NCBI RefSeq assembly: GCF_006345805.1
Contig: NW_021831988.1
Span: forward strand, 124,001 to 188,000
Source: Octopus sinensis
Lineage: Eukaryota
Length of the DNA stretch: 64,000 nt
Reading direction: 5' to 3'
In this document: piece by piece, positions 1 through 64,000 of the stretch
Layout: each line of letters starts with the position of its first letter
Position numbering within the stretch: position 1 is the stretch's first letter
Notes under the pieces: model-generated
What the model was told of the DNA's origin: nothing
What the model saw: the letters and a program-made list of their open reading frames with translations, nothing else
Databases searched by the model: none
Translations under genes and position numbers: made by a program

Positions 1-592
1 AGCGAATGTACTCGGAGGATTAAGACTGAGTTTCTTGTCCAATTTGTAAGTAGAATAGTCTTATTTGGCAAGGATGGGTTGGGAAATGACAGTAAAGAGA
101 TGATTTTGGTGATAGGGGCTACTAATAGGCAATTATTCGGATCTGACTTGATAGACCACAGGACTTGGATGAGGCTGCCCGTAGACGTTTTGTGCGACGA
201 ATGTATGTGCCCTTGCCCGATAGTCAGGACAGAATGGAATTGGTTTCAGTCCTTCTGAAGGACTATGACAATTCCTTGGACAATCAGGACCTTGAGGAGA
301 TTGCCCGACGTTCAGAATGTTGTGGTATTTGAGTTATTAGTAGACTTTTCTGCTTCGGATATTACTGCGTTGTGTCGTGAAGCAGCGCTGGAGCCACTAA
401 GAATGCTTTCGTCGGATCAAATAAGGAATACTTCTCGTGAAGAGGTATATGAGTAGGATTAGTTGGGAGATCAACCCGATCACTATTTCACATTTCAGAA
501 AGGCATTCCAGGACTCTCGGTCTTCAATTTGCGTTGAGAGTTTAGCTCAGTTTGAACAGTGGAATGAACGATTTGGCTCGTGCCACTCCTAA
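1..592 (+). CDS. FIGNL1: Fidgetin-like AAA+ ATPase, 3' part (partial; introns 46-72, 129-154 GC-AG, 319-343, 445-469)
   Basis: Spliced translation RRIKTEFLVQF-DG...[30 protein letters not shown]...FSASDITALCREAALEP...WNERFGSCHS* matches the spastin/fidgetin AAA C-terminus. RRIKTEFLVQ and EAARRR favour FIGNL1. Confidence 0.82.
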
Positions 593-1108
593 GATATGAA
601 TAGTTTTGTTTCTGACTGTTTTCAGTATTACAAATACAATTAAATTTTGCACTCGTACATATATTAAGCAATTTTTGTTTTTCTGCTGTTTTTCAGAACT
701 AATGAGGGCGCCGTGTGTGACTAGTGTTCAGTAAAAGGGTTTTAAAATGGCTTTTTGATTAAATATATGCATAACGAGTGCAGATGATTGCAATCTAAAT
801 TACTGTCTTTACTTCTTTTAGCAAAATGAACTGAGGTGTTAGTAATGGTCATAGACAGAAACGGCTCATTGTTCTGTGTATTCGTTCTATCTTATCAGTG
901 GAGGATCTAATTTATAATAAATTCATTAGATACTGTTTTTTTATTTCCATTAGTACCCATATTTGCTGCCGATAGCTGACAGAAATTAAGAAAATAAAGC
1001 TGATTTAGGTTTTTTAAACTACAGTATAACCCATTTAAACTCTGCTCTGGACCGACATTATTGACCGGTGTAGAAAAGAGGCAGCATAATGAACAAGTCA
1101 TTAAATTT

Positions 1109-1222
1109 ACTTATTACAAAAGAACGAAACATGAAAATTAATAAAAATCTTTCAATAAAGATTGCCCATATTTAACTTTGATGTAGCAATCGCTTATTGT
1201 TCGAACGAATTATCCTGTTTAT
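1109..1222 (+). repeat. Dispersed direct repeat, copy 1 (copy 2 at about 3990-4105)
   Basis: acttattacaaaagaacgaaacatgaaaattaataaaaatctttcaataaagattgccc aligns by eye with acttataacaaaagagtgaaacaggaaaattaataaaaatctctcaataaggattgccc. Confidence 0.7.
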
Positions 1223-1249
1223 GGGCAAGTGTTATTCAGAATTACTCTA

Positions 1250-1700
1250 GCTAATTAGAGAATCCGTTATTTTCCCAATATGAATATTTACATATTTTCT
1301 TTATCGGCATCAGTCTCATCCACAATTAAGCAAATCTTTTTATTAATTAACAAGCAGATTATCTCATCGATATGTCGTTCGGCCAAAATTTTGACATTAT
1401 TTCGACATTTGGATTCTGAATGTAACTCGAATTGCAGGATTCCTTAGTTTATATAAAGCAATATTTGTTGAAACAAATGCTTCAGTCAGATTTAGTTAAA
1501 AATCATTCGTATCAATAGTATTGGGAAGAAACGTTTGAATCGTCTTTTTGGATTCTTTTATATGTGAAATATGTTGTTGCGTAAATCTGTATTTTTAACA
1601 ACCGTTTCATATCGTATTTTACACAAATATCCCATAAATTATGATATAATGCTCCATTGGGGATAATCGAAAATTCATTTAGAAATTCTTGGATAAATCA
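1250..1700 (-). pseudogene. Decayed hAT-like transposase remnant
   Basis: 1459-1565 is the reverse-complement homolog of about 19036-19140, which translates as ...TEAFVSANI..., similar to the hAT-like family at 56450-57640 and 58544-61243. Confidence 0.4.
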
Positions 1701-1833
1701 TTCGAGTAGATAGATTTTTTCGACTTTGGAATCACAACAACAATCCAATAATTAAAAATATTAAATTTAATATTTTTACATATATATTTAAAATCTTTAA
1801 AATGAATAAACTACACGTTCTACAGTTGTTAGC

Positions 1834-2790
1834 ATGGTGGAAAATCGAAAACGCCTGTCATTTTTTCAAAAGAAGAAAATACTCGAATTTTATCATAAAA
1901 ATAGACATTACACACAGCGCGATTTATCCCTTTATTTCAATGTTTCTCTGGGCTGCATAAACAAAATTTTGAAAAATTCTGAAGGAATACTTAATGTTCA
2001 AGATGACCAAAAAAAGAAGAAAATTTACTTGCCCAAGTCTCAACCATTCGACAGAGATCTATTTGAATGGTTCGTTAAAAAACGATCATTTGGATTTACA
2101 ATCAATGAAAAATGGCCCATGTCTCTAAAAATGGCGAAAGTTTGTAATATTCAAGGATTTCAAGCATCAAATGGATGGCTTGAGAAATTTAAAAATCGAT
2201 ATTGCATTGCTTCCCGTGCTTTATGTGGGAAAATCAATTTGTTGAAACCTCTGTGATTGAAAATTTTACAGAAAGCTTTAATAGAAAATTAGAACAATAT
2301 TGTTTAAAAAATATTTTTAATTTGGACGAAACTGGATTGTTTTTTAAACTTTTGTCGAACAGAACATTAGCTGTTGACTCGGACAAAAATCTGCTTGATA
2401 TTCATAAATCAAGCTTGGTTAGAAGTGTCGGAATTAACAATTACAAATTGTTTCAAGAAAGCATTTGAAAATGCGTTAATACAGAACCTGACAGAAATAG
2501 ATGATGAAAATTTTTTGATTCATGAAAATGATCAAATTGACGACGAAAACTTTATACACAACTTTGCGAGAAAACTAAAACAGCAAGACCAAGTTGAAGA
2601 GGAAGATGAAAAAATTTATGTTCCGACACTATATGAAGCTAGTGAATATGCGAAGGCGCTTGAATTATGGTTTCTTGAGAATGATTATGAACAAAGAGGA
2701 AAAGTATACGAAATACAAAAAATTTTAAGAAATTGTCAAACTAATCATTCTCAAAAAATCACCGATTACATGATTAAAATCTCTAAATAA
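1834..2790 (+). pseudogene. Decayed pogo/Tigger transposase (CENP-B HTH plus DDE_1 remnants, frameshifted)
   Basis: Motifs RKRLSFFQKKKIL, FQASNGWLEKFKNRY, IFNLDETGLFFK and ITNCFKKA lie in three overlapping frames. Confidence 0.85.
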
Positions 2791-2854
2791 TCTTTGTAAT
2801 TATACTTTAATATTGTTTATTGTGTCGATGCGGAGAATGAAGAGCATAGAGTTA

Positions 2855-3240
2855 CATCGGGTGACGTAGGTTTATCAGTCACTTTGAGAGGAGTCCTTAT
2901 GTTCCTCAAAGGATCGTTCAGAATTGTTAAGTAGTCCAATTGAGAAATACAAATTTCCCTCTCGTATCCGTTGACTGAGTTGACAGCCAAAGGGGGCTTT
3001 TCTCATTGAGGTTGCCGCATAAGATGACACCGTCGATGCGTACCAGATTAGAGAGAGTTGGGAGGTTATAGCTTATAGCTCCTTGGACAAAAACCGAGAG
3101 GTGAAATGTACATATTGACAAGCCATAATCATCCTTCGTTGTGCCAAGCGAGACCCCGATTAACTCAGAAACCTCATCAGCTTCAATAAGGTTCCTCACT
3201 TCAGAGGAAACGTCTTTGAATTTCAGGTTGTTTCTGATTA
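2855..3240 (-). mobile_element. Non-LTR retrotransposon (I/Jockey-like) APE endonuclease fragment
   Basis: IEADEVSELIG...VILCGNLNEKSPLW resembles the GDFNAxSPLW motif. Homologous DNA at 57655-58180 shares catc(g/a)ggtgacgtag. Confidence 0.65.
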
Positions 3241-3329
3241 AAGTGATCTAAATAATCAATCTTCTACACAAGATAAATCTTCTACACTAAATAGATTAGT
3301 TTTTGAAACTTTTCTACGTTTGAGAAATG

Positions 3330-3760
3330 GATTTCCCACCATTTTTAAAATCATGTTGAAACTCATTGCAAAAAAAATACAAAAATAAATTACGAATCAT
3401 TTAAGGCATCAAATAGATGGCTCGACCGGTTCAAGATGAGTCACGAGTTGCTGTTTAAAACTATAAGTGGAGAAAAAAATTCGTCTGACCTTTTTTCATC
3501 ATCCAATTTTTTCTCTGAGTATGACAACTGTTAGGAAACTGTAGGAAATGAAAATATTTTCAAATGTGACGAAAATGCTTTATACGTAAAGCGAATTCCG
3601 TCGAAATTTTTTGTTCAATTTAATGACAAATGCAATCAAATTAAAAAGAGAAGGTTTTTTTCTCTCCTCTGTTGTAATGCACTGGATGAAAAGTTAAAAC
3701 CTTTATTAATTGGAAAGTTCAAATCTCCTCGGTGTTTGAAAAATTTGAATGAATTCGTCA
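3330..3760 (+). pseudogene. Second decayed pogo/Tigger transposase remnant
   Basis: Broken motifs FKASNRWLDRFK, IFKCDENALY and LCCNALDEKLKPLLIGKFKSPRCLKN. Confidence 0.7.
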
Positions 3761-5004
3761 GATAGTATTTAAGACAAAATCACTTGAACATTATGAATTC
3801 TCTAGAAGATAATATTTTAGTACATGTCCAAAAGGTTTAAAATTCTACTAAAAATTTCGAAAAAAATCTATCTAGAGAACTGAAAAAATCAATTCGGTAA
3901 GAAAACTAGTTATTATTTGTAATAGTGTTTTGTTTGTATTTATTTTAATTTCTACATTTTATTAAGGAAAGACAGTGTCAGAAATTTTTACTTATAACAA
4001 AAGAGTGAAACAGGAAAATTAATAAAAATCTCTCAATAAGGATTGCCCCGTTTTTAGCTTGATTCAACAATTGCTTTATTGTTCAAACAAATTTATTTAT
4101 TTATTATTTATTTATTAACTTCAAGATCACCGAGAAAGATAGGTCAGAACTAACTAATTAGGTGATCCCTGCCTCCAACAACAGCCGTACTCTCCTTGCA
4201 TGATCTTCTGATGACCCGACCGTAATCCGGAAACGACTTCTCTTCCTTCTGCAGAGGAACTCAATTGGAGTGCATTTCTTTATAACCGACCGAAATTCCT
4301 CTGCATGGGCCACCTTTTCTTTGAGTGGGTCACCCGTTCAAACAAATCAGTCTGTTTATGTCAATTTATTTATTTTTTTGTGCTCATATTTTTTTTATTA
4401 AAGATAGTTAGAAAAGAAAGAAGGATTGTTTAAGACTACGCAGGTTAGAGTGCCCTCGCAGCCTCACGGATTGCAAAGCAGTTGCCGCGGATTACGGGAA
4501 TGGAGAGGCGTTGAAGAAGCCAAAAGGACTCTCTCGGGTCGTCCCTCCTTTTGGCGATTCTACTCCCCAAACTGCGTAGGAAACAAAGTGACTTGCTGTC
4601 GAAGACTCCAAAGGTCTTTATTATTTGAATTTTTCTTTAAAAACAATTCGCAACGTAATTATTGATTTTCTTTTAAGTTATTTGCAATTCAAGATTAAAG
4701 ACAATTAATATAATCAGATTAATGTCAGAAGCCCGGTTTATGATAAAAGAAAAGGCAAGTTAGGACCGAAAATACGGCTGGTATTTGAAATAGAAGAGAT
4801 CCGGTATATCAAAGATAAATTAGCAGTTATGGCCCATGAGGTGAATTGGTGCAGTTTTGAGGGAATTCCTGTATACCAATGACTCGGTTTAGAGAGCTTT
4901 GAATTCATCAAAAACTTCCTTCCCAATGTTATTTCCTTTTATTAAAGTTTAGTTGGTCAGTAAAAAGCCAAAAATAAAAAAATTAAATCTATTTGAAAAT
5001 AAAG

Positions 5005-5487
5005 TCAACTCCAAAAGATGGAAGCAATTCGATTGACAATGGAAGAAAAGGACGAGACTTGATTAGGATTCCACAAATTGGATTTATTGAGGAAGGACTG
5101 CCAGCCTCCTCTGGACTGAATGAGTGAAGTGTATTCAACATGGCCGTCAATGTGCTCAGAGAAGGCAGTGACGATCCTCTCCACGGAGTCAGGCCAGAGA
5201 TATGAGATGGACCGACAGAACAACATGAACATCATCAAACGGCCACACACGCCAGAATTGGAACCATTCTCCACATTTGCAAGGATCATTTCGATTTTTG
5301 ATTTGATGGGAATGTCGATGGAGGACACTCCTCGATTGACAATTGTTAGATAGTCCTGTCGCTCGGATATGAGCTCGTCCAATCGATTTATCAGGGGTTG
5401 GAGGTGAATTCGGAGTGGATTTGCTTCACAGTTCTCATTTGATTGAGCAATTGTTTGGAATAATTCAAAAGTGGATATAACAACCAT
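5005..5487 (-). CDS. Divergent Bcl-2 family protein (intronless ORF, 160 aa)
   Basis: BH1-like VCGRLMMFMLF (canonical NWGRIVALF) and BH2-like LIQSRGGWQSF (canonical WIxxxGGWxxF) at plausible spacing. Confidence 0.62.
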   Translation of the reverse strand: MVVISTFELFQTIAQSNENCEANPLRIHLQPLINRLDELISERQDYLTIVNRGVSSIDIPIKSKIEMILANVENGSNSGVCGRLMMFMLFCRSISYLWPDSVERIVTAFSEHIDGHVEYTSLIQSRGGWQSFLNKSNLWNPNQVSSFSSIVNRIASIFWS

Positions 5488-6379
5488 TCACAACAACACA
5501 AAAACAATTCTAATCGATATTATGTACTATTAATTTTGAAAATTAATATAATAATTATTATTAAAAATAAATTAATTAAAATATATTATGTACAATATAA
5601 AATTTAAGAAATCAAATTTAATGAAAAATGTCAATAATGGATATAAGTCTGGATAAATATTTTCTAAAGATTAAACTACAAAACAGCCTGGTGCTATATT
5701 TGAGAAATTCGAGACGAACAATAAATAAATAAAGAGGGAAAGACAAGGGGTCCAATCTTAGTTATGATCAACAAATGATCATCCTAAACCGAGTTAAGCT
5801 ACATTTTCAATACTGGGTTAGATTTTTAATAAGTACATTAATAAGCTAAACTATTCTATTTAAACTTCGTATTTTTGCATTGCAACCTGATCATTTTATC
5901 TTGTTTATTGACTAGTAATTCCCATTGATATGTTTTTTCGTCTTTTTAAAACCCGCACGTTCTTTTTCTTAATCGCATATTTACAAATTATTCTATGGCT
6001 GTGGTCTTGGTGTTTAATAAATAAATAAATGGCAGCAGCGACTAAGAGCGTGAGCTTTATGTAACATAATACTACAAACACAAAAATAGAAACAAAATTA
6101 ACATTAATGAAACAATTTTTTTGTCAAATTAAAAGGGGTAAAAATTTAACATAGTTACATTAATTGTAACTATTTCTTTATCTAAACTTACTTATGATCA
6201 AGAAGACGTTGCCACTCAAAATCGCTATAAAGATTCTTTGGAACAGCCATTGCTTCTCCTAAGGCTCTTTTAGTTTTCTTGTAATCAGTTGCTCAATTTT
6301 TCCCGGAGTTTAAACGATTTATTACTCATGAATCTGGACAATTTTACGGGAATCGGAAAAAAATGATGTTGTCTGACAA

Positions 6380-7740
6380 ATTGGAATATTTTGAGATTTT
6401 ATATTTTTAGCCTTCTTAGTGGCTGAACCTGGACTGATTGCAGAGTTAATTATGTTCGTCTTCGAAAAGGTTTTCGTGTACGTATAGTCCCAAGCAAAGC
6501 ATTTCTTAATACTGTGACTAAAACTGACTCCTAATGTCCTTGCCTATTCGAGATCAAAACACCCGGACCATCCACTAAGACCTCTTACTTGCTCATCTGT
6601 GCCTTCTACCTTCGACCCTCCAAAAAAAGAAATCAGAATTTCAATCAAATCATTCAGGAAGAGCAACTGCGGCGGACTGGGACGCCCGGGTCATATCAAG
6701 GACACTACCTCTCCCTTAACTGGAGAGTCAGACAATATCCGGATTCTTCCCACTTTCTACATTAAAAGATGTAATTATCTTATTATCGACTGGTCCGTGA
6801 AATATGACTCCAGGAGTGACCACAATCCTATATTCTGGATGTAAAAACGAAACACGGATAAGGGGATTGTATCCTACCACTATTAATTACAATCTTGCTA
6901 ACTAAAGAAGCTTTACGCAGTACATCGAAAGTTTCCTTGGTCCTTTTTACCTTTTTCACTTTGCAACAGTTTGAAAAATGATCGGAATGTTCAACACGAT
7001 TCTTATAAAAAAGAGGAAGTTATTCATACCGATAAGCAGTCGTCGAGAAGGTTTGAATCACGACCAAACTTGTGATAAAAGAACGAAACTCTTTAAAGAA
7101 AAAACATCTCAGACAAAGCTATCTGAGGATCTTTCTTCAATCCCTTCTGTTAGAAAGGTGTGGAATACGATCAAATCTATCAAAAGCTCTACTGCTACAC
7201 ATCTGATTTGAACATTCACTCCAATCTAAAGAGATGGCTTGCTAACTTCCTAAGGGAAAGACGCGGACAGGTCATCTGCAACAACGTGAAATCGAAGACA
7301 CGACTTCTACCAAATGGGGTCCTCCAAGGCTCCCCTTTATCTCCCACATTATTCAACTTATATGTACACGACATGCCAGGGAGAACTAATGACAACTGCT
7401 TCCTTCTTATGCTGACGAAATTGTTGTTGCTGCTAAAGATAGACTTTATAAAAACGCATCCCGAACGGTACAAAAAATACTTAATTTATTAACTGTTTGG
7501 CTTAAAAAACTACGACTGGAAGTATCGCCAAAAAGTATTTTGTAACGTTATTCACTACTTGCAAACAACATTATTCGAGAAGACCTTTAATCATGATTAA
7601 CAACGAGACAATACCTTTTACGGCCACACCAGTGATCCTTGGAATAACCTTCGATCAAGGACTCAAATTTGCAAAAAATGTCGAAAGCAACTGCGGCGCT
7701 CATTAAAATGAGGATCCGAAGTTGATTTCTAAACCCCTCG
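6380..7740 (+). mobile_element. Decayed I/Jockey-like LINE (endonuclease end plus reverse transcriptase fragments)
   Basis: SDHNPI endonuclease motif, GVLQGSPLSPTLFNLYVHDMP (RT4), YADEIV (RT5) and ILGITFDQGL, with frameshifts. 6376-6470 is repeated at 8703-8800. Confidence 0.75.
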
Positions 7741-7784
7741 GTAGGAACTCAAAGACCCTATCAAATGTATATCAGATTTTATTA

Positions 7785-8703
7785 ATAAAAAGAAACTAAT
7801 TAACCAAGTAATTTTCTAAGTCCAGAGCTTTCGAAGTGAGCAGAGGATAGCACTCCACGCACCTCATTCCCTTCTTTCTCCTGATTGTATATAAGCCCGT
7901 AGAGACTTATCTACACCCAACTGTCTTAAGTACCGCTTGTGATATTTGGTGACCAGTCCATCCCATGTCATCACACACGGGATTCCACTGTCTGCAAACG
8001 GTCTAGGCACGTGATGCCCACCTTTACGATAACAATATCTCAGGTGACCTTATTGTGGACCATAATATCGGATCTGTTGTGCTGGACAACAATCGAGGTG
8101 CGTATGGAGGTATTCACCTTAATGCACACCGATTGAACTCGATGGGTTCGCAACTTTTTAGACAGCCTCAACCCATGCATATTGTAGAGCAGAAGATTGA
8201 AGGACCTCACCACCTCGTTATGCTTCCATGTGTAATCATGGTAAAGCATACTCCCACACTTCGTGGCTAAATGGTCAACGGTCATCGCATTACTTTTACA
8301 GTGGTTACTCTGTTTCAGTTGACCATTAAAGAAGTTTCTGTTCTGCAAATATGAGAACAACCCTTCTGATCTGGGAGAGTTATTTCCACATTTCAGCCAC
8401 GTTGATGACGATGATACGTAAATGTGCAGGTTGTCCAGGCTGCTAAAGAGAGTCTTGTGAAGAACTTTTAAGTTGATATGTTTTATTTCTTCTGAGTTGA
8501 TTCCTTCTGAAGTTTTGTCAACTCTTTCACATTAACTTGGGTAGCACCCGGGTCATACTTAGCCGACACGTAGCCTTTTATGGTCCCTAGGTGTGTACCA
8601 TACGCTTTTTTACCAGCCAGGATGGCAGCCTTGTTTTGGGATACACTTGAGCCACTCCACAAGGTGTCGTGCATCTTAGTAAGAATTCGCTCACTTAAGT
8701 GTA
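7785..8703 (-). mobile_element. R4/Dong-like non-LTR retrotransposon, 5'-truncated decayed copy
   Basis: Reverse-complement near-identity to 49830-50950, including the 3' UTR, with internal deletions. Confidence 0.9.
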
Positions 8704-9327
8704 CCAAATTGGAATATTTTGAGATTTTATGTTCTTCGGCCTTCTTAGCGGCTGAACCTGGACTGGTTACAAAGTCAACTATGTTCGTCTTCGAAAAGGT
8801 TTACCAATCCTTGTTTAACTACCTCAAAAATCGTCCCCGTTCGAGTTATTGACATGCTCCACGTCGGACAAAACATCCATTGGCATGGTCTGGAATCACT
8901 AAATTAGCTAGGAATTTTATCTTTTTTCCTTATAACCCGGTGATCCTGGGGTAACAATAAATATATAAATTCAGTTTTTTAAGATTGTATTTACTCGTTC
9001 CCATTAAGTAGTGATTAGATTGTCGCATATCAGATCAGGACTGCTCAATAATTATTTTCTCTTCCTGTTTCATTTTATTTAATCACTAAACAAATAGCTG
9101 AACCATCTTCATCAGAGACATGCTTTTGATTTTTAGTGATGAACAACATCCCTAACCTGATTTACCGCTCTATAATAATTTGCTTTCAAATACATCACGT
9201 TCACACATTTGCTTCACATGTAGACATCTTTATGTAGCATTACAATACTCAATATGATGACAAAAAATATCTTAGATTATTGTTATTGTAAGGAAAGTAA
9301 ATTTAGTAAATTTATTAATGTTAGTAT

Positions 9328-9798
9328 TTATTCGATGGTTTTTTTTGTTTGTACACCCGATCGCATAGGAGGAAATTCTAGAATCATAAAAATTTTTACC
9401 ATTAGAACCAAAGGAATGAGAGTTGGGAAAACCTGGGTTTAATTAAAACATTATTTGCTTACTTATAGCACTTAGATCATCATTAAATTCATGACCTTTG
9501 GTATTTGATTGTGGTTTGTTTATTAATTCACTCTCAATTTTATTTTTTAATAATTCACAGACACGAACATCTAAACTAAACTAAAATGAAATATACAATC
9601 TTTTTTTACGTCTGTGTTTATGTTTTCTTTAAAATTCAGATTAAAACTAATTTACCTTCTAGAATTTGCTTGCAAATTTCAATTTCTCTGAAATTATTAA
9701 TATTATTATATCTATTATTTTCAGTTATTGTTTTCCCATCATCTTTAAAAATGAAAAGAAAATGAAATACTTTTATCTACTTCTGGAGAATTATTCAT
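9328..9798 (-). CDS. Orphan AT-rich gene with five tiny introns (9743-9770, 9627-9655, 9581-9609, 9433-9462, 9378-9399)
   Basis: Five GT-AG introns of 28, 29, 29, 30 and 22 nt join into one stop-free frame MNNSPEVDKNDGK...DVRVCELLKNKIESEL...GVQTKKTIE*. No family recognised. Confidence 0.5.
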
Positions 9799-10346
9799 AC
9801 TATAATTAAATTAAATATTATTTACAATTGAATTATATTGCTCTTTTTCATAAATGTCACTGTGAGCAAAATGGTCAGGAAAATCATTTTCTTTAAAGGA
9901 ATCGTTATTTGTTTTATACTCTTATATTTGTACTTTAATTTTGTACTATATTTCTAATTGCTAGTTAAAATAAATCAATAAATATTTCCATTCTATTTTA
10001 AGTGCAAACTTTTGTTCAAAATAAAAATATTAATGTACTAAATTGGTGCAATAATTGATAACCGATTTTTATTTTGAATTATTAAAAGTAATATGATTAT
10101 TAATGTGCAATCAATTATTTTATTTTAATACATTAAATGGTATTTTTACAATATGTAAATCAAGAAATTGAAATCAGTCAGAATTTACCTGGTTTTAATT
10201 TGGTATAACACTTCGATAATGAGCCTTTTTAGAATTTTAATATTTAGTTTGAATGCTTGTCGATATTACACAGAAAAGGTATTCAAAATATGTAATAAAT
10301 CAAAAACGACAATACCAACCGAATTATAAAATATTAGAATTTAAAT

Positions 10347-12043
10347 TTATAAAAAATTCTCCTCATCATGATTAGTAGAAAAATGTAAGTCTGCGAGAAA
10401 TTCGCTATCAGGACATAAATATTCAAAAATCTTTCTGGCCTCCAAAACCACATCATTCGGCCTCCTCAAAGGAGATGGACCAAGGCAAGGAAACACATTC
10501 CTCGGCAAACAATCAATCTCCCGACAGCAATCAACATCAAAATCCGCCCTCCACAACACAACCTGAATGTCCCCATAAAAGGAATCAATCAAATTGTCAA
10601 TATGAGTCCTAAACTCCTCTTCAACCCCGCCATGTGCAGTAAAGTGAACAACAACTTGAATTATATAAATAATTACAATATCCAGGAGGACATGTTCCAC
10701 TAGCATACGGCAATTCAAGGACAGTGATTGTACAATCCCCAGAAAATTCATGAAATAAAGTAATCTGAGAATTATCCCCCTCAGTCTTTATAGAAGTGTT
10801 GGTAAAAAGAATCGTCCTGTGGAATGTCTGACTGTTCTCTGCCCTCTGGCCAGTCGTGGATGACATATAAGAATCATTAATGAAAAAATATCTAAAATTT
10901 AATGACTGGAAAACCTGCATTTAATTTGTTCTTGGTTGGACAGAACTACACCAGAACAACTACGACTATATTATGCACAAAACCTGCCGGATTCGTCTTG
11001 GAGAAGACGTTCCACAGCCACAGACAGACAGCACGTGACCCCAAAGACTGCTCCATGTCTGGAAAATGCCTGCACAACATCTCCACATCCATACAGAGTA
11101 TACAAATAAGGAGACTTTCCATATGCCCCGGCCGACTTGATAAAACACAAAATCGCTTCCAAGCCCTAAAAAAGTCAAACAGTAAAAAAACCTCTTCCAT
11201 GGAAATTTGTCGGTTTTTGAGACAAAGTATAGAACAGATGTAGTCGACCAGCTTAGGGGTGAGTCCCTTAAGTCTCATTGTGTCGACAAACATGGAATCG
11301 GAGTTATCTTTTCTATAAATCACAATTTAGGCAACCTGCTGAATCAAAGATGTAATTCGAACAAAATTTAAAAAACTTATTGAGACTGTATTTTTCGACA
11401 TTTGTAAAATTTTTGGTAGAGAAAACCTCAGAACGAGAGCAGGGAGCCTTAGAAAATGTGACAAAATGACTTAACCGAATAAATATTTGATTTACTGTCT
11501 CGAATGAGTATTCGGTGGACAAGTTGAAAGGACAAATATTTATGGATTCCTGTCTTTATTATCTTTTCGATTAACGGACCGGACGCGTGGGTGACGTAGG
11601 GAAATAAATCCAACTGAAAGACACGCAATTTGGCCGACAATTCGGTAGGAATTTGAGAACTAAAATTCATCTTTTGAACAAACCATTCAAAGTTCCTAAA
11701 AACTACATTTTTATCAAATCTAAGATCTATCGAATTATCGTTATCAGTTCGTGGCTGAAATTGGTCCAGAACAGGCTAAAATGTACAGAAAATCGTACAT
11801 TCTGCATGAATGACTGAAACTCCTTAAATGAGAGAGTAGCCCACTGACTGCCATAAAAAGGATTTCTAAGTTAAATTCAAGTCGGAAAAACTTATCGATG
11901 AGGAGAACTGACATTCCGGCACGTTGTAGAGCAGAGGACAGAATAGTCTCAAATAGTCCTTCAAATCAGCACAAAGTCAACTCACCCGTGCCGTAGAACA
12001 CACAGTCAAAGTAATCCTGACCAATCCTAATGTCACTACACAT
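10347..12043 (-). CDS. CHM: Rab escort protein (Rab GGTase component A, GDI/REP family), multi-intron
   Basis: FDCVFYGT-GLFETILSSALQRAGMSVLLID-KNPFYGSQWA; FQLDLFP...KYLSFQ; APCSRSEVFSTKNFTNVEKYSLNKF; SAGAYGKSPYLYTLYGCGDVVQAFSRHGAVFG. Confidence 0.9.
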
Positions 12044-12123
12044 AAGGGAATTAAATAAGACAAATTAAAACAATAAAATTAATTCAAAGACAATAACTCA
12101 AAAAAAGAAAGTAATAGAACTAA

Positions 12124-12874
12124 TTAGTACCATCCTCGTCGTGGCCGGAAACGAGAGAAGCGTCTAAAAGACCCTCCACGACGGAAAGGAGGGGCACCAC
12201 GTCGATTATAAAACGGCTGGTTCTTCCTTTTGGTAGTCACCCGGACAATCCGCCCCTTAAATTCAGTCCCATCAAACTCCAGGGCATTCAAAACACTACT
12301 TTCCTCCTCAAATTGCACATAAGCAAAACTGCACATAATTCCCGCCAAAACTACCCCTTTGGATGTCCCTTGTAGTCCACCATAATCGTCACACGGTTGA
12401 TTTTCCCGCACTTTTGAAATAATTTTTCAAGGTCTTCCGCAGTCGAGCTGTAGTCCACCTACAAGTCACGTGTTCTGTCTACATTTCCTATATAAATAGA
12501 GCCCATGTCGATTTCGCTGCTGTCCAAAGGCACTTGCACTGCGTTTAGGTCGAGTTTGACTGCATTTATGGAGGGAAATACGTTTGTTTGGTTCGTGGGC
12601 CTGTTCTTCTGTGTCTGGCCGACAATTGTCCCCGTCCTCTGAGAGTTTCTCGTCAGTGACGTCTCTGAACTGTTTAAGTCGCTCAGCCTCGGCATCCATG
12701 TACTGCAGATTGCGTCTGATAGGCTCCAAGTCCTAATAGGTGTGATTGGGCTGGTCTAACATAGTTGTTGTTGGCTTCTTTTTTGCTGGGAGGGGCATCT
12801 TTTTTGATTTCTGTGGAGGATTGTCGTTTGAAACCTTCCTGGGATACCAAAATGTCTGCGGATTCGTCAATCAT
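12124..12874 (-). CDS. PABPN1: Nuclear poly(A)-binding protein (single RRM, RG-rich tail), 4 tiny introns
   Basis: [21 protein letters not shown]; [16 protein letters not shown]; GHPKG-FAYVQF; KRKNQP...RGG...RPRRGWY*. Confidence 0.9.
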
Positions 12875-13233
12875 TTTAACTATTAATATTAATAGGATAT
12901 ATTTTATTATTGTTGTTATTATATGTATTAGTTATAGTTATAGTAAAGTGTGACTAACCACGTCGAGAGTACAAATTTTATTCTTTTATTAATAATATAA
13001 ATTTATATTTCGAAATTAATTAAAACTATTAGAATAATAATAGTTTCGTGTTAATTTTTTAAAAATGTTGATTTAAAGAATCTTTTTTTAGTCATATCAT
13101 GTGCCCCACAAGGACGAATATTGTCCACGCCACTAAAATAGTTATAGACAGTCAACGATTATAGATTTTTTAAATATATTTATAATAATATATTTATATT
13201 TCCAAGTAAATAGACACGTTGGATTAAGTAGTT

Positions 13234-15041
13234 ATGGTGGCACAAACTGTCAACTCTGCAAACCCTCCAAGCAAAAATGAAGCCAACACTCAATATGGCA
13301 ACAAAGACAAGCCAAAACAAATAAGAAACAGCAACATAGTGGCAGCCAAGGCTGTATGTGATGCAATCCGAACAAGTCTTGGTCCCCGAGGAATGGACAA
13401 AATGGTCCACCAACCCCTCTAATACTCAGATTGTGGGCGACAAAGGAAAAGTCTCCATCTCCAATGACGGGGCCACCATTTTAAAGGAAATGCGAGTCCT
13501 CCATCCTGCTGCCAGAATGCTGGTCGAACTCTCCCGAGCCCAGGACATCGAAGCAGGGGATGGGACAACCAGTGTAGTAGTCCTAGCCGGGACACTCCTT
13601 CAGGCCTGTACCCGTCTTCTAGAAGTCGGTCAGAACTTTAATAACCAGTCCTAGGAGTGTCCCCTTGGGAGATTTGTGAAGGCCTGAGATTATTCTCGTT
13701 GGAGTGTTGTCGAGTTTTGAGGAACATGGCTTCCCCAGTTGACATGACTGATCACAGAAAACTCCAAAATATAGCCTCCACTGCTCTCAACTCGAAAGTC
13801 GTGTCTCAATACTCCTCCGTTCTTTCTCCCCTCTGCGTCAACGCGGTTCTCCAGGTGAGGAGACCGGACAACAGTGTGGACCTGCAGGACATCAAGATCT
13901 TCACCAGACAGAGGTAATCCACGGCTAGCATTGACAGTGGGACGGTGGATGACAGTCAGTTATTCCACGGACTGATATTCCCCAGGATTAGTTCGACTGA
14001 CGTGCCTAAGAAAATGGCCAAAGTGGCTTTAATTCAGTACTGTTTGTCTCCCCCCAAATCTGACGTTGGTTGTATGGCTGAATATGCAGATGGAATTCAC
14101 TGTCAATGTGTCGGACTATACTCAAATAGACCGAGCGTTTAGACAGGAACAGGCTTATATTCTGGAGAGGGTCAAAGCTATCAAGGCAGCTGGAGTTGAT
14201 CTGCTTTTGATCCAGAAATCTATATTGAGGGACGCCACCAACTCGATGGCTCTTCATTTCCTTAAGAAATTCAATATTAGAGTGGTGCGTGACATTGAGA
14301 GGACAGATGTGGAGATTATATGTAAAGTATGTATATATGTGGACAATTCAGGCGTTCGGATGTAGACCCATTGCCAGTCCTGATCATCTTTTGCCTCAGA
14401 ATCTGGGAATATCTCCACTTATAGAGGAAACGATGGTGGGGGACAGTAAAGTGTTGAAGGTCTGTTTTTTGTGCTGAATTGGCAGGCTGCTGCCCAGACT
14501 GGTGCACACGTGACCAGCATTCTTTTGAGGGGGTCGAATGAGATGGTTTTGGAGGAGGCTGAACGGTCTGTGCACGACGCCTTGTGTGTGATTCGTTGTT
14601 TGGTTAAGGAGAGGTAGTTGGGGGTGTTGAGGGTAGTTTTGTGGTGGCAGGAGGGGGAGCCACTGAAATTGAGTTGTCGCTGGCATTGAGTCGATATGCC
14701 TTGGGACTGAGTGGGAGTCGGCAGATGTGTGTGTCGGCCTTTGCGGAGTCGTTGGAGTTGATTCCGTACACGTTGGCGGAGAATGCAGGTCTACAGCCGA
14801 TATCGACGGTGACGAAACTGCGGAATGCCCACAGTGAGAAGGGAGGGGAGCAGATGGGGATTGATGTTGGGAAGGGATTGGTTGGTTGTATGATCCAGGC
14901 CAATGTGATTCAGCCACTCACAGTCAATACTAGTGCTATTACATTTGCCTGTGAGACTGTGTCTAACATCATGAAGATTGATGATGTGGTTGTCTGCTTT
15001 TGTCACATTGTCTGTAGATTATCACACAGGGCAGATATTAG
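13234..15041 (+). CDS. CCT4: Chaperonin CCT/TRiC subunit delta, about 8 tiny introns
   Basis: [52 protein letters not shown]; AGDGTTSVV; [20 protein letters not shown]; MKIDDVV. Confidence 0.97.
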
Positions 15042-17584
15042 TCACTCTGGTTGTTCGGTTCATGATTTCTTGTTATTTTTGTACGTATTGTCTGTAGGGA
15101 GTAGTGTATAGTCTTGCTAGTGATTTTGATTAGTTGGGAAGTAAGCAATTTGTCGCATTTGTGTTTTATGATTTGTTGTTTCGATTATGAGTTTGAACAA
15201 ATTTGCTGAACTTGTTTTCAAAATTGTTATGTGAGATTTAATGCAGAAAAATCGAACCTAATTCAAGGGAATAAAATATTTTTTTGTCCGTAGTAATTTA
15301 AACTGAGCCATTCTTCAGTCGGGACCATTTTGGTTTTATCAAATTTTAGTAGAAGCTTCTGGTAGGGAGCTGTTCTGATAAGAATAATAGTTATCAAAAT
15401 GTATGGAAGTATTACAGTAATTATATGACCTGGAGAATGAAATATTTCCCTCACTCCACGAATCCTTGTAAAGAGCTGAATTTTTAAGTTTGTTTCATTT
15501 ACTAAGGAACTTCCAACCAGTTTAAACAATCATGTTTTCAAAATTAGTTTATTTTTAATTCACTCATGAGATAACTATTAGGAAATCACATTGACTAATA
15601 AAGAATTACTTCATTCTATGTTATCTATGATATTTATTATTTAGATATACAGTGTTAATTTCCAGATGAGCTATTTATATTTAAATTGGATTTTCAATTT
15701 ACTTAAAATTTGAGTTGGTAACTACAGTCGAGAAACTTGATGAATTTTACGATCTTATTAAACCAATCAATAATAATACTTTCAAAAATTTTATACTTTC
15801 ACAAATTTATACATTGAATAACCCCAACAATTTTGTTTGTGGCGGAGGATTCTAATACATGTTAATTTTTAATTTAAGGCATAAATTTAAATTAAAAACT
15901 ATAAATTACTATTTATTAGAATTAGTCATCATTTTTAAAAAAAACAGAAATTATTAAAATGAGTCATTAATTTTTTTCATAAAAAATTGATTTAGTGAAT
16001 AGATTTATTAAATTATATTAAAATATCGTATAAGTATCTCTCATTTTTTAAAAAGGAAGACTTTTATTGTTTCACATTATTATTAATTGCACATTCGCAA
16101 CAACAAGAAAAAAAAACTTTTCGTCGCTTGTGTCACACCTTGAAAGATTTTGTCTATTTTTGTCTGTTAGACACCTATTTTGCGGAGGCTGTCTACATCT
16201 GTATTTTCTAGTGGCAATCAGACATGCTTGAGGTCGTTATTTAAGATTAGTGGTAGTGTGGCCTGCCTCAAAAAATCCCAGAGCATTGAAAGTGTGTTTC
16301 CATGATATCATTGAAAGTATGTGCCAAAGAGTCCCCATTGGCTCTTAGTGATAGTTGCATCTAATTGTTCTGCTTGAAAACGGAGTATAGATCTTGGTTC
16401 TTGTTTCACAATAAGTGTGTAGAACAAGAAAATTAAAGATGATAGAAACACTAAAACTATTAAAAACAATCCATTCTAAAAATTGATTATTTTGAAAATT
16501 AGTAATTACATTTTTCGAATTATCATCACTCATTAGTATAATTACTTTAAATTTCTATAAAACGAGTTTTTTCGTAAAAAATAAAATCGCGAATGTTGGA
16601 ATATTTCAAAAACCTAATAAAAACCTTATCAACATACAAGAAATCAATTCGAATAGCAAATTTAATATCAAGCATAATATTAACAGTAAAAATTGAATTA
16701 TATTCGCAGACAATGAGCCTCACTCTTTTGGGATGCAGCATTCGATATTCCATTAATAACCTCCCTCTAATCATTATCCGAGACACACAAAGCATTCGGG
16801 AAATATCTATTTTGGGGATATTTACTGTCATCCTTTTTTGTATGGCACTCACTGACTGGTTGGCTGTCGTCTATAACTGGCAATTCATCATGAAAATTGT
16901 AATTAATTTTTCTTTATTTTTAGTTTTTGCTATTTTTCTTGTTATCGGCTGTGATATTTCCATGTATTTATTTCACAATTAGCACTCATTCCAAAGTGAT
17001 TTCAAAAATAAGTGAGACTTTTCACTGGGTTTTTGAATGAGAAAATACATTTGCTTACAAATTTATTATTATTTTTTTATTATGAACATAAATAAAAATT
17101 TATTCTTGTACTTTGTTTGTACTAGCTTAAAGACAAAATAGGACTCCATAAAACTATTTAAATATTTGAATAAATTTTAATGTTTCTAATTTAAAAAATT
17201 TATTTGAAAAACAAATGTTGATTTAAAAAGTTTCTAGTGATGAAGGCGTGTTTTTTATTTTCTCAGAACACGCAAATTCTGACAGCATTTTTTGAGTTTG
17301 AGTAAACCACAAAAATATCCATCATTTACTAGATATAATTACTTCGATTTTAAATGGTCAGAAAACACACTAATTCTAAAAATAGTCAATAACCCAATAA
17401 ACCGGCCTCTAGTCAAAAAATTCAACATGAAAAATGCAAAAATGTTACCCAACAGTTGTCACGATCTAACAACAACCAAAGTGAATATATATTTTAAATA
17501 TATTTATTAAAATTAAATTACAAAAAATATTAAAAATCCAATTATTAATAATAGAAAGGATTCTCATTAAAATTTATGGTCGAA

Positions 17585-18460
17585 ATGACAAGTGAAGAAA
17601 AGCACACTGACATTGAGACCCCCATGGAATTTCTAGGGGAAACAAAAGGGCTGTGTGTTTTTTGTTCCTTCTCGTTATTCCGAGTGTACTGCCTGGGAGA
17701 TAACTGACTATAGTAATAAAGTCACATTGACCCAAAACCCTGATCTCGGAGAGTCACACTTTTGCTGTTCGTGTCACATTTCTACCCCCAAAGACACATG
17801 TTCAGTGGATGAGTTCAGTATCCGCATCAAACGAGATATCCCTTCAGTCAAATGCTCGAATAAAGTCGTGTCCTGCAAGCGATGTAGTCTCATTCTCGGG
17901 AGAGAGAGCAGTGGTTGTATTCACTGTGATTATTTGGATAGACTGTTTGATTCTCCACAGTGAGCTTGTATTGCTACAACAGAGTCCTCTAAATTGGTAT
18001 TGTTGATATTGACGGATAGTTTTCCGTGTGGTGAAGACTCGGTGGGGATTCGACTGATGAGAAATGTCATTTCGTACTGTTCTTCTAATAGTATCTATCG
18101 AATATTGCTTACGTCAAAAACTAACCTTAATTCGTCTTTGTATATATTTTTTACAAACACGGAGATTCTGCGAGGTGAGATGCGCCTCGATGAATCAGAC
18201 TGTTTTGACGTGGATGATTTGATTGTTAATAAAAGACGTATTTTATACAAAATTATTCCTCGAAAAATGGAGTGAAGATGAGTTTTAATTTGTAGTAAAT
18301 TGGACTTTTATTGCGAGAAAGTGAATGTGTCATCGTACGGACTGTCCTGTCTTTTGCATTATTTAAACAATCTGACGATGAGTTTGTTGAATGGTGAGAG
18401 ACTAGTCGATGAGTATTTTGTATTCACTGGCTTTAATCACACTAGATTGCATACTTCTGA
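17585..18460 (+). CDS. Probable UBE3D-like (HECT_2 domain) protein, multi-intron
   Basis: CxxC pairs (FCCSCH, SCKRCSLILG), RILYK and a C-terminus LSCLLHYLNNLTMSLLNGERLVDEYF-IAYF* resemble recalled UBE3D architecture. Confidence 0.5.
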
Positions 18461-18570
18461 AGGCGTACTTAACTTTGTAATGTCTTGTGTCTTTTTATTG
18501 TAATGAAAACAGTACATTTTGCTGAATAGTTTTTACTCAATTTCTAAAAGTCTGTATGATTACTCATAAG

Positions 18571-19430
18571 TAGGGCAACCAAAAGTCGATAAAGTTAATT
18601 TAGCAAAAATAATTATTCTTATATAAAAAGACTAGAAATACAATTTTTATTTTAAAAAACTGAAAGTTTTTTAGTCCAACTTTTTCAATTTGTGTGTCAT
18701 TTTTTAATTTTATGTCTAAATTTTTTTTAATGTAAATATCAATTTTCAGCCATGGTGAGTATTATTTGGGTCAAAAAAATCTATATTTTCGAAAGCCTTG
18801 AGAATTATCCAAGAGTTTTCCAATGACTTTTCAATTACCCCGATAAAGCATTATATTGTATTTTATGCGATATCTTTACATGTCATTTATTTATGCAACT
18901 TGTCATACAGATGGTTGAAAAAATATTTTTTCACTAAATCTATTTTTTCATGGAAAAAATTAATGACTCATTTTAATAATTTCTGTTTTTTTAAAATGAT
19001 GACTAATTCTAAAAAAATAGTGATGACATATAAACGAATCTAAAAAGACGATTCAAACATTTCTTCCCACTACTGTTGATACGAATTATGTTTCAGTAAA
19101 TATAACTGAAGCATTTGTTTCAGCAAATATTCTGGCTACATGTCACTTGTCAACAGATCATTTTTACAAGCTCACATGATTCATGTGGATATAATCATGC
19201 GTTACTCGTTTGGGACGCATTTAATATTTTTAGCGCTATTTCTGAATTTTCAACATGTTCTCTCTAAAATGTTTTTCCCTATATATAATAGGTTTTGTGA
19301 AAAACTAGTTATTTTCATGGGTAATGAAAGTGAAATGAAAACTATTGCAGATTTTATTTGTCGAAATTGCTATTCTGGAATTTGTAAACTGCAATATGAA
19401 TGTTTACACTGTTAACAGTCTTGTTTCACT
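18571..19430 (+). mobile_element. Truncated hAT-like element (left TIR plus transposase remnants)
   Basis: TAGGGCAACCAAAAGT at 18571 matches the TIR of the 58544-61243 element. Downstream TEAFVSANI-type remnants. No right TIR seen. Confidence 0.55.
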
Positions 19431-19444
19431 TATTTCCCCTGCTC

Positions 19445-19800
19445 GTAAGGAGACGTGGTCATGCCGTCTCTCCTATTTAGCCCAACCGGCTCGAGGATTG
19501 ACGGAACAGCCGCGGAATGATTGCGTTGAGTTCACTGTGGCGAGGGGCACGACCGACACTCCGAAGATAAGCGTGAGGATGCATACCGTACTTGTCAACA
19601 TTTTCTCCACAGCCGTATTTGTGCGCTTGACAGACCTTCAGTCCGACACGAAGGAAGATTGCAATTCTTAAGCAATCGCTTTCCACCAGATTTCCGTTAT
19701 TGGTTAGAAACCAGTGCAATTAGTTTTGATGGCCAATCTGACAGGCATTATGTCGCGTCCCACACGAGCTACCCATCCCATGGTTGCTACATGTCACCTG
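19445..19800 (-). mobile_element. CRE-clade non-LTR retrotransposon fragment (zinc-finger/RLE region)
   Basis: LRIAIFLRVGLKVCQAHKYGCGENVDKYGMH...GRAPRHSELNAII, then EPVGLNRRDG, matches the recalled CRE CxCG..D..G.H...GR..RH..LN motif. Confidence 0.72.
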
Positions 19801-20445
19801 TCAATCTATCATAATGTCTGTCACAGTGACTGTCAAAATTAATTTCATTGGTTTCTAATCAATGATCGATTTAACAATAAAAAATTTGTTAAAATAAAGC
19901 GTCTATGCTTTTTTTACTTGATTCATATTAATTATTTTACAGAACGTGTTTTAATCTGATATATATAATAATAAAATAGACCACTAGTGGATTATATGAC
20001 AAAATTTGAATAATTTCAGCTGGTTCTCCATATGGGGATTCAAATCTGTTTAGCTTAAATGAAATATTTGTCCCATAATCCTTTAAAACTCGAACCTATC
20101 AATTATTCACCAAACTTACTTCATTCCCAATTGAAAAATCGTATTTCGATTGATGAACATTCATTTTTTTATTCATTCGTTTAAAATCCGATGAATTTAA
20201 ATTCGGTAGAGAAAAATTCAATACAAAATCATTATGATCCAAGTTTTTTAGCATACTTTATACAAAATTTACTTTAAACATCTGAAATATTTTTTACATT
20301 TAAATCCTCAGATGTCAGTGGATAAAAATTGTCACGCGCCATAACTGAAACGGGCGCCAGACGTGTAACAATTTGGCCTTGCATTTTAACCTTCAAATGT
20401 CATTTAATTGTTTAATTGTTAATTGTCTGCCGGTAACTATTATTT

Positions 20446-21330
20446 TTGCAAATGAGAATAGCTAATGCAGTCAAAGATGATAATGAATATAATGATATTC
20501 TTCAGTATTTACAACATGAGAAATTTCCAGAGCGATTGTCAAGAACACAAAGATCAAGATTTTTAAAAAAATGCAAGAATTTCATTTTAATCGGAGGTAT
20601 TTTCCTATCTCATTTCAGGAACACTTTATTTTAATGAAATAAATGGTGAAAATAAGCAAGTAATTTGTTTGAATGATCACGAAACAATGAAATATCATTG
20701 TGATCGGATTCATTCTCAGTTTCACTTTGGATTAAACAAGATGGAAGAATACTGCAGAAATAATTTTCTTCTTATAAAAAGATTCATAATCAGAGAAGTA
20801 ACTTCTATGTGCCCAAAATGCAAACAAACTGATCCATTGATTAAAAATAAGTCTACAATTGTTCATATTGTAGCAAAATCACCACGAGAACGGTTTCTTA
20901 ATCATTTATTCTAGGTACCAGATTGATTTGGTTGATCTATCACTTTATTCTTTTTTAAATAATTCATATAAGTATCTAATAAATGTAATCGACATTTATT
21001 CCAAATTCAGTTTTGCAAGAGCTATTCTCAATAAGGAAGCTGTTACAGTATCAGAGTCCCTAAGACGTATTTTTGATTCTTATGGCCCCCCAAAAATAAT
21101 CCAAACTGACAATGGAAAAGAATTTGTGAATTCGGAAATAGATTCCTTATGCCAACAATTTAAAATAATCCATAAGAGAGGACGACCAAGGCATCCCGAG
21201 TCTCAAGGCCAAGTAGAGCGTTGCAACCAAACTCTGCAGATGGCTTCAAAAGGAACTATTTGGAAAAGAAAAGATATGGACTGCTGCATTAAGCAATGTA
21301 GTATATAGATACAATATTTCTGTACATTCT
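20446..21330 (+). pseudogene. Integrase-like transposase (HHCC plus DDE) with two 22-nt introns (20597-20618, 20893-20914); 3' frameshift
   Basis: Spliced HSQFHFG...CPKC...SPRER-YQIDLVD...VIDIYSK...IQTDNGKEF...HPESQGQVERCNQTL. Confidence 0.85.
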
Positions 21331-22061
21331 GCAACTAAACTATCACCATTTATGTCATTTTTTAATACGCGAGGATATAATGTTTCCTACTTTGACCAGG
21401 AAGCAAGCTTAGAGGAAACTGAAACAGAAGACATTACAAATGAATCATACATTTCTCGTATGGAAAGAAATAGTTCACTCCAAAATTGCCAAATCGAAAA
21501 TTTTAAAGTTGGAGATCACGTTTAAAAAAAGATTTTGATACGAATCAAAAAACTAAAAAAGGAAATTAGAATCTTTTTTCTTCGAAAAAACTTTTACTAT
21601 CAAAGAATTAATTTCCCAAAATAGAATAATGATAGAAAATGAAGATGGAACCGAAAAAACAGTTTTTTACTCTCAAATTAAAAAAATTTAAATAAATTGT
21701 TTTGAAATTATTTTTAATAAATCCCTGTACAAATTGAAAAATAGTAGATTGAAAGTATGTTGAGATAGTATCTATATCAAAAATGCCGCGGCCGAAGGCC
21801 GCATAGGGGAATAGTAGCTATCTTAAAAATTTCGGCCGAAGGCCGTTAGGTAGGTAAGGCTTTATTTGATCAGAAAATCTCTTCAGTATTTCCTTAAAAA
21901 TAAATTAAATTTAAAGGAACTTCAGCTATTGTCCAAATAAGAGAATGATAACAAACTTAAAGATTTTAAACTACATTTTTAATATTAAAGTAGACTAGGC
22001 CTTTATAATTCTTTAAGAATTTTCATTATTTCTATCATTTTATATTCTAATTAAAAGGGAA

Positions 22062-22379
22062 TGGAAAGAAATAGTTCACGTCGAAAAGATAAAAATACAT
22101 AAATATTCTTCGCTCGCGGACCGCTACCGCGTTACGGCAATCGCTCTGGAGACCGCTGGAGTTGCAGAAAAGGAGACTGACTCGTTCCTCAAAGAGGTCG
22201 GGCAGTCCATCGGGAGTAGGCTCAAGGACTTGAGAGAGAGCCTCTGGTTCCGCCAGCGCATCGGCCTGGCCATTGTTCGGGGCAACGCACACTGCGTCCT
22301 CGCCGCTGGAACTTAACTATTTTCGGTGTTAATTGTTAAAAAAAAAAAAAAAAAAAATTAAAAAAAAAAAAAAAAAAAA
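22062..22379 (+). mobile_element. 5'-truncated CRE-like retrotransposon with poly(A) tail and 13-bp TSD, nested in the Ginger-like element
   Basis: LETAGV...FLKEVG...ESLWFRQRIGLAIVRGNAHCVL*; A-tract at about 22338-22381; AATTAAAAGGGAA at 22049-22061 and 22380-22392. Confidence 0.8.
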
Positions 22380-24254
22380 AATTAAAAGGGAAACAATAAC
22401 AAATTTTTAGAATGAAATTTATTAAAATAAATATTATTTTTTTAAAGATAATTTATCAAATTTAATGGATAACCAATATTATTTTTTAAATAAACTTAAG
22501 TACATTATATGTTGTTCATTAGATGTTGTTGTTCATTAGTTGTTTCAGTTATGGCGCGCCACATTATTTCAAAGTTTTGTTAATTGCTAATCAAGGTCAT
22601 TATGCGGTTTTCTCAAGGTCAAAATGTTACACGTCTGGCGCCCGTGTCAGTTATGGCGCGCCACAAAAATTATCCAAACTCTCACTTTCTGTAAAATTTA
22701 AAATTAAAAAACTTTTATATTCATGAATGACAGTGTTTATATCAGAAACTCCTTCATTTTTTAAATGGTGTTTCGTTTATAGAAGAATGAATAGTTGTGC
22801 TATATATAAAAGTGCTTCGTTTAATAAATTGGATCCAATTTTAGCTGATTTTTCACTCATCAGCTTTGAAAGATTTCGTGTCAAAGTTTGATTAAACCTT
22901 TCCACGATACCCTGAAACAGATAAATATTTTATCATTACTTGTGATTGAGGATGATTTGGTCTTTCATAAATATGTTTGATTTTGTTTTTAAGGCAGAAA
23001 GAATCAAGATAATTATTCTTAAACTCCGTTCCATTATCTGTTTGTAGAATCTCACAAAAGCCGATTTTTTTGGTGATATAAATATCAATGACTGCAAATA
23101 TCCTTTTGTAGCCATCATTTGAATCGTTAAATTTTTTAAGGTCTATAAGGTCTCCTTGGAATCGTTCATTTGGTCTTTTGGCAATTACATGGAATTTAGA
23201 ATCAGAAACCTGCTATTAATTTTATACTTTAAGTGGAATAGAAAACTTGTAAATTGAGCATTTTTTGACAACTCGTTCTATAATTTTCCGCTTTATTGTA
23301 AAATGAGAGTGTAAATATTCCTGTTGCAGTTTACGAATTCCAGAATGGCTATTTCGATGGATAGAATCTGCAATAGTTTGCATTTCACTTTCATTATCCA
23401 TGCAAATAACTAATTTGTGCTTTTGAAATCTTTCGTCTTTGAAGTATAAGCGGTCATTGATAACAATAAATTTGGCCGATTTTTTTGTTAATTTATATTT
23501 TATCTGCCTTGAGAATGTCTGTAAAAGTTCGCCATTTCAGATACTCACTATATACCATTTGATATAGATTGATATTCTACGATATTTTTCACAAAACATA
23601 TTATTTATATATAGGAAAAAACATTTTAGTAAAAACATGTTTAAAATTAAGAAATAGCGTTAAAAAATATTAATTATGTCCCATGATAAAAACCACATTA
23701 ATTATGACAAGAAAAAAGAAGGACGATAAAAATAAAATCTCGTTCTTTTGTCATTACTCCAAATTCGAGAGGCTCTAGTTTACATTGTATAAGTGCAATG
23801 TCTGCTTCAACATTGTTTAATTTTCAATGCAAAAGAGGTTCTTACAGAGAAGATTGTAAAAAATGGATGAAAGAGTTAATGGAACAATTAAATACTAAGC
23901 TAAAAATTCTCCCAGAGTGTTAAAAATATGTAAGTCGCTAAAAGGGGGAATCCATATTCGGAGAGCAAATAAATCAATAAAAATGAAGAACTTTTAAATA
24001 ATTTAAAGAAGATATAAAATGAATAATTCCCACTTTTTGATTGTAATGAAATTGAGTCAAGGAATTTCTCTATCCAAAAAGCTTACAATTTTCTGAGAAA
24101 ACTTGATTTAAAAAAAGATACATGTAAAATAAATGATTATTGCTTGAAAATAATCTAAAGAACTTCTTTTTCATTTTGGTCGATTTTCCTCTTTTTTGAA
24201 TCAATTTTGTTGACTTTATGGAGGTCAATTTTTGATTTTTAAGGCCGAAAAACC

Positions 24255-24338
24255 AGCTGACTGTACCGGAGGGTATCCATAACAATCTTGCGAGGTAACT
24301 CGTTTGCTATCCGCGATGCAGCCACTAGTGAATCCTGA
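24255..24338 (+). mobile_element. CRE-like 3' micro-fragment
   Basis: GC-rich patch translating LYRRVSITILRGNSFAIRDAATSES*. Confidence 0.6.
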
Positions 24339-24545
24339 TTTCCTTTTGACAAAATCGTTTTAATTAAAAAAATTTACACCGTAAAAAATTTTGTTGACTT
24401 TATAAAGGTCAAAGTCAAAGTGGTTATAGATATCAATTCAATCTGGACTATTTCTATCTCGCAGACTGGGTCATTACAAATATATTAAAAACAATGATTG
24501 AAAAACAAGAAAAGTATGTATTAGGAAAACCAAGAATAACTAACA

Positions 24546-25985
24546 TTAGCTAACCGTCTTGTATCGCATAGCCTATTATAAACAAAGCAACACAAACCTT
24601 ACAAAAGTCGTCATGAAGTGACAAGCAGAACTCAATTCTCTTATTAAACGCCTCAATTGGCTCAGCCGACTTATACGCGTCCTCAGGAGGGAGTGTCATC
24701 AATGTCTGTCTTTTATCCACAAGTTGTGCATCAATTACTTTAGCAGAGATTGCCTGCACAACTCATCACCCAAACACACCTTCTCAATATAATGCCGGCA
24801 ATCATCCGACACTAATTTAGCCGCAATATCCGCCACGGAAATCCGCGAATATGCCGCACAAATAGACCGGAGACCAGTCTTGATAACATTATGGTGAAGT
24901 CTGGATATCAGACTCAACGTCCCCTCTTCTTTAAACCTATCAGCATACGTCTCCACCACTGCTTCAAATCTGTCGATTCGGCCAATTTTGACAGCTGGAA
25001 TGACTCATAACCCCCACCATATGCCAGCTTATAATAATGTGTCAATGCATTTCTCAAACTGTCCTGAAAGAACAACTTCCTCTCAGGAATGTTTCCCATC
25101 AGCAGTTGGACCACAACCAAATATTTGGTAACCTTGGACAGTCAACTGACAGTATTCACCGATTGGTGGAACCCGACTGCTCTGTTTTGGGGTGCCCGTC
25201 TCAGTGCCATTTGAAAACAGTCAAATGCTTCAGAATAATCGAGTTTGATGGCTCGAATCCTCCCAATGTAGTACAAATATCGAGCACACTCATCATTCGA
25301 TGCATTGGGCGGCCACTGCATTATCGTCATTTTATCCGCCTGTTCATATCTGTTCTGCAGAATAGAACTCCGCAGCAACAAGTTAAGAATAGTGGCCTGA
25401 CTGTCCGTATTGGAATACTGCAAGGCTCGGTCGTAGCATATTTGGAGCATTCTGAGAGTAATGGACCAATTTATACGGCACGATTGTATCGAGACTCTCA
25501 TCTGCCTCATATGCCATCGAACAGTAATAAAAACATTTTGGAGCAATCAGTGAGATTGTGAAGGGGTCGCCAGCCTTAAGACTCATCACATACTTCATTA
25601 GGAGTTGTGCAATCATCGCACTCTCTCTTCTCCACATGTATACCATCAAAGTCAGCACACCGAGATAACAATATTGGACTGAGCCTAATGAAATAAGATT
25701 ATTTCCCTTTGTTTATATAAAGGGGGGTTTACTGGTTTGAACATGTCAAGGACTGTTTCATAGCCTAAGGAAATGTGGAGAAATGAAGGGTCTTTTATTC
25801 CGTTTCGGATTTGTTTTAATTTGCGAAGAGCTCGAATCACACTTTTCCGGGAATCGTGACAATTTGATGAAACTTTTAGACTTTTGTATTGAACTTGGAG
25901 GCCTGCGTGGTTTAATATTGGCTATACTTTTTAGCAGTTCTTCCTTTGTTAGTACACAGCTATCTTCAACCTCCATAGACTCCAT
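24546..25985 (-). CDS. PSMD3: 26S proteasome regulatory subunit Rpn3, multi-intron
   Basis: TILNLLLRSSI...ARYLYYIGRIRAIKLDYSEA...ALRRAPQNRAVGFHQ; VVQLLMGNIPER; RLHHNVIKTGLRSI; AFNKRIEFCLSLH...K-AMRY. Confidence 0.93.
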
Positions 25986-26053
25986 AACCACACCACAAGA
26001 CGACACGATTAAATAATACTATTTTTTACAACTTATTTTTATAAACAACAAAA

Positions 26054-27289
26054 TTATATAAAATTCCGTAATTTCTCTTGAAGGTAAAAGTCTGTGAGAA
26101 AATTGTCGTGAATCTCATAGAGTGACTCAATCTCTGCCTTCCTCCCCAATGACCCCAACACCCCCAACTCCTATAAACTCAACAAATTCACTTCCTGCTT
26201 AAAATCCCCTCCAAAATCCATTTTCCCCACAAAATCAATCATCAAGTCAATTTTGTGTGTGTCTCTCTCGTTGTGTTTGACTGTCCCCTGTATATTGAAT
26301 CGGTCAATCTCTGAAGGATACACTCCCAGCCACGTCAACTCCGGAGTGGGGACCAACATCCTCTTCCTCCCCCCATGGAGATATGTCAGGACTATTTCCA
26401 CCCCTCAAATAACCCACAAGAACTAACCATGTGGGTCAGCATCCACCAAAACAAACCCGGGAATATTTAATTTATTTATTATATGGTTAACCAACGAAGA
26501 CGTTTTTTTATCAGGATATCCCTTCCCCTAAATATCCCCAACCCAACCAAAACTGTGATCAGCAAAGTGTCCGGAAATTTACTCCTAAAGCCATGACTTA
26601 GCAAATGTTGGAAAACACTATCTTTCTCGACTACAAGCAGTGAATTGACTGTTTTTGGATAATATATATCTGCCTATTGTAGAAATGACTTACAGGCAAT
26701 GTCGGAAGAGTCCACTGTGATGGGAGTTCCCTAAATCGTTTTTTAAATGGACAATACACTGAGAGAGTCGCAGTTTGTGATCTTGTTGTGGCTTAAAAGT
26801 GAAATATTGCCAGAAATCAGTCCTTTGGCTGAACAAGACTAAAATTTAAATTTTCTGGCTGAACTATCCCGAGGTCTCTGTCTGACAGATTCATGGCCCG
26901 ACTGAGTCTTCTTATTAGAGTTACAGTCATTCTCTGGTTGGGAAATGTTTGTATATTTCTGTAATAAATGTCTCTGGCTTTGAATCACTGTGGGGAACCT
27001 TGTTGTGATTTCAAACGACCTTTGTAGACAGGATTGGGAGATTTTGAGTATTTTGAATATGTTTACTTGAATATAATTTAGTAAATTACCTGCGGTTAGG
27101 ATTGACTTTCGATTGGCCAGGTTGAGCCATATTTTAAGATGTGGAGAATTGTTGTTTATGATAAGAATTCGTCGTGATTTGCTGTTGATGTTTATTAAAA
27201 AATCAAGGATTATTTTTTCAATTTCTTTCAAAATGTGGTTTTTTTGATTACTATTTATTTTATTGGATTAAAGCGACAAACTTATTCAT
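26054..27289 (-). CDS. SPO11: Meiotic recombination protein Spo11, multi-intron
   Basis: Spliced TT-RDIYY (catalytic Tyr), SAKGLISG, VVEKDSVF, IT-GKGYPD, LVDADPH-GVEI, WLGVYPSE and KAEIESL. Confidence 0.93.
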
Positions 27290-27617
27290 CAACTAAAACA
27301 AACAAACTTTTCCCTCTATTGAATATAAAGACTATTAAAGTTAATTTTTATTATTTAAAATAACAATTAAGTTACAATAAATAATTAATTTTTTAAGATT
27401 GTTTTTGCTTTTCAGGTTCCAAAAAAAGAGTGACATTTCAAGCGGCATGACCCAAAGGGCGAGAACGCCGAAGCATCAAGCAAACCCAGAATTTTTCTGT
27501 TTATTTTATGAACTGATTAGAAAAATAACCACTATTTAAAAATTAATAATAAATGTTATTTTTATATTTTTAATAAATATATTTAAATTGTTAGTGTTTC
27601 TGGTGGTGGATAAATTT

Positions 27618-27937
27618 ATGGTTTCACGATTGCTACCTCTTCTTCGTTCGCTTAAAAAATTTACCAAAAATGTAAAAAATGTTTTTAAATGCTAATTTCA
27701 GCCAAATTTCACAGACTCCCAAATCTACTCATATTTATGTCGGGCAGCCGTAGAGTGGAATAAAGACAGTGCAGACCACATGATGTCTTCTTTGAATGAT
27801 TATCTCAAGGCAACCCACACAATGAACGTAACAAATAAATAATATTTCAGAACTTGATTGATAAATATAAATCTGCAGAGTCAGACCTTCACAAGTCTGC
27901 TGAAAGAGTCGGGTTTTGTCTTCCTTCTAAACAATAA
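27618..27937 (+). CDS. FMC1: FMC1-like mitochondrial complex V assembly factor (2 tiny introns; absent from ORF track)
   Basis: MVSRLLPLLRSLKKFTKN-PNFTDSQIYSYLCRA...-NLIDKYKS...SAERVGFCLP resembles FMC1 DTAAYRYLVKA...SAGLVGLKLP. Confidence 0.7.
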
Positions 27938-28025
27938 ATTGTCCCCACGTGAATAATAAAAATAATTTATTTAAAAATTAAAAAAATATTTTATTAAAAT
28001 AAAATTGTAATTAACAAATTGTTAT

Positions 28026-28388
28026 TTATGGAATGGGATAGTCTATTTCGTAATCACTGTCTTGAGATGCACGACTTATTTCATAAAACTGTTCATTTAG
28101 TTTTAAGAATTCGTGAATATTCAAATACCTGTGATATTCCTTATATACTCTACACATCACACGTAGGACTAACAGAGTGCACGTCGCACATAACGAATAT
28201 CCAAGTAATGACATTTTGAAAGCCCTTTTTATGCGGTCTATTATATATATTGAGATATAACTGGTAAACATGTAGGATATTAGTCCTGTTGTTGTCCCTC
28301 CTGCCAGGCCGTATCGTATGGCTACTTGAAGACAGTCCCTCCTCTACATAACCACATTAAACCATACAGATTCAGAATTGACAGGCAT
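28026..28388 (-). CDS. COX20: COX20-like cytochrome c oxidase assembly factor (3 tiny introns)
   Basis: Spliced RRDCLQVAIRYGLAGGTTGLISYMFT-NRIKRAFKMSLLGYSLCATC resembles COX20 CARESILYG...FLFTSRIRR with two TM segments. Confidence 0.58.
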
Positions 28389-28437
28389 TCCACACAAGAA
28401 CACAATTATTTAAATAATTTAATAAAATAAAAACAAA

Positions 28438-29186
28438 TTAATCAAATTTAATGTTAGAATGAATAAAGCAGTCAAAAAGATAGTCCAAATCATTCGACGC
28501 AAAATTAAAATTCTTTCTGAACTTAACATTTGGCAGCAGCAAATCAACAAAAATAAAAATATTTCGTCTCAGACAAACAAGACAGTCCCCCAAATCCTGG
28601 AGGGAACACTTTTCGTGGCATATCTCGTCCTCCTCCCTGCACATCCCACAACTCGTCCTCGAGTCCAAACGAATTCGTCGTTGGTTGTCATTCCGCCCCA
28701 CCAAATCCTCGTTTTTCCGTAAAATTGTGCACAAATCGACCAACAGTTGTTCAATATCCCCAGTTCTGTGGTCAAATTGGTCGAGAAATTGCAAATTGGG
28801 GCATATTTTGACTACAAATTCGAAAACTTGTCTTCTTAGGTGGACAATCCTGCCAATTAGAGCACATTTGAGTTGTTGTTCGAGGGATTCGAGGGCCTGT
28901 AGTTTGAGATGGTCGTTGTTTGTCTGATTTGGGGTGTTTTGAGGGATGTTTGTGTCGAGTTCTTCCTCGGGGGAGTCTTCATCACTATTTTTTGGACGGT
29001 TCACTGAGACTGGGCGACTTTGTTGGGGATTGTAGCCTCTGAATTTTGATTTTTTGTTGAGGTTTTCTATTATTCGGGAATTTAACACCACATCGGAAGG
29101 TTTTCGTAGAAGATCACGTTTTTTGGCACTACGTCGGAGGAAGTTTGAGCCTATTTCATCTCAAATAAGACACCACCTTGACTCAT
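28438..29186 (-). CDS. Orphan protein with low-complexity N-terminus and Cys-rich C-terminal region
   Basis: 217-codon open exon plus a short first exon (MSQ-GSNFLRR, 26-nt intron). Gene-like GC content and skew. Confidence 0.6.
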
Positions 29187-29311
29187 TGTACAATTTTAAA
29201 AATTTTATTTATTATTTTTAAGTGTACTTATATTAATAAATTCTACCAAAGTTTAATTAAAATATCAAATAAAAGTTTACGTTTATTGTGAAATAAAATT
29301 TGTTAAAATAT

Positions 29312-32046
29312 TTATTCTTCGTCACATTCACGGATTTTTGAAATTTGAAGACGACTTGAGACATCGGGAATCAAAAAACTTATCAATTTTTGCAAAGAAA
29401 AAATAACATTCTACTCTCAAAAACGAACAAGACCTGGAAAATTATGACAAATGCAAGTCTAAGGGCCATTAGTTTCCAGTAAAACACGTCCGTGGCTCCA
29501 CTATCCTCCACAAACCCAAAATATCTTAAAAATTGAATTCGAAGAAACCTGCAAGACGTTCCGTTGAATTTGTGAACTTTCAAACTGAAATTGAGGTAGT
29601 CTGTTAGTTCATTATTTGCCTCAAATACATACAGAAGACGTGGGAAAATATCCGACGTGAAGGAAATGATTACTGCCTGTTTATAATCATCAACAAAATA
29701 ACATTTGATAAAACTGCTGCAAATAAAATCCATTCGATGATCCCCCACCAAATGTATTCCCCGTGTTCAAATACGTCTCGTCTGGAGTATTTGACGAACT
29801 TGGAAGCATCGACTCTAATCTCGAATATGTTGTTGATAAAGGCAAAAAGCGGGGCCAGTGGAAAGGCGCTTGAAAACATTGTCAATAAAGAAAATTGAAT
29901 CACTGCAAAATATTGGTCTACACAACCCATTTCTGAATATTCCTGAATCAATCCAGGACACGTGCACAACGAATAATCACGTGTCCAAGGGGAACCACGT
30001 GCATTGGGTTCATTCAGATTCCTCCAGACTTTTATTTTGCTAAAATAGGCGGAGAAAGGACTAACGGGAGCCATATTTCCACAATATTGTTGACAATTTG
30101 ACTGCCAATCATAAACACAGCCAGTTGGATAGCGAGTTCTCCCATGCAGCCCTGAGTCCCGCACTGCACGATTAGAATCTAAAAAGACATTTGGAAGTCT
30201 TGCTTTGAAGATTCTGCCGTAGTGGTTGGGGTATCCTGAAAGTCTAGGTTATGACACATTTCTTGTACTCGTTTTTTAAGAATGCAATGTACATGAGTGG
30301 AAATGTAAAGTTGACAAACTGAAACCCAAAAAACTTGATGAGATAACTTTTGTCAAAACTTTTTTGTGTTTTGTGTAGTTCTGGAACTATTAGACTACTT
30401 ATAACCCCATTCAGTTATCTTGACAGCTATTCTTTGGTAAAATATCTCCAAAATTTTAATCATCATGAAATTAATGACAGATCCCGTCCCCGAGGCCACC
30501 AGACTGGCAGTACTATTCACATATTTATTCTGAATCATCCTCAATGTTTTGGCCACCACAACACGGTAGACAATCACTCCCACGATGGCCATTCCCACGA
30601 CAAATATCTGATTCGCCATTACCATTAAACCATAAATCCAAACAAAATTCCCGAGGCTACCATCCTCAGAAAATTCGTTTGAGGAAAAAACAAAGTTTGA
30701 CGAGAAGAATTGAGTTGACTTGCATAATACGCTGGACGAATTTTGTCCTGAATTTAATTTGGGTTTTAATAACTTTGGTGGAATCGGTTATTTCTCCCCA
30801 GGAAATTTGGTAATTAGTTTTTTGTCTTTTCCATAACTCCACAAACACAACGCCTCATATAGAAATATAAACTAAGTACCACATAAGCACATGAAAATGG
30901 AATATGCCAATGTTCCGTAGTTGTCAAAAACAAACTTGAATTTGGCTGAGGAACAACTCGTTTTTAGCTTCCAAAAAGGACAAAAGTCACATTCTTTGCA
31001 CATAATGTACTCACTGTTGCAAATATCCGATCTACGCGTTAGTCCAGGTGGGTACATAATTGTGGCATAGTTCTGTTGGGAAACTTGGTATAAAAATATT
31101 CCAATCCCAAAAATTGAAGCCAGGAAGAGGATTATTGTGTAAGTCTCTAAAAACATAATTCAAAGTTGTTTTAAACCAAGCCATAAAAAATACATTGCCA
31201 CACTTTCTCCGAAATAGTATCGGATATGGTCAATCGGCTGGAATGTGAGAATTTGTCCAAAATTGGCCCAATACTTTAAAAGTGTACTTCTCATGTTCGT
31301 TTCCTCCGCCAAATTCTAAAAATAATAAATCAGTCTTTCCTCGTGGAGTGGAAAGGCACAACTGAAGGCTTCGTTATCAAACAGGTGGTCGATTCCAACC
31401 CGATCTTGGTCCGTCACGTCGCATTTTGTCTCAGATAAAATCGTCCACAGTATTCTCTGTCGATTTACTGGAGAAAAGTCCAATCCTGTCATTTTAGCAT
31501 GTTCTCTGTCGTCGTGACAAATGTCTTACTCTTTGGAATTCATGAACAAGTGATTTGTTTCTTTGAAAGGCTCGAAAGGTGCTTTTGATTTTATTCGAGG
31601 AAACAAATTGGACCAGGGAGGAAAGTATCGACATTCCGTGGGACTGTTCTGAAATTTGGTCGTGACTTATTTACTTTAATCGGCCTTCGCATGTTCAGTT
31701 TTTTGGCAAATTTGGATATTACGTGAAAGGGGGCATAAAGTTTGACAAAATAAATAGTTTTATTGTTGACTGTTTCAACACACTGTCAGTTCTTATCATA
31801 AATATTACTTGCTCGAGCTCAACACCCTCAAGTTTGAGATTATTTAGAAAATAATTACGACAGGCCTTCATTTGATCATCATTTTTGTAGACCAAAACGA
31901 AATCTAGCGTGTTTAGTAAAACTGACCGACGCATCTTATTCCGTCATCGAAATAGTGCAATTGTCCGGGCACATCTCGGAATGTACTTTTGATATTAAAA
32001 CAATGTACATTTGTCCATCCAAATTTATTATTGCTTCGATCGACAT
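29312..32046 (-). CDS. Anoctamin/TMEM16 family channel or scramblase, multi-intron
   Basis: YFDDGIRCV-DFVLVY; FVELWKRQKTNYQISWGE; YSEMGCVDQYFAVIQFSLLTMFSSAFPLAPLFAFINNIFEIRVDASKF; FYWKLMALRLAFVIIFQ. Confidence 0.92.
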
Positions 32047-32695
32047 TGCGGATCCGATTAGTAATCCAATTTAAATAATCGTTTTGTTTTTTACCGAGTC
32101 ATTAATGGTTTCAAACCGCACAATAAATTTTATCGGAATCAAATCATTTTAATAAAAAATCGACGGAATTAATTGAATATTAAATTCAGATTACACCAGA
32201 AAGCAGAGGGCGAATTCACGTGAATCTATGTTAGATATTTTGAATGAAAAGGTCCAAGAGATTGGAAAATTACTCCGCGGAGTGCAAATAGTTTTGTGGA
32301 AATTGAATTTACAATCAAAACTCAACTAAGAATACAAGCCTGACATATTCTTTTTTGGTAAAAAGAGAATTGAATATGGAAATGGGTAAATTCTTTATTA
32401 GAATTTAAAATCAGTAAAAGAGGAAAAACTACACAAATATGACATTCTAGAATTACAATTGTTTTTAACTGGAATGAAATTATTTTTATATTATTCAACA
32501 AATATATGTTTCTTTTTAAAATCCAAGAAATTGGCCAAGTATGGAACCAAATAACTGGAGAGGATTATTATGAAGACAAACTTACATGACACTGCTGAGG
32601 GGCAAAGTGCTATGAAAAACGAAACTTAATTAATTATTTATTTTACTTTAATTATTGTAATAAAATTTTTAATTAATAAAAAAATTTAATTTGTA

Positions 32696-34227
32696 ATGTC
32701 TTGTTTAGTTGCTCCACTTGTTTCTGCTGTATTTGATTATATTTATTAATAGGTGGCCTGTTGCTGCGGATCTGCAGCTTGTTCAGTTTGTTGTTGCAGC
32801 TGCTGTCCAAAACAGACAAGTTCGACAGTCACCCGACTTATATACGGACTATTCCTATTCATCTGGATAGGCATAGCTGCCCTCTTCATGCTCCCCAGTA
32901 TGCGAGACAAAGTCGAAAAGGTGACCTTCTCTAACATCCACAGATCCCTTTCCTATGTAAAGGCTACACGGTGGTCAATCCGATCATTTCCGCGGAGAAA
33001 TGCCACAACTTGGCCTCCTACCTGTCCGCCTATCGAGTTTGTTTTGGACTGGCAATGTTCTTTCTAATCATGTCCATCTTCGTCGTGGGGGTTTTGAGTT
33101 CGGATACATGCCGTGGAAAATTCCACAACGGATTTTGGGGGATCAAAGTCCTTTTCTGTTTGGGATTTGTCGTTTCCGCGTTTTTTATCCCCGGCGGTGA
33201 ATTCGAAAAAGGTTAAAATCCGTTTTTGATTGGTCAGTTTGGCTGGTCATTTCAATGACGGGGGCTTTTTTGTTTATTTTAATACAATTGTTGTTGTTGG
33301 TCGACTTTGCCCACGTTTGGTGCGAGTCGTGGCTGGAAAAACACTCAGAATCGACTCACCAAGGCTGGATTGTCTGTCTTTCCTTATTCACGTTCTTGTT
33401 CTACTCTCTGAGCATTGCCTGCTTCGGGCTATTGCTGACATACTACACGGGAAGTGGGGTTTGTGGGTTTGGGTTGTTTATTGTAGAATGCATGTGGGTT
33501 GAATAAAGCTGTCATTTCGATTTATTTCCTGATTTGCTGTGCTTTTACTGTTGTGTCTCTTCTTCCTGCAGTACAAGAAGGTTTGTGGGGGATTTATTGT
33601 AGCGACGTCGACTTCTGGGATATTCCAAGCTTCGGTCATGTCGGCTTATCTTGGATTCCTGACTTGGAGTGCTCTTAATAGTTCTACTGGTTTGTGTTTT
33701 ATGTGACTGAAGATGTTGCTTGTAATCCCGGAATGTCAAACATCACCTCATTTTCCAAGATTACAAAAAGTGGTTTGCCCTCGTCTGATTGGCTGTCGTT
33801 GTTTATTTTTGTTGTGGCTGTGCTTTACTCGACGTTGGTGTTGTTTTGGAGTGTAGAATGTCGAGTTCGACCAACGCGAGTTTCTCCAAATTGGCAGGAA
33901 GGGACGACAGTGCTCCCATTACTGTGAAGGCGGTCGAGTCTGGAGGGGATGAGAAGATTGTCGAGGATGAAGAGGAGTGTGTGTCGTACAGTTATTCGTG
34001 GTTTCATGTAATGATGGCCTCCGCTGTGATGTACTGCATGATGTTTATGACCAAGTGGTACATGTAAGGCTGTGTTGCTTATTGATAGACCGAGTCATAG
34101 TACGACTGACCTTGTGCCCACTAATAACTCGTTTTGGGTTAAATGTGTGGCTTCTTGGATGTGTGCTGTTCTTTATTTATGGACTTTGGTTGCCCCTGTG
34201 TTTATCACTTCCCGGGACTTTACTTAA
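32696..34227 (+). CDS. SERINC: Serine incorporator (SERINC/TDE) membrane protein, multi-intron
   Basis: [13 protein letters not shown]...STVTRLIY; [11 protein letters not shown]; FHNGFWGIK; [20 protein letters not shown]; YSYSWFH; FWVKCVASW...LWTLVAP...RDF*. Confidence 0.93.
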
Positions 34228-35057
34228 TTTGATTGTATATTCATTATAATATTTAACACGTGGTTTCCTATTACTTTTGGTGAGGAATTATTAGTCCATT
34301 CTCTTCCTATAATTAGGCAAGTACTTTTCTTGGCTCACTTAAATTTTCCGAATTTCAATATTGGTTTTCAAAAACATGAATTTAATATTTGTCTAAAATG
34401 ATCTAACAAATTTGATTTAATCCAAACAAAGGATGTTTTGATGAGAATTAGTAAATTTGGTCATTGCGTATTGTTTACATGTAATATCAAACATAATCTA
34501 TGAAAATTACAAATGTTAGTAATTTGTGGCACCGGGTGTTCATTAATGTGCCACATCCCACAAGGTGACCCCAAATATTGCGATAGGTCAAATAAAAGAC
34601 ACTATTCTTGTGTTCCTAAGACAATCTAATATTTTTTGTATACTCAAAAGCCTTTTAATCATTAAATATATTGGAAAACACAATGGTAGCATCATGTCAG
34701 AGTGATTTATTTGTTTCCCTAGATGACCTATTTTTGATTTCCCAGAAATATTTTTTTACTTTGCTTAATCCATATTATTTAAAGTTCTGATCGATCAAGT
34801 ATGTCATTTCCAATTTAAACTCTCTTTTATGCGCATTATTTCATTTAATGCATAAATCGACGCTTTCCGATCACATCGAATAACTCACCTCGTTCCGCTT
34901 GTCATTTCATTGAGAAGACAACTCAAAATAAACCTAAAAACACCACAAAATATCTCCCCTGACCATTTAATAGCACTAAATAGGACACTAATGAATAAAT
35001 GAACAACAATCATCAGTAACGGATATTAGAATGATAATATGAGAAAGTTAAACTGGG

Positions 35058-35652
35058 CTAATTAAGAGAATCTCGAACCAAGTTTTGAACCTTCTTTTTG
35101 AACAAAACTGGATCGTCACGAAAATCATGTGCCGCCTCCAAATTTGCAGGACTTTCCGTATTCGGTTCTAAAAATCAGTCCAATTTGCCGGAAACCAGAC
35201 AAAAGTGACACCACAGAGAGCAGGACACTTGATATTGACTGTGCCGCACACCAACGCTCATCACTGTTCTCGTAAAAGTTGGGATCTTCGCCCGGCGGAT
35301 GTAGAATTGAGACACAGACTCGTCCGTCTTCATAAACTAGAATATGTTTAAAAGAAATGACTGTTTGGGTGATAAATGGGTGATATAAATCGCAGTTCTG
35401 GTGGCTCAATTGGGTAGTCAGTAGAAAACTTGAGTTGGGCACTGAAAATTCCGTCTTCGTAGAAGGTCCCGGGGGGTCCAATCATCACGACGTTCCACAA
35501 AAAGAAATTCTCGTCGCTCTCAGGTTCGGCAAATATATTTGGCAACTGTTCTTGTCTTAATTCTATAAATCGAGATTAAATCATGTGGTTGTGCTTAAAA
35601 ATTGTCATTTATTACGTTGTAGTTCCTGAACTAATCGTCTTTTGGCCTGCAT
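35058..35652 (-). CDS. UBE2G2: Ubiquitin-conjugating enzyme E2 G (Ubc7-type), 3 introns
   Basis: GPPGTFYEDGIF...YPIEPP...[32 protein letters not shown]...EPNTESPAN, with catalytic Cys and acidic loop. Confidence 0.88.
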
Positions 35653-36375
35653 CACAATGCACAACAAGCACTTGTAATTAACAGTTTATCGAAATTTTAT
35701 ATTCATATTAAATAACTTCTTTATTTAATAAAAAACCAATTAACTATTTGATTTTATAACTAAATATTGAGGCTTTGGAATAATTAAAGGGCCGCACTTA
35801 CCTACCTTTAATGGCTCTGCAGACCTCCAAGAAAGTACAATTTATCGTCTCTGGCTGACAGGGATCAAAAGATTAACATTCCACCTTTGACTTTTCTCTC
35901 ATTATATTAATGTTAAAAGAAATTAAAATACAAGTTGGAATGTCTTAAAATTTTGACTAAAAATTGTTAAACATTTCTCATTGATCAGACTTTGGCTCGA
36001 GCTCGGTTTATTCTATCATTTATCAAATTTTCTTCATACAAGTAATCTGGTGAGTCTCGCTAACACATGTAATAGATAAACAGTACAATCACTCCAGTTG
36101 ATTAAAGTTACGTGTTTTATTTGTACATGAGAGAATATATTAGAAGTATAATAAATGAGCACTTATACAATCGATAATACAGACGCAAATTTACTTAACT
36201 TATCCAGAAAAATCAGCACGTAAATTTCTTTAACTACTACATAAAAATTAAGATTAGCTTAACATTCAGTCGTCGAAAGAGGTTTTGAGATTTTTTATGT
36301 TAGAATCCTAAATTCCTTGACATAATTCGACTAAGCAAAAGTATTAGTATTTTTTTTAATGAAACAAGTATTTAA

Positions 36376-36661
36376 TTTTTTTTTTTTAGGCTCACAAATT
36401 TAATTTTATTAACCAAAACGAAGCTAGATTAGTCTAATTTTTGCAGGGAGTATTTAATTACAAGTTAATTAGTTAAAAGCTTCATGGGCGGGAAGCCGAC
36501 GCGATCGAGAAAGAATTAGAGCGTACTATCGCAAGGGATATCCGCTCGAAAAACCATCTCGATTCGCGGGCGTCGCCTGTGATAGCAGACATGCGGGACC
36601 CGATCTCTTGCAGGATTGCAAATTCTACAGATCAGATAATGAAAATACCGATTGTACAGTC
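36376..36661 (-). mobile_element. 5'-truncated CRE-like retrotransposon with poly(A) tail and 9-bp TSD
   Basis: LQEIGSRMSAITGDARESRWFFERISLAIVRSNSFSI*; T-run at 36376-36387; tatttaatt at 36369-36377 and 36662-36670. Confidence 0.75.
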
Positions 36662-36972
36662 TATTTAATTAAGATTAAAGGGTTCCACAATTTTAAAAAA
36701 CTGTAAATATTTAAAAAAAACTGGAAATTTTTGTTGTTTTAAAATTAGTGAAAATGGGGTCAGTTTAATCTAATTTTTAAAGCATTTTTGGTTGAAACTA
36801 TTATTCGTCGTATCTTTCTTCATCAAACTCCGAACACAATAAGTTCATATAACTGCAATTTTGCAGGGATCTTGACGGTATTTTTGACTGGAGGAAGACT
36901 CAAGTAAATGAAATAGTGTCGAGTGATTGTTTATAAAGAATTTGCTGATTTGGTTTTTTTATAAATTGATTT

Positions 36973-37507
36973 GGTACTTTTGTAGTAGTCTACAGCCACT
37001 TTTTAGCGAGTTTCAAAATAATACTATTTTTTCCAGTGATAATATATGTGTTTTATAATTAATTACTATAAAAAATGAATTATTTACTAATTTTTTTTAA
37101 TTTCAAGAAATTCCGAAGAATATCCTTTCCAACAGTCCGATATTAAAATAGTTCCTTCTTCAACATTGTTCAATATCGCATTTGAGAGAGTCTCCATTGT
37201 ACGGTCTGGGATCATCTCAAGGAAACAGCTTTTTGTCTCTCGACATATCCCTCCAAATACCCATTGCTTGGGCAATACTCGGCCTTTGTTAAATTTGCGT
37301 TTTGAGAAATGACTCTCATCTATCTCGACTACCATTCCTTCACCTCCTAATACTATTTAAATATACACTAACCTATTTTCCTTCTTCGACGAGATGTGAG
37401 TGATTGTATGCAAATATCACGAAGGTACATCGACCAATCCACAGTCGTGTGCCCAGCTCACCCCAAAAACTCGCTAAAAAGTGGCTGTAGACTACTACAA
37501 AAGTACC
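36973..37507 (-). mobile_element. Internally deleted Merlin (ISXO2/IS1595-like) DNA transposon
   Basis: Perfect 41-bp TIRs starting GGTACTTTTG, 8-bp TSD ATTGATTT, and a transposase piece TVDW...KI-GGEGMVVEIDESHFSKRKFNKGR...WVFGG with a 26-nt intron at 37347-37372. Confidence 0.9.
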
Positions 37508-38960
37508 ATTGATTTTGTTATAATTTACTATATTTTTGAATGGACTGCCCCTTAAAAAATAGAGCATTAATAATATTATTTGAACAATTTCCAACTACCT
37601 CTCACCACCAATTCCCTCTGAAGAGTTTAGTACGATCAAAAAGGTCATAACATTTCTTAAAGAATAGTACAACTACCTCGTCGTTATGATGTAACCAAGG
37701 TTAAAACTTATGAGATTTAGCTTCAGATTTTGAACTCACACTCAATAATTAATACTCATTACTAACACAATTCCTCATTTGGTTTGCTAAAATAATTTTA
37801 ATAAGTGGCTTAACTATTCTTGACCTACTCAAAGACATAAATAGCATCAAGTTTCATCAGATTAATTATGGTGATTTTTTATTATAAAGCAGTTTGATAT
37901 TATTTAAGAAAACCGATATATATGCATTAAAAAACAAATTGCACGACAAAACTCAAAATTGTACTATTTCAGTTAAAAACCATTTTCATAAAAAATATTT
38001 TCTTAAACAACAAAAATGCTAGTGTTTCTCCACGTATATTAGATCATGCTGCAGAAAATGTGCCCAAATACCTTATTATGTGACCAAGGATGTGCCCAAA
38101 AATCCTCCAGTGATTGTTTGTGATGTCCTGGCTGAATGACACCGGTTACTGAGCTTTTAAAGCGATGAATTGTTGATTTGTTTCGCCAATAAAACAAATC
38201 AAGATTCTTTTAGTATGTATTAGAAATTCCCATTTAGATAAATTGTACAGTTAACAAAAGCATTGACAATTGCGTTGGCCTGGAAGGACTCCGCAGACTA
38301 GCTCAAAACTGCAGAAGTTGGAAAATGAAAGTAATAAAAGGTTGTATGTGGTACGTGTCGAAATATGACTTTTTCTGTTTATGTTATATGGTATTTTCTA
38401 TAATAACAAAAATGCCAACTTATCTGTTCCTTTAAAAACTAAACATGAATCTTAGTAATTTCTTATTTGTCTCAAACACAATAATCCTTCTTGCATTCTA
38501 TATGGAGACTAGGTTTGTTAGTTTTAATGGAATGTAGCATTTTTTTAAAGTTCTAAGAACTCAACATTTTGTTTATAATCTTCACTAATGTTTGTCAGTT
38601 ACAATTATTTAAGACGACAAACTGGAATATCAACGGGGTGATGGCTTGTGTTGTTTTGATAACTAAGATTCAGATTTGTCAATTTTAAGACTCAAGCAGA
38701 AGTCAATGGTACCGCTAAAAATTGGCAAGATAGTTTTTTTTAATGAATTACCAAGTTTTGCTAATTTTTATGGGAATTAGACAAAAAGTAGCTTTCAACA
38801 CAATTATTGAGTCTTCCTTTTGCAACAATTTTTATTGTTTAAATTACAATTTTTCAATTGTGAAACAAGTGTTACCTGCGACAGTTTTTTTTAATTTTAT
38901 TGATTATTGACATGAGGCACAACAATGATATATAAAATAAAGACTGCATTTTATGAGTAT

Positions 38961-39898
38961 ATGCTTTGCGCTATAACTTTGATACTTTTTCTGAACAGAC
39001 AAATTACAAGTATATATTTTCATGATCGTAATAGCATACTGGAACTACGAATCGCTGAATAAAGGTCTACATGTAATATTGATGTTTAGATCCAAAAGCA
39101 TGGGACATGTTTCCAGAATGCCGAGGGAATCAACAAAGTCCCATAGACGTCACTAATGACTTGAAAATAACGGAAACATGTGATTTTGAGAATCTTTCTG
39201 ATGAATATACTGAATTCAAGCTGGTTAGGTCCGCGGGTGTCGGTATGTTTGAGATTACAATTGTCAGCTTATTATGACCAAGTCGGGGATACTTTATTCA
39301 AAATAAAATGCGGGTACGATCCGGAAGGAATATATCCTTTTGTACGTATTATGTTAAGGGATACGTCAGAACATTTACTCAAAGGCAGGAAATTCCCAGC
39401 AGAAGTTTTGTTTGTGGTTTATTTTGAAGCTTCAACTCATATTTATGGGGAATTCTGGATCCCGGTCAAATTATATCAACGGCAAGTCAATGAGGCTTGG
39501 ATTCTCCATTTTTCTTTATCCAAAGGTTTTTTAATACAAACTTATATGTTCAGAAAGGTAAAGATAATCAAAGAATTGAAAGCCTAATGGACTCGGTACA
39601 AAAAATACGAAACTACAGTTTCACTCATAAAATAAAAATCGGAAAACTTTTAAACAACCTGAAACTCCGCTACAGATATGTCGGATCGTTTCCGGTGCCT
39701 CCATGCACTGAAGGTGTCACATGGAGAATTGCTGCTGAATATATTAATTTAGAACAAGTTGGTTGAACTGTTTAGTGTTTTGTCCAGTATCAAAATATTA
39801 AAAAAATCAGAAGAAGCACTGAAAAAAGAATAAATAATGCGAGACCTGTTCAGAGGAGAAGCTCGGAATATTCCTTAAAAAAAGATCTAATTTTCTAA
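38961..39898 (+). CDS. Secreted alpha-carbonic anhydrase-like protein lacking zinc-ligand histidines
   Basis: Signal peptide; WNY...DPKAW; QQSPID; SEHLLKGRKFPAE-LQLI; YRYVGSFPVPPCTEGVTW; NARPVQ. Confidence 0.85.
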
Positions 39899-40214
39899 CT
39901 GTTTAATATTGAATGTTTATTAATTTACTAAAAATTACTAATTAATCAAACTGTTTAAATATTTGAAAACTAGAATTTATTTTATTTCTTTAAAGCCAAA
40001 ATAAATGAGTACTCACTGCTCACTGCGGAACTGGAGTGTCTATCTTGGACCCACACACAAGAGAAAGAAGAGCAAGTGAAGATAATTCCTTGGGTTTACC
40101 TATGATTAGTCAAAATTAAATTCTTTACTTAAAATAAAGTTTGTGTTCTGCACGTGCGAAGCTATAAATTACTATGGCTCTGCGTAAGGGAATATCATAA
40201 TAAGCAAGAATAAA

Positions 40215-40355
40215 TACTGTCACCGTCCAGACCGGCCAGGGCACCGGATCAGCGACATCGGGAAAATGAAAGAGCCACGCGAGGTTTCGTAGCTATTGAA
40301 GCGGATATCGATCGCCATTCTCCGTGGGAACACGCATGAGGGTGCGTGCTTTAGC
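40215..40355 (+). mobile_element. CRE-like 3' fragment
   Basis: GC-rich patch translating EPREVS*LLKRISIAILRGNTH. Confidence 0.6.
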
Positions 40356-40361
40356 CCCCGG

Positions 40362-40541
40362 AGTTTTGTTTGTGGTTTATTTTGAAGCTTCAACTCATAT
40401 TTATGGGGAATTCTGGATCCCGGTCAAATTATATCAACGGCAAGTCAATGAGGCTTGGACTCTCCATTTTTCTTTATCCAAAGGTTCTTTGATACAAACT
40501 TATATCTTCAGAAAGGTAAAGATAATCAAAGAATTGAAAGC
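40362..40541 (+). repeat. Partial duplicate of the carbonic anhydrase-like gene (39404-39583), introns retained
   Basis: Near-identical 180-bp direct copy beginning agttttgtttgtggtttattttgaag. Confidence 0.9.
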
Positions 40542-40594
40542 TTCTCAGCACTAGGAATTCTTTCGCCATCTGACACATAAAATAAGAAGTAATT

Positions 40595-42133
40595 ATTAAT
40601 GAGAATGCCAAAAATTTAATAATTAGCACATTTGAAAACATTCTAATTACATTGAAGTCCAATCAAGAGCCTTAGTGAAAATTGAGTTCCTGATATTCTT
40701 TAAATAAAGTAAAGAAAGGTTGAGGTTGGAATTGTGTCTTCAACAGGAAAGTAATTAACATTTCAAGACCCGCAGGGTTAATTAACTTTCCCCCAGAATT
40801 ATGTGCAGCTTTGTTTTTTGCAATAATCATTAAGACCTATTTGTTTAGGTATAAATTAAAATTACAGCATATGATGCTTCCAATCTCGGTTTATCTTGAG
40901 ATTTATTAAACCATTCAAGCTTTGGCTATGAATCAAATTTCGTTCTTTTGACTTAAAATATTCATGCGAGCAACAAAATACTGAGTGTGCAGACTCTTTG
41001 TCGCGCCCAAGTTGAGAAGTTGATTTGAAATTATTGTCCTCGCAGTGTCCTTTTTTAAAACGTCCTCCTAAAAAGATTAAATTTGGAATGAATGACATTC
41101 TTCAGCAAGAAAAGGAAACATGGACCTCCAACTTCCAAAAGCTTGTGACGAGGAATTCGAGATTTTCAGTGAATAGAAACGTTGTGAACATCCGCAGTGT
41201 ATTATCTGTCACAAATTCTTTCACCTAAATACATGAAGCCTTAATTACTTTTGCAGTATTAAGTTCCTAATAATCACGAAAATATCAGAAAACCGATTTT
41301 TTAAGAACAAAAAAATATTTGACAAATAGATGATTCATCCAATTTTGACCTCAATTTTATATTATCAAAAATCTCTTACATGATTTCACTTCGAATCGCT
41401 AAAAGCAAAAAAGCCGAATCATCGTCTACATTATTACTAATTTATCTTTCAAGAGACTTCGTAGATAGATCCATCGGTAATGGTAGTGCTCGGGTGAAAC
41501 ACACCACAAGAAAAAATGAAATCAAAAAATACCAATAAACGAATAATTAAAATTAGTCTTATTAGTTACTGATAACGATTATAATAAGCGATTGAGTTCC
41601 CCGTAATTATTCTTCTTCGTTTTTCGGTGAATGAAATAGTAGATTAATCCAAATACACATATTATTGCGAGAACACCGGCAATTATTCCAATAACTTTTT
41701 TAGAATTATTTTTAACCTGTGTGGCAATTGTCGTTTTGGCATGTGGGGCAGCTGTCGTCATTTTATGCGTCGAAGTTGTAATTTTGGGAGTTTTAGTGTT
41801 TTTTCTTTGATTAGTAACTTTTTTATTAGTAGTTGTTTTTTGTGAGGTTTTTGTACTTGAATTGATGTTTGCCTTTGTTGTTTTTTCTTGTTTTTTTTCA
41901 TCAGCTGCTGAGATCATTGAATTAATTAACAAAATTGATAAAATAAGTGCAAGCATATTGCAGAATGATAACGTTATAAATGGGTCAAATAATTCTATTC
42001 TTTCAATATAAAATAAACACTTTATCAAGAAAAAGAAAATTAAATTGATTTTAAATTTGTGAAATGTAAAACTTAAAAAAAATGAAGTTTTAAAAAATCA
42101 AATACATCAGAGTGAACTAACAACTATCGACAT
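40595..42133. repeat. Inverted segmental duplication, copy 1 (copy 2 at 61828-63297)
   Basis: Continuous reverse-complement near-identity. Copy 2 lacks about 42041-42108. Confidence 0.93.
41579..41956 (-). CDS. Small type I membrane mucin-like protein, copy 1
   Basis: Signal peptide MLALILSILLINSMISA, Thr/Lys-rich stalk, TM IIAGVLAIICVFGLIYYFI and tail RKTKKNNYGELNRLL. Confidence 0.75.
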   Translation of the reverse strand: MLALILSILLINSMISAADEKKQEKTTKANINSSTKTSQKTTTNKKVTNQRKNTKTPKITTSTHKMTTAAPHAKTTIATQVKNNSKKVIGIIAGVLAIICVFGLIYYFIHRKTKKNNYGELNRLL

Positions 42134-42412
42134 ACAAATAGACTCACAATTTATAAACATGAAGGCTTAAGAATTATGAGCATCAGGATAATATCATCTA
42201 GTGACTAACCCACAAATTGTTTACAAGATAGGTACAAATTATCTTAACTCAACTTATAAAATTGTGAAAAAACTGAAGCACCTGAATGTGAATTTTTATT
42301 GAGTTCTAAAATATATTTATTTCACGGAACCATATTGTTATATGTCTAATCATATAATTAATTTTTTGCAATATTATATTTAATTAAATTACAAAATAAA
42401 TATAGGTCGAAT

Positions 42413-42728
42413 ATGGCTGATATGTTGAATAAACCATACACTAAAAGAGGTTATAATTTTAAAAAATTATTATTTATTATAGAAGTGATTATTGTGGATC
42501 CAGTATTAATATCACATGAAGGAACACACTTAATTACTCCACATGTACTTTACGGCTGTCCAATTTGTGGAGTTATGCTTAATTTTCTAATTATTTTAGT
42601 GTCAACTGAGAGACCGGACATTCAGTATACTTGGAATATTTTTGGCTGTTATTTTCTTTCCAATTGGCCTAATTTGTTGTTTTTGTCTTCAAGATACCAT
42701 TTGCCGAAATTGCGGAAATGTTATTTAA
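42413..42728 (+). CDS. BRI3: Brain protein I3-like (BRI3) membrane protein, 2 introns
   Basis: Spliced GCPICG-CQLRDRTFSILGIFLAVIFFPIGLICCFCLQDTICRNCGNVI* matches BRI3 GCPAC...[32 protein letters not shown]. Confidence 0.78.
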
Positions 42729-43029
42729 CTCTAATAATTAACATCTTATGTACTCATAAAATCTTCTATGTTAGTGAAGTAGAGCAGTCGAGGACATATG
42801 ACCTATTTATGCCATTTCCTGTTTGATAGGACAATCGTCACTTCTTTTTTACTTGAATATTTAGTTATAATCAGATCAGTATTTTGCTATAATTCGTTAA
42901 AAAGAACCCTTTAAGTAGTGAGTCACTTACATGTGAGAAATGATATTTTTAAGGAGGAGAATACTATTTGTGGTTCGAATTTGAAATCTCTTGAATAATA
43001 TTTACCAATTTGATTTTGTTAATCAAGGA

Positions 43030-44170
43030 CCCAATATCCAAAGTCACCGGAGACCAGTTTGAACATTGTAGAAAGAGTCTCGTTGGCTTTAATCAGGGTG
43101 TCATTAAATCAAATCTGAAATATTCCGATTTCCACAAATTCTTTATTCCCAAATGAAAAAAAAGTCACGTGATCCCAATACCATTCATGAGGGTTCTCAT
43201 CTTTGCCCGATTTTTTTCAGGTGAACCCGCCCCAATGCGTCTTGGACGTCTAGCTCCGATCTCCATGATTGCATTATAGCTTCGTCTATATGAGTGGAAG
43301 AGGGCTTCCATGTTTATAGGAGTTAGGACTTTCTTCAAGTCCACCGCTCCATGAGTGTGAAGACTCTTTTTAGGCTGGACTCGATCTTCATCTTGTTGGA
43401 CCAGGAAATTGATTCACCCCATATCGCATATGCGTAAAATCAACAGGGCATAATGTACTGGTTGTATAAACACCCAAGTACGGTTCACATTTTGTTATGA
43501 CATTGTCGACGTGAGGAGAACATGTGAATATCTAAAGTAACTCTAATGATCTTCTGAATCCGATAAAACAGAATTTTGTTGTTGTCCAGTGTAAGATGCA
43601 CTAACTTCTTCCCAAGTCGTTTATCCAAGGTGAAAAAGAAGGTCGCTTACTTTTCTGAACAGGTTGATAGGCGGTTAGCAGTGATCCAGTATTCAAGTTT
43701 TGTTGTAGTCTTGATGAAGCAGCTAGAATGTCTCGATTTTCTGAAGGAATGAAGATGTTGTCGGCGCAAACAATTAGGATGTCGTTTTCATTATCCGATA
43801 AAGACAAATAAGTGATGAAAAGGTTAAACAGAGTGGGCGAAAGCGGTAGAGTCGATTGTATCATACAAATACGTCCTCTCCAACTATTGAGCAATTTGAA
43901 TATTTAATATGAATATCTTCTAAGTGAGTTTTCTCAATACTGAGTCGAAGGCCTTTTTAAGTCAATAGTACAGAGCAGTCTTTTGATGGCCGGGTTTTCC
44001 TAAGAATCCAATCTGAATAAAGTTCGTCAAAGTAGATATACGTGTCAAAGTAGATCTTTCTTTTTAAAACAGTGTTCGAAGGACATATTGGAGAGATACC
44101 CCTTAATATTCTAGAGAACAAGTTTTTCCAGGACCATTGACATGGAACAGAGTAGGGAAACTGGTAAATT
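43030..44170 (-). mobile_element. Decayed I/Jockey-like LINE reverse transcriptase
   Basis: LLDLKKAFDSV (RT3), LSPTLFNLFI (RT4) and CADNIFI (RT5), with stops and frameshifts. Confidence 0.7.
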
Positions 44171-44368
44171 CATATTTCTATCTAAAAAGGAATTTAATTT
44201 TTGAATTCATTTTATTCTAAAATATGAAACTCATTGGTAAAATAATACTCTGAATGGTTAAAAAAGACGATTTCTTACATATTTCCTATTTTGTACACTT
44301 TTTTCCTCAATTTCAATTTTGGAAACATTAATGTCAAATATATAGCGATTTTCTGCGCTGAATAGAAA

Positions 44369-45037
44369 ATGAACCGAGATCCTATTACTATTAAATGTGT
44401 AGTCGTCGGGGACGGGGGAGTAGGCAAAACATGTCTCATGATAACATATGCATATGGACAATACCCAGAGTCCTATGTCCCAACAGTTGAGTCATTCAAA
44501 TGTTAAATTTAGGTCTTTGATAATTACTCTGTGAATGTGTCTGTCAATTCCCAGGATGTCAATTTATGCATATTCGACACTGCGGGACAAGAGGAATATT
44601 CCTACATTCGAGCTCTCGCCTACAAAAACACGGACATTTTTATAATAACATTTTCTGTTGTTATACCTGCATCGTTCGATAACGTCAAATCATATGTTTT
44701 GCTTAAATATAATTATTTTAGTGGGTTCCGGAAATTAGAAAGAATTATGGATCGAATAGTTTGTGCATTTTGGTTGGGACTCAAGTCGACCTGCGAGAAG
44801 ACGCTTATATTAAAGAACAGCTAAGATTGAGATATCAGTCCCCCATAACCAGAGAACAAGGAATGGCCTTAGCCAGAGAACTGAATATGCAACACTATTT
44901 CGACACTTCGTCTTTTAAATTTGTATTTTGATGATTTTACAGTTTAGTATAATATTCGGGAATTAATGAATCAAGTTATTAAAAGCGTTTTAATTCAGAG
45001 AACGATCAAAGCTAAAAAGAAGTGTACGCTTTTATAG
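44369..45037 (+). CDS. Rho-family small GTPase, Cdc42/RhoQ-like, 3 tiny introns
   Basis: [16 protein letters not shown]...YVPT-VFDNY...FDTAGQEEY...[11 protein letters not shown]...KKKCTLL* (CAAX). Confidence 0.92.
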
Positions 45038-45827
45038 AACAGATTGATGATAAATATATTTTAAAATTAAACGTTTATTTTAATTATAATACCGTAATAT
45101 TTCCAATTTTTGTCAACCTGCAGCCAAATAAATTGTGTGTGCTGTCTCGGTCACTCACAAAAGGAACAGTCGTTATAAATTTACTTATATTGAGAGAGTA
45201 CTACACGTTCCTGCCACTAGGGACCAACAGAGTAGTCGTCGAGGCACCCGAATTAGTGAAGACTGAGATTAAAATAACTTTGTGCGATGATAGCATAAAC
45301 TATCAAAATACGCATGAAATAGCCAGTTTTTCTTTAAAAACAAAATGCAAAACAAAACATGCTCAATCCAGTAATAGTGGGAACACAAACATTACCTTCC
45401 GAGCTGTGGCAACTGAGCTAATCTAAAAAGTTGCTTTTGTCTATTTGAGTAAAATGCAAAATTTGTGGAGTCTTGAAAAGGCGTAGTTTGCCTGCAGGAT
45501 ATTTATAAAATCAAAGGACGTGGCCGCTTTTATTTATTCTGCGTTCCAACGGGTATCTGGTACTTTCTGCATTCAGTTCCCAATCTATTTGATAAGGTTC
45601 CGTGCGGATGGTCCATAAAGTAGATAGTAGATAGAAAAAAATTTAGTTAAAAAAATTATATTATATAAAATTTATTTAATGATTAATGAATATCTATTAA
45701 AATACTTTAATGCAATATTGTCTCACGTGATGTCTGATTTTTGTGATGAATTTGAGAATGATACAAAAAGAAAGTAAACAATTTCAAAAAACTAATTCTA
45801 TAAACTAGAAATAAAAGAAAAAACAAA

Positions 45828-48692
45828 ATGACTGCCAACAATCCACAAGAAACAACCCTTCCGGTCGAAGAAAACACTGACAATTCCCCAAAGGGGGGAA
45901 TGAAGACAGCAGCTCAAAAAAAACAGGAGAAAAAGCTAAGAGACAAACAAAAGCGAAAAGAAACAAAAACAGAAAATAAACACATTCTACCTGTCCAGGA
46001 AGAAGTGCCTGAAAAGGACATCACCGAGGACAAACAGGAACCAGAAAATGTCTCATCAAAAAAAACAAAAAAAAGAAATGCGGTTTTTTACTTTTTGAAT
46101 AAAACAGTTTGCCGCCCAAATCCGTGAAGCAATGATAATAAAAGAGCGAGAAGAAGAACGCCTGAGATTAGAACAGGAAGCTCTCCGCAAAAAAGCAGAG
46201 GAAGAAGAAAGACTGAGGCTCGAAGAGGAGGAAAAGGCCAAAGCCGCGGCTGAAAAGGCCAAGCAAGAAGCCCGAGAACTCAAAAAACGTCAAATCGCGG
46301 AAAATAAATTGGCAAACAGTAAAATCAACAAAGACCGTCAAAAAGTTAAAGAATTGTTACAAAGAAGAGGTAATCCCTTAAAAATATAATTCCAGGTCTC
46401 GATAAAGGACAACTCTCCAACATTTCCGTGGCCAAATCTGCCGCGACTGTTTCGACGGATGTGGGTACTCCCTGTATTCCCGATTCGACTGAAAATGACG
46501 GTTTTTTGATTATTTAATATTTTTAGTGGAAGAGGAGGAGATCTCTTCGGTCTACACAGGAGACTTGAATCTCCCGCCAGAAGAAAGGATAAAAGTAGAG
46601 GACATGTTTGATTTTGTAGGAGAGAAGGGTGGTGAATAAAGAGCGAAGGAGAGTGGACAATCTGCGAGCCCCGGTGGTGTGCGTTCTTGGGCACGTGGAC
46701 ACAGGGAAGACCAAAATCCTGGATAAAGTGGGGGATGTGTATTCATTGGCCAGTTGAGGCAGACCAATGTCCAGGACGGCGAGGCAGGGGGAATCACCCA
46801 GCAAATCGGAGCCACGAATGTCCCAATGCACGAAATCGTCAAGAAAACTTCGATGGTCAAAAACGTGAGTTTTGTACAAAAATAATTTTGATAGATCGAC
46901 TGTGGAAAATACAAGTTTCCCGGACTTTTAGTGATCGACACTCCTGGCCACGAGTCCTTTAGGTCTTTGATGTTGTTGATTTTGTAGTAATTTGAGGTCA
47001 CGTGGGTCGTCGTTGTGTGATATTGCAATATTGGTAGTCGATGTGATGCATGGACTGGAGAAGCAGACAATCGAGTCAATTAAACTATTAATTAACGGTA
47101 AAACCCCCTTTATTGTGGCACTCAATAAGGTTATTCGTGCTTCGGCTAATTTAGATTGATCGTCTAACAAAGTGGAACTCCCAGCCGGGGACGGACGTGA
47201 GGGATGTCTTGGAATCCCAAGTTCTCAACGTTCAACTCGATTTCAAGAGCCGATTTAGTAATATTGTGGCAGAATTTGCAATCCAGGCTGGTCATTGTGC
47301 ATATTGTTAGGGATTGAATGTCAGTTTGTTCCACGAGAATGACGATTTGTCTAACTGTGCGTCAGTTGTGCCCACATCTGCACTGTCTGGGGATGGAATG
47401 GGGAATCTAATGGCATTGGTGTGTGACATTTGTCAGGATAAACTGTCTCGGAAGTTGATGTACTCAGAGGAGGTCGATGCCACTGTAATGGAGGTTGGCA
47501 CCTTTTTATTTCTGAGGTAAAAACCATAACTGGGTTGGGGACAACCATCGATATTATCCTGGTTAATGGAATGGTGAAGGAAGGGAACACAATTGTGGTT
47601 GCAGGACAGGATGGGCCTATCGTCACGTCGGTGAGGTCCGTCCTCACTCCCCCGCCCATGAAGGAACTGAGGATTAAAGTAAGATAGGACAATTGAGAGG
47701 GCTAGTCGACTTATATTCATCACAAGGCAGTGAAGGGAGCCCGCGGAATTAAACTCACAGCAAAATCGTTGGAAGGAGCCATTGCAGGTCTTCCTCTCCT
47801 AGTGGCATATCACGAGGATGAGATTGAGTGTTGTTCGGTTGTGTTTATTGTGGTGTTGTAGAAAGAAGTCGCTCTTTGTCTCAAATCCGCGTTGAACTGC
47901 ATCAACCTGTCAGAACAAGGAGTATATGTCCAGGCCTCTACTTTGGGGTCACTCGAGGCACTTTTGGAGTTTTTGCGAACCAAGAATATTCCAGTATGTG
48001 TTGGTTTGACAAGTATGGCAGTACTGTGGAATCAATGTCGGGCCAGTCCATCGCAAAGATGTTGTCCACGCCTCAGTTATGCTAGAAAAGTGCAAAAAGT
48101 GGGCAGTGATTTTGGCCTTTGATGTCCCTGTGGATAAGGCAGCACAGGAATTGGCCGACTCACAGGGAGTAAAAATATTCACAGCGGACATAATATACCA
48201 CCTCTTCGATAAACTGACTCAATATGTGGAACAGGAACAAACGAGAGTAAAGAATTTGTACCGCCCAAAGACCATTTTTCCATGCCGTCTCAGAATTCTC
48301 CCCGAACATATCATTAAGACGAGGGATCCCATTATTTTGGGTGTTCGTGTGGAAGAGGGGATTCTCTGCACTGGGACTCCCATTTGTTTGCAGAGTGGGG
48401 TGTTTTTGGGGCGTGTAGCGTCGATTGAATCGTCCAATGTTCATGTGGCGAGTTCCCGCAAAGGGTCGGAGGTGGCTGTCAAAATCGTGTATAATGGCAC
48501 TGAGGGGAAAAAAATGTATGGAAGGCATTTTACTGAAGCGGATAATTTGTTGAGTCAGGCTGGATGAGTTGTGTTATGTAATAGGTCACCAGGGACTCGA
48601 TCGACATTTTGAAGCAGTATTTTAGGGATGAGCTCACCAAAGCTGATTGGAAGCTGATTGTGGAGTTGAAAGGATATTTTGGTATTGTTTAA
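45828..48692 (+). CDS. EIF5B: Translation initiation factor eIF5B, multi-intron
   Basis: K/E-rich N-terminus; [16 protein letters not shown]; [13 protein letters not shown]; DTPGHESF; MHGLEKQT; [19 protein letters not shown]; AVILAFDV; KMYGRHF. Confidence 0.96.
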
Positions 48693-49140
48693 ATTCATTA
48701 AATTACCTTCTACTTTTCTTTTATGCTTTATTTAAAATATGGATTTTATAGTCATCAGTAAATAACCTTTGATTCAACCGAAACATGCTCAGTTGTGCAT
48801 TTGAATTAATATAAAGCAGCATAATACGCCTAGGCATAGTTTAAATTGAATCTTTATTTTTTATTCTCAAGTAGCATCTAGGATTTCTTCCTGATCTGCC
48901 TGATTAATAATGTTTAATTCATTTAGTAATTTTCCGAATCCCTCTATTTCACAGGAAAAATCATCAATAATTCCACTCTGTTTTATTCCAGCAATTGTTA
49001 AGTCTTGCAAGAAATGTCACTCTAAGCATATGATGTAAAGATTACTGCATTTTTTACATTAATCTGTTTAAATAGCGATTCAGCATGTGTTTGGGAATCA
49101 ATTTTGTTTACAACATGTACTCAAATTTGTTGCAACTGTG

Positions 49141-50955
49141 ATGGACAGGTGGAACGTCCATCTAAATTACAACAAAAGAGAGGGGCATATTACAGGGCGA
49201 CAGCATGTCTCCGCTGCTGTTCGTCCTCTGCCTAGAACCGCTGAGTAGAGTCCTCACTGCCCAATTCGAACAAATGTCGATCGAACATGAAGGAGGGTGT
49301 TTTAGCACCAACCATCTCATGTTCATAGACGACATTAAGCTGTTCGCTCGGTCTTCAGAGATCCTTCACTCAATGGGTAAAGTCCTGAAAGGTTTCATGA
49401 AGGCCGTGGGGTTGGAGCTCAACTACAACAAGTCGGCGACTAACACCCCTGTGTGTGGTGACCTAGTCAAAGTCTTGGAGGAACACCAAGGATATAAGTA
49501 TCTTGGTGTGGTTGAGAGTCCAGCCTCATTAATCACACCCGAAACGAGAAAGTGTGTAGTGGAGGGTGTGCGTAGTAGGGCGGCAATGTTATGTAAGACT
49601 CGGCTCAATGCACGGAACTTATTTCATGCCTTGAACGAGTATGCCATCTCATTGCTAAACTACTACGTTGGCCTGATCGAATTCGAGCCGAGTGAGTACG
49701 ATGAAATGGACCTTATTGTCCGAAGAGTACTCCGAGAGAATCATGTCCACGTGTTGGCAAGCAATAAGGAGAGATTGTACTTGTCTCGCGGGCAGCTAGG
49801 ACGTGGACTGAGTAACATCGTACACTTAAGTGAGCGAATTCTTACTAAGATGCACGACACCTTGTGGAGTGGGTCGAGTGTATCCCAAAGGAAGGCTGCC
49901 ATCCTTGCTGCTGAAAAAGCGCGTGGTACACACCTAGGGACCATAAAAGGCTATGTGTCGGCTAAGTATGGTCTAGGTGCTACCCAAGTTAATGTGAAGG
50001 AGTTGATCAAACTTCAAAAGGAGTCTTTAATTAAAAAGATCAACTTAAAAGTCCTTCACAAGACTCTCTTTAGCAGCCTGGACAACCCGCACATTGACGT
50101 ATCGTCGTCATCTACGTGGCTGAAATATGGGAATAACTCTCCCCGATCAGAAGGGTTGTTCTCATATTTGCAGGATAGAAACTTTTTTAATGGTCAACGG
50201 AAACAGTGTAACCACTGTAAGAGTAAGGCAATGACCGTTGACCATTTAGCCACGAAGTGCGGGAGTATGCTTTACCATGATTACACATGGAGGCATAACG
50301 AGGTGGTGAGGTCCCTCCATCTTTTGCTCTGCAACAAGTATGCCTTGAGGCGGTCCAGAAAGTTGCGAACCCATCGAGTTCAATCGGTGTGTGAGAACTC
50401 GCGGGTGTGCATTAAGGTGGATACCCCCATACGCACCTCGATTGTTGTCCAGCACAACAGACCCGACATTGTGGTCCACGATAAGGTCACCGGGGAGATT
50501 GTTATCGTGGAGGTGGGCATCACGTGCCTAGACCGTTTGCAGATAGTGGAAGTGGAGAAAAGGAGGAAGTATGACCTCCTTGCAAACGAGCTAGGACTGA
50601 TGCACCAGTGCAAAGTCCATGTCATCCCGTGTGTGATGACATGGGATGGACTGGTCACCAAATACCACAAGCGGTACTTAAGACAGTTGGATGTAGATAA
50701 GTCTCTACAGGCTTATATACAGTCAACTGTTCTTAAGAGGACTCTGGAGAGTGTCTCGTTTGATGCTCGCCGATCCAGCCCTTTCCTGACGTTTAGTCAG
50801 CAAGAGGCGCTGGACTGCACCTTCTCGAAGGTCTACAGTGCCAGAGAAGAGGAGGAAGAAGGGGAGGAGGTGCGTGGAGTGCCGCCTTCTGCTCACTTCG
50901 AAGGCTCTGGACTTAGTTAGTAAAATTACTTAGTTAATTAGTTTCTTTCTTAATA
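49141..50955 (+). mobile_element. R4/Dong-like non-LTR retrotransposon, 5'-truncated, uninterrupted 571-aa RT-C/CCHC/restriction-like endonuclease ORF (49205-50920)
   Basis: QGDSMSPLLF, MFIDDIKL, YKYLG, RLYLSRGQLGRGL, CNHC...HLATKC...RHNEV and RPDIVV...E...K..KY. Confidence 0.93.
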
Positions 50956-51322
50956 AATGTTTACAACATGTAAGAGTTGGTAATGATAATATCGAGACTT
51001 GAAGCACCCTATATAAGCCTGAAAAAGCGGTAAAAATAGAAAAATGGTAAAAAAAATTAAAAAATGTCAAATTTTTAGGTAAAAAATGAGAGTGGCAAAT
51101 CATAGAGGAAGTAAATTAGAGAAGTTTGACTGTATAAAGTACGTGTATTTAAACATAAAAAATTCTTATAATTTTCACCAACCCAGCCATATTTATAAAA
51201 TTTAACTTATATTCAATTGTTTTAAAAATATATTTATCGTCAATAAATTGTTATACCAATTGTGTCCATTGTGGTTCCATATTGTATACATTCATTAATC
51301 CACATTAAAAATTATTTTAGAG

Positions 51323-52991
51323 ATGTCATCTGACATAAGAAACAATATCTCTCTAGTAGCTGCAGAGGCAGATTACAACGAAACCCAGCAGGCATTCTCT
51401 GCTGGCCAGGCAGAGCTCCTTGCAGAGTTTGAATTTAAAAAGAAGGTCTCCCATCCCCCAATATCCACATAGGCTCGCCAAATCCACGTCTCCACCGACG
51501 ACAGTGACGTAAAGTACCAACTAAGGAGACTCCAGGAACCAATAAGTAATCCATATATATAACCTCCAGTCTTGTTCGGGGAGGACGCGGCCGATCGAAG
51601 AGACCGTCTTCGTCTCCTCCTCGCCAAACACAGCGATGATATTTTCAAGATCCCCGGAGCCCCCAACCAAAGGGAGACCCAGGAAATGCAGGAATTGGAA
51701 CAAATTGTGTGGTATCACGAGGGGACGGAGGAATTGACCAAGGCCAGGCTGTGGATTGCCGAGTACTCAATTCCGAGGGCTGTCCAGAGATTGAAGAGCT
51801 GTGTGGAGCAGAAGGGTCTTCCCAACACTCAAAAAAATGCACACATTCAGGAAACTCACAAAAAAATATCGGTTAGTATGGTTAACCTAATTAAATAAAA
51901 TTTTTTTTCGATAGCGCGAAATTTAGAATATTTCTAGTGGATGCAGTCAAATGGCGGATTCTCGGCCGATTTCATGCTGCAATTTCAGTCCGAATGATCA
52001 AATGTTAGTCACAGGGTCTTGGTTAGTGCGAATATAGTAATTCATACAGGACAGGCACCTGTAAACTGTGGAGTGTCCCCAATTGTGATTTGATTAGAAC
52101 CTTAACTGGTAAGAACAGTCTTTAATTGTAGGACACAAGGATTCTGTCAGTTCAGTAGCATTTCATCCGAATGCGAGGGAAATTGAGAGTGAAGAGAGCG
52201 AAGGATCCCTCATGTTGGCCACGAGTGCCTTCGATGGGTCAGTCAAGTTGTGGGATTCGTCAAGTGACAAGGCAGTGGCTGATTTGGAGGGACATGCCCC
52301 CTACAGAGTGGGAGGACTGGGATGGCACCCCTCTGGTCTATTTCTGGCCACATGTTGGTGAGGATGTGGATTAACCCCAGTTATGACTGTTCGTGGAGAT
52401 TGTTTGATTTAGAAGAGAGTGTGGAAGTACTCCACCAAGAAGGGCATGTGCGGGCAGTGCATTGTGTGTCCTTCCAGTGTGATGGGTCACTCGTGGTCAC
52501 TGGGAGTCTGGACGAAACAGCGAGGGTGTGGGATTTGAGGACAGGGAGATGTGTCCTTCTCCTGAAGGGGCATCAAGGACCTGTTCTCTCCGTAGACTAT
52601 TCTCCCAGTGGGTATGAGTAGGGATATATGCAGATATATACTGGCCACAGGGAGTAGTGATAATACGTGCAAGATATGGGACTTGAGGCAACGGGCCTGT
52701 GTGTATACAATAGCCGCCCACACCAACAATGTGTCCTCTGTTAAGTTCCAGAGTGAGTTGTGTGTGATTAGTGTGATAGAGGGACATAATTATAGTGCTC
52801 ACTTTTTGGTGACGGGGTCGTATGACAAGACAGTCAAGATATGGACACATCCATTGTGGACTCCTTTAAAGACGTTGGAGGGACATATGGATAAGATTAC
52901 TTCCTTGGACGTCGATGTGGCTGGGGAGACTATTGTCACTACTAGTTTTGACAGGACTGTTCGGATTTGGAATTCACAAACACTCATGTGA
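51323..52991 (+). CDS. PRPF4: U4/U6 snRNP protein Prp4 (WD40), multi-intron
   Basis: [22 protein letters not shown]...[14 protein letters not shown]; WYHEG; [13 protein letters not shown]; WD repeats with HQEGH and VWDLRTGRC. Confidence 0.95.
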
Positions 52992-53544
52992 TTTTTTACT
53001 TAAAGGAAACAAATTTTATTCTTTTAGGATAATTAGGTAGTCCATCGAGTTTCCTTTTACTTTGCAATTTTTTATTTATTCTTTGTCTAATGAGGCAGGC
53101 AGAGTGGTTGGGCCTACTGGGGAATTTTGATAGCTTGGAGTGAGAATATTTGGCCAAAAAGTCGAATTTAATTTTTTCTTCAGATATATTTTAAAATCTG
53201 ATAAAATTGATAAAAATTAATTTAATTATTTAAATTTTGAAATTTTGTCTAAGAAATTTGGAAAAAACAACGACTTTCATTGGTATAAAATTTGGTTATT
53301 GTGAGATTAATATGTAGAATAACCTCCTTTTGCCGAATAGATCTCCCAACACCTTTTTTTCATTGACTCAACTAATTTTTCAAGTGTTTTTGATGGAATA
53401 GAATTCCAAATATCTAATAGATTTTCCTTTAGTGCCTGAATGTTCTCATTTTTTCTTTGCCTAATTTGAACCTTCATATAAGCCCACAAATGCTTTATCG
53501 GATTTAAATCCGGAGATTGCGAAGGCCATTCTAATTTTTTAATA

Positions 53545-55367
53545 CAGTGAATCCTCGCAAATTGGCCATTTTTGGTACATAGAGATTTTATGGCCAATTT
53601 GAGAAAATGGCCAATTTGAAAAAAATCAATATTTAAAAAATAAAATAAACACGTTTAAATTTTATTAAAATAAAATTCAATCCCTAATTCCTTTTTATTT
53701 GCTCTTTTTACATTTTCTTTGTATTTTCTTATTGCAGTAATCAGCGAAACATCATTCTCATTTTCTGCATTACAGTAAAGTTGCCTTTCTATTCTAGTTA
53801 ATGTCTTTGCAATATCTTTTCTATCGAGTGGATATATGATTTTTGTCTCTTCGTCGCTAATTTCAGACTCTTGATCCTCTTGTAAACAATTTTCGTTTAT
53901 ATCTTGATCTTCTGTGTTTTCGATATTTAGAAAATCTTCGCTCATTAGAGGATCGAAAATGTCAGTTCTTTCAATTTCAGTCTCATAATGTTCAATTAAT
54001 GTATTTTCGTGATTAGATTCATTTAAAATCTTAAAACAATTTTGAATAGTTTCAGTAGATACGTCATCCCAAGCCATATTAACAAACAAAATTGCATCTT
54101 TTAATGTCAATTTTTTGTATGAATTGTATACAGAAATATTTTCAGTCTCCAGCAAATCAGTTAAGTACTGTAGCTTTCTTCTCATGAAATGAGTCTTGAA
54201 GGTTTTTATAATTCCAATATCCATTGGTTGTAGTAATCCAGTAGAATTTTTAGGAAAAAATAAAATCTTAATACAATCCAAGTTTTGAGGAATAGAATGT
54301 GCAGGACAGTGGTCTATTAGCAATAAAATTTTCTTCTTTTTAATTTTAAGCTGAAGATCAAAGCTAATAATCCAATCAATAAAAATAGATCCAGTCATCC
54401 AAGCTTTCTGTGAGCTATAATATGAGACAAGACATCCATAGTCAAAATTTTTAAAACATCTAGGCATTTTTGGTTTTCCAATCATCACAGGTTTCAATTT
54501 ATGACTTCCGGTCATGTTTGAACAAAGCATAATAGACACACGGTCTTTAAAATTTTTGTATCCTTGGAATCGGTTTCTGCATACGCTTTTCGATGGAATA
54601 AGCTTGTAGTATAATGCAGTTTCATCCAAATTATAAATTAGATCAGGCTTATACGATTTAGAAATTTCTTTAAATTCTTCACGAAAAGAATTAATGTCAA
54701 CTACTTTATCTGTTCGCATCTCTCCATGTAATTTTAGCATTCTAAAACCGTGTCTCTTTTTGAATTTTGCCAGAAATCCATTAGAATTTTTAAAGTTACT
54801 AAGTTGTAGCTCTTCGGCAAAATGCGCAGCCTTACACGATATTAAGGAATCATTCAAAAAACCACCTAAAAATTGGTTTTCAATTAATACCTTTAGACTC
54901 TATTGTATCCATCCATTCGATCAATTTTTCTTCAAGCGTAGGAAATTTTGGTTTGTGAGCAGCTTTATACGAATTTTGATAGATTTTCGAATCCCGTAAA
55001 ATAGAGTCTTTATTAAGCAGTAGATTATTGATCGTCTTTCTCGAGATCGTCTTGTGGAATAAATGTGAGAATCTGTCAGCCAGAAGCTGACACGAAACAC
55101 TGTCATTTTCTTCCTTGTAGTTTATAATTTGTGTTTTTTCAAGAAAAGTGAGCCGAGTATAACGTCCACGAGAAATTTTATAAGACATGTGATTAAAAAA
55201 ATAGTTTATTTTCTAATTAAAAAAAATAATAATTCAAAAATTGTGGCCAATTTGAGAATTGGCCAATTTACTAAGAAAATTAATTTTTTTCTTAGTAAAT
55301 TGTGAAAAAATTGGCCAATTTAAAAATTGGCCAATTTGCGAGGTGGCCAATTTGCGAGGATTCACTG
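53545..55367 (-). mobile_element. Full-length pogo/Tigger DNA transposon
   Basis: Perfect 24-bp TIR CAGTGAATCCTCGCAAATTGGCCA, TA TSDs and subterminal TTGGCCAATTT repeats. Confidence 0.95.
53655..55188 (-). CDS. Tigger transposase, intact after splicing one 25-nt intron (54866-54890)
   Basis: Exons join as ESK-GGFLNDSL. Two HTH domains and a DD30D triad (NLDET, LIDHCPAH, QPMD). Confidence 0.88.
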
Positions 55368-56449
55368 TATGTTTTTCGCAAAAATATTGAATAATCATTT
55401 TGATGGGATGGCTGGGGTGAAAAATATAGTCAACAATCCTCATTTTTTGTGCAGAATATGGCAAATTATTTGTCAAAATAGATTGATATTTTGCAGCATT
55501 AAGCGTCTTGTCTATAAATACCAAATCGCCTACCCCATGATAGGAAAAACAACCCCACACCATGATTTTCCCTAATTTTTTATTACATCACAATTTACCT
55601 TTTTCAAATTTGACAGTTGGAGTAATATTTTAGGATTTATTTATTTAAAATTTTTTCTATACACAATTTTTCTTTTTTGGGTCGTTAATAATTAAAAAAT
55701 ACATTCATCAGGAAAGATTATTGATCCAAAATAATGGTCTGAAATTTAAAGAAATTTTTTGAATCTGGAAACCATGTGTTTTTTTGTTAGAAGTGGTTTT
55801 TTCTTTGCAATTCTTCCGAAAATTCCATTTTTATTTAAATTTCGTATTATGGTTCGAGACGAGACACGTGTTCCAGAAAACTTTTATATTTCATTAGAGA
55901 GTTCAGAAGCAGTTAAAGATGAATTTTCCTCTGATGTGCGTACCAAATGATTAATTTGCACATTATTCAAAATTGATAGTCTTCCAGAACCATGTTGGCG
56001 GTCATATGATCCAGTTTTATTGTATTTCTTGATAAAATTTACGACTGTTGAATATGGAACACCGGTTTCTTTAGAAATTTTAATATATGACATATTTAAG
56101 TCGTATAGCGCAATTATTTTCCCTTTCATAAACGAATCGAGAGTATTATATCTAAAAATATTTTTTTATTAAGATCAATCTCTAAATATTAGCATAATTT
56201 GACGGTTAAAATTTTATAACCAATTTTTATGTCACTAACCTAATTGCCGACATGCTTTAAATTTCTTGCAATATTAAAATTTAAATCTATTTTAATTATA
56301 AATACAAAATAAATATTATTTTAGAAGATCTAAAGGATCTTAAAGTATGAATTTATTCGTTTTTAAATGAAAAAAAGCAGGAAAGATTAAATAACCAAAT
56401 TTTTTGTCGAGGGGTGTATTTTGGGTGATTCCAAGCGTAAGTATTCGTT

Positions 56450-57640
56450 GCTTAGGAAAGCCAAGCGTATAGACTCAGAGTTCTAAGATGAGTTCTGTAT
56501 TGCTGAAAATGGTGTTTTATATTGTGCTCTTTGTTTATCCAAAGTCGACTGTTCAAAAAAATTTTCAGTCGATTCTCATCGTTCTTCTTTAAATTCAGTT
56601 CAAACAAAATAATTGAATAAATCAAAGTAGATTCGATTAATGAAACGATCACGGAACCTTTTGTACTAGCAAACATCCCGCAGTACAAATTAAATAATAA
56701 TTCGATCAAAAAATGTTTGAAACATTTAAAATTAACACTCAGTCCGAATTTTCATGCAGAACTACGGTTAAATTTCTTGCAGAAAAAAGATAAATGAGTT
56801 GACAAAATTATTAACGTATTAAAATTTATTTTTTGACTTTTAAAAACGAAAAGATTTTTATAATTAATGAAACAGATATCCGAAAGAAAATTTTTGTAGT
56901 GATTCTAATTGGAAGGATTCGCTTTCCAACAAAATCCAATTTGGTTGAATGCAAATCATGCCAATGCTGGTATCATCTGCCAAATAATAGATGATGTCAT
57001 TATAGATTATTCGTGACAATTTTTATCTATTAATTTCAGACGCGCTCCTTATATGATTTCTGGTGATATGAAAGTATATAAACAAATAGGTGGTAAATGG
57101 TCATCCATTACAACATGTGACTTGTGTTTCTGATTTTCTACACAATACGGTTTTACGTATAAAGTGTGCATATTCGGAAATAGATGGCTTAATTGCGAGG
57201 ATTAAAGCTGCCACAGTAAAAACCAAAAACTTCGTAATTTGTCCAAGGATGTAGGATACCTACCTGATGTGGTAATTACTGGGTATTTTTTCCTTAATTT
57301 ATGCAGATAGGGAAGTTGGTTTAAATCAGCAAAATATTATTTCATGAATTTTGAAATGATTTGTGAAATTGTTAACGCATTTCAGATGGCCTGGGGAAAG
57401 GCTTTGACAAAAGTTGTTGAGTCGTCTGATGCTATTTCAATGTTTTTGAAAAATATAGGCAAACATGTGTCTTCAATTGAATTAAGTGAAAAAAATCATT
57501 GCATTCAAAAATAAATTATATATGGAGAAATGAACTTTTGATATCAATGTTTCCTCTTGTTGAAACTTTTTATTGAAATACAGATCCCGATAATTCGTTA
57601 TTGAAAATTATTGATGGACATCTTGGAAATCTTGTCGAGA
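56450..57640 (+). pseudogene. Decayed hAT-like transposase with a 24-nt intron (57283-57306)
   Basis: ANIP..KL, SDA(A)PYM, HVTC and VVIT-(R)*GSWFKSAKYY motifs, with many stops. Confidence 0.6.
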
Positions 57641-57654
57641 TAATAGCAGACAGT

Positions 57655-58330
57655 TGCATCAGGTGACGTAGACTTATCTGTCACTCTGAGGGGAGTCGTT
57701 GTGTTACTCGATTAATCGTTCAGAATTGTTAAGGATTCCAAATGAGAAAGTAAAAGTTTTTTCTCTCATATCCGCTGACTGAGATGACACCCATAGGGGG
57801 TCTTTGCATTAAAGTCTCCCATAAGATGACTCAATCGACGCATGGCAGTTTAGAGAAATTTGGGAGGCTCAAGATCAAGAGCCAGGGGGTTGTACATATT
57901 GGCCAGCAATAATCGTCCCTTCGTTGTACAAAGCCAGATTCCGATTATCTCAGAAGCCTCATCAGCTTCGATAAGATTTTTCACTTTTGAGAAGACGTCT
58001 GTGTATTTCAAGTTTTTTCTGATTAGCGTTAGCAGGTCACCGCCTCCTTTCTCTTTGCGGTCCAACATGATAGCCTCGGGGAATGAGTGCGTAGGATCGT
58101 TAGGAGATGGTTTAGTCTCTTGTATCAAGTCACGTTGGTTTTCAGTTGTGAGCGCAGTTCTCTGATTTTCCATTAATCCCAATAATGTTTAGTTTCCCCT
58201 TTTGCTGGCTGCGGATGTCCTCCGGGATGGTTCAGTGTTATGTAGTGTCTCGGGACGAGAATGTGGCCAGAAGGGTAAGTTTTAATGATTCTTTTCCTGT
58301 GAGCATTAGGTGCCACTGAGCGTTTCCAAG
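57655..58330 (-). mobile_element. I/Jockey-like LINE fragment (ORF1 end plus APE endonuclease)
   Basis: DRKEKGGGDLLTLI...LLLANMYNP; homologous to 2855-3240. Confidence 0.7.
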
Positions 58331-58543
58331 TCCGTTTGAATTACAATTGAATTGGTGAACGAAATTCAAATTGTTTGTTTTCGCATGCAAGCCGAGACAA
58401 AGCACGGGAATCTTGTTGAGTTTTTTGGGAGGAACAATAGGTCAATAAATTTGCTGTAATAACTAATTTTATGCTTTTCGGTATCATAAAGGTTAACAAC
58501 TTTAATTGGGTACAAAATTGAACAGTCCATCCCATGTCATCAC

Positions 58544-61243
58544 TAGGGCAACCGAAAAGTTGCTCTTAAAAATGTAAAAAATTGACCTTAAAAGTCAACT
58601 AAATTGCTTTAAAAAATAAAAAAAGTTGACATAATATGCATAAAAAGTTGCCCTAAGAAACAGAAATTTATTTATTAAAGCACAATGAATAATATTTAAC
58701 ATTTTCAGGTAGGAAATTTCTATCTTTGGTTAAAATTTTGTGAAGAATAGAAAATGATCTTTCTACTTCACACGATGTTGCCGGGCAATCCAATAATAAT
58801 GCGTGGTGAAATGGAGTAATTGGTAGCTTAGAATACTCCATTATTTTGAAAATGTCGTTTCTTGAAATTCGTAAGCTTATGTAGTCTCGAATTTTGCAGG
58901 AATCTTCTTTAAAATCAACATTTTTCAAAAAATGATACGCTCTTGAAATAGTGAATTTATTAGATTCAATTTCCATTAAAATATCTGTTAATAAATAATA
59001 TTCCCGGCTTATGTCTTTTAAATTCGTATGAAGAAATTCATTCATAACGGATTCCTTTGCTCTTTGTATCAATAAAGATTCCTCTTCTATACCATTACAA
59101 ATATTGATGATTTGTGTTAAATTTTTTGCATAATAGTCAGCAGCATTTAACCAACTGCCCCATCTAGTTACAATGGGCTCGGGTGGATATCCAATTTCTG
59201 TAAATAATTGACGTCGTGAATTATTTTTGACAACAAGTGCTTTGACGCACGATATTAATTTATCTAACTCTGGATAATGTGATTTAATTCTGAAGGCACA
59301 ATTATGTAATAAATGCGCCACACAAGTAACATGAAATAGATTTGAATATAATTGCTTTAATACTTTTCCAGAAGAAACCATATATAAAGCAGCATCAGAA
59401 ATAAGTAAATAAAAATTTTTCCTATCAACATTGAGTTTTCGAATGACGTCATCAATAATTTGACATATAATCGCGGAATTGGGAGCTGTACTAATTGCAA
59501 TACAATCAATTAAAAAATATTCTTGTGGATTTTTTAACGTTCCAACAAGACAATTAATATACAGTGCGACCTCGAATTGGGGAAAACCAAGTAGCGGGGA
59601 AACCCTCTTTTTTGGGGAAAACCTTGCTTTTGGGGAAATATTTTTGCCATCCCTATAAAATACGATGATTTTTAATGAAATAAACCCCCTACCGGGGAAA
59701 AATTTTATATTATCATAAACGATTAATTAATATATTTGTATAATTTTTGATTTATTATTATTTATTTATTGTAACCTGTTTTTCCAAATTTGTAATCAAT
59801 AATTTTAAAATTTATTTAACCTGGTAACTTAGTTAGTTAGCTAATTAACCTGATATGATGCTTCGTGCAAAGCCTGGATGACAAAAAATATTTTTGAAAA
59901 TTGGTTATCTCGATTTAACGAGGAAATGAGAGAGAAAAGAAGGAAAATAGCATTGTTAATTGATAATGCAACTTGTCATGCTGTTTCTCTCAAACTTTCA
60001 AACGTCGACGTAATATTTTTTCCAAAAAATACAAGTTCCTTAATTCAGCCATGTGACCAAGGGATAATAAAGGCATTTAAGAATCATTTTAATAACTGGA
60101 TTATGAAAACAATTATCTATGATAAAAATCCTGCAGGGCAAATAGATGAAGCAATAAAGGGAATTACAATATTGGATGCTATTTCATGTTCGAAATTGGC
60201 ATGGGACGAGATTACAGACACTTCAATACAACATTGCTTTGAAAAAGCTTTGGAATATGACTGTCGGGAAAAAGAGGACATCGAAGAAAGTCTGATTAAT
60301 TCCGATATTGTGGAAAATGCGATTTTGGAGAGTTTCTGGGATGATAACAGTAGTGATGAAGAGGACTGCAGCGAACAATTTATGGAACATTTGGATGATC
60401 AACAAGTTATAAACAATACGGAATGCGCATTCACAATGCTGCTAAATGTTATTAAGCAAGAGACTCCGGAAAATGTACTTGATCTATTCGGATTCAAAGC
60501 AAATATTATGAGTTCGATGCGAAAAAAACAAAACACTCAATTAAAATTAACTGATTTTTTTATTAAAAAATAAAAATTGTAGTTATCCGTCTCGGTTATA
60601 TTATTAAGAGAGATATCGAACAGGCGAGACCTAAATTTAATGAAAAACCTTTTTTTTGGGGAAAACCTCAAAATTGGGGAAAAATTTCCCCAATTCGAGG
60701 TCGCACTGTACTTCTCTTTTCCAAAATCACTTTCGTCAATCATTAAAACAATTTGTTCACTTGAAACTGTGTTAATAATTTGTGAAACCATCCTTTCACC
60801 AAGAAATGTAACAATGTCTCTGCATTTGGTTTCCGAAGGAACAAAATGTCCATATTTATTAAAAAATCAATAATGGATGTATTTCGTAACTTATGAAGGA
60901 TATTTTTTAACAATAGAAGAAATTCGCTTAGTGTTGGAACTCCTGTTTTTAAGCATTGTAAAAAAGCAGTCAACAAAAACCGAAGAAACGTGCACTATGA
61001 AATTATATTAATATTAAAAAAAATGTTATTATAAATTTTTATTACTCAATAAAATAAAAGTTGACAATAAGAGTAAAAAAGTTGCTCAATAAAATAAAAG
61101 TTGACGGTAAGAGTAGATGACTTTGTTGCTTTTATAACTTTTTATATATACATTTTTTTATCGAAATAATTTGACTAATATCATTTTAACACTATAATTA
61201 AGCAAAAAACTCAAGTTGACTTTGTTGACTTTCGGTTGCCCTA
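58544..61243 (-). mobile_element. hAT-superfamily transposon interrupted by a Tigger element
   Basis: TIR TAGGGCAACCGAAA at both ends, perfect 8-bp TSD GTCATCAC, AAAGTTGAC subterminal repeats, and motifs IDES, SDAALYM, TCVAH, TRWGSW and VERSFS. Confidence 0.92.
59562..60708 (+). mobile_element. Internally deleted pogo/Tigger element nested in the hAT transposase
   Basis: Perfect 24-bp TIR CAGTGCGACCTCGAATTGGGGAAA, TA TSDs, GGGGAAAA subterminal repeats and a DDE_1 C-terminal ORF (LIDNATCH, QPCDQG). Confidence 0.93.
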
Positions 61244-61590
61244 GTCATCACACACTGGATGATGCCCACCTCCTAGCTCGTCTAGGCACGTGATGCCCAC
61301 CTCCACGATAATAATCTCCCCGGTGACCTTATCGTGGACCACAATATCGGGTTTGTTGTTCTGGACAACAATCGAGGTGCGTATGGGGGTATCCACCTTA
61401 ATGCACACCTTCGAGTTCTCACACACCGATTGAACTCGATAGGTTCGCAACTTTCTGGACCGCCTCAAGCCATACTTATTGTAGACCAGAAGAGATGGAG
61501 GGACCTCACCACCTCGTTATGCTTCCAAGTGTAATCATGGTGAATTTCATCGTACTCACTCGGCTCGAATTCGATCAGGCCAACGTAGTA
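61244..61590 (-). mobile_element. Mosaic, internally deleted R4-like fragment (continues left of the hAT at about 58523-58543)
   Basis: Reverse-complement matches to 50280-50660 and 49660-49710. Confidence 0.85.
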
Positions 61591-61827
61591 AAAACTTTTT
61601 TGATATGAGTGACAATTTTAATAACATCGGCAAGAACATTTTTAAGTTCCTAGAAGCATTGTTGACAGCAAGAGCATAGCAATGCAACATTGAATGAAGA
61701 TGTTTTACATTTACTTTGATATATTGTACCTTACCTCGGAAACCAGAGTTACATTCAATGCGATTCGGAAAAAAAATTCACAGTTACATGTTTGAAAATT
61801 TTATTTATAAATTGTGAGCATATTTTC

Positions 61828-63297
61828 ATGTCGATAGTTGTTAGTTCACTCTAATTTTCTTTTTCTTGATAAAGTGTTTATTTTATATTGAAAGAATAGA
61901 ATTATTTGACCCATTTATAACGTTATCATTCTGCAATATGCTTGCACTGATTTTATCAATTTTGTTAATTAATTCAATGATCTCAGCAACTGATGAAAAA
62001 AAACAAGAAAAAACAACAAAGGCAAACATCAATTCAAGTACAAAAACCTCACAAAAAACAACTACTAATAAAAAAGTTACTAATCAAACAAAAAACACTA
62101 AAACTCCCAAAATTACAACTTCGACGCATAAAATGACGACAGCTGCCCCACATGCCAAAACGACAATTGCCACACAGGTTAAAAATAATTCTAAAAAAGT
62201 TATTGGAATAATTGCCGGTGTTCTCGCAATAATATGTGTATTTGGATTAATCTACTATTTCATTCACCGAAAAACGAAGAAGAATAATTACGGGGAACTC
62301 AATCGCTTATTATAATCGTTATCAGTAACTAATAAGACTAATTTTAATTATTCGTTTATTGGTATTTTTTGATTTCATTTTTTCTTGTGGTGTGTTTCAC
62401 CCGAGCACTACCATTACCGATGGATCTATCTACGAAGTCTCTTGAAAGACAAATTAGTAATAATGTAGACGGTGATTCGGCTTTTTTGCTTTTAGCGATT
62501 CGATGTGAAATCATGTAAGAGATTTTTGATAATATAAAATTGAGGTCAAAATTGAATGAATCATCTATTTGTCAAATATTTTTTTGTTCTTAAAAAATCG
62601 GTTTTCTGATATTTTCGTGATTATTAGGAACTTAATACTGCAAAAGTAATGAAGGCTTCATGTATTTAGGTGAAAGAATTTTGTGACAGATAATACACTG
62701 CGGATGTTCACAATGTTTTTATTCACTGAAAATCTCGAATTCCTCGTCACACGCTTTTAGAAGTTGGAGGTCAATGTTTCCTTTTCTTGTTGAAGAATGT
62801 CCTTCATTCCAAATTTAATTTTTTTAGGAGGACGTTTTAAAAAAGGACACTGCGAGGACAATAATTTTAAATCAACTTCTCAACTTGGGCGCCACAAATA
62901 GTCTGTACACTCAGAAAATTGTTGCTCGAATATTTAAGTCAAAAGAACGGAATTTGATTCATAGCCAAAGCTTGAATGGTTTAATAAATCACAACATAAA
63001 CCGAGATTAGAAGCATCATATGCTGTAATTTTAATTTATACTTGAACAAATAGGTCTCAATGATTATTGCAAAAAACAAAGCTGCACATAATTCTGGGGG
63101 AAAGTTAATTAACCCTGCGGGTCTTGAAATGTTAATTACTTTCCTGTTGAAGACACAATTCCAACCTCAACCTTTCTTTACTTTATTTAAAGAATATCAG
63201 GAACTCAATTTTCACCAAGGCTCTTGATTGGACTTCAATCTAATTAGAATGTTTTCAAATGTGCTTAATTATTAAATTTTTGACATTCTCATTAATG
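61828..63297. repeat. Inverted segmental duplication, copy 2
   Basis: Reverse complement of 40595-42133. Confidence 0.93.
61938..62315 (+). CDS. Small type I membrane mucin-like protein, copy 2
   Basis: Same ORF as 41579-41956 with three visible substitutions. Confidence 0.75.
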   Translation: MLALILSILLINSMISATDEKKQEKTTKANINSSTKTSQKTTTNKKVTNQTKNTKTPKITTSTHKMTTAAPHAKTTIATQVKNNSKKVIGIIAGVLAIICVFGLIYYFIHRKTKKNNYGELNRLL

Positions 63298-63299
63298 TT

Positions 63300-63675
63300 T
63301 TATTGATAAAAAAGAAACTAATTAACTAAGTAATTTTTCTAACTACGTCCAGAGCCTTAGAAGTAAGCAGAGGATGGCACTCCACACATCTCCTCCCCTT
63401 CTTCCCCCTCTTCTCTGGCACGGTAGACCTCCGAGAAGGTGTAGTCCGGCGCCTCTCGCTGACTAAATGTCAGGAAAAGGCTGGATCGGCGAGCATCAAA
63501 CGAGACACTCTCCAGAGTTTTCTTAAGAACAGTTGACTGTATATAATCCCGTAGAGACTTATCTACACCCAACTGTCTTAAGTACCGCTTGTGGTATTTG
63601 ATGACCAGTCCATCCCATCAGGGAATGACATGGACTTTGCACTGGTGCATCAATCCTAGCTCGTTTACAAGGATT
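63300..63675 (-). mobile_element. R4-like 3' fragment
   Basis: Reverse-complement match to 50578-50950, including the 3' UTR. Confidence 0.88.
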
Positions 63676-63689
63676 AAAGAAAAATCAGA

Positions 63690-63911
63690 GACTCACGGAA
63701 AATGCCGCCAGCAAAATCGTTGAAAAAAGTATGATTTTATCAAATCCATCTCGATCTACAAGATTAAAAAAATTAATACATTTCTGTCTCCTATCTTTAT
63801 GTTTTGTTGTTTTTCTAGAGTCTGCTGCAAGCAAGACTCCTCTGCGGTATTGTATTGCTATAATCGTAGTTCCACTCTTAAATTAATTACAAGTTGAAAA
63901 TAAACATCCAT
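63690..63911 (-). pseudogene. 5' part of a divergent catalytic-type proteasome beta subunit (PSMB6/beta1-like), broken by R4 sequence
   Basis: MD-SGTTIIAIQYRRGVLLAADSRKTT...-DKI with 29-nt (63877-63905) and 24-nt introns. Matches the Ntn motif GTTIxAxxYxxGVxLxADSR. Confidence 0.62.
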
Positions 63912-64000
63912 TATACTACACTTGAGAAAATATTATTTTTTTCTCTTTTTTAGAACATTGATTTGGATTTGATTCATATTTTTCAAAATATACATTTTTA

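What the first reader, a model, noticed from the sequence alone, without database searches (positions are those of the whole stretch)
46..63905. Tiny-intron splicing system: 22-30 nt introns with no visible branch point or polypyrimidine tract and relaxed NAG acceptors
Dozens of introns inferred from conserved protein alignments fall at 21-31 nt. Their interiors simply follow local skew: a pure G/T tract in gtagttgggggtgttgagggtag and a C/A tract in gtccaccaacccctctaatactcag. Acceptors include GAG (445-469; a SPO11 intron) and AAG (46-72). This suggests definition mainly by terminal dinucleotides plus a length ruler, and implies a modified spliceosome; PRPF4 in this window is one component to inspect. 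Introns this small are reported for dicyemids and a few protists or nucleomorphs and are far below typical animal minima.
Basis: partly seen in the sequence, partly recalled or inferred. Interest (0 to 1): 0.7.

Follow-up and report, generated by a model that had tools for sequence, protein, structure and literature searches.

The report
Dicyemid-type 25-nt spliceosomal introns
The window is a piece of a dicyemid-type parasite genome (kidney parasites of octopus) whose genes carry real but extremely short introns of about 25 bases, a striking feature that has already been published for dicyemids, so the finding is genuine but not new.

Summary
The tiny introns are real. Spliced protein-to-DNA alignment of ten conserved genes gave 58 homology-supported introns. 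Their median length is 25 nt and 56 of 58 are 21-30 nt. Donors are 55 GT and 3 GC, and all acceptors are AG. Fifty-five of the 58 cannot be read through, because of a frameshift or an in-frame stop.

- Acceptors are relaxed but not free: 84% are YAG, 5 are AAG and 4 are GAG.
- Interiors are U-rich and C-poor on the sense strand in every gene, so they do not simply follow local skew.
- A weak branch-point-like signal exists. An A sits 17-18 nt from the 5' end in 43 of 56 introns (24 expected), with U two bases upstream.
- There is no polypyrimidine tract.
- PRPF4 is ordinary.

A LINE copy in the window is 99.3% identical to a scaffold deposited as Octopus sinensis. That scaffold also holds a gene (IFT88) with 16 tiny introns. 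CCT4 is only about 55% identical to mollusc CCT4. The DNA is therefore most likely from a dicyemid, not from the octopus.

Ultra-short dicyemid introns, their reduced splice signals and the shifting A residues are already published (Aruga 2007, Ogino 2010, Lu 2019, Zverkov 2019, Hadjez 2026). Verdict: already known.

The parts
1..592 (+). 3' part of a fidgetin-like-1 (AAA ATPase) gene, cut by the window start; 4 introns
   Evidence: Gapless alignment of residues 1-157 to human FIGNL1 3d8b_A, E=6.6e-42, running across all four junctions. Spliced alignment.
46..72 (+). intron, 27 nt, GT..AAG (FIGNL1-like); 3n with no in-frame stop
   Evidence: The donor is GTAAGT and there is an A at +18. Splicing is inferred from homology only.
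129..154 (+). intron, 26 nt, GC..TAG (FIGNL1-like)
   Evidence: No in-frame GT alternative exists. Flank scores are 37/45.
319..343 (+). intron, 25 nt, GT..TAG (FIGNL1-like)
445..469 (+). intron, 25 nt, GT..GAG (FIGNL1-like)
   Evidence: It shifts the frame. The internal TAG acceptors give the wrong frame.
10350..12050 (-). Rab escort protein (REP/GDI family) gene, approximate span
   Evidence: PDB 1ltx_R, E=1.2e-23. Spliced alignment.
11959..11985 (-). intron, 27 nt, GT..AAG (REP)
   Evidence: flank scores 23/24; carries an in-frame stop
11448..11475 (-). intron, 28 nt, GT..AAG (REP)
   Evidence: The downstream flank is strong (39) and the upstream flank is weak.
11166..11191 (-). intron, 26 nt, GT..TAG (REP)
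   Evidence: moderate support
13264..15111 (+). CCT4 (TCP-1 delta) gene; 7 confirmed introns
   Evidence: Homologues are at most 56% identical. Spliced alignments.
   Evidence: It contains CTAAT with A at +17/+18.
13629..13654 (+). intron, 26 nt, GT..TAG (CCT4)
13914..13937 (+). intron, 24 nt, GT..CAG (CCT4)
14065..14089 (+). intron, 25 nt, GT..CAG (CCT4)
   Evidence: Same position and phase as an 86-nt intron in another animal's CCT4 (L003).
14327..14351 (+). intron, 25 nt, GT..CAG (CCT4)
   Evidence: The position is shared with L003.
14460..14485 (+). intron, 26 nt, GT..CAG (CCT4)
   Evidence: The position is shared with L003.
   Evidence: Its only interior A is at +17. The position and phase are shared with L003.
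24400..26000 (-). PSMD3/RPN3 proteasome lid subunit gene, approximate span
   Evidence: PDB 5vfp_V, E=3e-58. Spliced alignments.
25133..25159 (-). intron, 27 nt, GT..AAG (PSMD3)
   Evidence: flank scores 30/27; carries an in-frame stop
24995..25017 (-). intron, 23 nt, GT..CAG (PSMD3)
24754..24779 (-). intron, 26 nt, GT..CAG (PSMD3)
26030..27250 (-). SPO11 gene, approximate span
   Evidence: 31% identical to Biomphalaria SPO11-like over 100% of the model, E=4e-35. Topo VI-A/Spo11 PDB hits.
26974..26998 (-). intron, 25 nt, GT..CAG (SPO11), just before the RDIYY catalytic motif
   Evidence: gapless KILKI...|RDIYY. offers a 46-nt alternative donor.
26839..26864 (-). intron, 26 nt, GT..TAG (SPO11)
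26731..26757 (-). intron, 27 nt, GT..TAG (SPO11)
   Evidence: carries an in-frame stop
26670..26693 (-). intron, 24 nt, GT..CAG (SPO11)
   Evidence: in-frame TAG
26528..26553 (-). intron, 26 nt, GT..TAG (SPO11)
26404..26427 (-). intron, 24 nt, GT..GAG (SPO11), inside the DADPHG|VEI motif
   Evidence: flank scores 45/22; carries in-frame stops
26171..26191 (-). intron, 21 nt, GT..TAG (SPO11); the shortest in the set
   Evidence: in-frame TAG
29260..32000 (-). anoctamin (TMEM16) gene, approximate span
   Evidence: PDB 7b5d_A anoctamin-1, E=8.6e-80. Spliced alignments.
31783..31808 (-). intron, 26 nt, GT..CAG (ANO)
31147..31176 (-). intron, 30 nt, GT..TAG (ANO)
30854..30879 (-). intron, 26 nt, GT..GAG (ANO)
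   Evidence: flank scores 22/30
30381..30405 (-). intron, 25 nt, GT..CAG (ANO)
30244..30268 (-). intron, 25 nt, GT..TAG (ANO)
29903..29926 (-). intron, 24 nt, GT..CAG (ANO); 3n with no in-frame stop
   Evidence: flank scores 29/32
29677..29702 (-). intron, 26 nt, GT..CAG (ANO)
32690..34246 (+). SERINC (serine incorporator) gene
   Evidence: PDB 7ru6_A SERINC3, E=1.8e-68. Spliced alignments.
32921..32943 (+). intron, 23 nt, GT..CAG (SERINC)
33212..33237 (+). intron, 26 nt, GT..CAG (SERINC)
33459..33486 (+). intron, 28 nt, GT..TAG (SERINC)
33581..33602 (+). intron, 22 nt, GT..TAG (SERINC)
33690..33712 (+). intron, 23 nt, GT..AAG (SERINC)
   Evidence: flank scores 31/31
33834..33856 (+). intron, 23 nt, GT..TAG (SERINC)
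34064..34088 (+). intron, 25 nt, GT..TAG (SERINC)
44330..45010 (+). Rac/Rho-family small GTPase gene
   Evidence: PDB 1ds6_A Rac2, E=6.4e-44. Spliced alignment.
44486..44512 (+). intron, 27 nt, GT..TAG (Rac)
44696..44721 (+). intron, 26 nt, GT..TAG (Rac)
44923..44947 (+). intron, 25 nt, GT..TAG (Rac), placed by hand
   Evidence: It gives a gapless 23-residue match to the Rac2 C-terminal helix. The aligner preferred a 76-nt gap.
45830..48700 (+). eIF5B gene; 10 confirmed introns in the conserved GTPase and C-terminal part
   Evidence: PDB 7tql_1, E=3.8e-209. Spliced alignments.
46728..46753 (+). intron, 26 nt, GT..CAG (eIF5B)
46865..46894 (+). intron, 30 nt, GT..TAG (eIF5B)
46963..46987 (+). 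intron, 25 nt, GT..TAG (eIF5B)
47130..47154 (+). intron, 25 nt, GT..TAG (eIF5B)
47287..47310 (+). intron, 24 nt, GC..TAG (eIF5B)
   Evidence: It was also found with no dinucleotide preference. It carries an in-frame TAG.
47494..47516 (+). intron, 23 nt, GT..GAG (eIF5B)
   Evidence: flank scores 25/34
47679..47705 (+). intron, 27 nt, GT..TAG (eIF5B)
47838..47861 (+). intron, 24 nt, GT..TAG (eIF5B)
47994..48021 (+). intron, 28 nt, GT..CAG (eIF5B)
48559..48584 (+). intron, 26 nt, GC..TAG (eIF5B)
   Evidence: The internal GT alternatives would leave a TGA in frame.
51300..52990 (+). PRPF4 (U4/U6 snRNP Prp4, WD40) gene
   Evidence: PDB 3jcr_L human Prp4, E=3.2e-123, residues 113-520. Spliced alignments.
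51546..51569 (+). intron, 24 nt, GT..CAG (PRPF4)
51872..51926 (+). intron, 55 nt, GT..TAG (PRPF4); the longest in the set
52022..52049 (+). intron, 28 nt, GT..CAG (PRPF4)
52109..52131 (+). intron, 23 nt, GT..TAG (PRPF4)
52358..52380 (+). intron, 23 nt, GT..CAG (PRPF4)
52612..52633 (+). intron, 22 nt, GT..CAG (PRPF4)
52760..52795 (+). probable intron, 36 nt, GT..TAG (PRPF4); 3n with no in-frame stop, so it could be a retained 12-residue loop insertion
49178..50957 (+). 5'-truncated LINE copy (reverse-transcriptase ORF 49205-50920) that ties the window to scaffolds deposited as Octopus sinensis
   Evidence: 99.3% identical over 1781 bp to VCDQ01007963.1. Its cluster holds 18 RefSeq models on unplaced scaffolds.

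Best explanation
The window is nuclear DNA of a dicyemid-type mesozoan: Dicyema japonicum or a close relative, kidney parasites of Octopus sinensis. Its protein-coding genes are interrupted by ordinary U2-type GT(GC)-AG spliceosomal introns that have shrunk to near the physical minimum, about 25 +/- 2 nt.

Inferred mechanism of recognition:
- A weak 5' site, (A)G|GT(W)(A)(G)(U).
- A branch adenosine in a yUnAy-like context about 17-18 nt from the 5' end.
- A U-rich, C-poor interior.
- The first AG at least 21 nt from the 5' splice site, preferably YAG.

The tight length window supplies most of the specificity that a polypyrimidine tract and strong consensus sites supply in other animals. Shown here: the existence of the introns, their boundaries, lengths, composition and positional signals. 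Inferred, or taken from the literature: removal at the RNA level, the branch site, and the organism.
For: Introns:
- 58 introns restore conserved reading frames in ten genes: FIGNL1, REP, CCT4, PSMD3, SPO11, anoctamin, SERINC, Rac, eIF5B and PRPF4 (for homology; 17, 33, 41-43 for spliced alignments; 49 for the list).
- GT..AG emerges without being asked for: 30/40 gaps against at most 11 for any other pair.
- 55/58 would break the reading frame if retained.
- Four CCT4 introns sit at the same positions and phases as the 76-88 nt introns of another animal's CCT4.

Signals:
- -3 is a pyrimidine in 84% (p=6e-7).
- A at -7..-9 in 62/168 positions (p=2e-4), shifting away from the 3' end in longer introns.
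- A at +17/18 in 43/56 against 24 expected, with U at -2 in 36/55 against 23.5.
- The 3' site is the first AG giving a length of at least 21 nt in 53/56.
- The weak signals add about 3.5 bits, against about 3.6 bits still needed after the GT, AG and length filter.

Organism:
- CCT4 is at most 56% identical to any database protein; many of the best named hits are molluscs and other spiralians, alongside arthropods, echinoderms and others at similar identity.
- The LINE copy is 99.3% identical to an 'Octopus sinensis' scaffold. That scaffold holds an IFT88 gene with 16 introns of 23-29 nt.
- D. japonicum was isolated from O. sinensis. Its genome has 36.7% GC, 49% repeats, 6.2 introns per gene and a mean intron of 38 bp (PMC6736024).
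- Among 51 animals surveyed, only dicyemids and myxobolid myxozoans have such introns (PMC13644364).

Spliceosome: PRPF4 is conventional.
Against:
- No dicyemid reference sequence was reachable with the tools, so the organism is inferred. Exact look-ups of window ORFs found no record.
- Three 3n introns without in-frame stops (46-72, 29903-29926, 52760-52795) could in principle be retained insertions.
- A leave-one-gene-out model of all measured signals ranks only 25 of 40 true introns in the top 40, so recognition is not fully explained.
- Full position-specific models gave no cross-validated gain with n=56. The branch-A result therefore rests on targeted tests. The window -10..-6 and the positions +17/18 were chosen after looking at the position tables.
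Confidence: 0.88

Rival explanations
1. The same tiny introns, but from a different ultra-short-intron lineage: a myxobolid myxozoan, or an undescribed parasite or protist.
For: Myxobolids have median intron lengths of 22-27 nt and similarly reduced splice signals (PMC13644364). No dicyemid reference could be compared directly. The CCT4 identities are similar across many animal phyla.
Against: - The LINE copy is 99.3% identical to scaffolds in an octopus assembly. Those scaffolds also carry tiny-intron genes. Dicyemids live in octopus kidneys; myxozoans infect fish and annelids.
- GC content, repeat load and intron statistics match D. japonicum (PMC6736024).
- No in-frame stop codon occurs in the several thousand aligned codons, including the TAA/TAG that Paramecium-type ciliates read as glutamine.
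- The genes are typical animal genes.
Confidence: 0.06
2. The introns are recognised by a substantially remodelled spliceosome. There would be no U2AF/SF1-type 3' recognition, only a pure length ruler between GT and AG.
For: There is no polypyrimidine tract. The 5' and 3' consensus sequences are weak. 16% of acceptors are purine-AG and 5% of donors are GC. Lengths are very tightly distributed (sd 1.9 nt). The 3' site follows the first-AG rule. The literature states that recognition is unsolved (PMC13644364).
Against: - A branch-like A with U at -2 and a preference for YAG are present.
- GT, AG and length alone leave an 11-fold excess of decoys.
- PRPF4 is conventional.
- In myxozoans with equally short introns, U2 snRNA and U2AF1/2 are conserved (PMC13644364).
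- Nothing in this window bears on U2AF, SF1 or U2.
Confidence: 0.15
3. The segments are not introns. They would be assembly indels, translated insertions, programmed frameshift sites, or DNA-level eliminated sequences.
For: Three 3n segments lack in-frame stops.
Against: - All 58 segments are bounded by GT/GC..AG.
- They have a narrow length distribution and a distinct U-rich composition.
- 55 of 58 break the reading frame.
- Their positions are conserved with ordinary introns in another animal.
- cDNA-versus-genome comparisons in dicyemids show that such segments are spliced (PMC2222250; Ogino 2010 as cited in PMC6543705).
Confidence: 0.02

Closest known systems
Ultra-short spliceosomal introns of Dicyemida (Aruga 2007, PMC2222250; Ogino 2010, Gene 449:70; Lu 2019, PMC6736024; Zverkov 2019, PMC6543705; Hadjez 2026, PMC13644364)
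   Same: - The length matches. Here the mean is 25.3 +/- 1.9 nt and the median 25. Published values are 26.2 +/- 1.9 nt, a median of 27 nt, and two thirds of introns under 30 nt.
- A tail of longer introns is present.
- Intron positions are conserved.
- The 5' and 3' consensus sequences are reduced and there is no polypyrimidine tract.
- Weakly conserved A residues lie further from the AG in longer introns.
- The host link to Octopus sinensis fits.
   Different: - Nothing differs in kind.
- In this small sample, +3 is T at least as often as A (the published logo is 'GTa').
- -3 still prefers a pyrimidine (84%), whereas the published logo is described as 'AG' only.
- 5% of donors are GC.
Ultra-short introns of myxobolid myxozoans (Henneguya, Thelohanellus, Myxobolus; PMC13644364)
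   Same: Median 22-27 nt, reduced splice signals, weak A residues upstream of the AG, and a parasitic animal with a compact genome.
   Different: Those are cnidarian parasites of fish and annelids. This window is tied to octopus-assembly scaffolds, and many of its best protein matches are spiralian.
Ciliate tiny introns (Paramecium 20-35 nt, Stentor 15-16 nt) and Bigelowiella nucleomorph introns (18-21 nt)
   Same: Near-minimal, tightly distributed lengths. There is a hint that 3n introns carry in-frame stops (14/17 against 10.1 expected), as reported for Paramecium (this comparison is from my own knowledge).
   Different: The genetic code here is standard. The gene set is metazoan (SERINC, anoctamin, PRPF4, SPO11, IFT88 nearby) and the transposons are animal-type.
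Canonical metazoan U2-type introns
   Same: GT/GC-AG ends, a remnant of AG|GTRAGT, a yUnAy-like branch context, a preference for YAG, conserved positions and phases, and a conserved PRPF4.
   Different: Length is 2-3 fold below the usual animal minimum. There is no polypyrimidine tract. The 5' splice site to branch distance is only about 17 nt.

Membership tests
U2-type (major) spliceosomal introns | GT or GC at the 5' end and AG at the 3' end | tested here: met
   55 GT and 3 GC donors, 58 AG acceptors. GT..AG is recovered without any preference.
U2-type (major) spliceosomal introns | Removal restores a conserved open reading frame; retention would disrupt it | tested here: met
   There are gapless or near-gapless alignments across junctions in ten genes. 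55/58 introns shift the frame or carry an in-frame stop.
U2-type (major) spliceosomal introns | Branch-point adenosine upstream of the 3' splice site in a yUnAy-like context | tested here: inconclusive
   The statistical signal is clear. A at +17/18 in 43/56 against 24 expected. A at -10..-6 in 55/56. U at -2 in 36/55 against 23.5 expected. The branch itself was not mapped.
U2-type (major) spliceosomal introns | Polypyrimidine tract between the branch point and the AG | tested here: not met
   Only positions -6/-5 are U-enriched (59/112, p=0.047). Pyrimidines are about 54% at -12..-4 against 52% for the whole interior. This feature is typical of metazoans but is not required in all eukaryotes.
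U2-type (major) spliceosomal introns | Excision from pre-mRNA as a lariat | not testable with these tools
   No RNA-seq or lariat data are available here. cDNA-versus-genome evidence exists for dicyemids (PMC2222250).
U2-type (major) spliceosomal introns | Positions and phases shared with orthologous genes of other animals | tested here: met
   All four introns of an unrelated animal CCT4 (L003, 76-88 nt) coincide with window introns 14065, 14327, 14460 and 14614.
Dicyemid ultra-short introns | Narrow length distribution centred on 25-27 nt, with a minority of longer introns | tested here: met
   Median 25, 56/58 within 21-30 nt, outliers at 36 and 55 nt. Published values: 26.2 +/- 1.9 nt and a median of 27 nt (PMC2222250, PMC6543705).
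Dicyemid ultra-short introns | Reduced splice-site logos, and A residues whose distance from the AG grows with intron length | tested here: met
   (peak at -7/-8 for 21-24 nt introns, -8/-9 for 26 nt, -10 for 27-31 nt). Matches the description in PMC13644364.
Dicyemid ultra-short introns | The sequence belongs to a dicyemid genome | tested here: inconclusive
   The evidence is indirect. The window shares a 99.3% identical LINE with 'Octopus sinensis' scaffolds that also carry tiny-intron genes. CCT4 is divergent and not close to mollusc CCT4. No dicyemid reference was reachable.
U12-type (minor) introns | Highly conserved /RTATCCTT 5' site and TCCTTAAC branch box | tested here: not met
   Positions +3 to +8 carry less than 0.3 bit each, and no such motif appears in the 58 sequences.
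Ciliate tiny introns | A ciliate host genome (reassigned stop codons in Paramecium-type ciliates, protist gene set) | tested here: not met
   There are no in-frame TAA/TAG in the aligned coding sequences. The FIGNL1-like gene ends at TAA straight after the conserved C-terminus. The best hits are metazoan.

The most novel reading that the evidence does not exclude
The dicyemid spliceosome may work as a true molecular ruler. The branch A would be fixed 17-18 nt from the 5' splice site, and the 3' site would simply be the first AG at least about 4 nt further on. No polypyrimidine or U2AF65-type recognition would be needed, which would explain the tolerance for GAG/AAG acceptors and GC donors. That would mean a mechanistically re-tuned early spliceosome in an animal. 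The positional pattern is already noted in the literature, but the mechanism has not been tested.
Probability: 0.2. Interest if true: 0.55.

Novelty: already known. Interest (0 to 1): 0.25.

Why it matters
Introns of about 25 nt are 2-3 fold below the usual animal minimum, so they probe the least sequence and spacing a spliceosome needs. That makes the phenomenon interesting in itself. But it has been described for dicyemids since 2007-2010. A 2026 paper analysed the same splice-site logos, the missing polypyrimidine tract and the shifting A residues genome-wide.

What this window adds is small:
- A local replication of the published pattern.
- An information budget showing that the weak signals plus the length window are roughly sufficient.
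- 5% GC-AG donors.
- A 'first AG at 21 nt or more' rule.

The practical by-product may matter more. Scaffolds and RefSeq proteins filed under Octopus sinensis appear to be dicyemid parasite DNA. Standard gene predictors cannot model such introns, so those protein models are unreliable.

Tried and rejected
1. A naive test asked whether GT..AG segments bridge two open frames, compared with control dinucleotide pairs. It showed no length peak, because any two neighbouring open frames can be bridged in many ways. Uninformative.
2. ORF chaining through any GT/GC..AG of 18-45 nt over-predicts heavily and runs through transposons and intergenic DNA. It was used only to draft queries.
3. An Rfam and tRNA scan looked for snRNAs to inspect and found none in the window.
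4. Aligner output with no splice constraint, or a weak one, produced artefactual 12-17 nt or 40-100 nt 'introns' in poorly conserved N-termini (PSMD3, SPO11, anoctamin, SERINC). These were excluded. Only junctions with good flanks were kept.
5. PDB templates were too distant for SPO11, so database homologues were used instead.
With the last CCT4 exon it found no near-identical protein, so the organism's own proteins are not in that library. Its best hit turned out to be an unrelated ordinary animal, which was useful only for comparing intron positions.
7. Exact look-ups of three window ORFs found no record, so the window's own accession could not be established.
8. Cross-validated full position-specific models anchored at the 5' or the 3' end gave no gain over background with 56 introns. 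The question of which end the signal is anchored to rests on the length-class table.
9. The carbonic-anhydrase-like (about 38.9-39.9 kb) and PABPN1-like (about 12.1-12.9 kb) genes, and the N-terminal halves of several genes, were not curated.

Full report
**What the window is.**
The 64 kb are eukaryotic, about 35% G+C. No tRNA and no Rfam family are present. About half of the window is transposon debris:
- a LINE reverse-transcriptase ORF at 49205-50920 and degraded copies of it;
- pogo/Tigger transposases;
- a hAT-like element;
- integrase fragments.

Between these lie compact animal genes, here paired with the solved structures or database proteins that identify them:

| Gene | Best match | E-value |
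|---|---|---|
| fidgetin-like AAA ATPase | 3d8b_A | 6.6e-42 |
| Rab escort protein | 1ltx_R | 1.2e-23 |
| CCT4 | database homologues | – |
| PSMD3 | 5vfp_V | 3e-58 |
| SPO11 | Biomphalaria SPO11-like | 4e-35 |
| anoctamin | 7b5d_A | 8.6e-80 |
| SERINC | 7ru6_A | 1.8e-68 |
| Rac-type GTPase | 1ds6_A | 6.4e-44 |
| eIF5B | 7tql_1 | 3.8e-209 |
| PRPF4 | 3jcr_L | 3.2e-123 |

**Checking the observation.**
I wrote a protein-to-DNA spliced aligner. I first ran it with no preference for any terminal dinucleotide.
- In six genes it opened 40 gaps, almost all of 20-31 nt.
- In 30 of them a GT..AG pair of the same length lies within 4 nt. The best other dinucleotide pair reaches 11, and that pair is only the GT..AG frame shifted by one base.

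I then restricted introns to GT/GC..AG and kept only junctions with good flanking alignment. This gave 58 curated introns.
- The median is 25 nt. 56 of 58 are 21-30 nt (mean 25.3, sd 1.9). The outliers are 36 and 55 nt.
- 41 lengths are not multiples of three. 14 of the 17 3n introns contain an in-frame stop. So 55 of 58 must be removed to make the conserved protein.
- The fidgetin-like protein aligns to human FIGNL1 without a single gap across its four junctions.
- Four CCT4 introns lie at exactly the positions and phases of the 76-88 nt introns in the CCT4 gene of an unrelated small animal, found on a metagenome scaffold.

The cited acceptors are confirmed: AAG at 46-72, GAG at 445-469, and GAG in SPO11 at 26404-26427. 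One correction: 445-469 is in the AAA ATPase gene, not in SPO11.

- *Acceptors.* There are 28 TAG, 21 CAG, 5 AAG and 4 GAG. Sixteen percent purine at -3 is high for an animal. But -3 is still a pyrimidine in 47/56 introns, against 52% pyrimidine in interiors (p=6e-7).
- *Donors.* Three are GC (129-154, 47287-47310, 48559-48584). Each follows an exon-terminal AG, and none has an in-frame GT alternative.
- *Composition.* Interiors are 41% T and 11% C; flanking exons are 29% T and 20% C. The bias lies on the sense strand in all ten genes, whichever DNA strand they occupy. Interiors therefore have their own U-rich, C-poor character. They follow the local T/A skew only weakly (rho 0.35) and show no significant link to local G/C skew (rho 0.20, p=0.13).
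- *Branch point.* A is enriched at -9..-7 (62/168; p=2e-4 against the best window of shuffled interiors) and depleted at -5. 55/56 introns have an A at -10..-6, against 41.4 expected. Counted from the 5' end, the peak is at +17/+18: 43/56 have an A there, against 24.0 expected. That A has U two bases upstream in 36/55 cases against 23.5 expected, which is the core of the metazoan yUnAy branch consensus. The peak moves from -7/-8 in 21-24 nt introns to -10 in 27-31 nt introns.
- *Polypyrimidine tract.* None is present. Only positions -6/-5 are modestly U-enriched.

**How recognition probably works.**
- In seven fully resolved genes, GT, AG and a 20-31 nt window leave 455 decoys for 40 true introns. 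The terminal dinucleotides plus a ruler are therefore not enough by themselves.
- The shortfall is log2(495/40) = 3.6 bits. The weak extras add about 3.5 bits: 5' positions other than GT 1.1 bits, 3' positions other than AG 1.6 bits, and the shape of the length distribution 0.8 bits.
- A leave-one-gene-out model reaches AUC 0.94. It places only 25 of 40 true introns in the top 40.
- The 3' site is the first AG giving a length of at least 21 nt in 53/56 introns.
- This fits a conventional U2-type pathway working at minimal spacing. It does not call for a new mechanism, but it does not exclude a re-tuned one.
- PRPF4, the one spliceosomal protein in the window, is conventional: it aligns with human PRPF4 across residues 113-520 at E=3e-123.

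**Whose genome is it.**
- CCT4 is at most 56% identical to anything in a 5.8-billion-protein collection. Many of the best named hits are molluscs and other spiralians, alongside arthropods, echinoderms and others at similar identity. It is therefore a very fast-evolving animal lineage, and not a mollusc.
- The LINE ORF matches RefSeq 'Octopus sinensis' proteins at 99%. At the DNA level it is 99.3% identical over 1781 bp to scaffold VCDQ01007963.1 of GCA_006345805.1.
- The 90% protein cluster holds 18 such models; the 15 that were listed are all on unplaced scaffolds of 8.7 kb to 1.29 Mb.
- That same octopus-labelled scaffold encodes an IFT88 that matches 8bd7_A at E=8e-98, but only after 16 GT..AG segments of 23-29 nt are removed.
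- Dicyemids live in octopus kidneys, and Dicyema japonicum was collected from O. sinensis. Its genome is 36.7% GC and 49% repeats, with 6.2 introns per gene and a mean intron of 38 bp (PMC6736024).
- The window is therefore most probably dicyemid DNA. Whether it comes from the D. japonicum assembly or from parasite scaffolds inside the octopus assembly could not be settled.

**Comparison with what is known.**
- Aruga 2007 reported 26.2 +/- 1.9 nt for 16 Dicyema introns at conserved positions (PMC2222250).
- Ogino 2010 extended this to 40 genes. Zverkov 2019 gave a median of 27 nt, with two thirds of introns under 30 nt (PMC6543705).
- Hadjez 2026 compared 51 animals and found such introns only in myxobolid myxozoans and D. 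japonicum. For D. japonicum they described a 5' site reduced to GTa, a 3' site reduced to AG, a missing or very short polypyrimidine tract, and 2-3 weakly conserved A residues that lie further from the AG in longer introns. They concluded that recognition remains to be worked out (PMC13644364).
No paper in the library addresses the dicyemid spliceosome itself.

**Verdict.**
The finding is real, well beyond chance and biologically striking, but already known. It is partly wrong on three points: acceptors are not free NAG, a branch-like signal is present, and nothing here indicates a modified spliceosome. Interest is low to moderate. The open mechanistic question belongs to the published literature, not to this window.

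Noticed in passing
window 49178-50957; L001 (VCDQ01007963.1) 15599-18290 and 18837-19696; L002 (VCDQ01000492.1): Scaffolds and RefSeq proteins filed under Octopus sinensis (GCA_006345805.1) appear to be dicyemid parasite DNA. The LINE copy is 99.3% identical to one of them. Its cluster holds 18 'uncharacterized protein LOC1152xxxxx' models; the 15 listed are all on unplaced scaffolds of 8.7 kb-1.29 Mb. L001 holds an IFT88 gene with 16 introns of 23-29 nt (E=8e-98 to 8bd7_A) and a gene that looks like TSR3 by eye (not searched), with 5 tiny introns. No paper in the library reports this contamination.
   Followed up: partly
window 129-154, 47287-47310, 48559-48584: Three of the 58 introns (5%) use GC donors. 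Each is preceded by an exon-terminal AG and has no in-frame GT alternative. This is several-fold above the roughly 1% usual in animals (that figure is from my own knowledge).
   Followed up: partly
window 40595-42048 and 61846-63296: An inverted duplication, 97.1% identical over 1456 bp. It carries a small ORF for a Ser/Thr/Lys-rich single-pass membrane protein. A 180-bp repeat at 39404-39583 / 40362-40541 (97.8%) duplicates part of the carbonic-anhydrase-like region.
   Followed up: no
window, the 17 introns whose length is a multiple of three: 3n introns are not depleted (17/58). But 14 of the 17 carry an in-frame stop, against 10.1 expected from shuffled interiors (p=0.03). This hints at selection for nonsense-mediated surveillance of retained introns, as described for Paramecium.
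   Followed up: partly
L003 (ENA ERZ19050664, GROS21-1_SAMEA9560858 scaffold_683) 2413-4624: An unrelated animal CCT4, highly similar to mollusc CCT4, has four introns of 76-88 nt. They sit at exactly the positions and phases of window introns 14065, 14327, 14460 and 14614. The window gene has three further introns upstream that this gene lacks.
   Followed up: partly
window 1834-2790 (+), 53655-55319 (-), 59854-60570 (+), 58400-59400 (-), 20900-21400 (+), 22780-23659 (-), 7882-8713 (-): There is a heavy transposon load: one apparently intact pogo/Tigger transposase and two fragments, a hAT-like transposase, two integrase-bearing retroelement fragments, and a degraded second LINE copy. This agrees with the 49% repeat content reported for D. 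japonicum.
   Followed up: no
window ~63800-63999 (-): The N-terminus of a proteasome beta-type subunit (GTTIIAIQYRRGVLLAADSR...) is cut by the window end.
   Followed up: no
window ~38900-39900 (+) and ~12100-12900 (-): By eye there is a divergent alpha-carbonic-anhydrase-like gene and a PABPN1-like RRM gene. Neither was searched against any database, and their introns were not curated.
   Followed up: no
window 15008-15111 (+): The CCT4 reading frame runs about 35 codons past the conserved C-terminal KIDDVV motif before its stop. There may be one more tiny intron and a short terminal exon that were not resolved.
   Followed up: no

Follow-up and report, generated by a model that had tools for sequence, protein, structure and literature searches.

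Many genes in the 64,000-nucleotide stretch of the Octopus sinensis assembly analysed here (the window) change composition along their length: on the sense strand they start rich in C and A and end rich in G and T. A reading of the same DNA from sequence alone had claimed this flip, and we confirm it. The genome is that of a very compact animal, probably a dicyemid parasite of octopus. The pattern is real and strong, and its kind is already known from fungi; it differs here in its occurrence in an animal, a coupled flip of T against A, and its presence in tiny introns.

We pooled fourfold-degenerate sites and intron interiors (silent sites) from 17 curated genes and binned positions in fifths of each gene. 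GC skew on the sense strand rose from -0.33 in the first fifth to +0.30 in the last, and (T-A)/(T+A) from -0.08 to +0.25. Base composition at these sites moved from A.34, C.24, G.12, T.29 to A.21, C.15, G.29, T.35; purine content and G+C were flat along genes, and the movement is confined to the amino/keto (transition) axis. The silent-site slope was positive in 16 of 17 genes (Wilcoxon p = 4e-4), which bears out the claim at neutral sites. Slopes of G against C were positive in 13 of the 17 (p = 0.007) and those of T against A in 15 (p = 3e-4), and the two were correlated across genes (rho 0.65, p = 0.004). Introns of 22-28 nt (around 25 bases) carry the strongest signal of any class, with GC skew running from -0.24 to +0.58 in introns alone and beyond +/-0.7 in the introns of single genes. 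Base counts given earlier for two CCT4 introns were exact (11 C and 2 G at 13405-13429; 13 G and no C at 14614-14636). Amino-acid composition is not the explanation: fourfold sites alone move from -0.40 to +0.24, and mean slope is 0.27 at silent sites versus 0.08 at codon positions 1 and 2, about one-third of the effect. These positions nevertheless shift in the same direction (slope positive in 12 of 17 genes, p = 0.013), so that amino-acid composition is displaced along the protein. From 5' to 3', G-runs become denser (6 to 15 per kb) and C-runs sparser (11 to 5 per kb).

The flip is also visible in unfiltered sequence. Raw keto skew, (G+T-A-C)/n on the plus strand read left to right, goes from negative to positive in genes of both strands: -0.21 to +0.31 in CCT4, -0.15 to +0.21 in PABPN1, -0.29 to +0.23 in SPO11, -0.28 to +0.31 in the 28.4-kb orphan gene and -0.18 to +0.19 in PRPF4. 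The first 300 bp of the window's genes average -0.11 (negative in 10 of 13) and the last 300 bp +0.28. Net sense-strand bias at strictly silent sites is close to zero (+0.014, not significant); hence the pattern is nearly symmetric under reverse complement, roughly as had been proposed.

Features of the window, with slopes at silent sites unless stated otherwise; spacer values are plus-strand keto skew to the left and right
Feature	Positions	Strand	Identification	Skew
CHM/Rab escort protein gene	10347..12043	-	PDB match Rab escort protein 1, E=5e-48	third-position keto skew by thirds +0.19, +0.11, +0.50
PABPN1 3' end/CHM 5' end tandem spacer, 80 bp	12044..12123			-0.16 each side; no reset
PABPN1 gene	12124..12874	-	PDB match poly(A)-binding protein 2, E=8e-17	strong; slope +0.63, p=8e-6; intron skew -0.48 to +0.56
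PABPN1/CCT4 head-to-head spacer	12875..13233			+0.24 left, -0.23 right; reset
CCT4 gene, 9 exons, 23-26 nt introns	13234..15041	+	homologues, ~58% identity, E ~1e-185	clearest case; slope +0.51, p=1e-9; intron GC skew -0.78 to +0.50
CCT4 post-stop G/T-rich tail, probably 3' UTR	15042..15300	+	keto skew; AATAAA-like signal at +229	keto skew +0.46, +0.32 within first 200 bp, then about zero
Unnamed 5-exon gene	17576..18503	+		moderate; slope +0.27, p=0.047
PSMD3 (Rpn3) gene	24550..25985	-	PDB match, E=2e-60	strong; slope +0.49, p=1e-6; intron skew -0.46 to +0.59
SPO11 stop/PSMD3 ATG tandem spacer, 68 bp	25986..26053			+0.16 left, -0.12 right; reset
SPO11 gene (start and splicing near 3' end uncertain)	26054..27289	-	PDB match TopoVI-A/SPO11, E=2e-10 and 2e-8	strong; slope +0.47, p=5e-6
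Orphan gene, 241 aa, one intron	28438..29186	-	no PDB match	strong; third-position slope +0.62, p=2e-8
Anoctamin (TMEM16) gene	29383..31934	-	PDB match anoctamin-6, E=3e-47	little or none; slope +0.08, p=0.31
SERINC gene	32696..34227	+	PDB match serine incorporator 3, E=2e-100	strong; slope +0.41, p=2e-6; positions 1 and 2 opposite, -0.11
SERINC/UBE2G2 tail-to-tail spacer	34228..34844			+0.27 left, -0.21 right; reset
UBE2G2-type E2 enzyme gene	34845..35652	-	PDB match, E ~1e-44	slope +0.37, p=8e-4
Rho-family GTPase gene	44369..45037	+	named from translation	slope (fourfold and intron sites) +0.49, p=1e-3
eIF5B gene	45828..48567	+	PDB match, E=2e-190	slope +0.09, p=0.23 (fourfold and intron sites) versus +0.21, p=9e-7 (positions 1 and 2)
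LINE reverse-transcriptase ORF (control)	49205..50920	+		none; slope +0.11, p=0.14
PRPF4 gene	51323..52991	+	PDB match Prp4, E=6e-105	slope +0.35, p=3e-4; intron GC skew -1.0 to +1.0

Named genes in the table were identified by PDB or homologue matches, except for the Rho-family GTPase, for which the translation alone was used. Among the genes previously listed as carrying the gradient, CCT4, PRPF4, SERINC, SPO11, PSMD3, PABPN1, UBE2G2 and the orphan do so, but that of eIF5B is largely driven by amino acids, through A-rich codons in a K/E-rich N-terminal region. The orphan has a single intron yet a strong gradient, indicating that the gradient is independent of intron density. Exceptions noted in the same reading are real: the sense strand of CHM is G/T-rich over its full length with no C/A-rich 5' part, and the COX20-like and Bcl-2-like genes have no gradient.

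Skew changes upward inside genes and downward in spacers, with a period of 1-3 kb. A reset at gene boundaries had been described, and we found one at four spacers, including the 68-bp spacer between SPO11 and PSMD3; head-to-head, tandem and tail-to-tail spacers behave alike. The rule does not extend to the 80-bp spacer between PABPN1 and CHM, where skew is the same on both sides. This is one of three one-sided boundaries, the others being that between the 3' end of the 28.4-kb orphan and the 5' end of the COX20-like gene, and that between the 3' end of CCT4 and non-genic DNA. G/T-richness continues for 100-200 bp past the stop codon and then stops (mean keto skew +0.18 in the first 100 bp); in CCT4 it ends near the AATAAA-like signal. 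In the 200 bp before the ATG the mean is about zero and inconsistent among genes, with negative values for PABPN1, the 17.6-kb gene and eIF5B. Fourfold sites, introns and 3' flanks are affected alike, and the gradient is gene-autonomous.

The three one-sided boundaries fit a gene-autonomous cause better than a spacer-centred process. In one such process, nucleosome-free spacers would suffer repeated double-strand breaks (at meiotic SPO11 hotspots, or programmed), followed by 5' resection and deamination of the 3'-ended strand. This model predicts a plus strand that is G/T-rich to the left of a spacer and C/A-rich to the right, which is the correct sign without extra assumptions and by deamination-type changes (C-to-T, A-to-G). 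It would also accommodate the near reverse-complement symmetry and the resets at all three spacer orientations, and a SPO11 gene is present in the window. Known resection tracts match the gradient in length scale. Besides the one-sided boundaries, the model is at odds with the flanks of CCT4, PRPF4 and eIF5B, beyond whose 3' ends we detected no mirrored C/A-rich tract, although this test is weak since those flanks are partly young transposons. Spacers are, moreover, the most A+T-rich DNA of the window, and we know of no comparable skew at the stable promoter hotspots of yeast. We therefore regard spacer-centred breakage as quite unlikely. An extension of the idea is that spacers are sites of programmed breakage (somatic chromatin diminution) or very hot recombination breaks, that the skew is a footprint of, or an adaptation to, resection and healing, and that every gene could form a gene-sized DNA unit. 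A break in a spacer would leave a G/T-rich 3'-ended strand on either side, like the telomeric G-strand, so the polarity would suit chromosome healing; we consider this extension very improbable.

The sequence-only reading had suggested that every gene is, or once was, a replicon of its own or a gene-sized somatic molecule, with replication asymmetry flipping inside the gene. Reverse-complement symmetry and spacer resets would agree with this, and chromatin diminution and circular DNAs have been reported in dicyemids (PMC6543705). The circles of Dicyema are, however, non-coding molecules of about 700 bp or mitochondrial, not nuclear genes (PMC6543705). Somatic molecules would leave no heritable mutations, and several boundaries are one-sided. 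The leading strand is usually G/T-rich. With this polarity, every 1-3 kb would need an origin in the middle of a gene and a terminus in a spacer. We detected no telomere-type repeats within the window. One replicon per gene is thus unsupported, and we consider it extremely unlikely. Known replication skews (bacterial replichores, human N-domains) share the G+T versus A+C axis and sign changes at defined points. They differ in extending over tens of kb to Mb rather than 1-3 kb; here the boundaries are gene limits and can be one-sided, and the abrupt downward change at spacers would mean termini, not origins. Nor did we find skew independent of gene limits in all sequence classes, since transposon-like ORFs have a mean slope of -0.02.

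We also analysed six other loci of the same genome. There the 3' end exceeded the 5' end in 18 of 22 unique genes (p = 0.006); the gradient was weaker, and the 5' part was about zero (-0.02) rather than clearly negative. Hence, true sign inversion is a property of G+C-richer genes. Slope was positive in 26 of 27 genes with GC3 of at least 0.40 and correlated with GC3 (rho 0.33), the gradient being stronger in G+C-richer, mostly housekeeping, genes, the one proxy here for expression level. Such a trend would be expected under spacer-centred breakage if recombination also drove GC-biased conversion. Across 51 unique genes mean slope was +0.12, with 40 positive (p = 2e-5), versus no gradient in 43 transposon-like ORFs. 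The transposon ORFs may lack a gradient merely through youth. The LINE ORF of the window matches a copy on a contig of the Octopus sinensis assembly at 99% identity. Genes are heterogeneous: the anoctamin, carbonic-anhydrase and mucin-like genes have no gradient, and an inositol-3-phosphate synthase gene (locus L004) has a significantly reversed slope (-0.24).

Opposite GC skew at the two ends of genes was described in 2011 in yeasts and most unicellular fungi and ascribed to transcription (PMC3315797). This precedent contradicts the premise, on which the sequence-only reading had relied, that transcription-coupled bias has one sign along a gene. The fungal pattern includes fourfold sites, runs past the coding region, shifts amino-acid usage and varies among genes, with a weak correlation with expression level (PMC3315797). 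Ours is alike in that the coding strand is C-biased 5', G-biased 3' and intermediate between, in its extent over fourfold sites and 3' flank, in the shift of amino-acid usage and variation among genes, and in that no mechanism is established in either case. It differs in belonging to an animal, in an inconsistent extension into upstream promoters, and in that introns of 22-28 nt carry the strongest signal; silent-site amplitude in the window is large. In fungi the effect is of similar magnitude at silent sites and at positions 1 and 2 (PMC3315797), whereas here it is weaker at the latter. Fungal AT skew is flat, with A>T throughout, which its authors used as an argument against deamination (PMC3315797); here T/A skew reverses along with G/C skew, A>T giving way to T>A. 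As both transition types move together, explanations of the deamination type, set aside for fungi, can be tested anew.

An adaptive ramp is among the two explanations given for fungi (PMC3315797). On an adaptive view, a C/A-rich start and a G/T-rich end would themselves be under selection, for pacing of RNA polymerase II by CTP limitation (the ramp), for unstructured pre-mRNA in the splicing of tiny introns, or for G-rich pausing or termination where spacers are only 50-700 bp long. Restriction of the pattern to the gene and its 3' flank would be as expected, and the rise of G-runs and fall of C-runs could favour 3' pausing. CTP limitation leaves the coupled A-to-T shift unexplained. Local folding (-24.0 kcal/mol per 120 nt) was no weaker than that of within-window (-23.6) or across-gene (-24.7) shuffles, and the 5' and 3' ends of a gene are no more complementary to each other than to the ends of different genes. 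General population-genetic expectation makes effective selection at thousands of silent and intronic sites improbable in a parasite. We judge adaptive composition unlikely. A special case, raised earlier, is selected pairing of the 5' and 3' parts of a transcript (fold-back or circularisation). C/A-rich and G/U-rich parts could pair in principle, and the cofolding gain was slightly larger for 5'-3' than for 5'-5' pairs (-12.2 vs -9.8 kcal/mol, p = 0.057). However, a gene's own ends gained no more than ends of different genes (-12.4 vs -12.2 kcal/mol, p = 1.0), and the strongest skew is in introns, which the mRNA loses. On the cofolding comparison we reject fold-back, to which we give almost no credence.

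We tentatively favour, at somewhat short of an even chance, the explanation that the gradient is a mutational footprint of the transcription unit: transitions would be biased between the strands, and the direction of that bias would change along the gene. A mutational rather than selective origin, the role of transcription as its cause, and the assignment of the exposed or repaired strand to each phase are inferences. Polarity would switch about 0.3-0.45 kb downstream of the ATG. Before the switch, the sense strand would gain C and A, that is, net G-to-A and T-to-C, equivalent to C-to-T and A-to-G on the template strand. After it, C-to-T and A-to-G changes, the classical signature of the non-template strand, would enrich the sense strand in G and T, most strongly in the 3' UTR and the final few hundred bases. 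If the fungal pattern is a guide, RNA polymerase II may leave different asymmetries of damage or repair on the two strands when close to initiation than during elongation and termination. Similar amplitude in unrelated silent classes (fourfold and intron), with a much weaker effect at positions 1 and 2, supports this explanation, as do confinement to the transition axis, the limit in the 3' flank, the one-sided boundaries, the transposon ORFs without gradient, replication at six loci and the fungal precedent. Failure of the RNA-structure explanations (cofolding, shuffles) also counts in its favour. Near reverse-complement symmetry would formally also allow orientation-blind processes. The heterogeneity among genes (none in anoctamin and carbonic anhydrase, reversal in inositol-3-phosphate synthase) counts against this explanation, and the correlation with GC3 is not directly predicted by it. 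We know of no established mechanism that would leave the template strand more mutated or exposed over the initial few hundred bases of a gene.

Related asymmetries cover parts of the pattern. Classical transcription-associated strand asymmetry was reportedly described by Green in 2003 and Touchon in 2003-2004. The gene body and 3' part resemble it in that neutral sites, introns included, have more G than C and more T than A on the sense strand; the classical form, however, has one sign and is strongest near the 5' end, whereas here the first 0.3-0.45 kb is opposite and the asymmetry grows toward the 3' end. In vertebrate mitochondrial DNA, C-to-T and A-to-G changes form a gradient with time spent single-stranded. 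There too, both transition types change together and progressively at silent sites, but in a single organellar replicon, whereas our gradient is nuclear, per gene and two-signed. In mammalian genes, the non-template strand has an excess of G+T (PMC2927911). C>G skew around transcription start sites occurs in plants, fungi and invertebrates (Fujimori 2005, PMC555766), and is attributed also to Aerts 2004 and Touchon 2004 among the citations in PMC3315797. Those skews share with ours a sense-strand C excess near the gene start, but are narrow peaks; here the C/A-rich part occupies several hundred bases, coding and intronic, and has a 3' counterpart of opposite sign.

Another explanation, a specific form of the sense/antisense idea of the sequence-only reading, places antisense transcription or antisense R-loops over the 5' few hundred bases, and sense R-loops or pausing at 3' ends. 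Single-strand deamination of the classical type would then suffice to give the correct sign at either end. R-loops are favoured by a G-rich displaced strand, which could let the skew reinforce itself; G-runs fit this, lying on the template strand towards the 5' end of genes and on the sense strand towards the 3' end. Convergent sense and antisense transcription had been proposed; given the classical non-template signature, the pair would instead diverge from mid-gene. At the head-to-head pair PABPN1/CCT4, however, the neighbour's transcript crosses neither 5' part, and to our knowledge antisense starts about 0.4 kb inside most genes are not a general feature. We consider this explanation unlikely.

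If the gradient is mutational, as under the transcription-tied explanation, then dicyemid genes record unusually clearly an unequal treatment of the two strands near the start and the end of the transcription unit. An animal with 25-base introns offers many neutral sites spread over each gene. The gradient also skews codon usage and, to a lesser degree, the amino-acid content along each protein, which matters for gene prediction and for the phylogenetics of these fast-evolving parasites, and its composition signature helps to separate dicyemid from host DNA in cephalopod assemblies.

We modelled spliced open reading frames (ORFs) in the window with a dynamic program (introns of 21-32 nt, YAG preferred) and then curated them by hand, obtaining 17 genes; a permissive intron model (19-40 nt, low penalty) was rejected, since it predicted too many introns and fused adjacent genes. 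Names checked by homology were CCT4, PSMD3, SPO11, PRPF4, a UBE2G-type E2, eIF5B, PABPN1, the Rab escort protein gene (CHM), anoctamin and SERINC; a homology search with the 241-aa orphan at 28.4 kb found no solved relative. A sequence-only reading had proposed that the sense strand of these genes runs from C/A-rich at the 5' end to G/T-rich at the 3' end. Independently of gene models, keto skew, (G+T-A-C)/n, on the + strand rises from about -0.2/-0.3 to +0.2/+0.3 across CCT4, PABPN1, SPO11, PSMD3, the 28.4-kb orphan, UBE2G2 and PRPF4, whichever strand carries the gene. With gene models, 16 of the 17 genes have a positive slope at silent sites (fourfold-degenerate sites and intron interiors; Wilcoxon p=4e-4), and the mean slope there is 0.27 as against 0.08 at codon positions 1+2. 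The specific base counts of that reading were exact on recount. Third codon positions, fourfold sites and intron interiors all show a strong gradient, codon positions 1 and 2 a weak one. When fourfold and intron sites are pooled, base composition is A.34, C.24, G.12, T.29 over the first fifth of genes and A.21, C.15, G.29, T.35 over the last fifth, so that GC skew moves from -0.33 to +0.30 and (T-A)/(T+A) from -0.08 to +0.25. Both gradients are significant and are correlated across genes (rho 0.65), while purine content and G+C stay constant along genes; hence, the gradient lies purely on the amino/keto axis, that of the two transitions. In the genes with the steepest gradients, skew climbs right up to the 3' end. 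Homopolymer runs follow the same course from 5' to 3', sense G-runs going from 6 to 15 and A-runs from 30 to 12 per kb (12 genes).

Not every gene behaves in this way. A gradient is present in eIF5B, as proposed, yet it is mostly owed to a K/E-rich N-terminus, the slope being +0.09 (n.s.) at fourfold and intron sites versus +0.21 at positions 1+2. The slope test on curated models detected no gradient in the anoctamin, carbonic-anhydrase, mucin-like, COX20-like and Bcl-2-like genes, and the sense strand of CHM is G/T-rich along the whole gene. Among the steepest slopes (+0.55, p=2e-4) is that of an A+T-rich single-exon ORF of 129 aa with no obvious homology, which may be a gene so far overlooked or may owe its slope to local composition by chance.

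Features of the window, with + strand keto skew on either side of gene boundaries
Feature	Position	Strand	Arrangement	Skew, left	Skew, right
PABPN1 / CCT4			head-to-head	+0.24	-0.23
SPO11 / PSMD3 (exact coordinates)			tandem, 68 bp	+0.16	-0.12
28.4-kb orphan / anoctamin			tandem	+0.29	-0.13
SERINC / UBE2G2			tail-to-tail	+0.27	-0.21
PABPN1 / CHM (no reset)	12044-12123		tandem, 80 bp	-0.16	-0.16
anoctamin / SERINC (no reset)			head-to-head	+0.07	+0.07
129-aa ORF	16593-16982	+
SPO11 gene	26054-27289
28.4-kb orphan	28438-29186	-
Transposon remnant	1834-2790
Transposon remnant	6188-9028
Transposon remnant	20452-21308
Transposon remnant	22777-23638
Transposon remnant	37087-37567
Transposon remnant	53655-55188
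Transposon remnant	55234-56129
Transposon remnant	58668-59381
Transposon remnant	59878-60573
LINE copy	49177-50957
Direct duplication	39404-39583 and 40362-40541
Inverted duplication	40595-42048 and 61846-63296
125-aa protein gene, copy 1	41579-41956	-
125-aa protein gene, copy 2	61938-62315	+

The skew had also been said to reset at gene boundaries, and it does so at four of those tabulated but not at PABPN1/CHM or anoctamin/SERINC. CHM, which has no C/A-rich 5' part and sits 80 bp from PABPN1, may be co-transcribed with it or driven by a weak promoter. The G/T-rich part of genes runs 100-200 bp beyond the stop codon and then drops to zero; after the CCT4 stop codon keto skew is +0.46 and then +0.32, and an AATAAA-like signal lies at +229. 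We found no mirrored C/A-rich tract beyond non-genic 3' flanks, although young transposons make up part of those flanks. Three boundaries are one-sided (the 3' ends of PABPN1, the 28.4-kb orphan and CCT4 against, respectively, the CHM 5' end, the COX20-like 5' end and non-genic DNA), which points to a cause that belongs to each gene and not to the spacer. Breakage and resection at spacers would match the pattern in sign and scale, but these one-sided boundaries speak against it, and we regard it as improbable. The pattern is nearly symmetric under reverse complement, as the sequence-only reading had it, since strictly silent sites carry almost no net sense-strand G+T excess (+0.014, n.s.); orientation-blind processes might conceivably be the cause. 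We dropped this excess as proof of an orientation-dependent cause because it is small and not significant at those sites.

The window has the character of a compact animal-type genome, with the standard genetic code, GT..AG introns of 22-28 nt, A+T-rich spacers and transposons over about half its length. Among animals, introns this short have been reported only from myxobolid myxozoans and Dicyema japonicum (PMC13644364, PMC6736024, PMC6543705). A homology search with CCT4 found no close relative, the best matches (~58-60% identity) being mostly from spiralians. A homology search with a LINE ORF of the window, for which an exact look-up gave no hit, found 99% identity to Octopus sinensis "uncharacterized proteins" on unplaced contigs of GCA_006345805.1; the tabulated LINE copy is 99.3% identical to positions 11182-12962 of locus L001 (contig VCDQ01007963.1, same assembly), annotated as octopus "uncharacterized protein LOC...". 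Further repeat families are common to those contigs and the window at 92-99% identity, and tiny-intron genes occur, together with the same families, on six such contigs (40-374 kb). D. japonicum was collected from the renal sacs of Octopus sinensis. We infer that the window and the six loci taken from these contigs (L001-L006) are dicyemid DNA inside the octopus assembly; parasite DNA seems to have been deposited under the octopus name in GCA_006345805.1 and its RefSeq proteins. The presence of a SPO11 gene, 68 bp upstream of PSMD3, indicates that the core meiotic double-strand-break enzyme is retained in a highly reduced parasite. The window also holds an inverted duplication (1456 bp, 97.1% identity), each copy with a gene for a Thr/Lys-rich single-pass membrane protein, and a direct duplication (180 bp, 97.8%) of part of a carbonic-anhydrase-like gene, leaving a second ORF fragment ~1 kb downstream.

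For the six loci we relied on automatic gene calls and recognised transposons by their copy number. When the two ends of unique genes spanning 600 bp or more were compared, keto skew over the final 300 bp exceeded that over the initial 300 bp in 18 of 22 (p=0.006); over all 51 unique genes, 40 had a positive slope (p=2e-5). Slope grows with GC3 (rho 0.33, p=0.017), and at GC3 of at least 0.40 it was positive in 26 of 27. The 5' part averages only -0.02 in these loci; thus, the rise along genes is general, and a clear sign inversion is a trait of G+C-richer genes, which happen to crowd the window. In a metagene of 26 G+C-richer genes, skew is -0.08 and -0.11 over the initial 300 bp, crosses zero at 300-450 bp from the ATG, then lies at ~+0.1 to +0.19 and reaches +0.21 over the final 150 bp. 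The sole clear counter-example among the 51 is an inositol-3-phosphate synthase gene (L004, 169-1817, - strand) with a reversed gradient (slope -0.24, p=4e-4) and a GC3, 0.58, among the highest of unique genes. Transposons show no gradient: 3' exceeds 5' in only 16 of 31 transposon-like ORFs (p=0.89). The remnants in the window are a dense mix of pogo/Tigger-like, LINE, retroviral-type integrase, IS1595-like, mariner/Tc1-like and hAT-like elements, and their ORFs have a small, uniform sense-strand G+T excess (+0.05) with no 5'-3' gradient.

One mechanism suggested from the sequence, fold-back of transcripts, is rejected: cofolding the first 200 nt of a gene with its own last 200 nt gained -12.4 kcal/mol, as against -12.2 when the 3' ends came from other genes (p=1.0), only slightly above 5'-5' (-9.8) or 3'-3' (-10.6) pairings. 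Selection against local RNA structure is likewise unsupported, the observed -24.0 kcal/mol per 120 nt equalling within-window (-23.6) and gene-wide (-24.7) shuffles. Another, that each gene is its own replicon, is unsupported and, we believe, very improbable: under the universal polarity, replication would have to begin in mid-gene and terminate in spacers every 1-3 kb, changes in somatic molecules would not be inherited, telomere-type repeats are absent from the window (a search found one telomere-like TTGGGTTGGG, inside a SPO11 intron) and the circular DNAs described in Dicyema are ~700-bp non-coding or mitochondrial molecules. CpG observed/expected is 0.72-0.78 in genes (12 genes) and 0.86 in the whole window; this mild depletion shows no trend from one end of genes to the other, and hence does not indicate a methylation-driven gradient.

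A precedent exists in fungi. McLean & Tirosh (2011) described a coding strand that is C-biased at the 5' end and G-biased at the 3' end in almost all unicellular fungi, at fourfold sites and into promoters and 3' UTRs, altering amino-acid usage; as causes they offered either mutational regimes that differ between the phases of RNA polymerase II or an elongation ramp that is adaptive and CTP-limited, and noted that invertebrate start sites are C-biased (PMC3315797). A literature search found no report of the two-signed pattern for any animal, including Dicyema. Adaptive composition in the present genes, serving pacing or termination, seems unlikely to us, and we give about the same weight to self-reinforcing R-loops, antisense at the 5' end and sense at the 3' end. 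We infer instead, tentatively, a mutational transition bias linked to the transcription unit, in both its mutational nature and its transcriptional cause. Under such a bias, the gene body and 3' end would show the classical G+T enrichment on the non-template strand, and the strand asymmetry would be reversed over the first 0.3-0.45 kb. One defining difference from the fungal pattern is that AT skew is flat in fungi, which its authors used against deamination (PMC3315797), whereas in the genes of the window T/A flips with G/C. Coupled C-to-T and A-to-G changes on a single strand would produce exactly such a joint flip.
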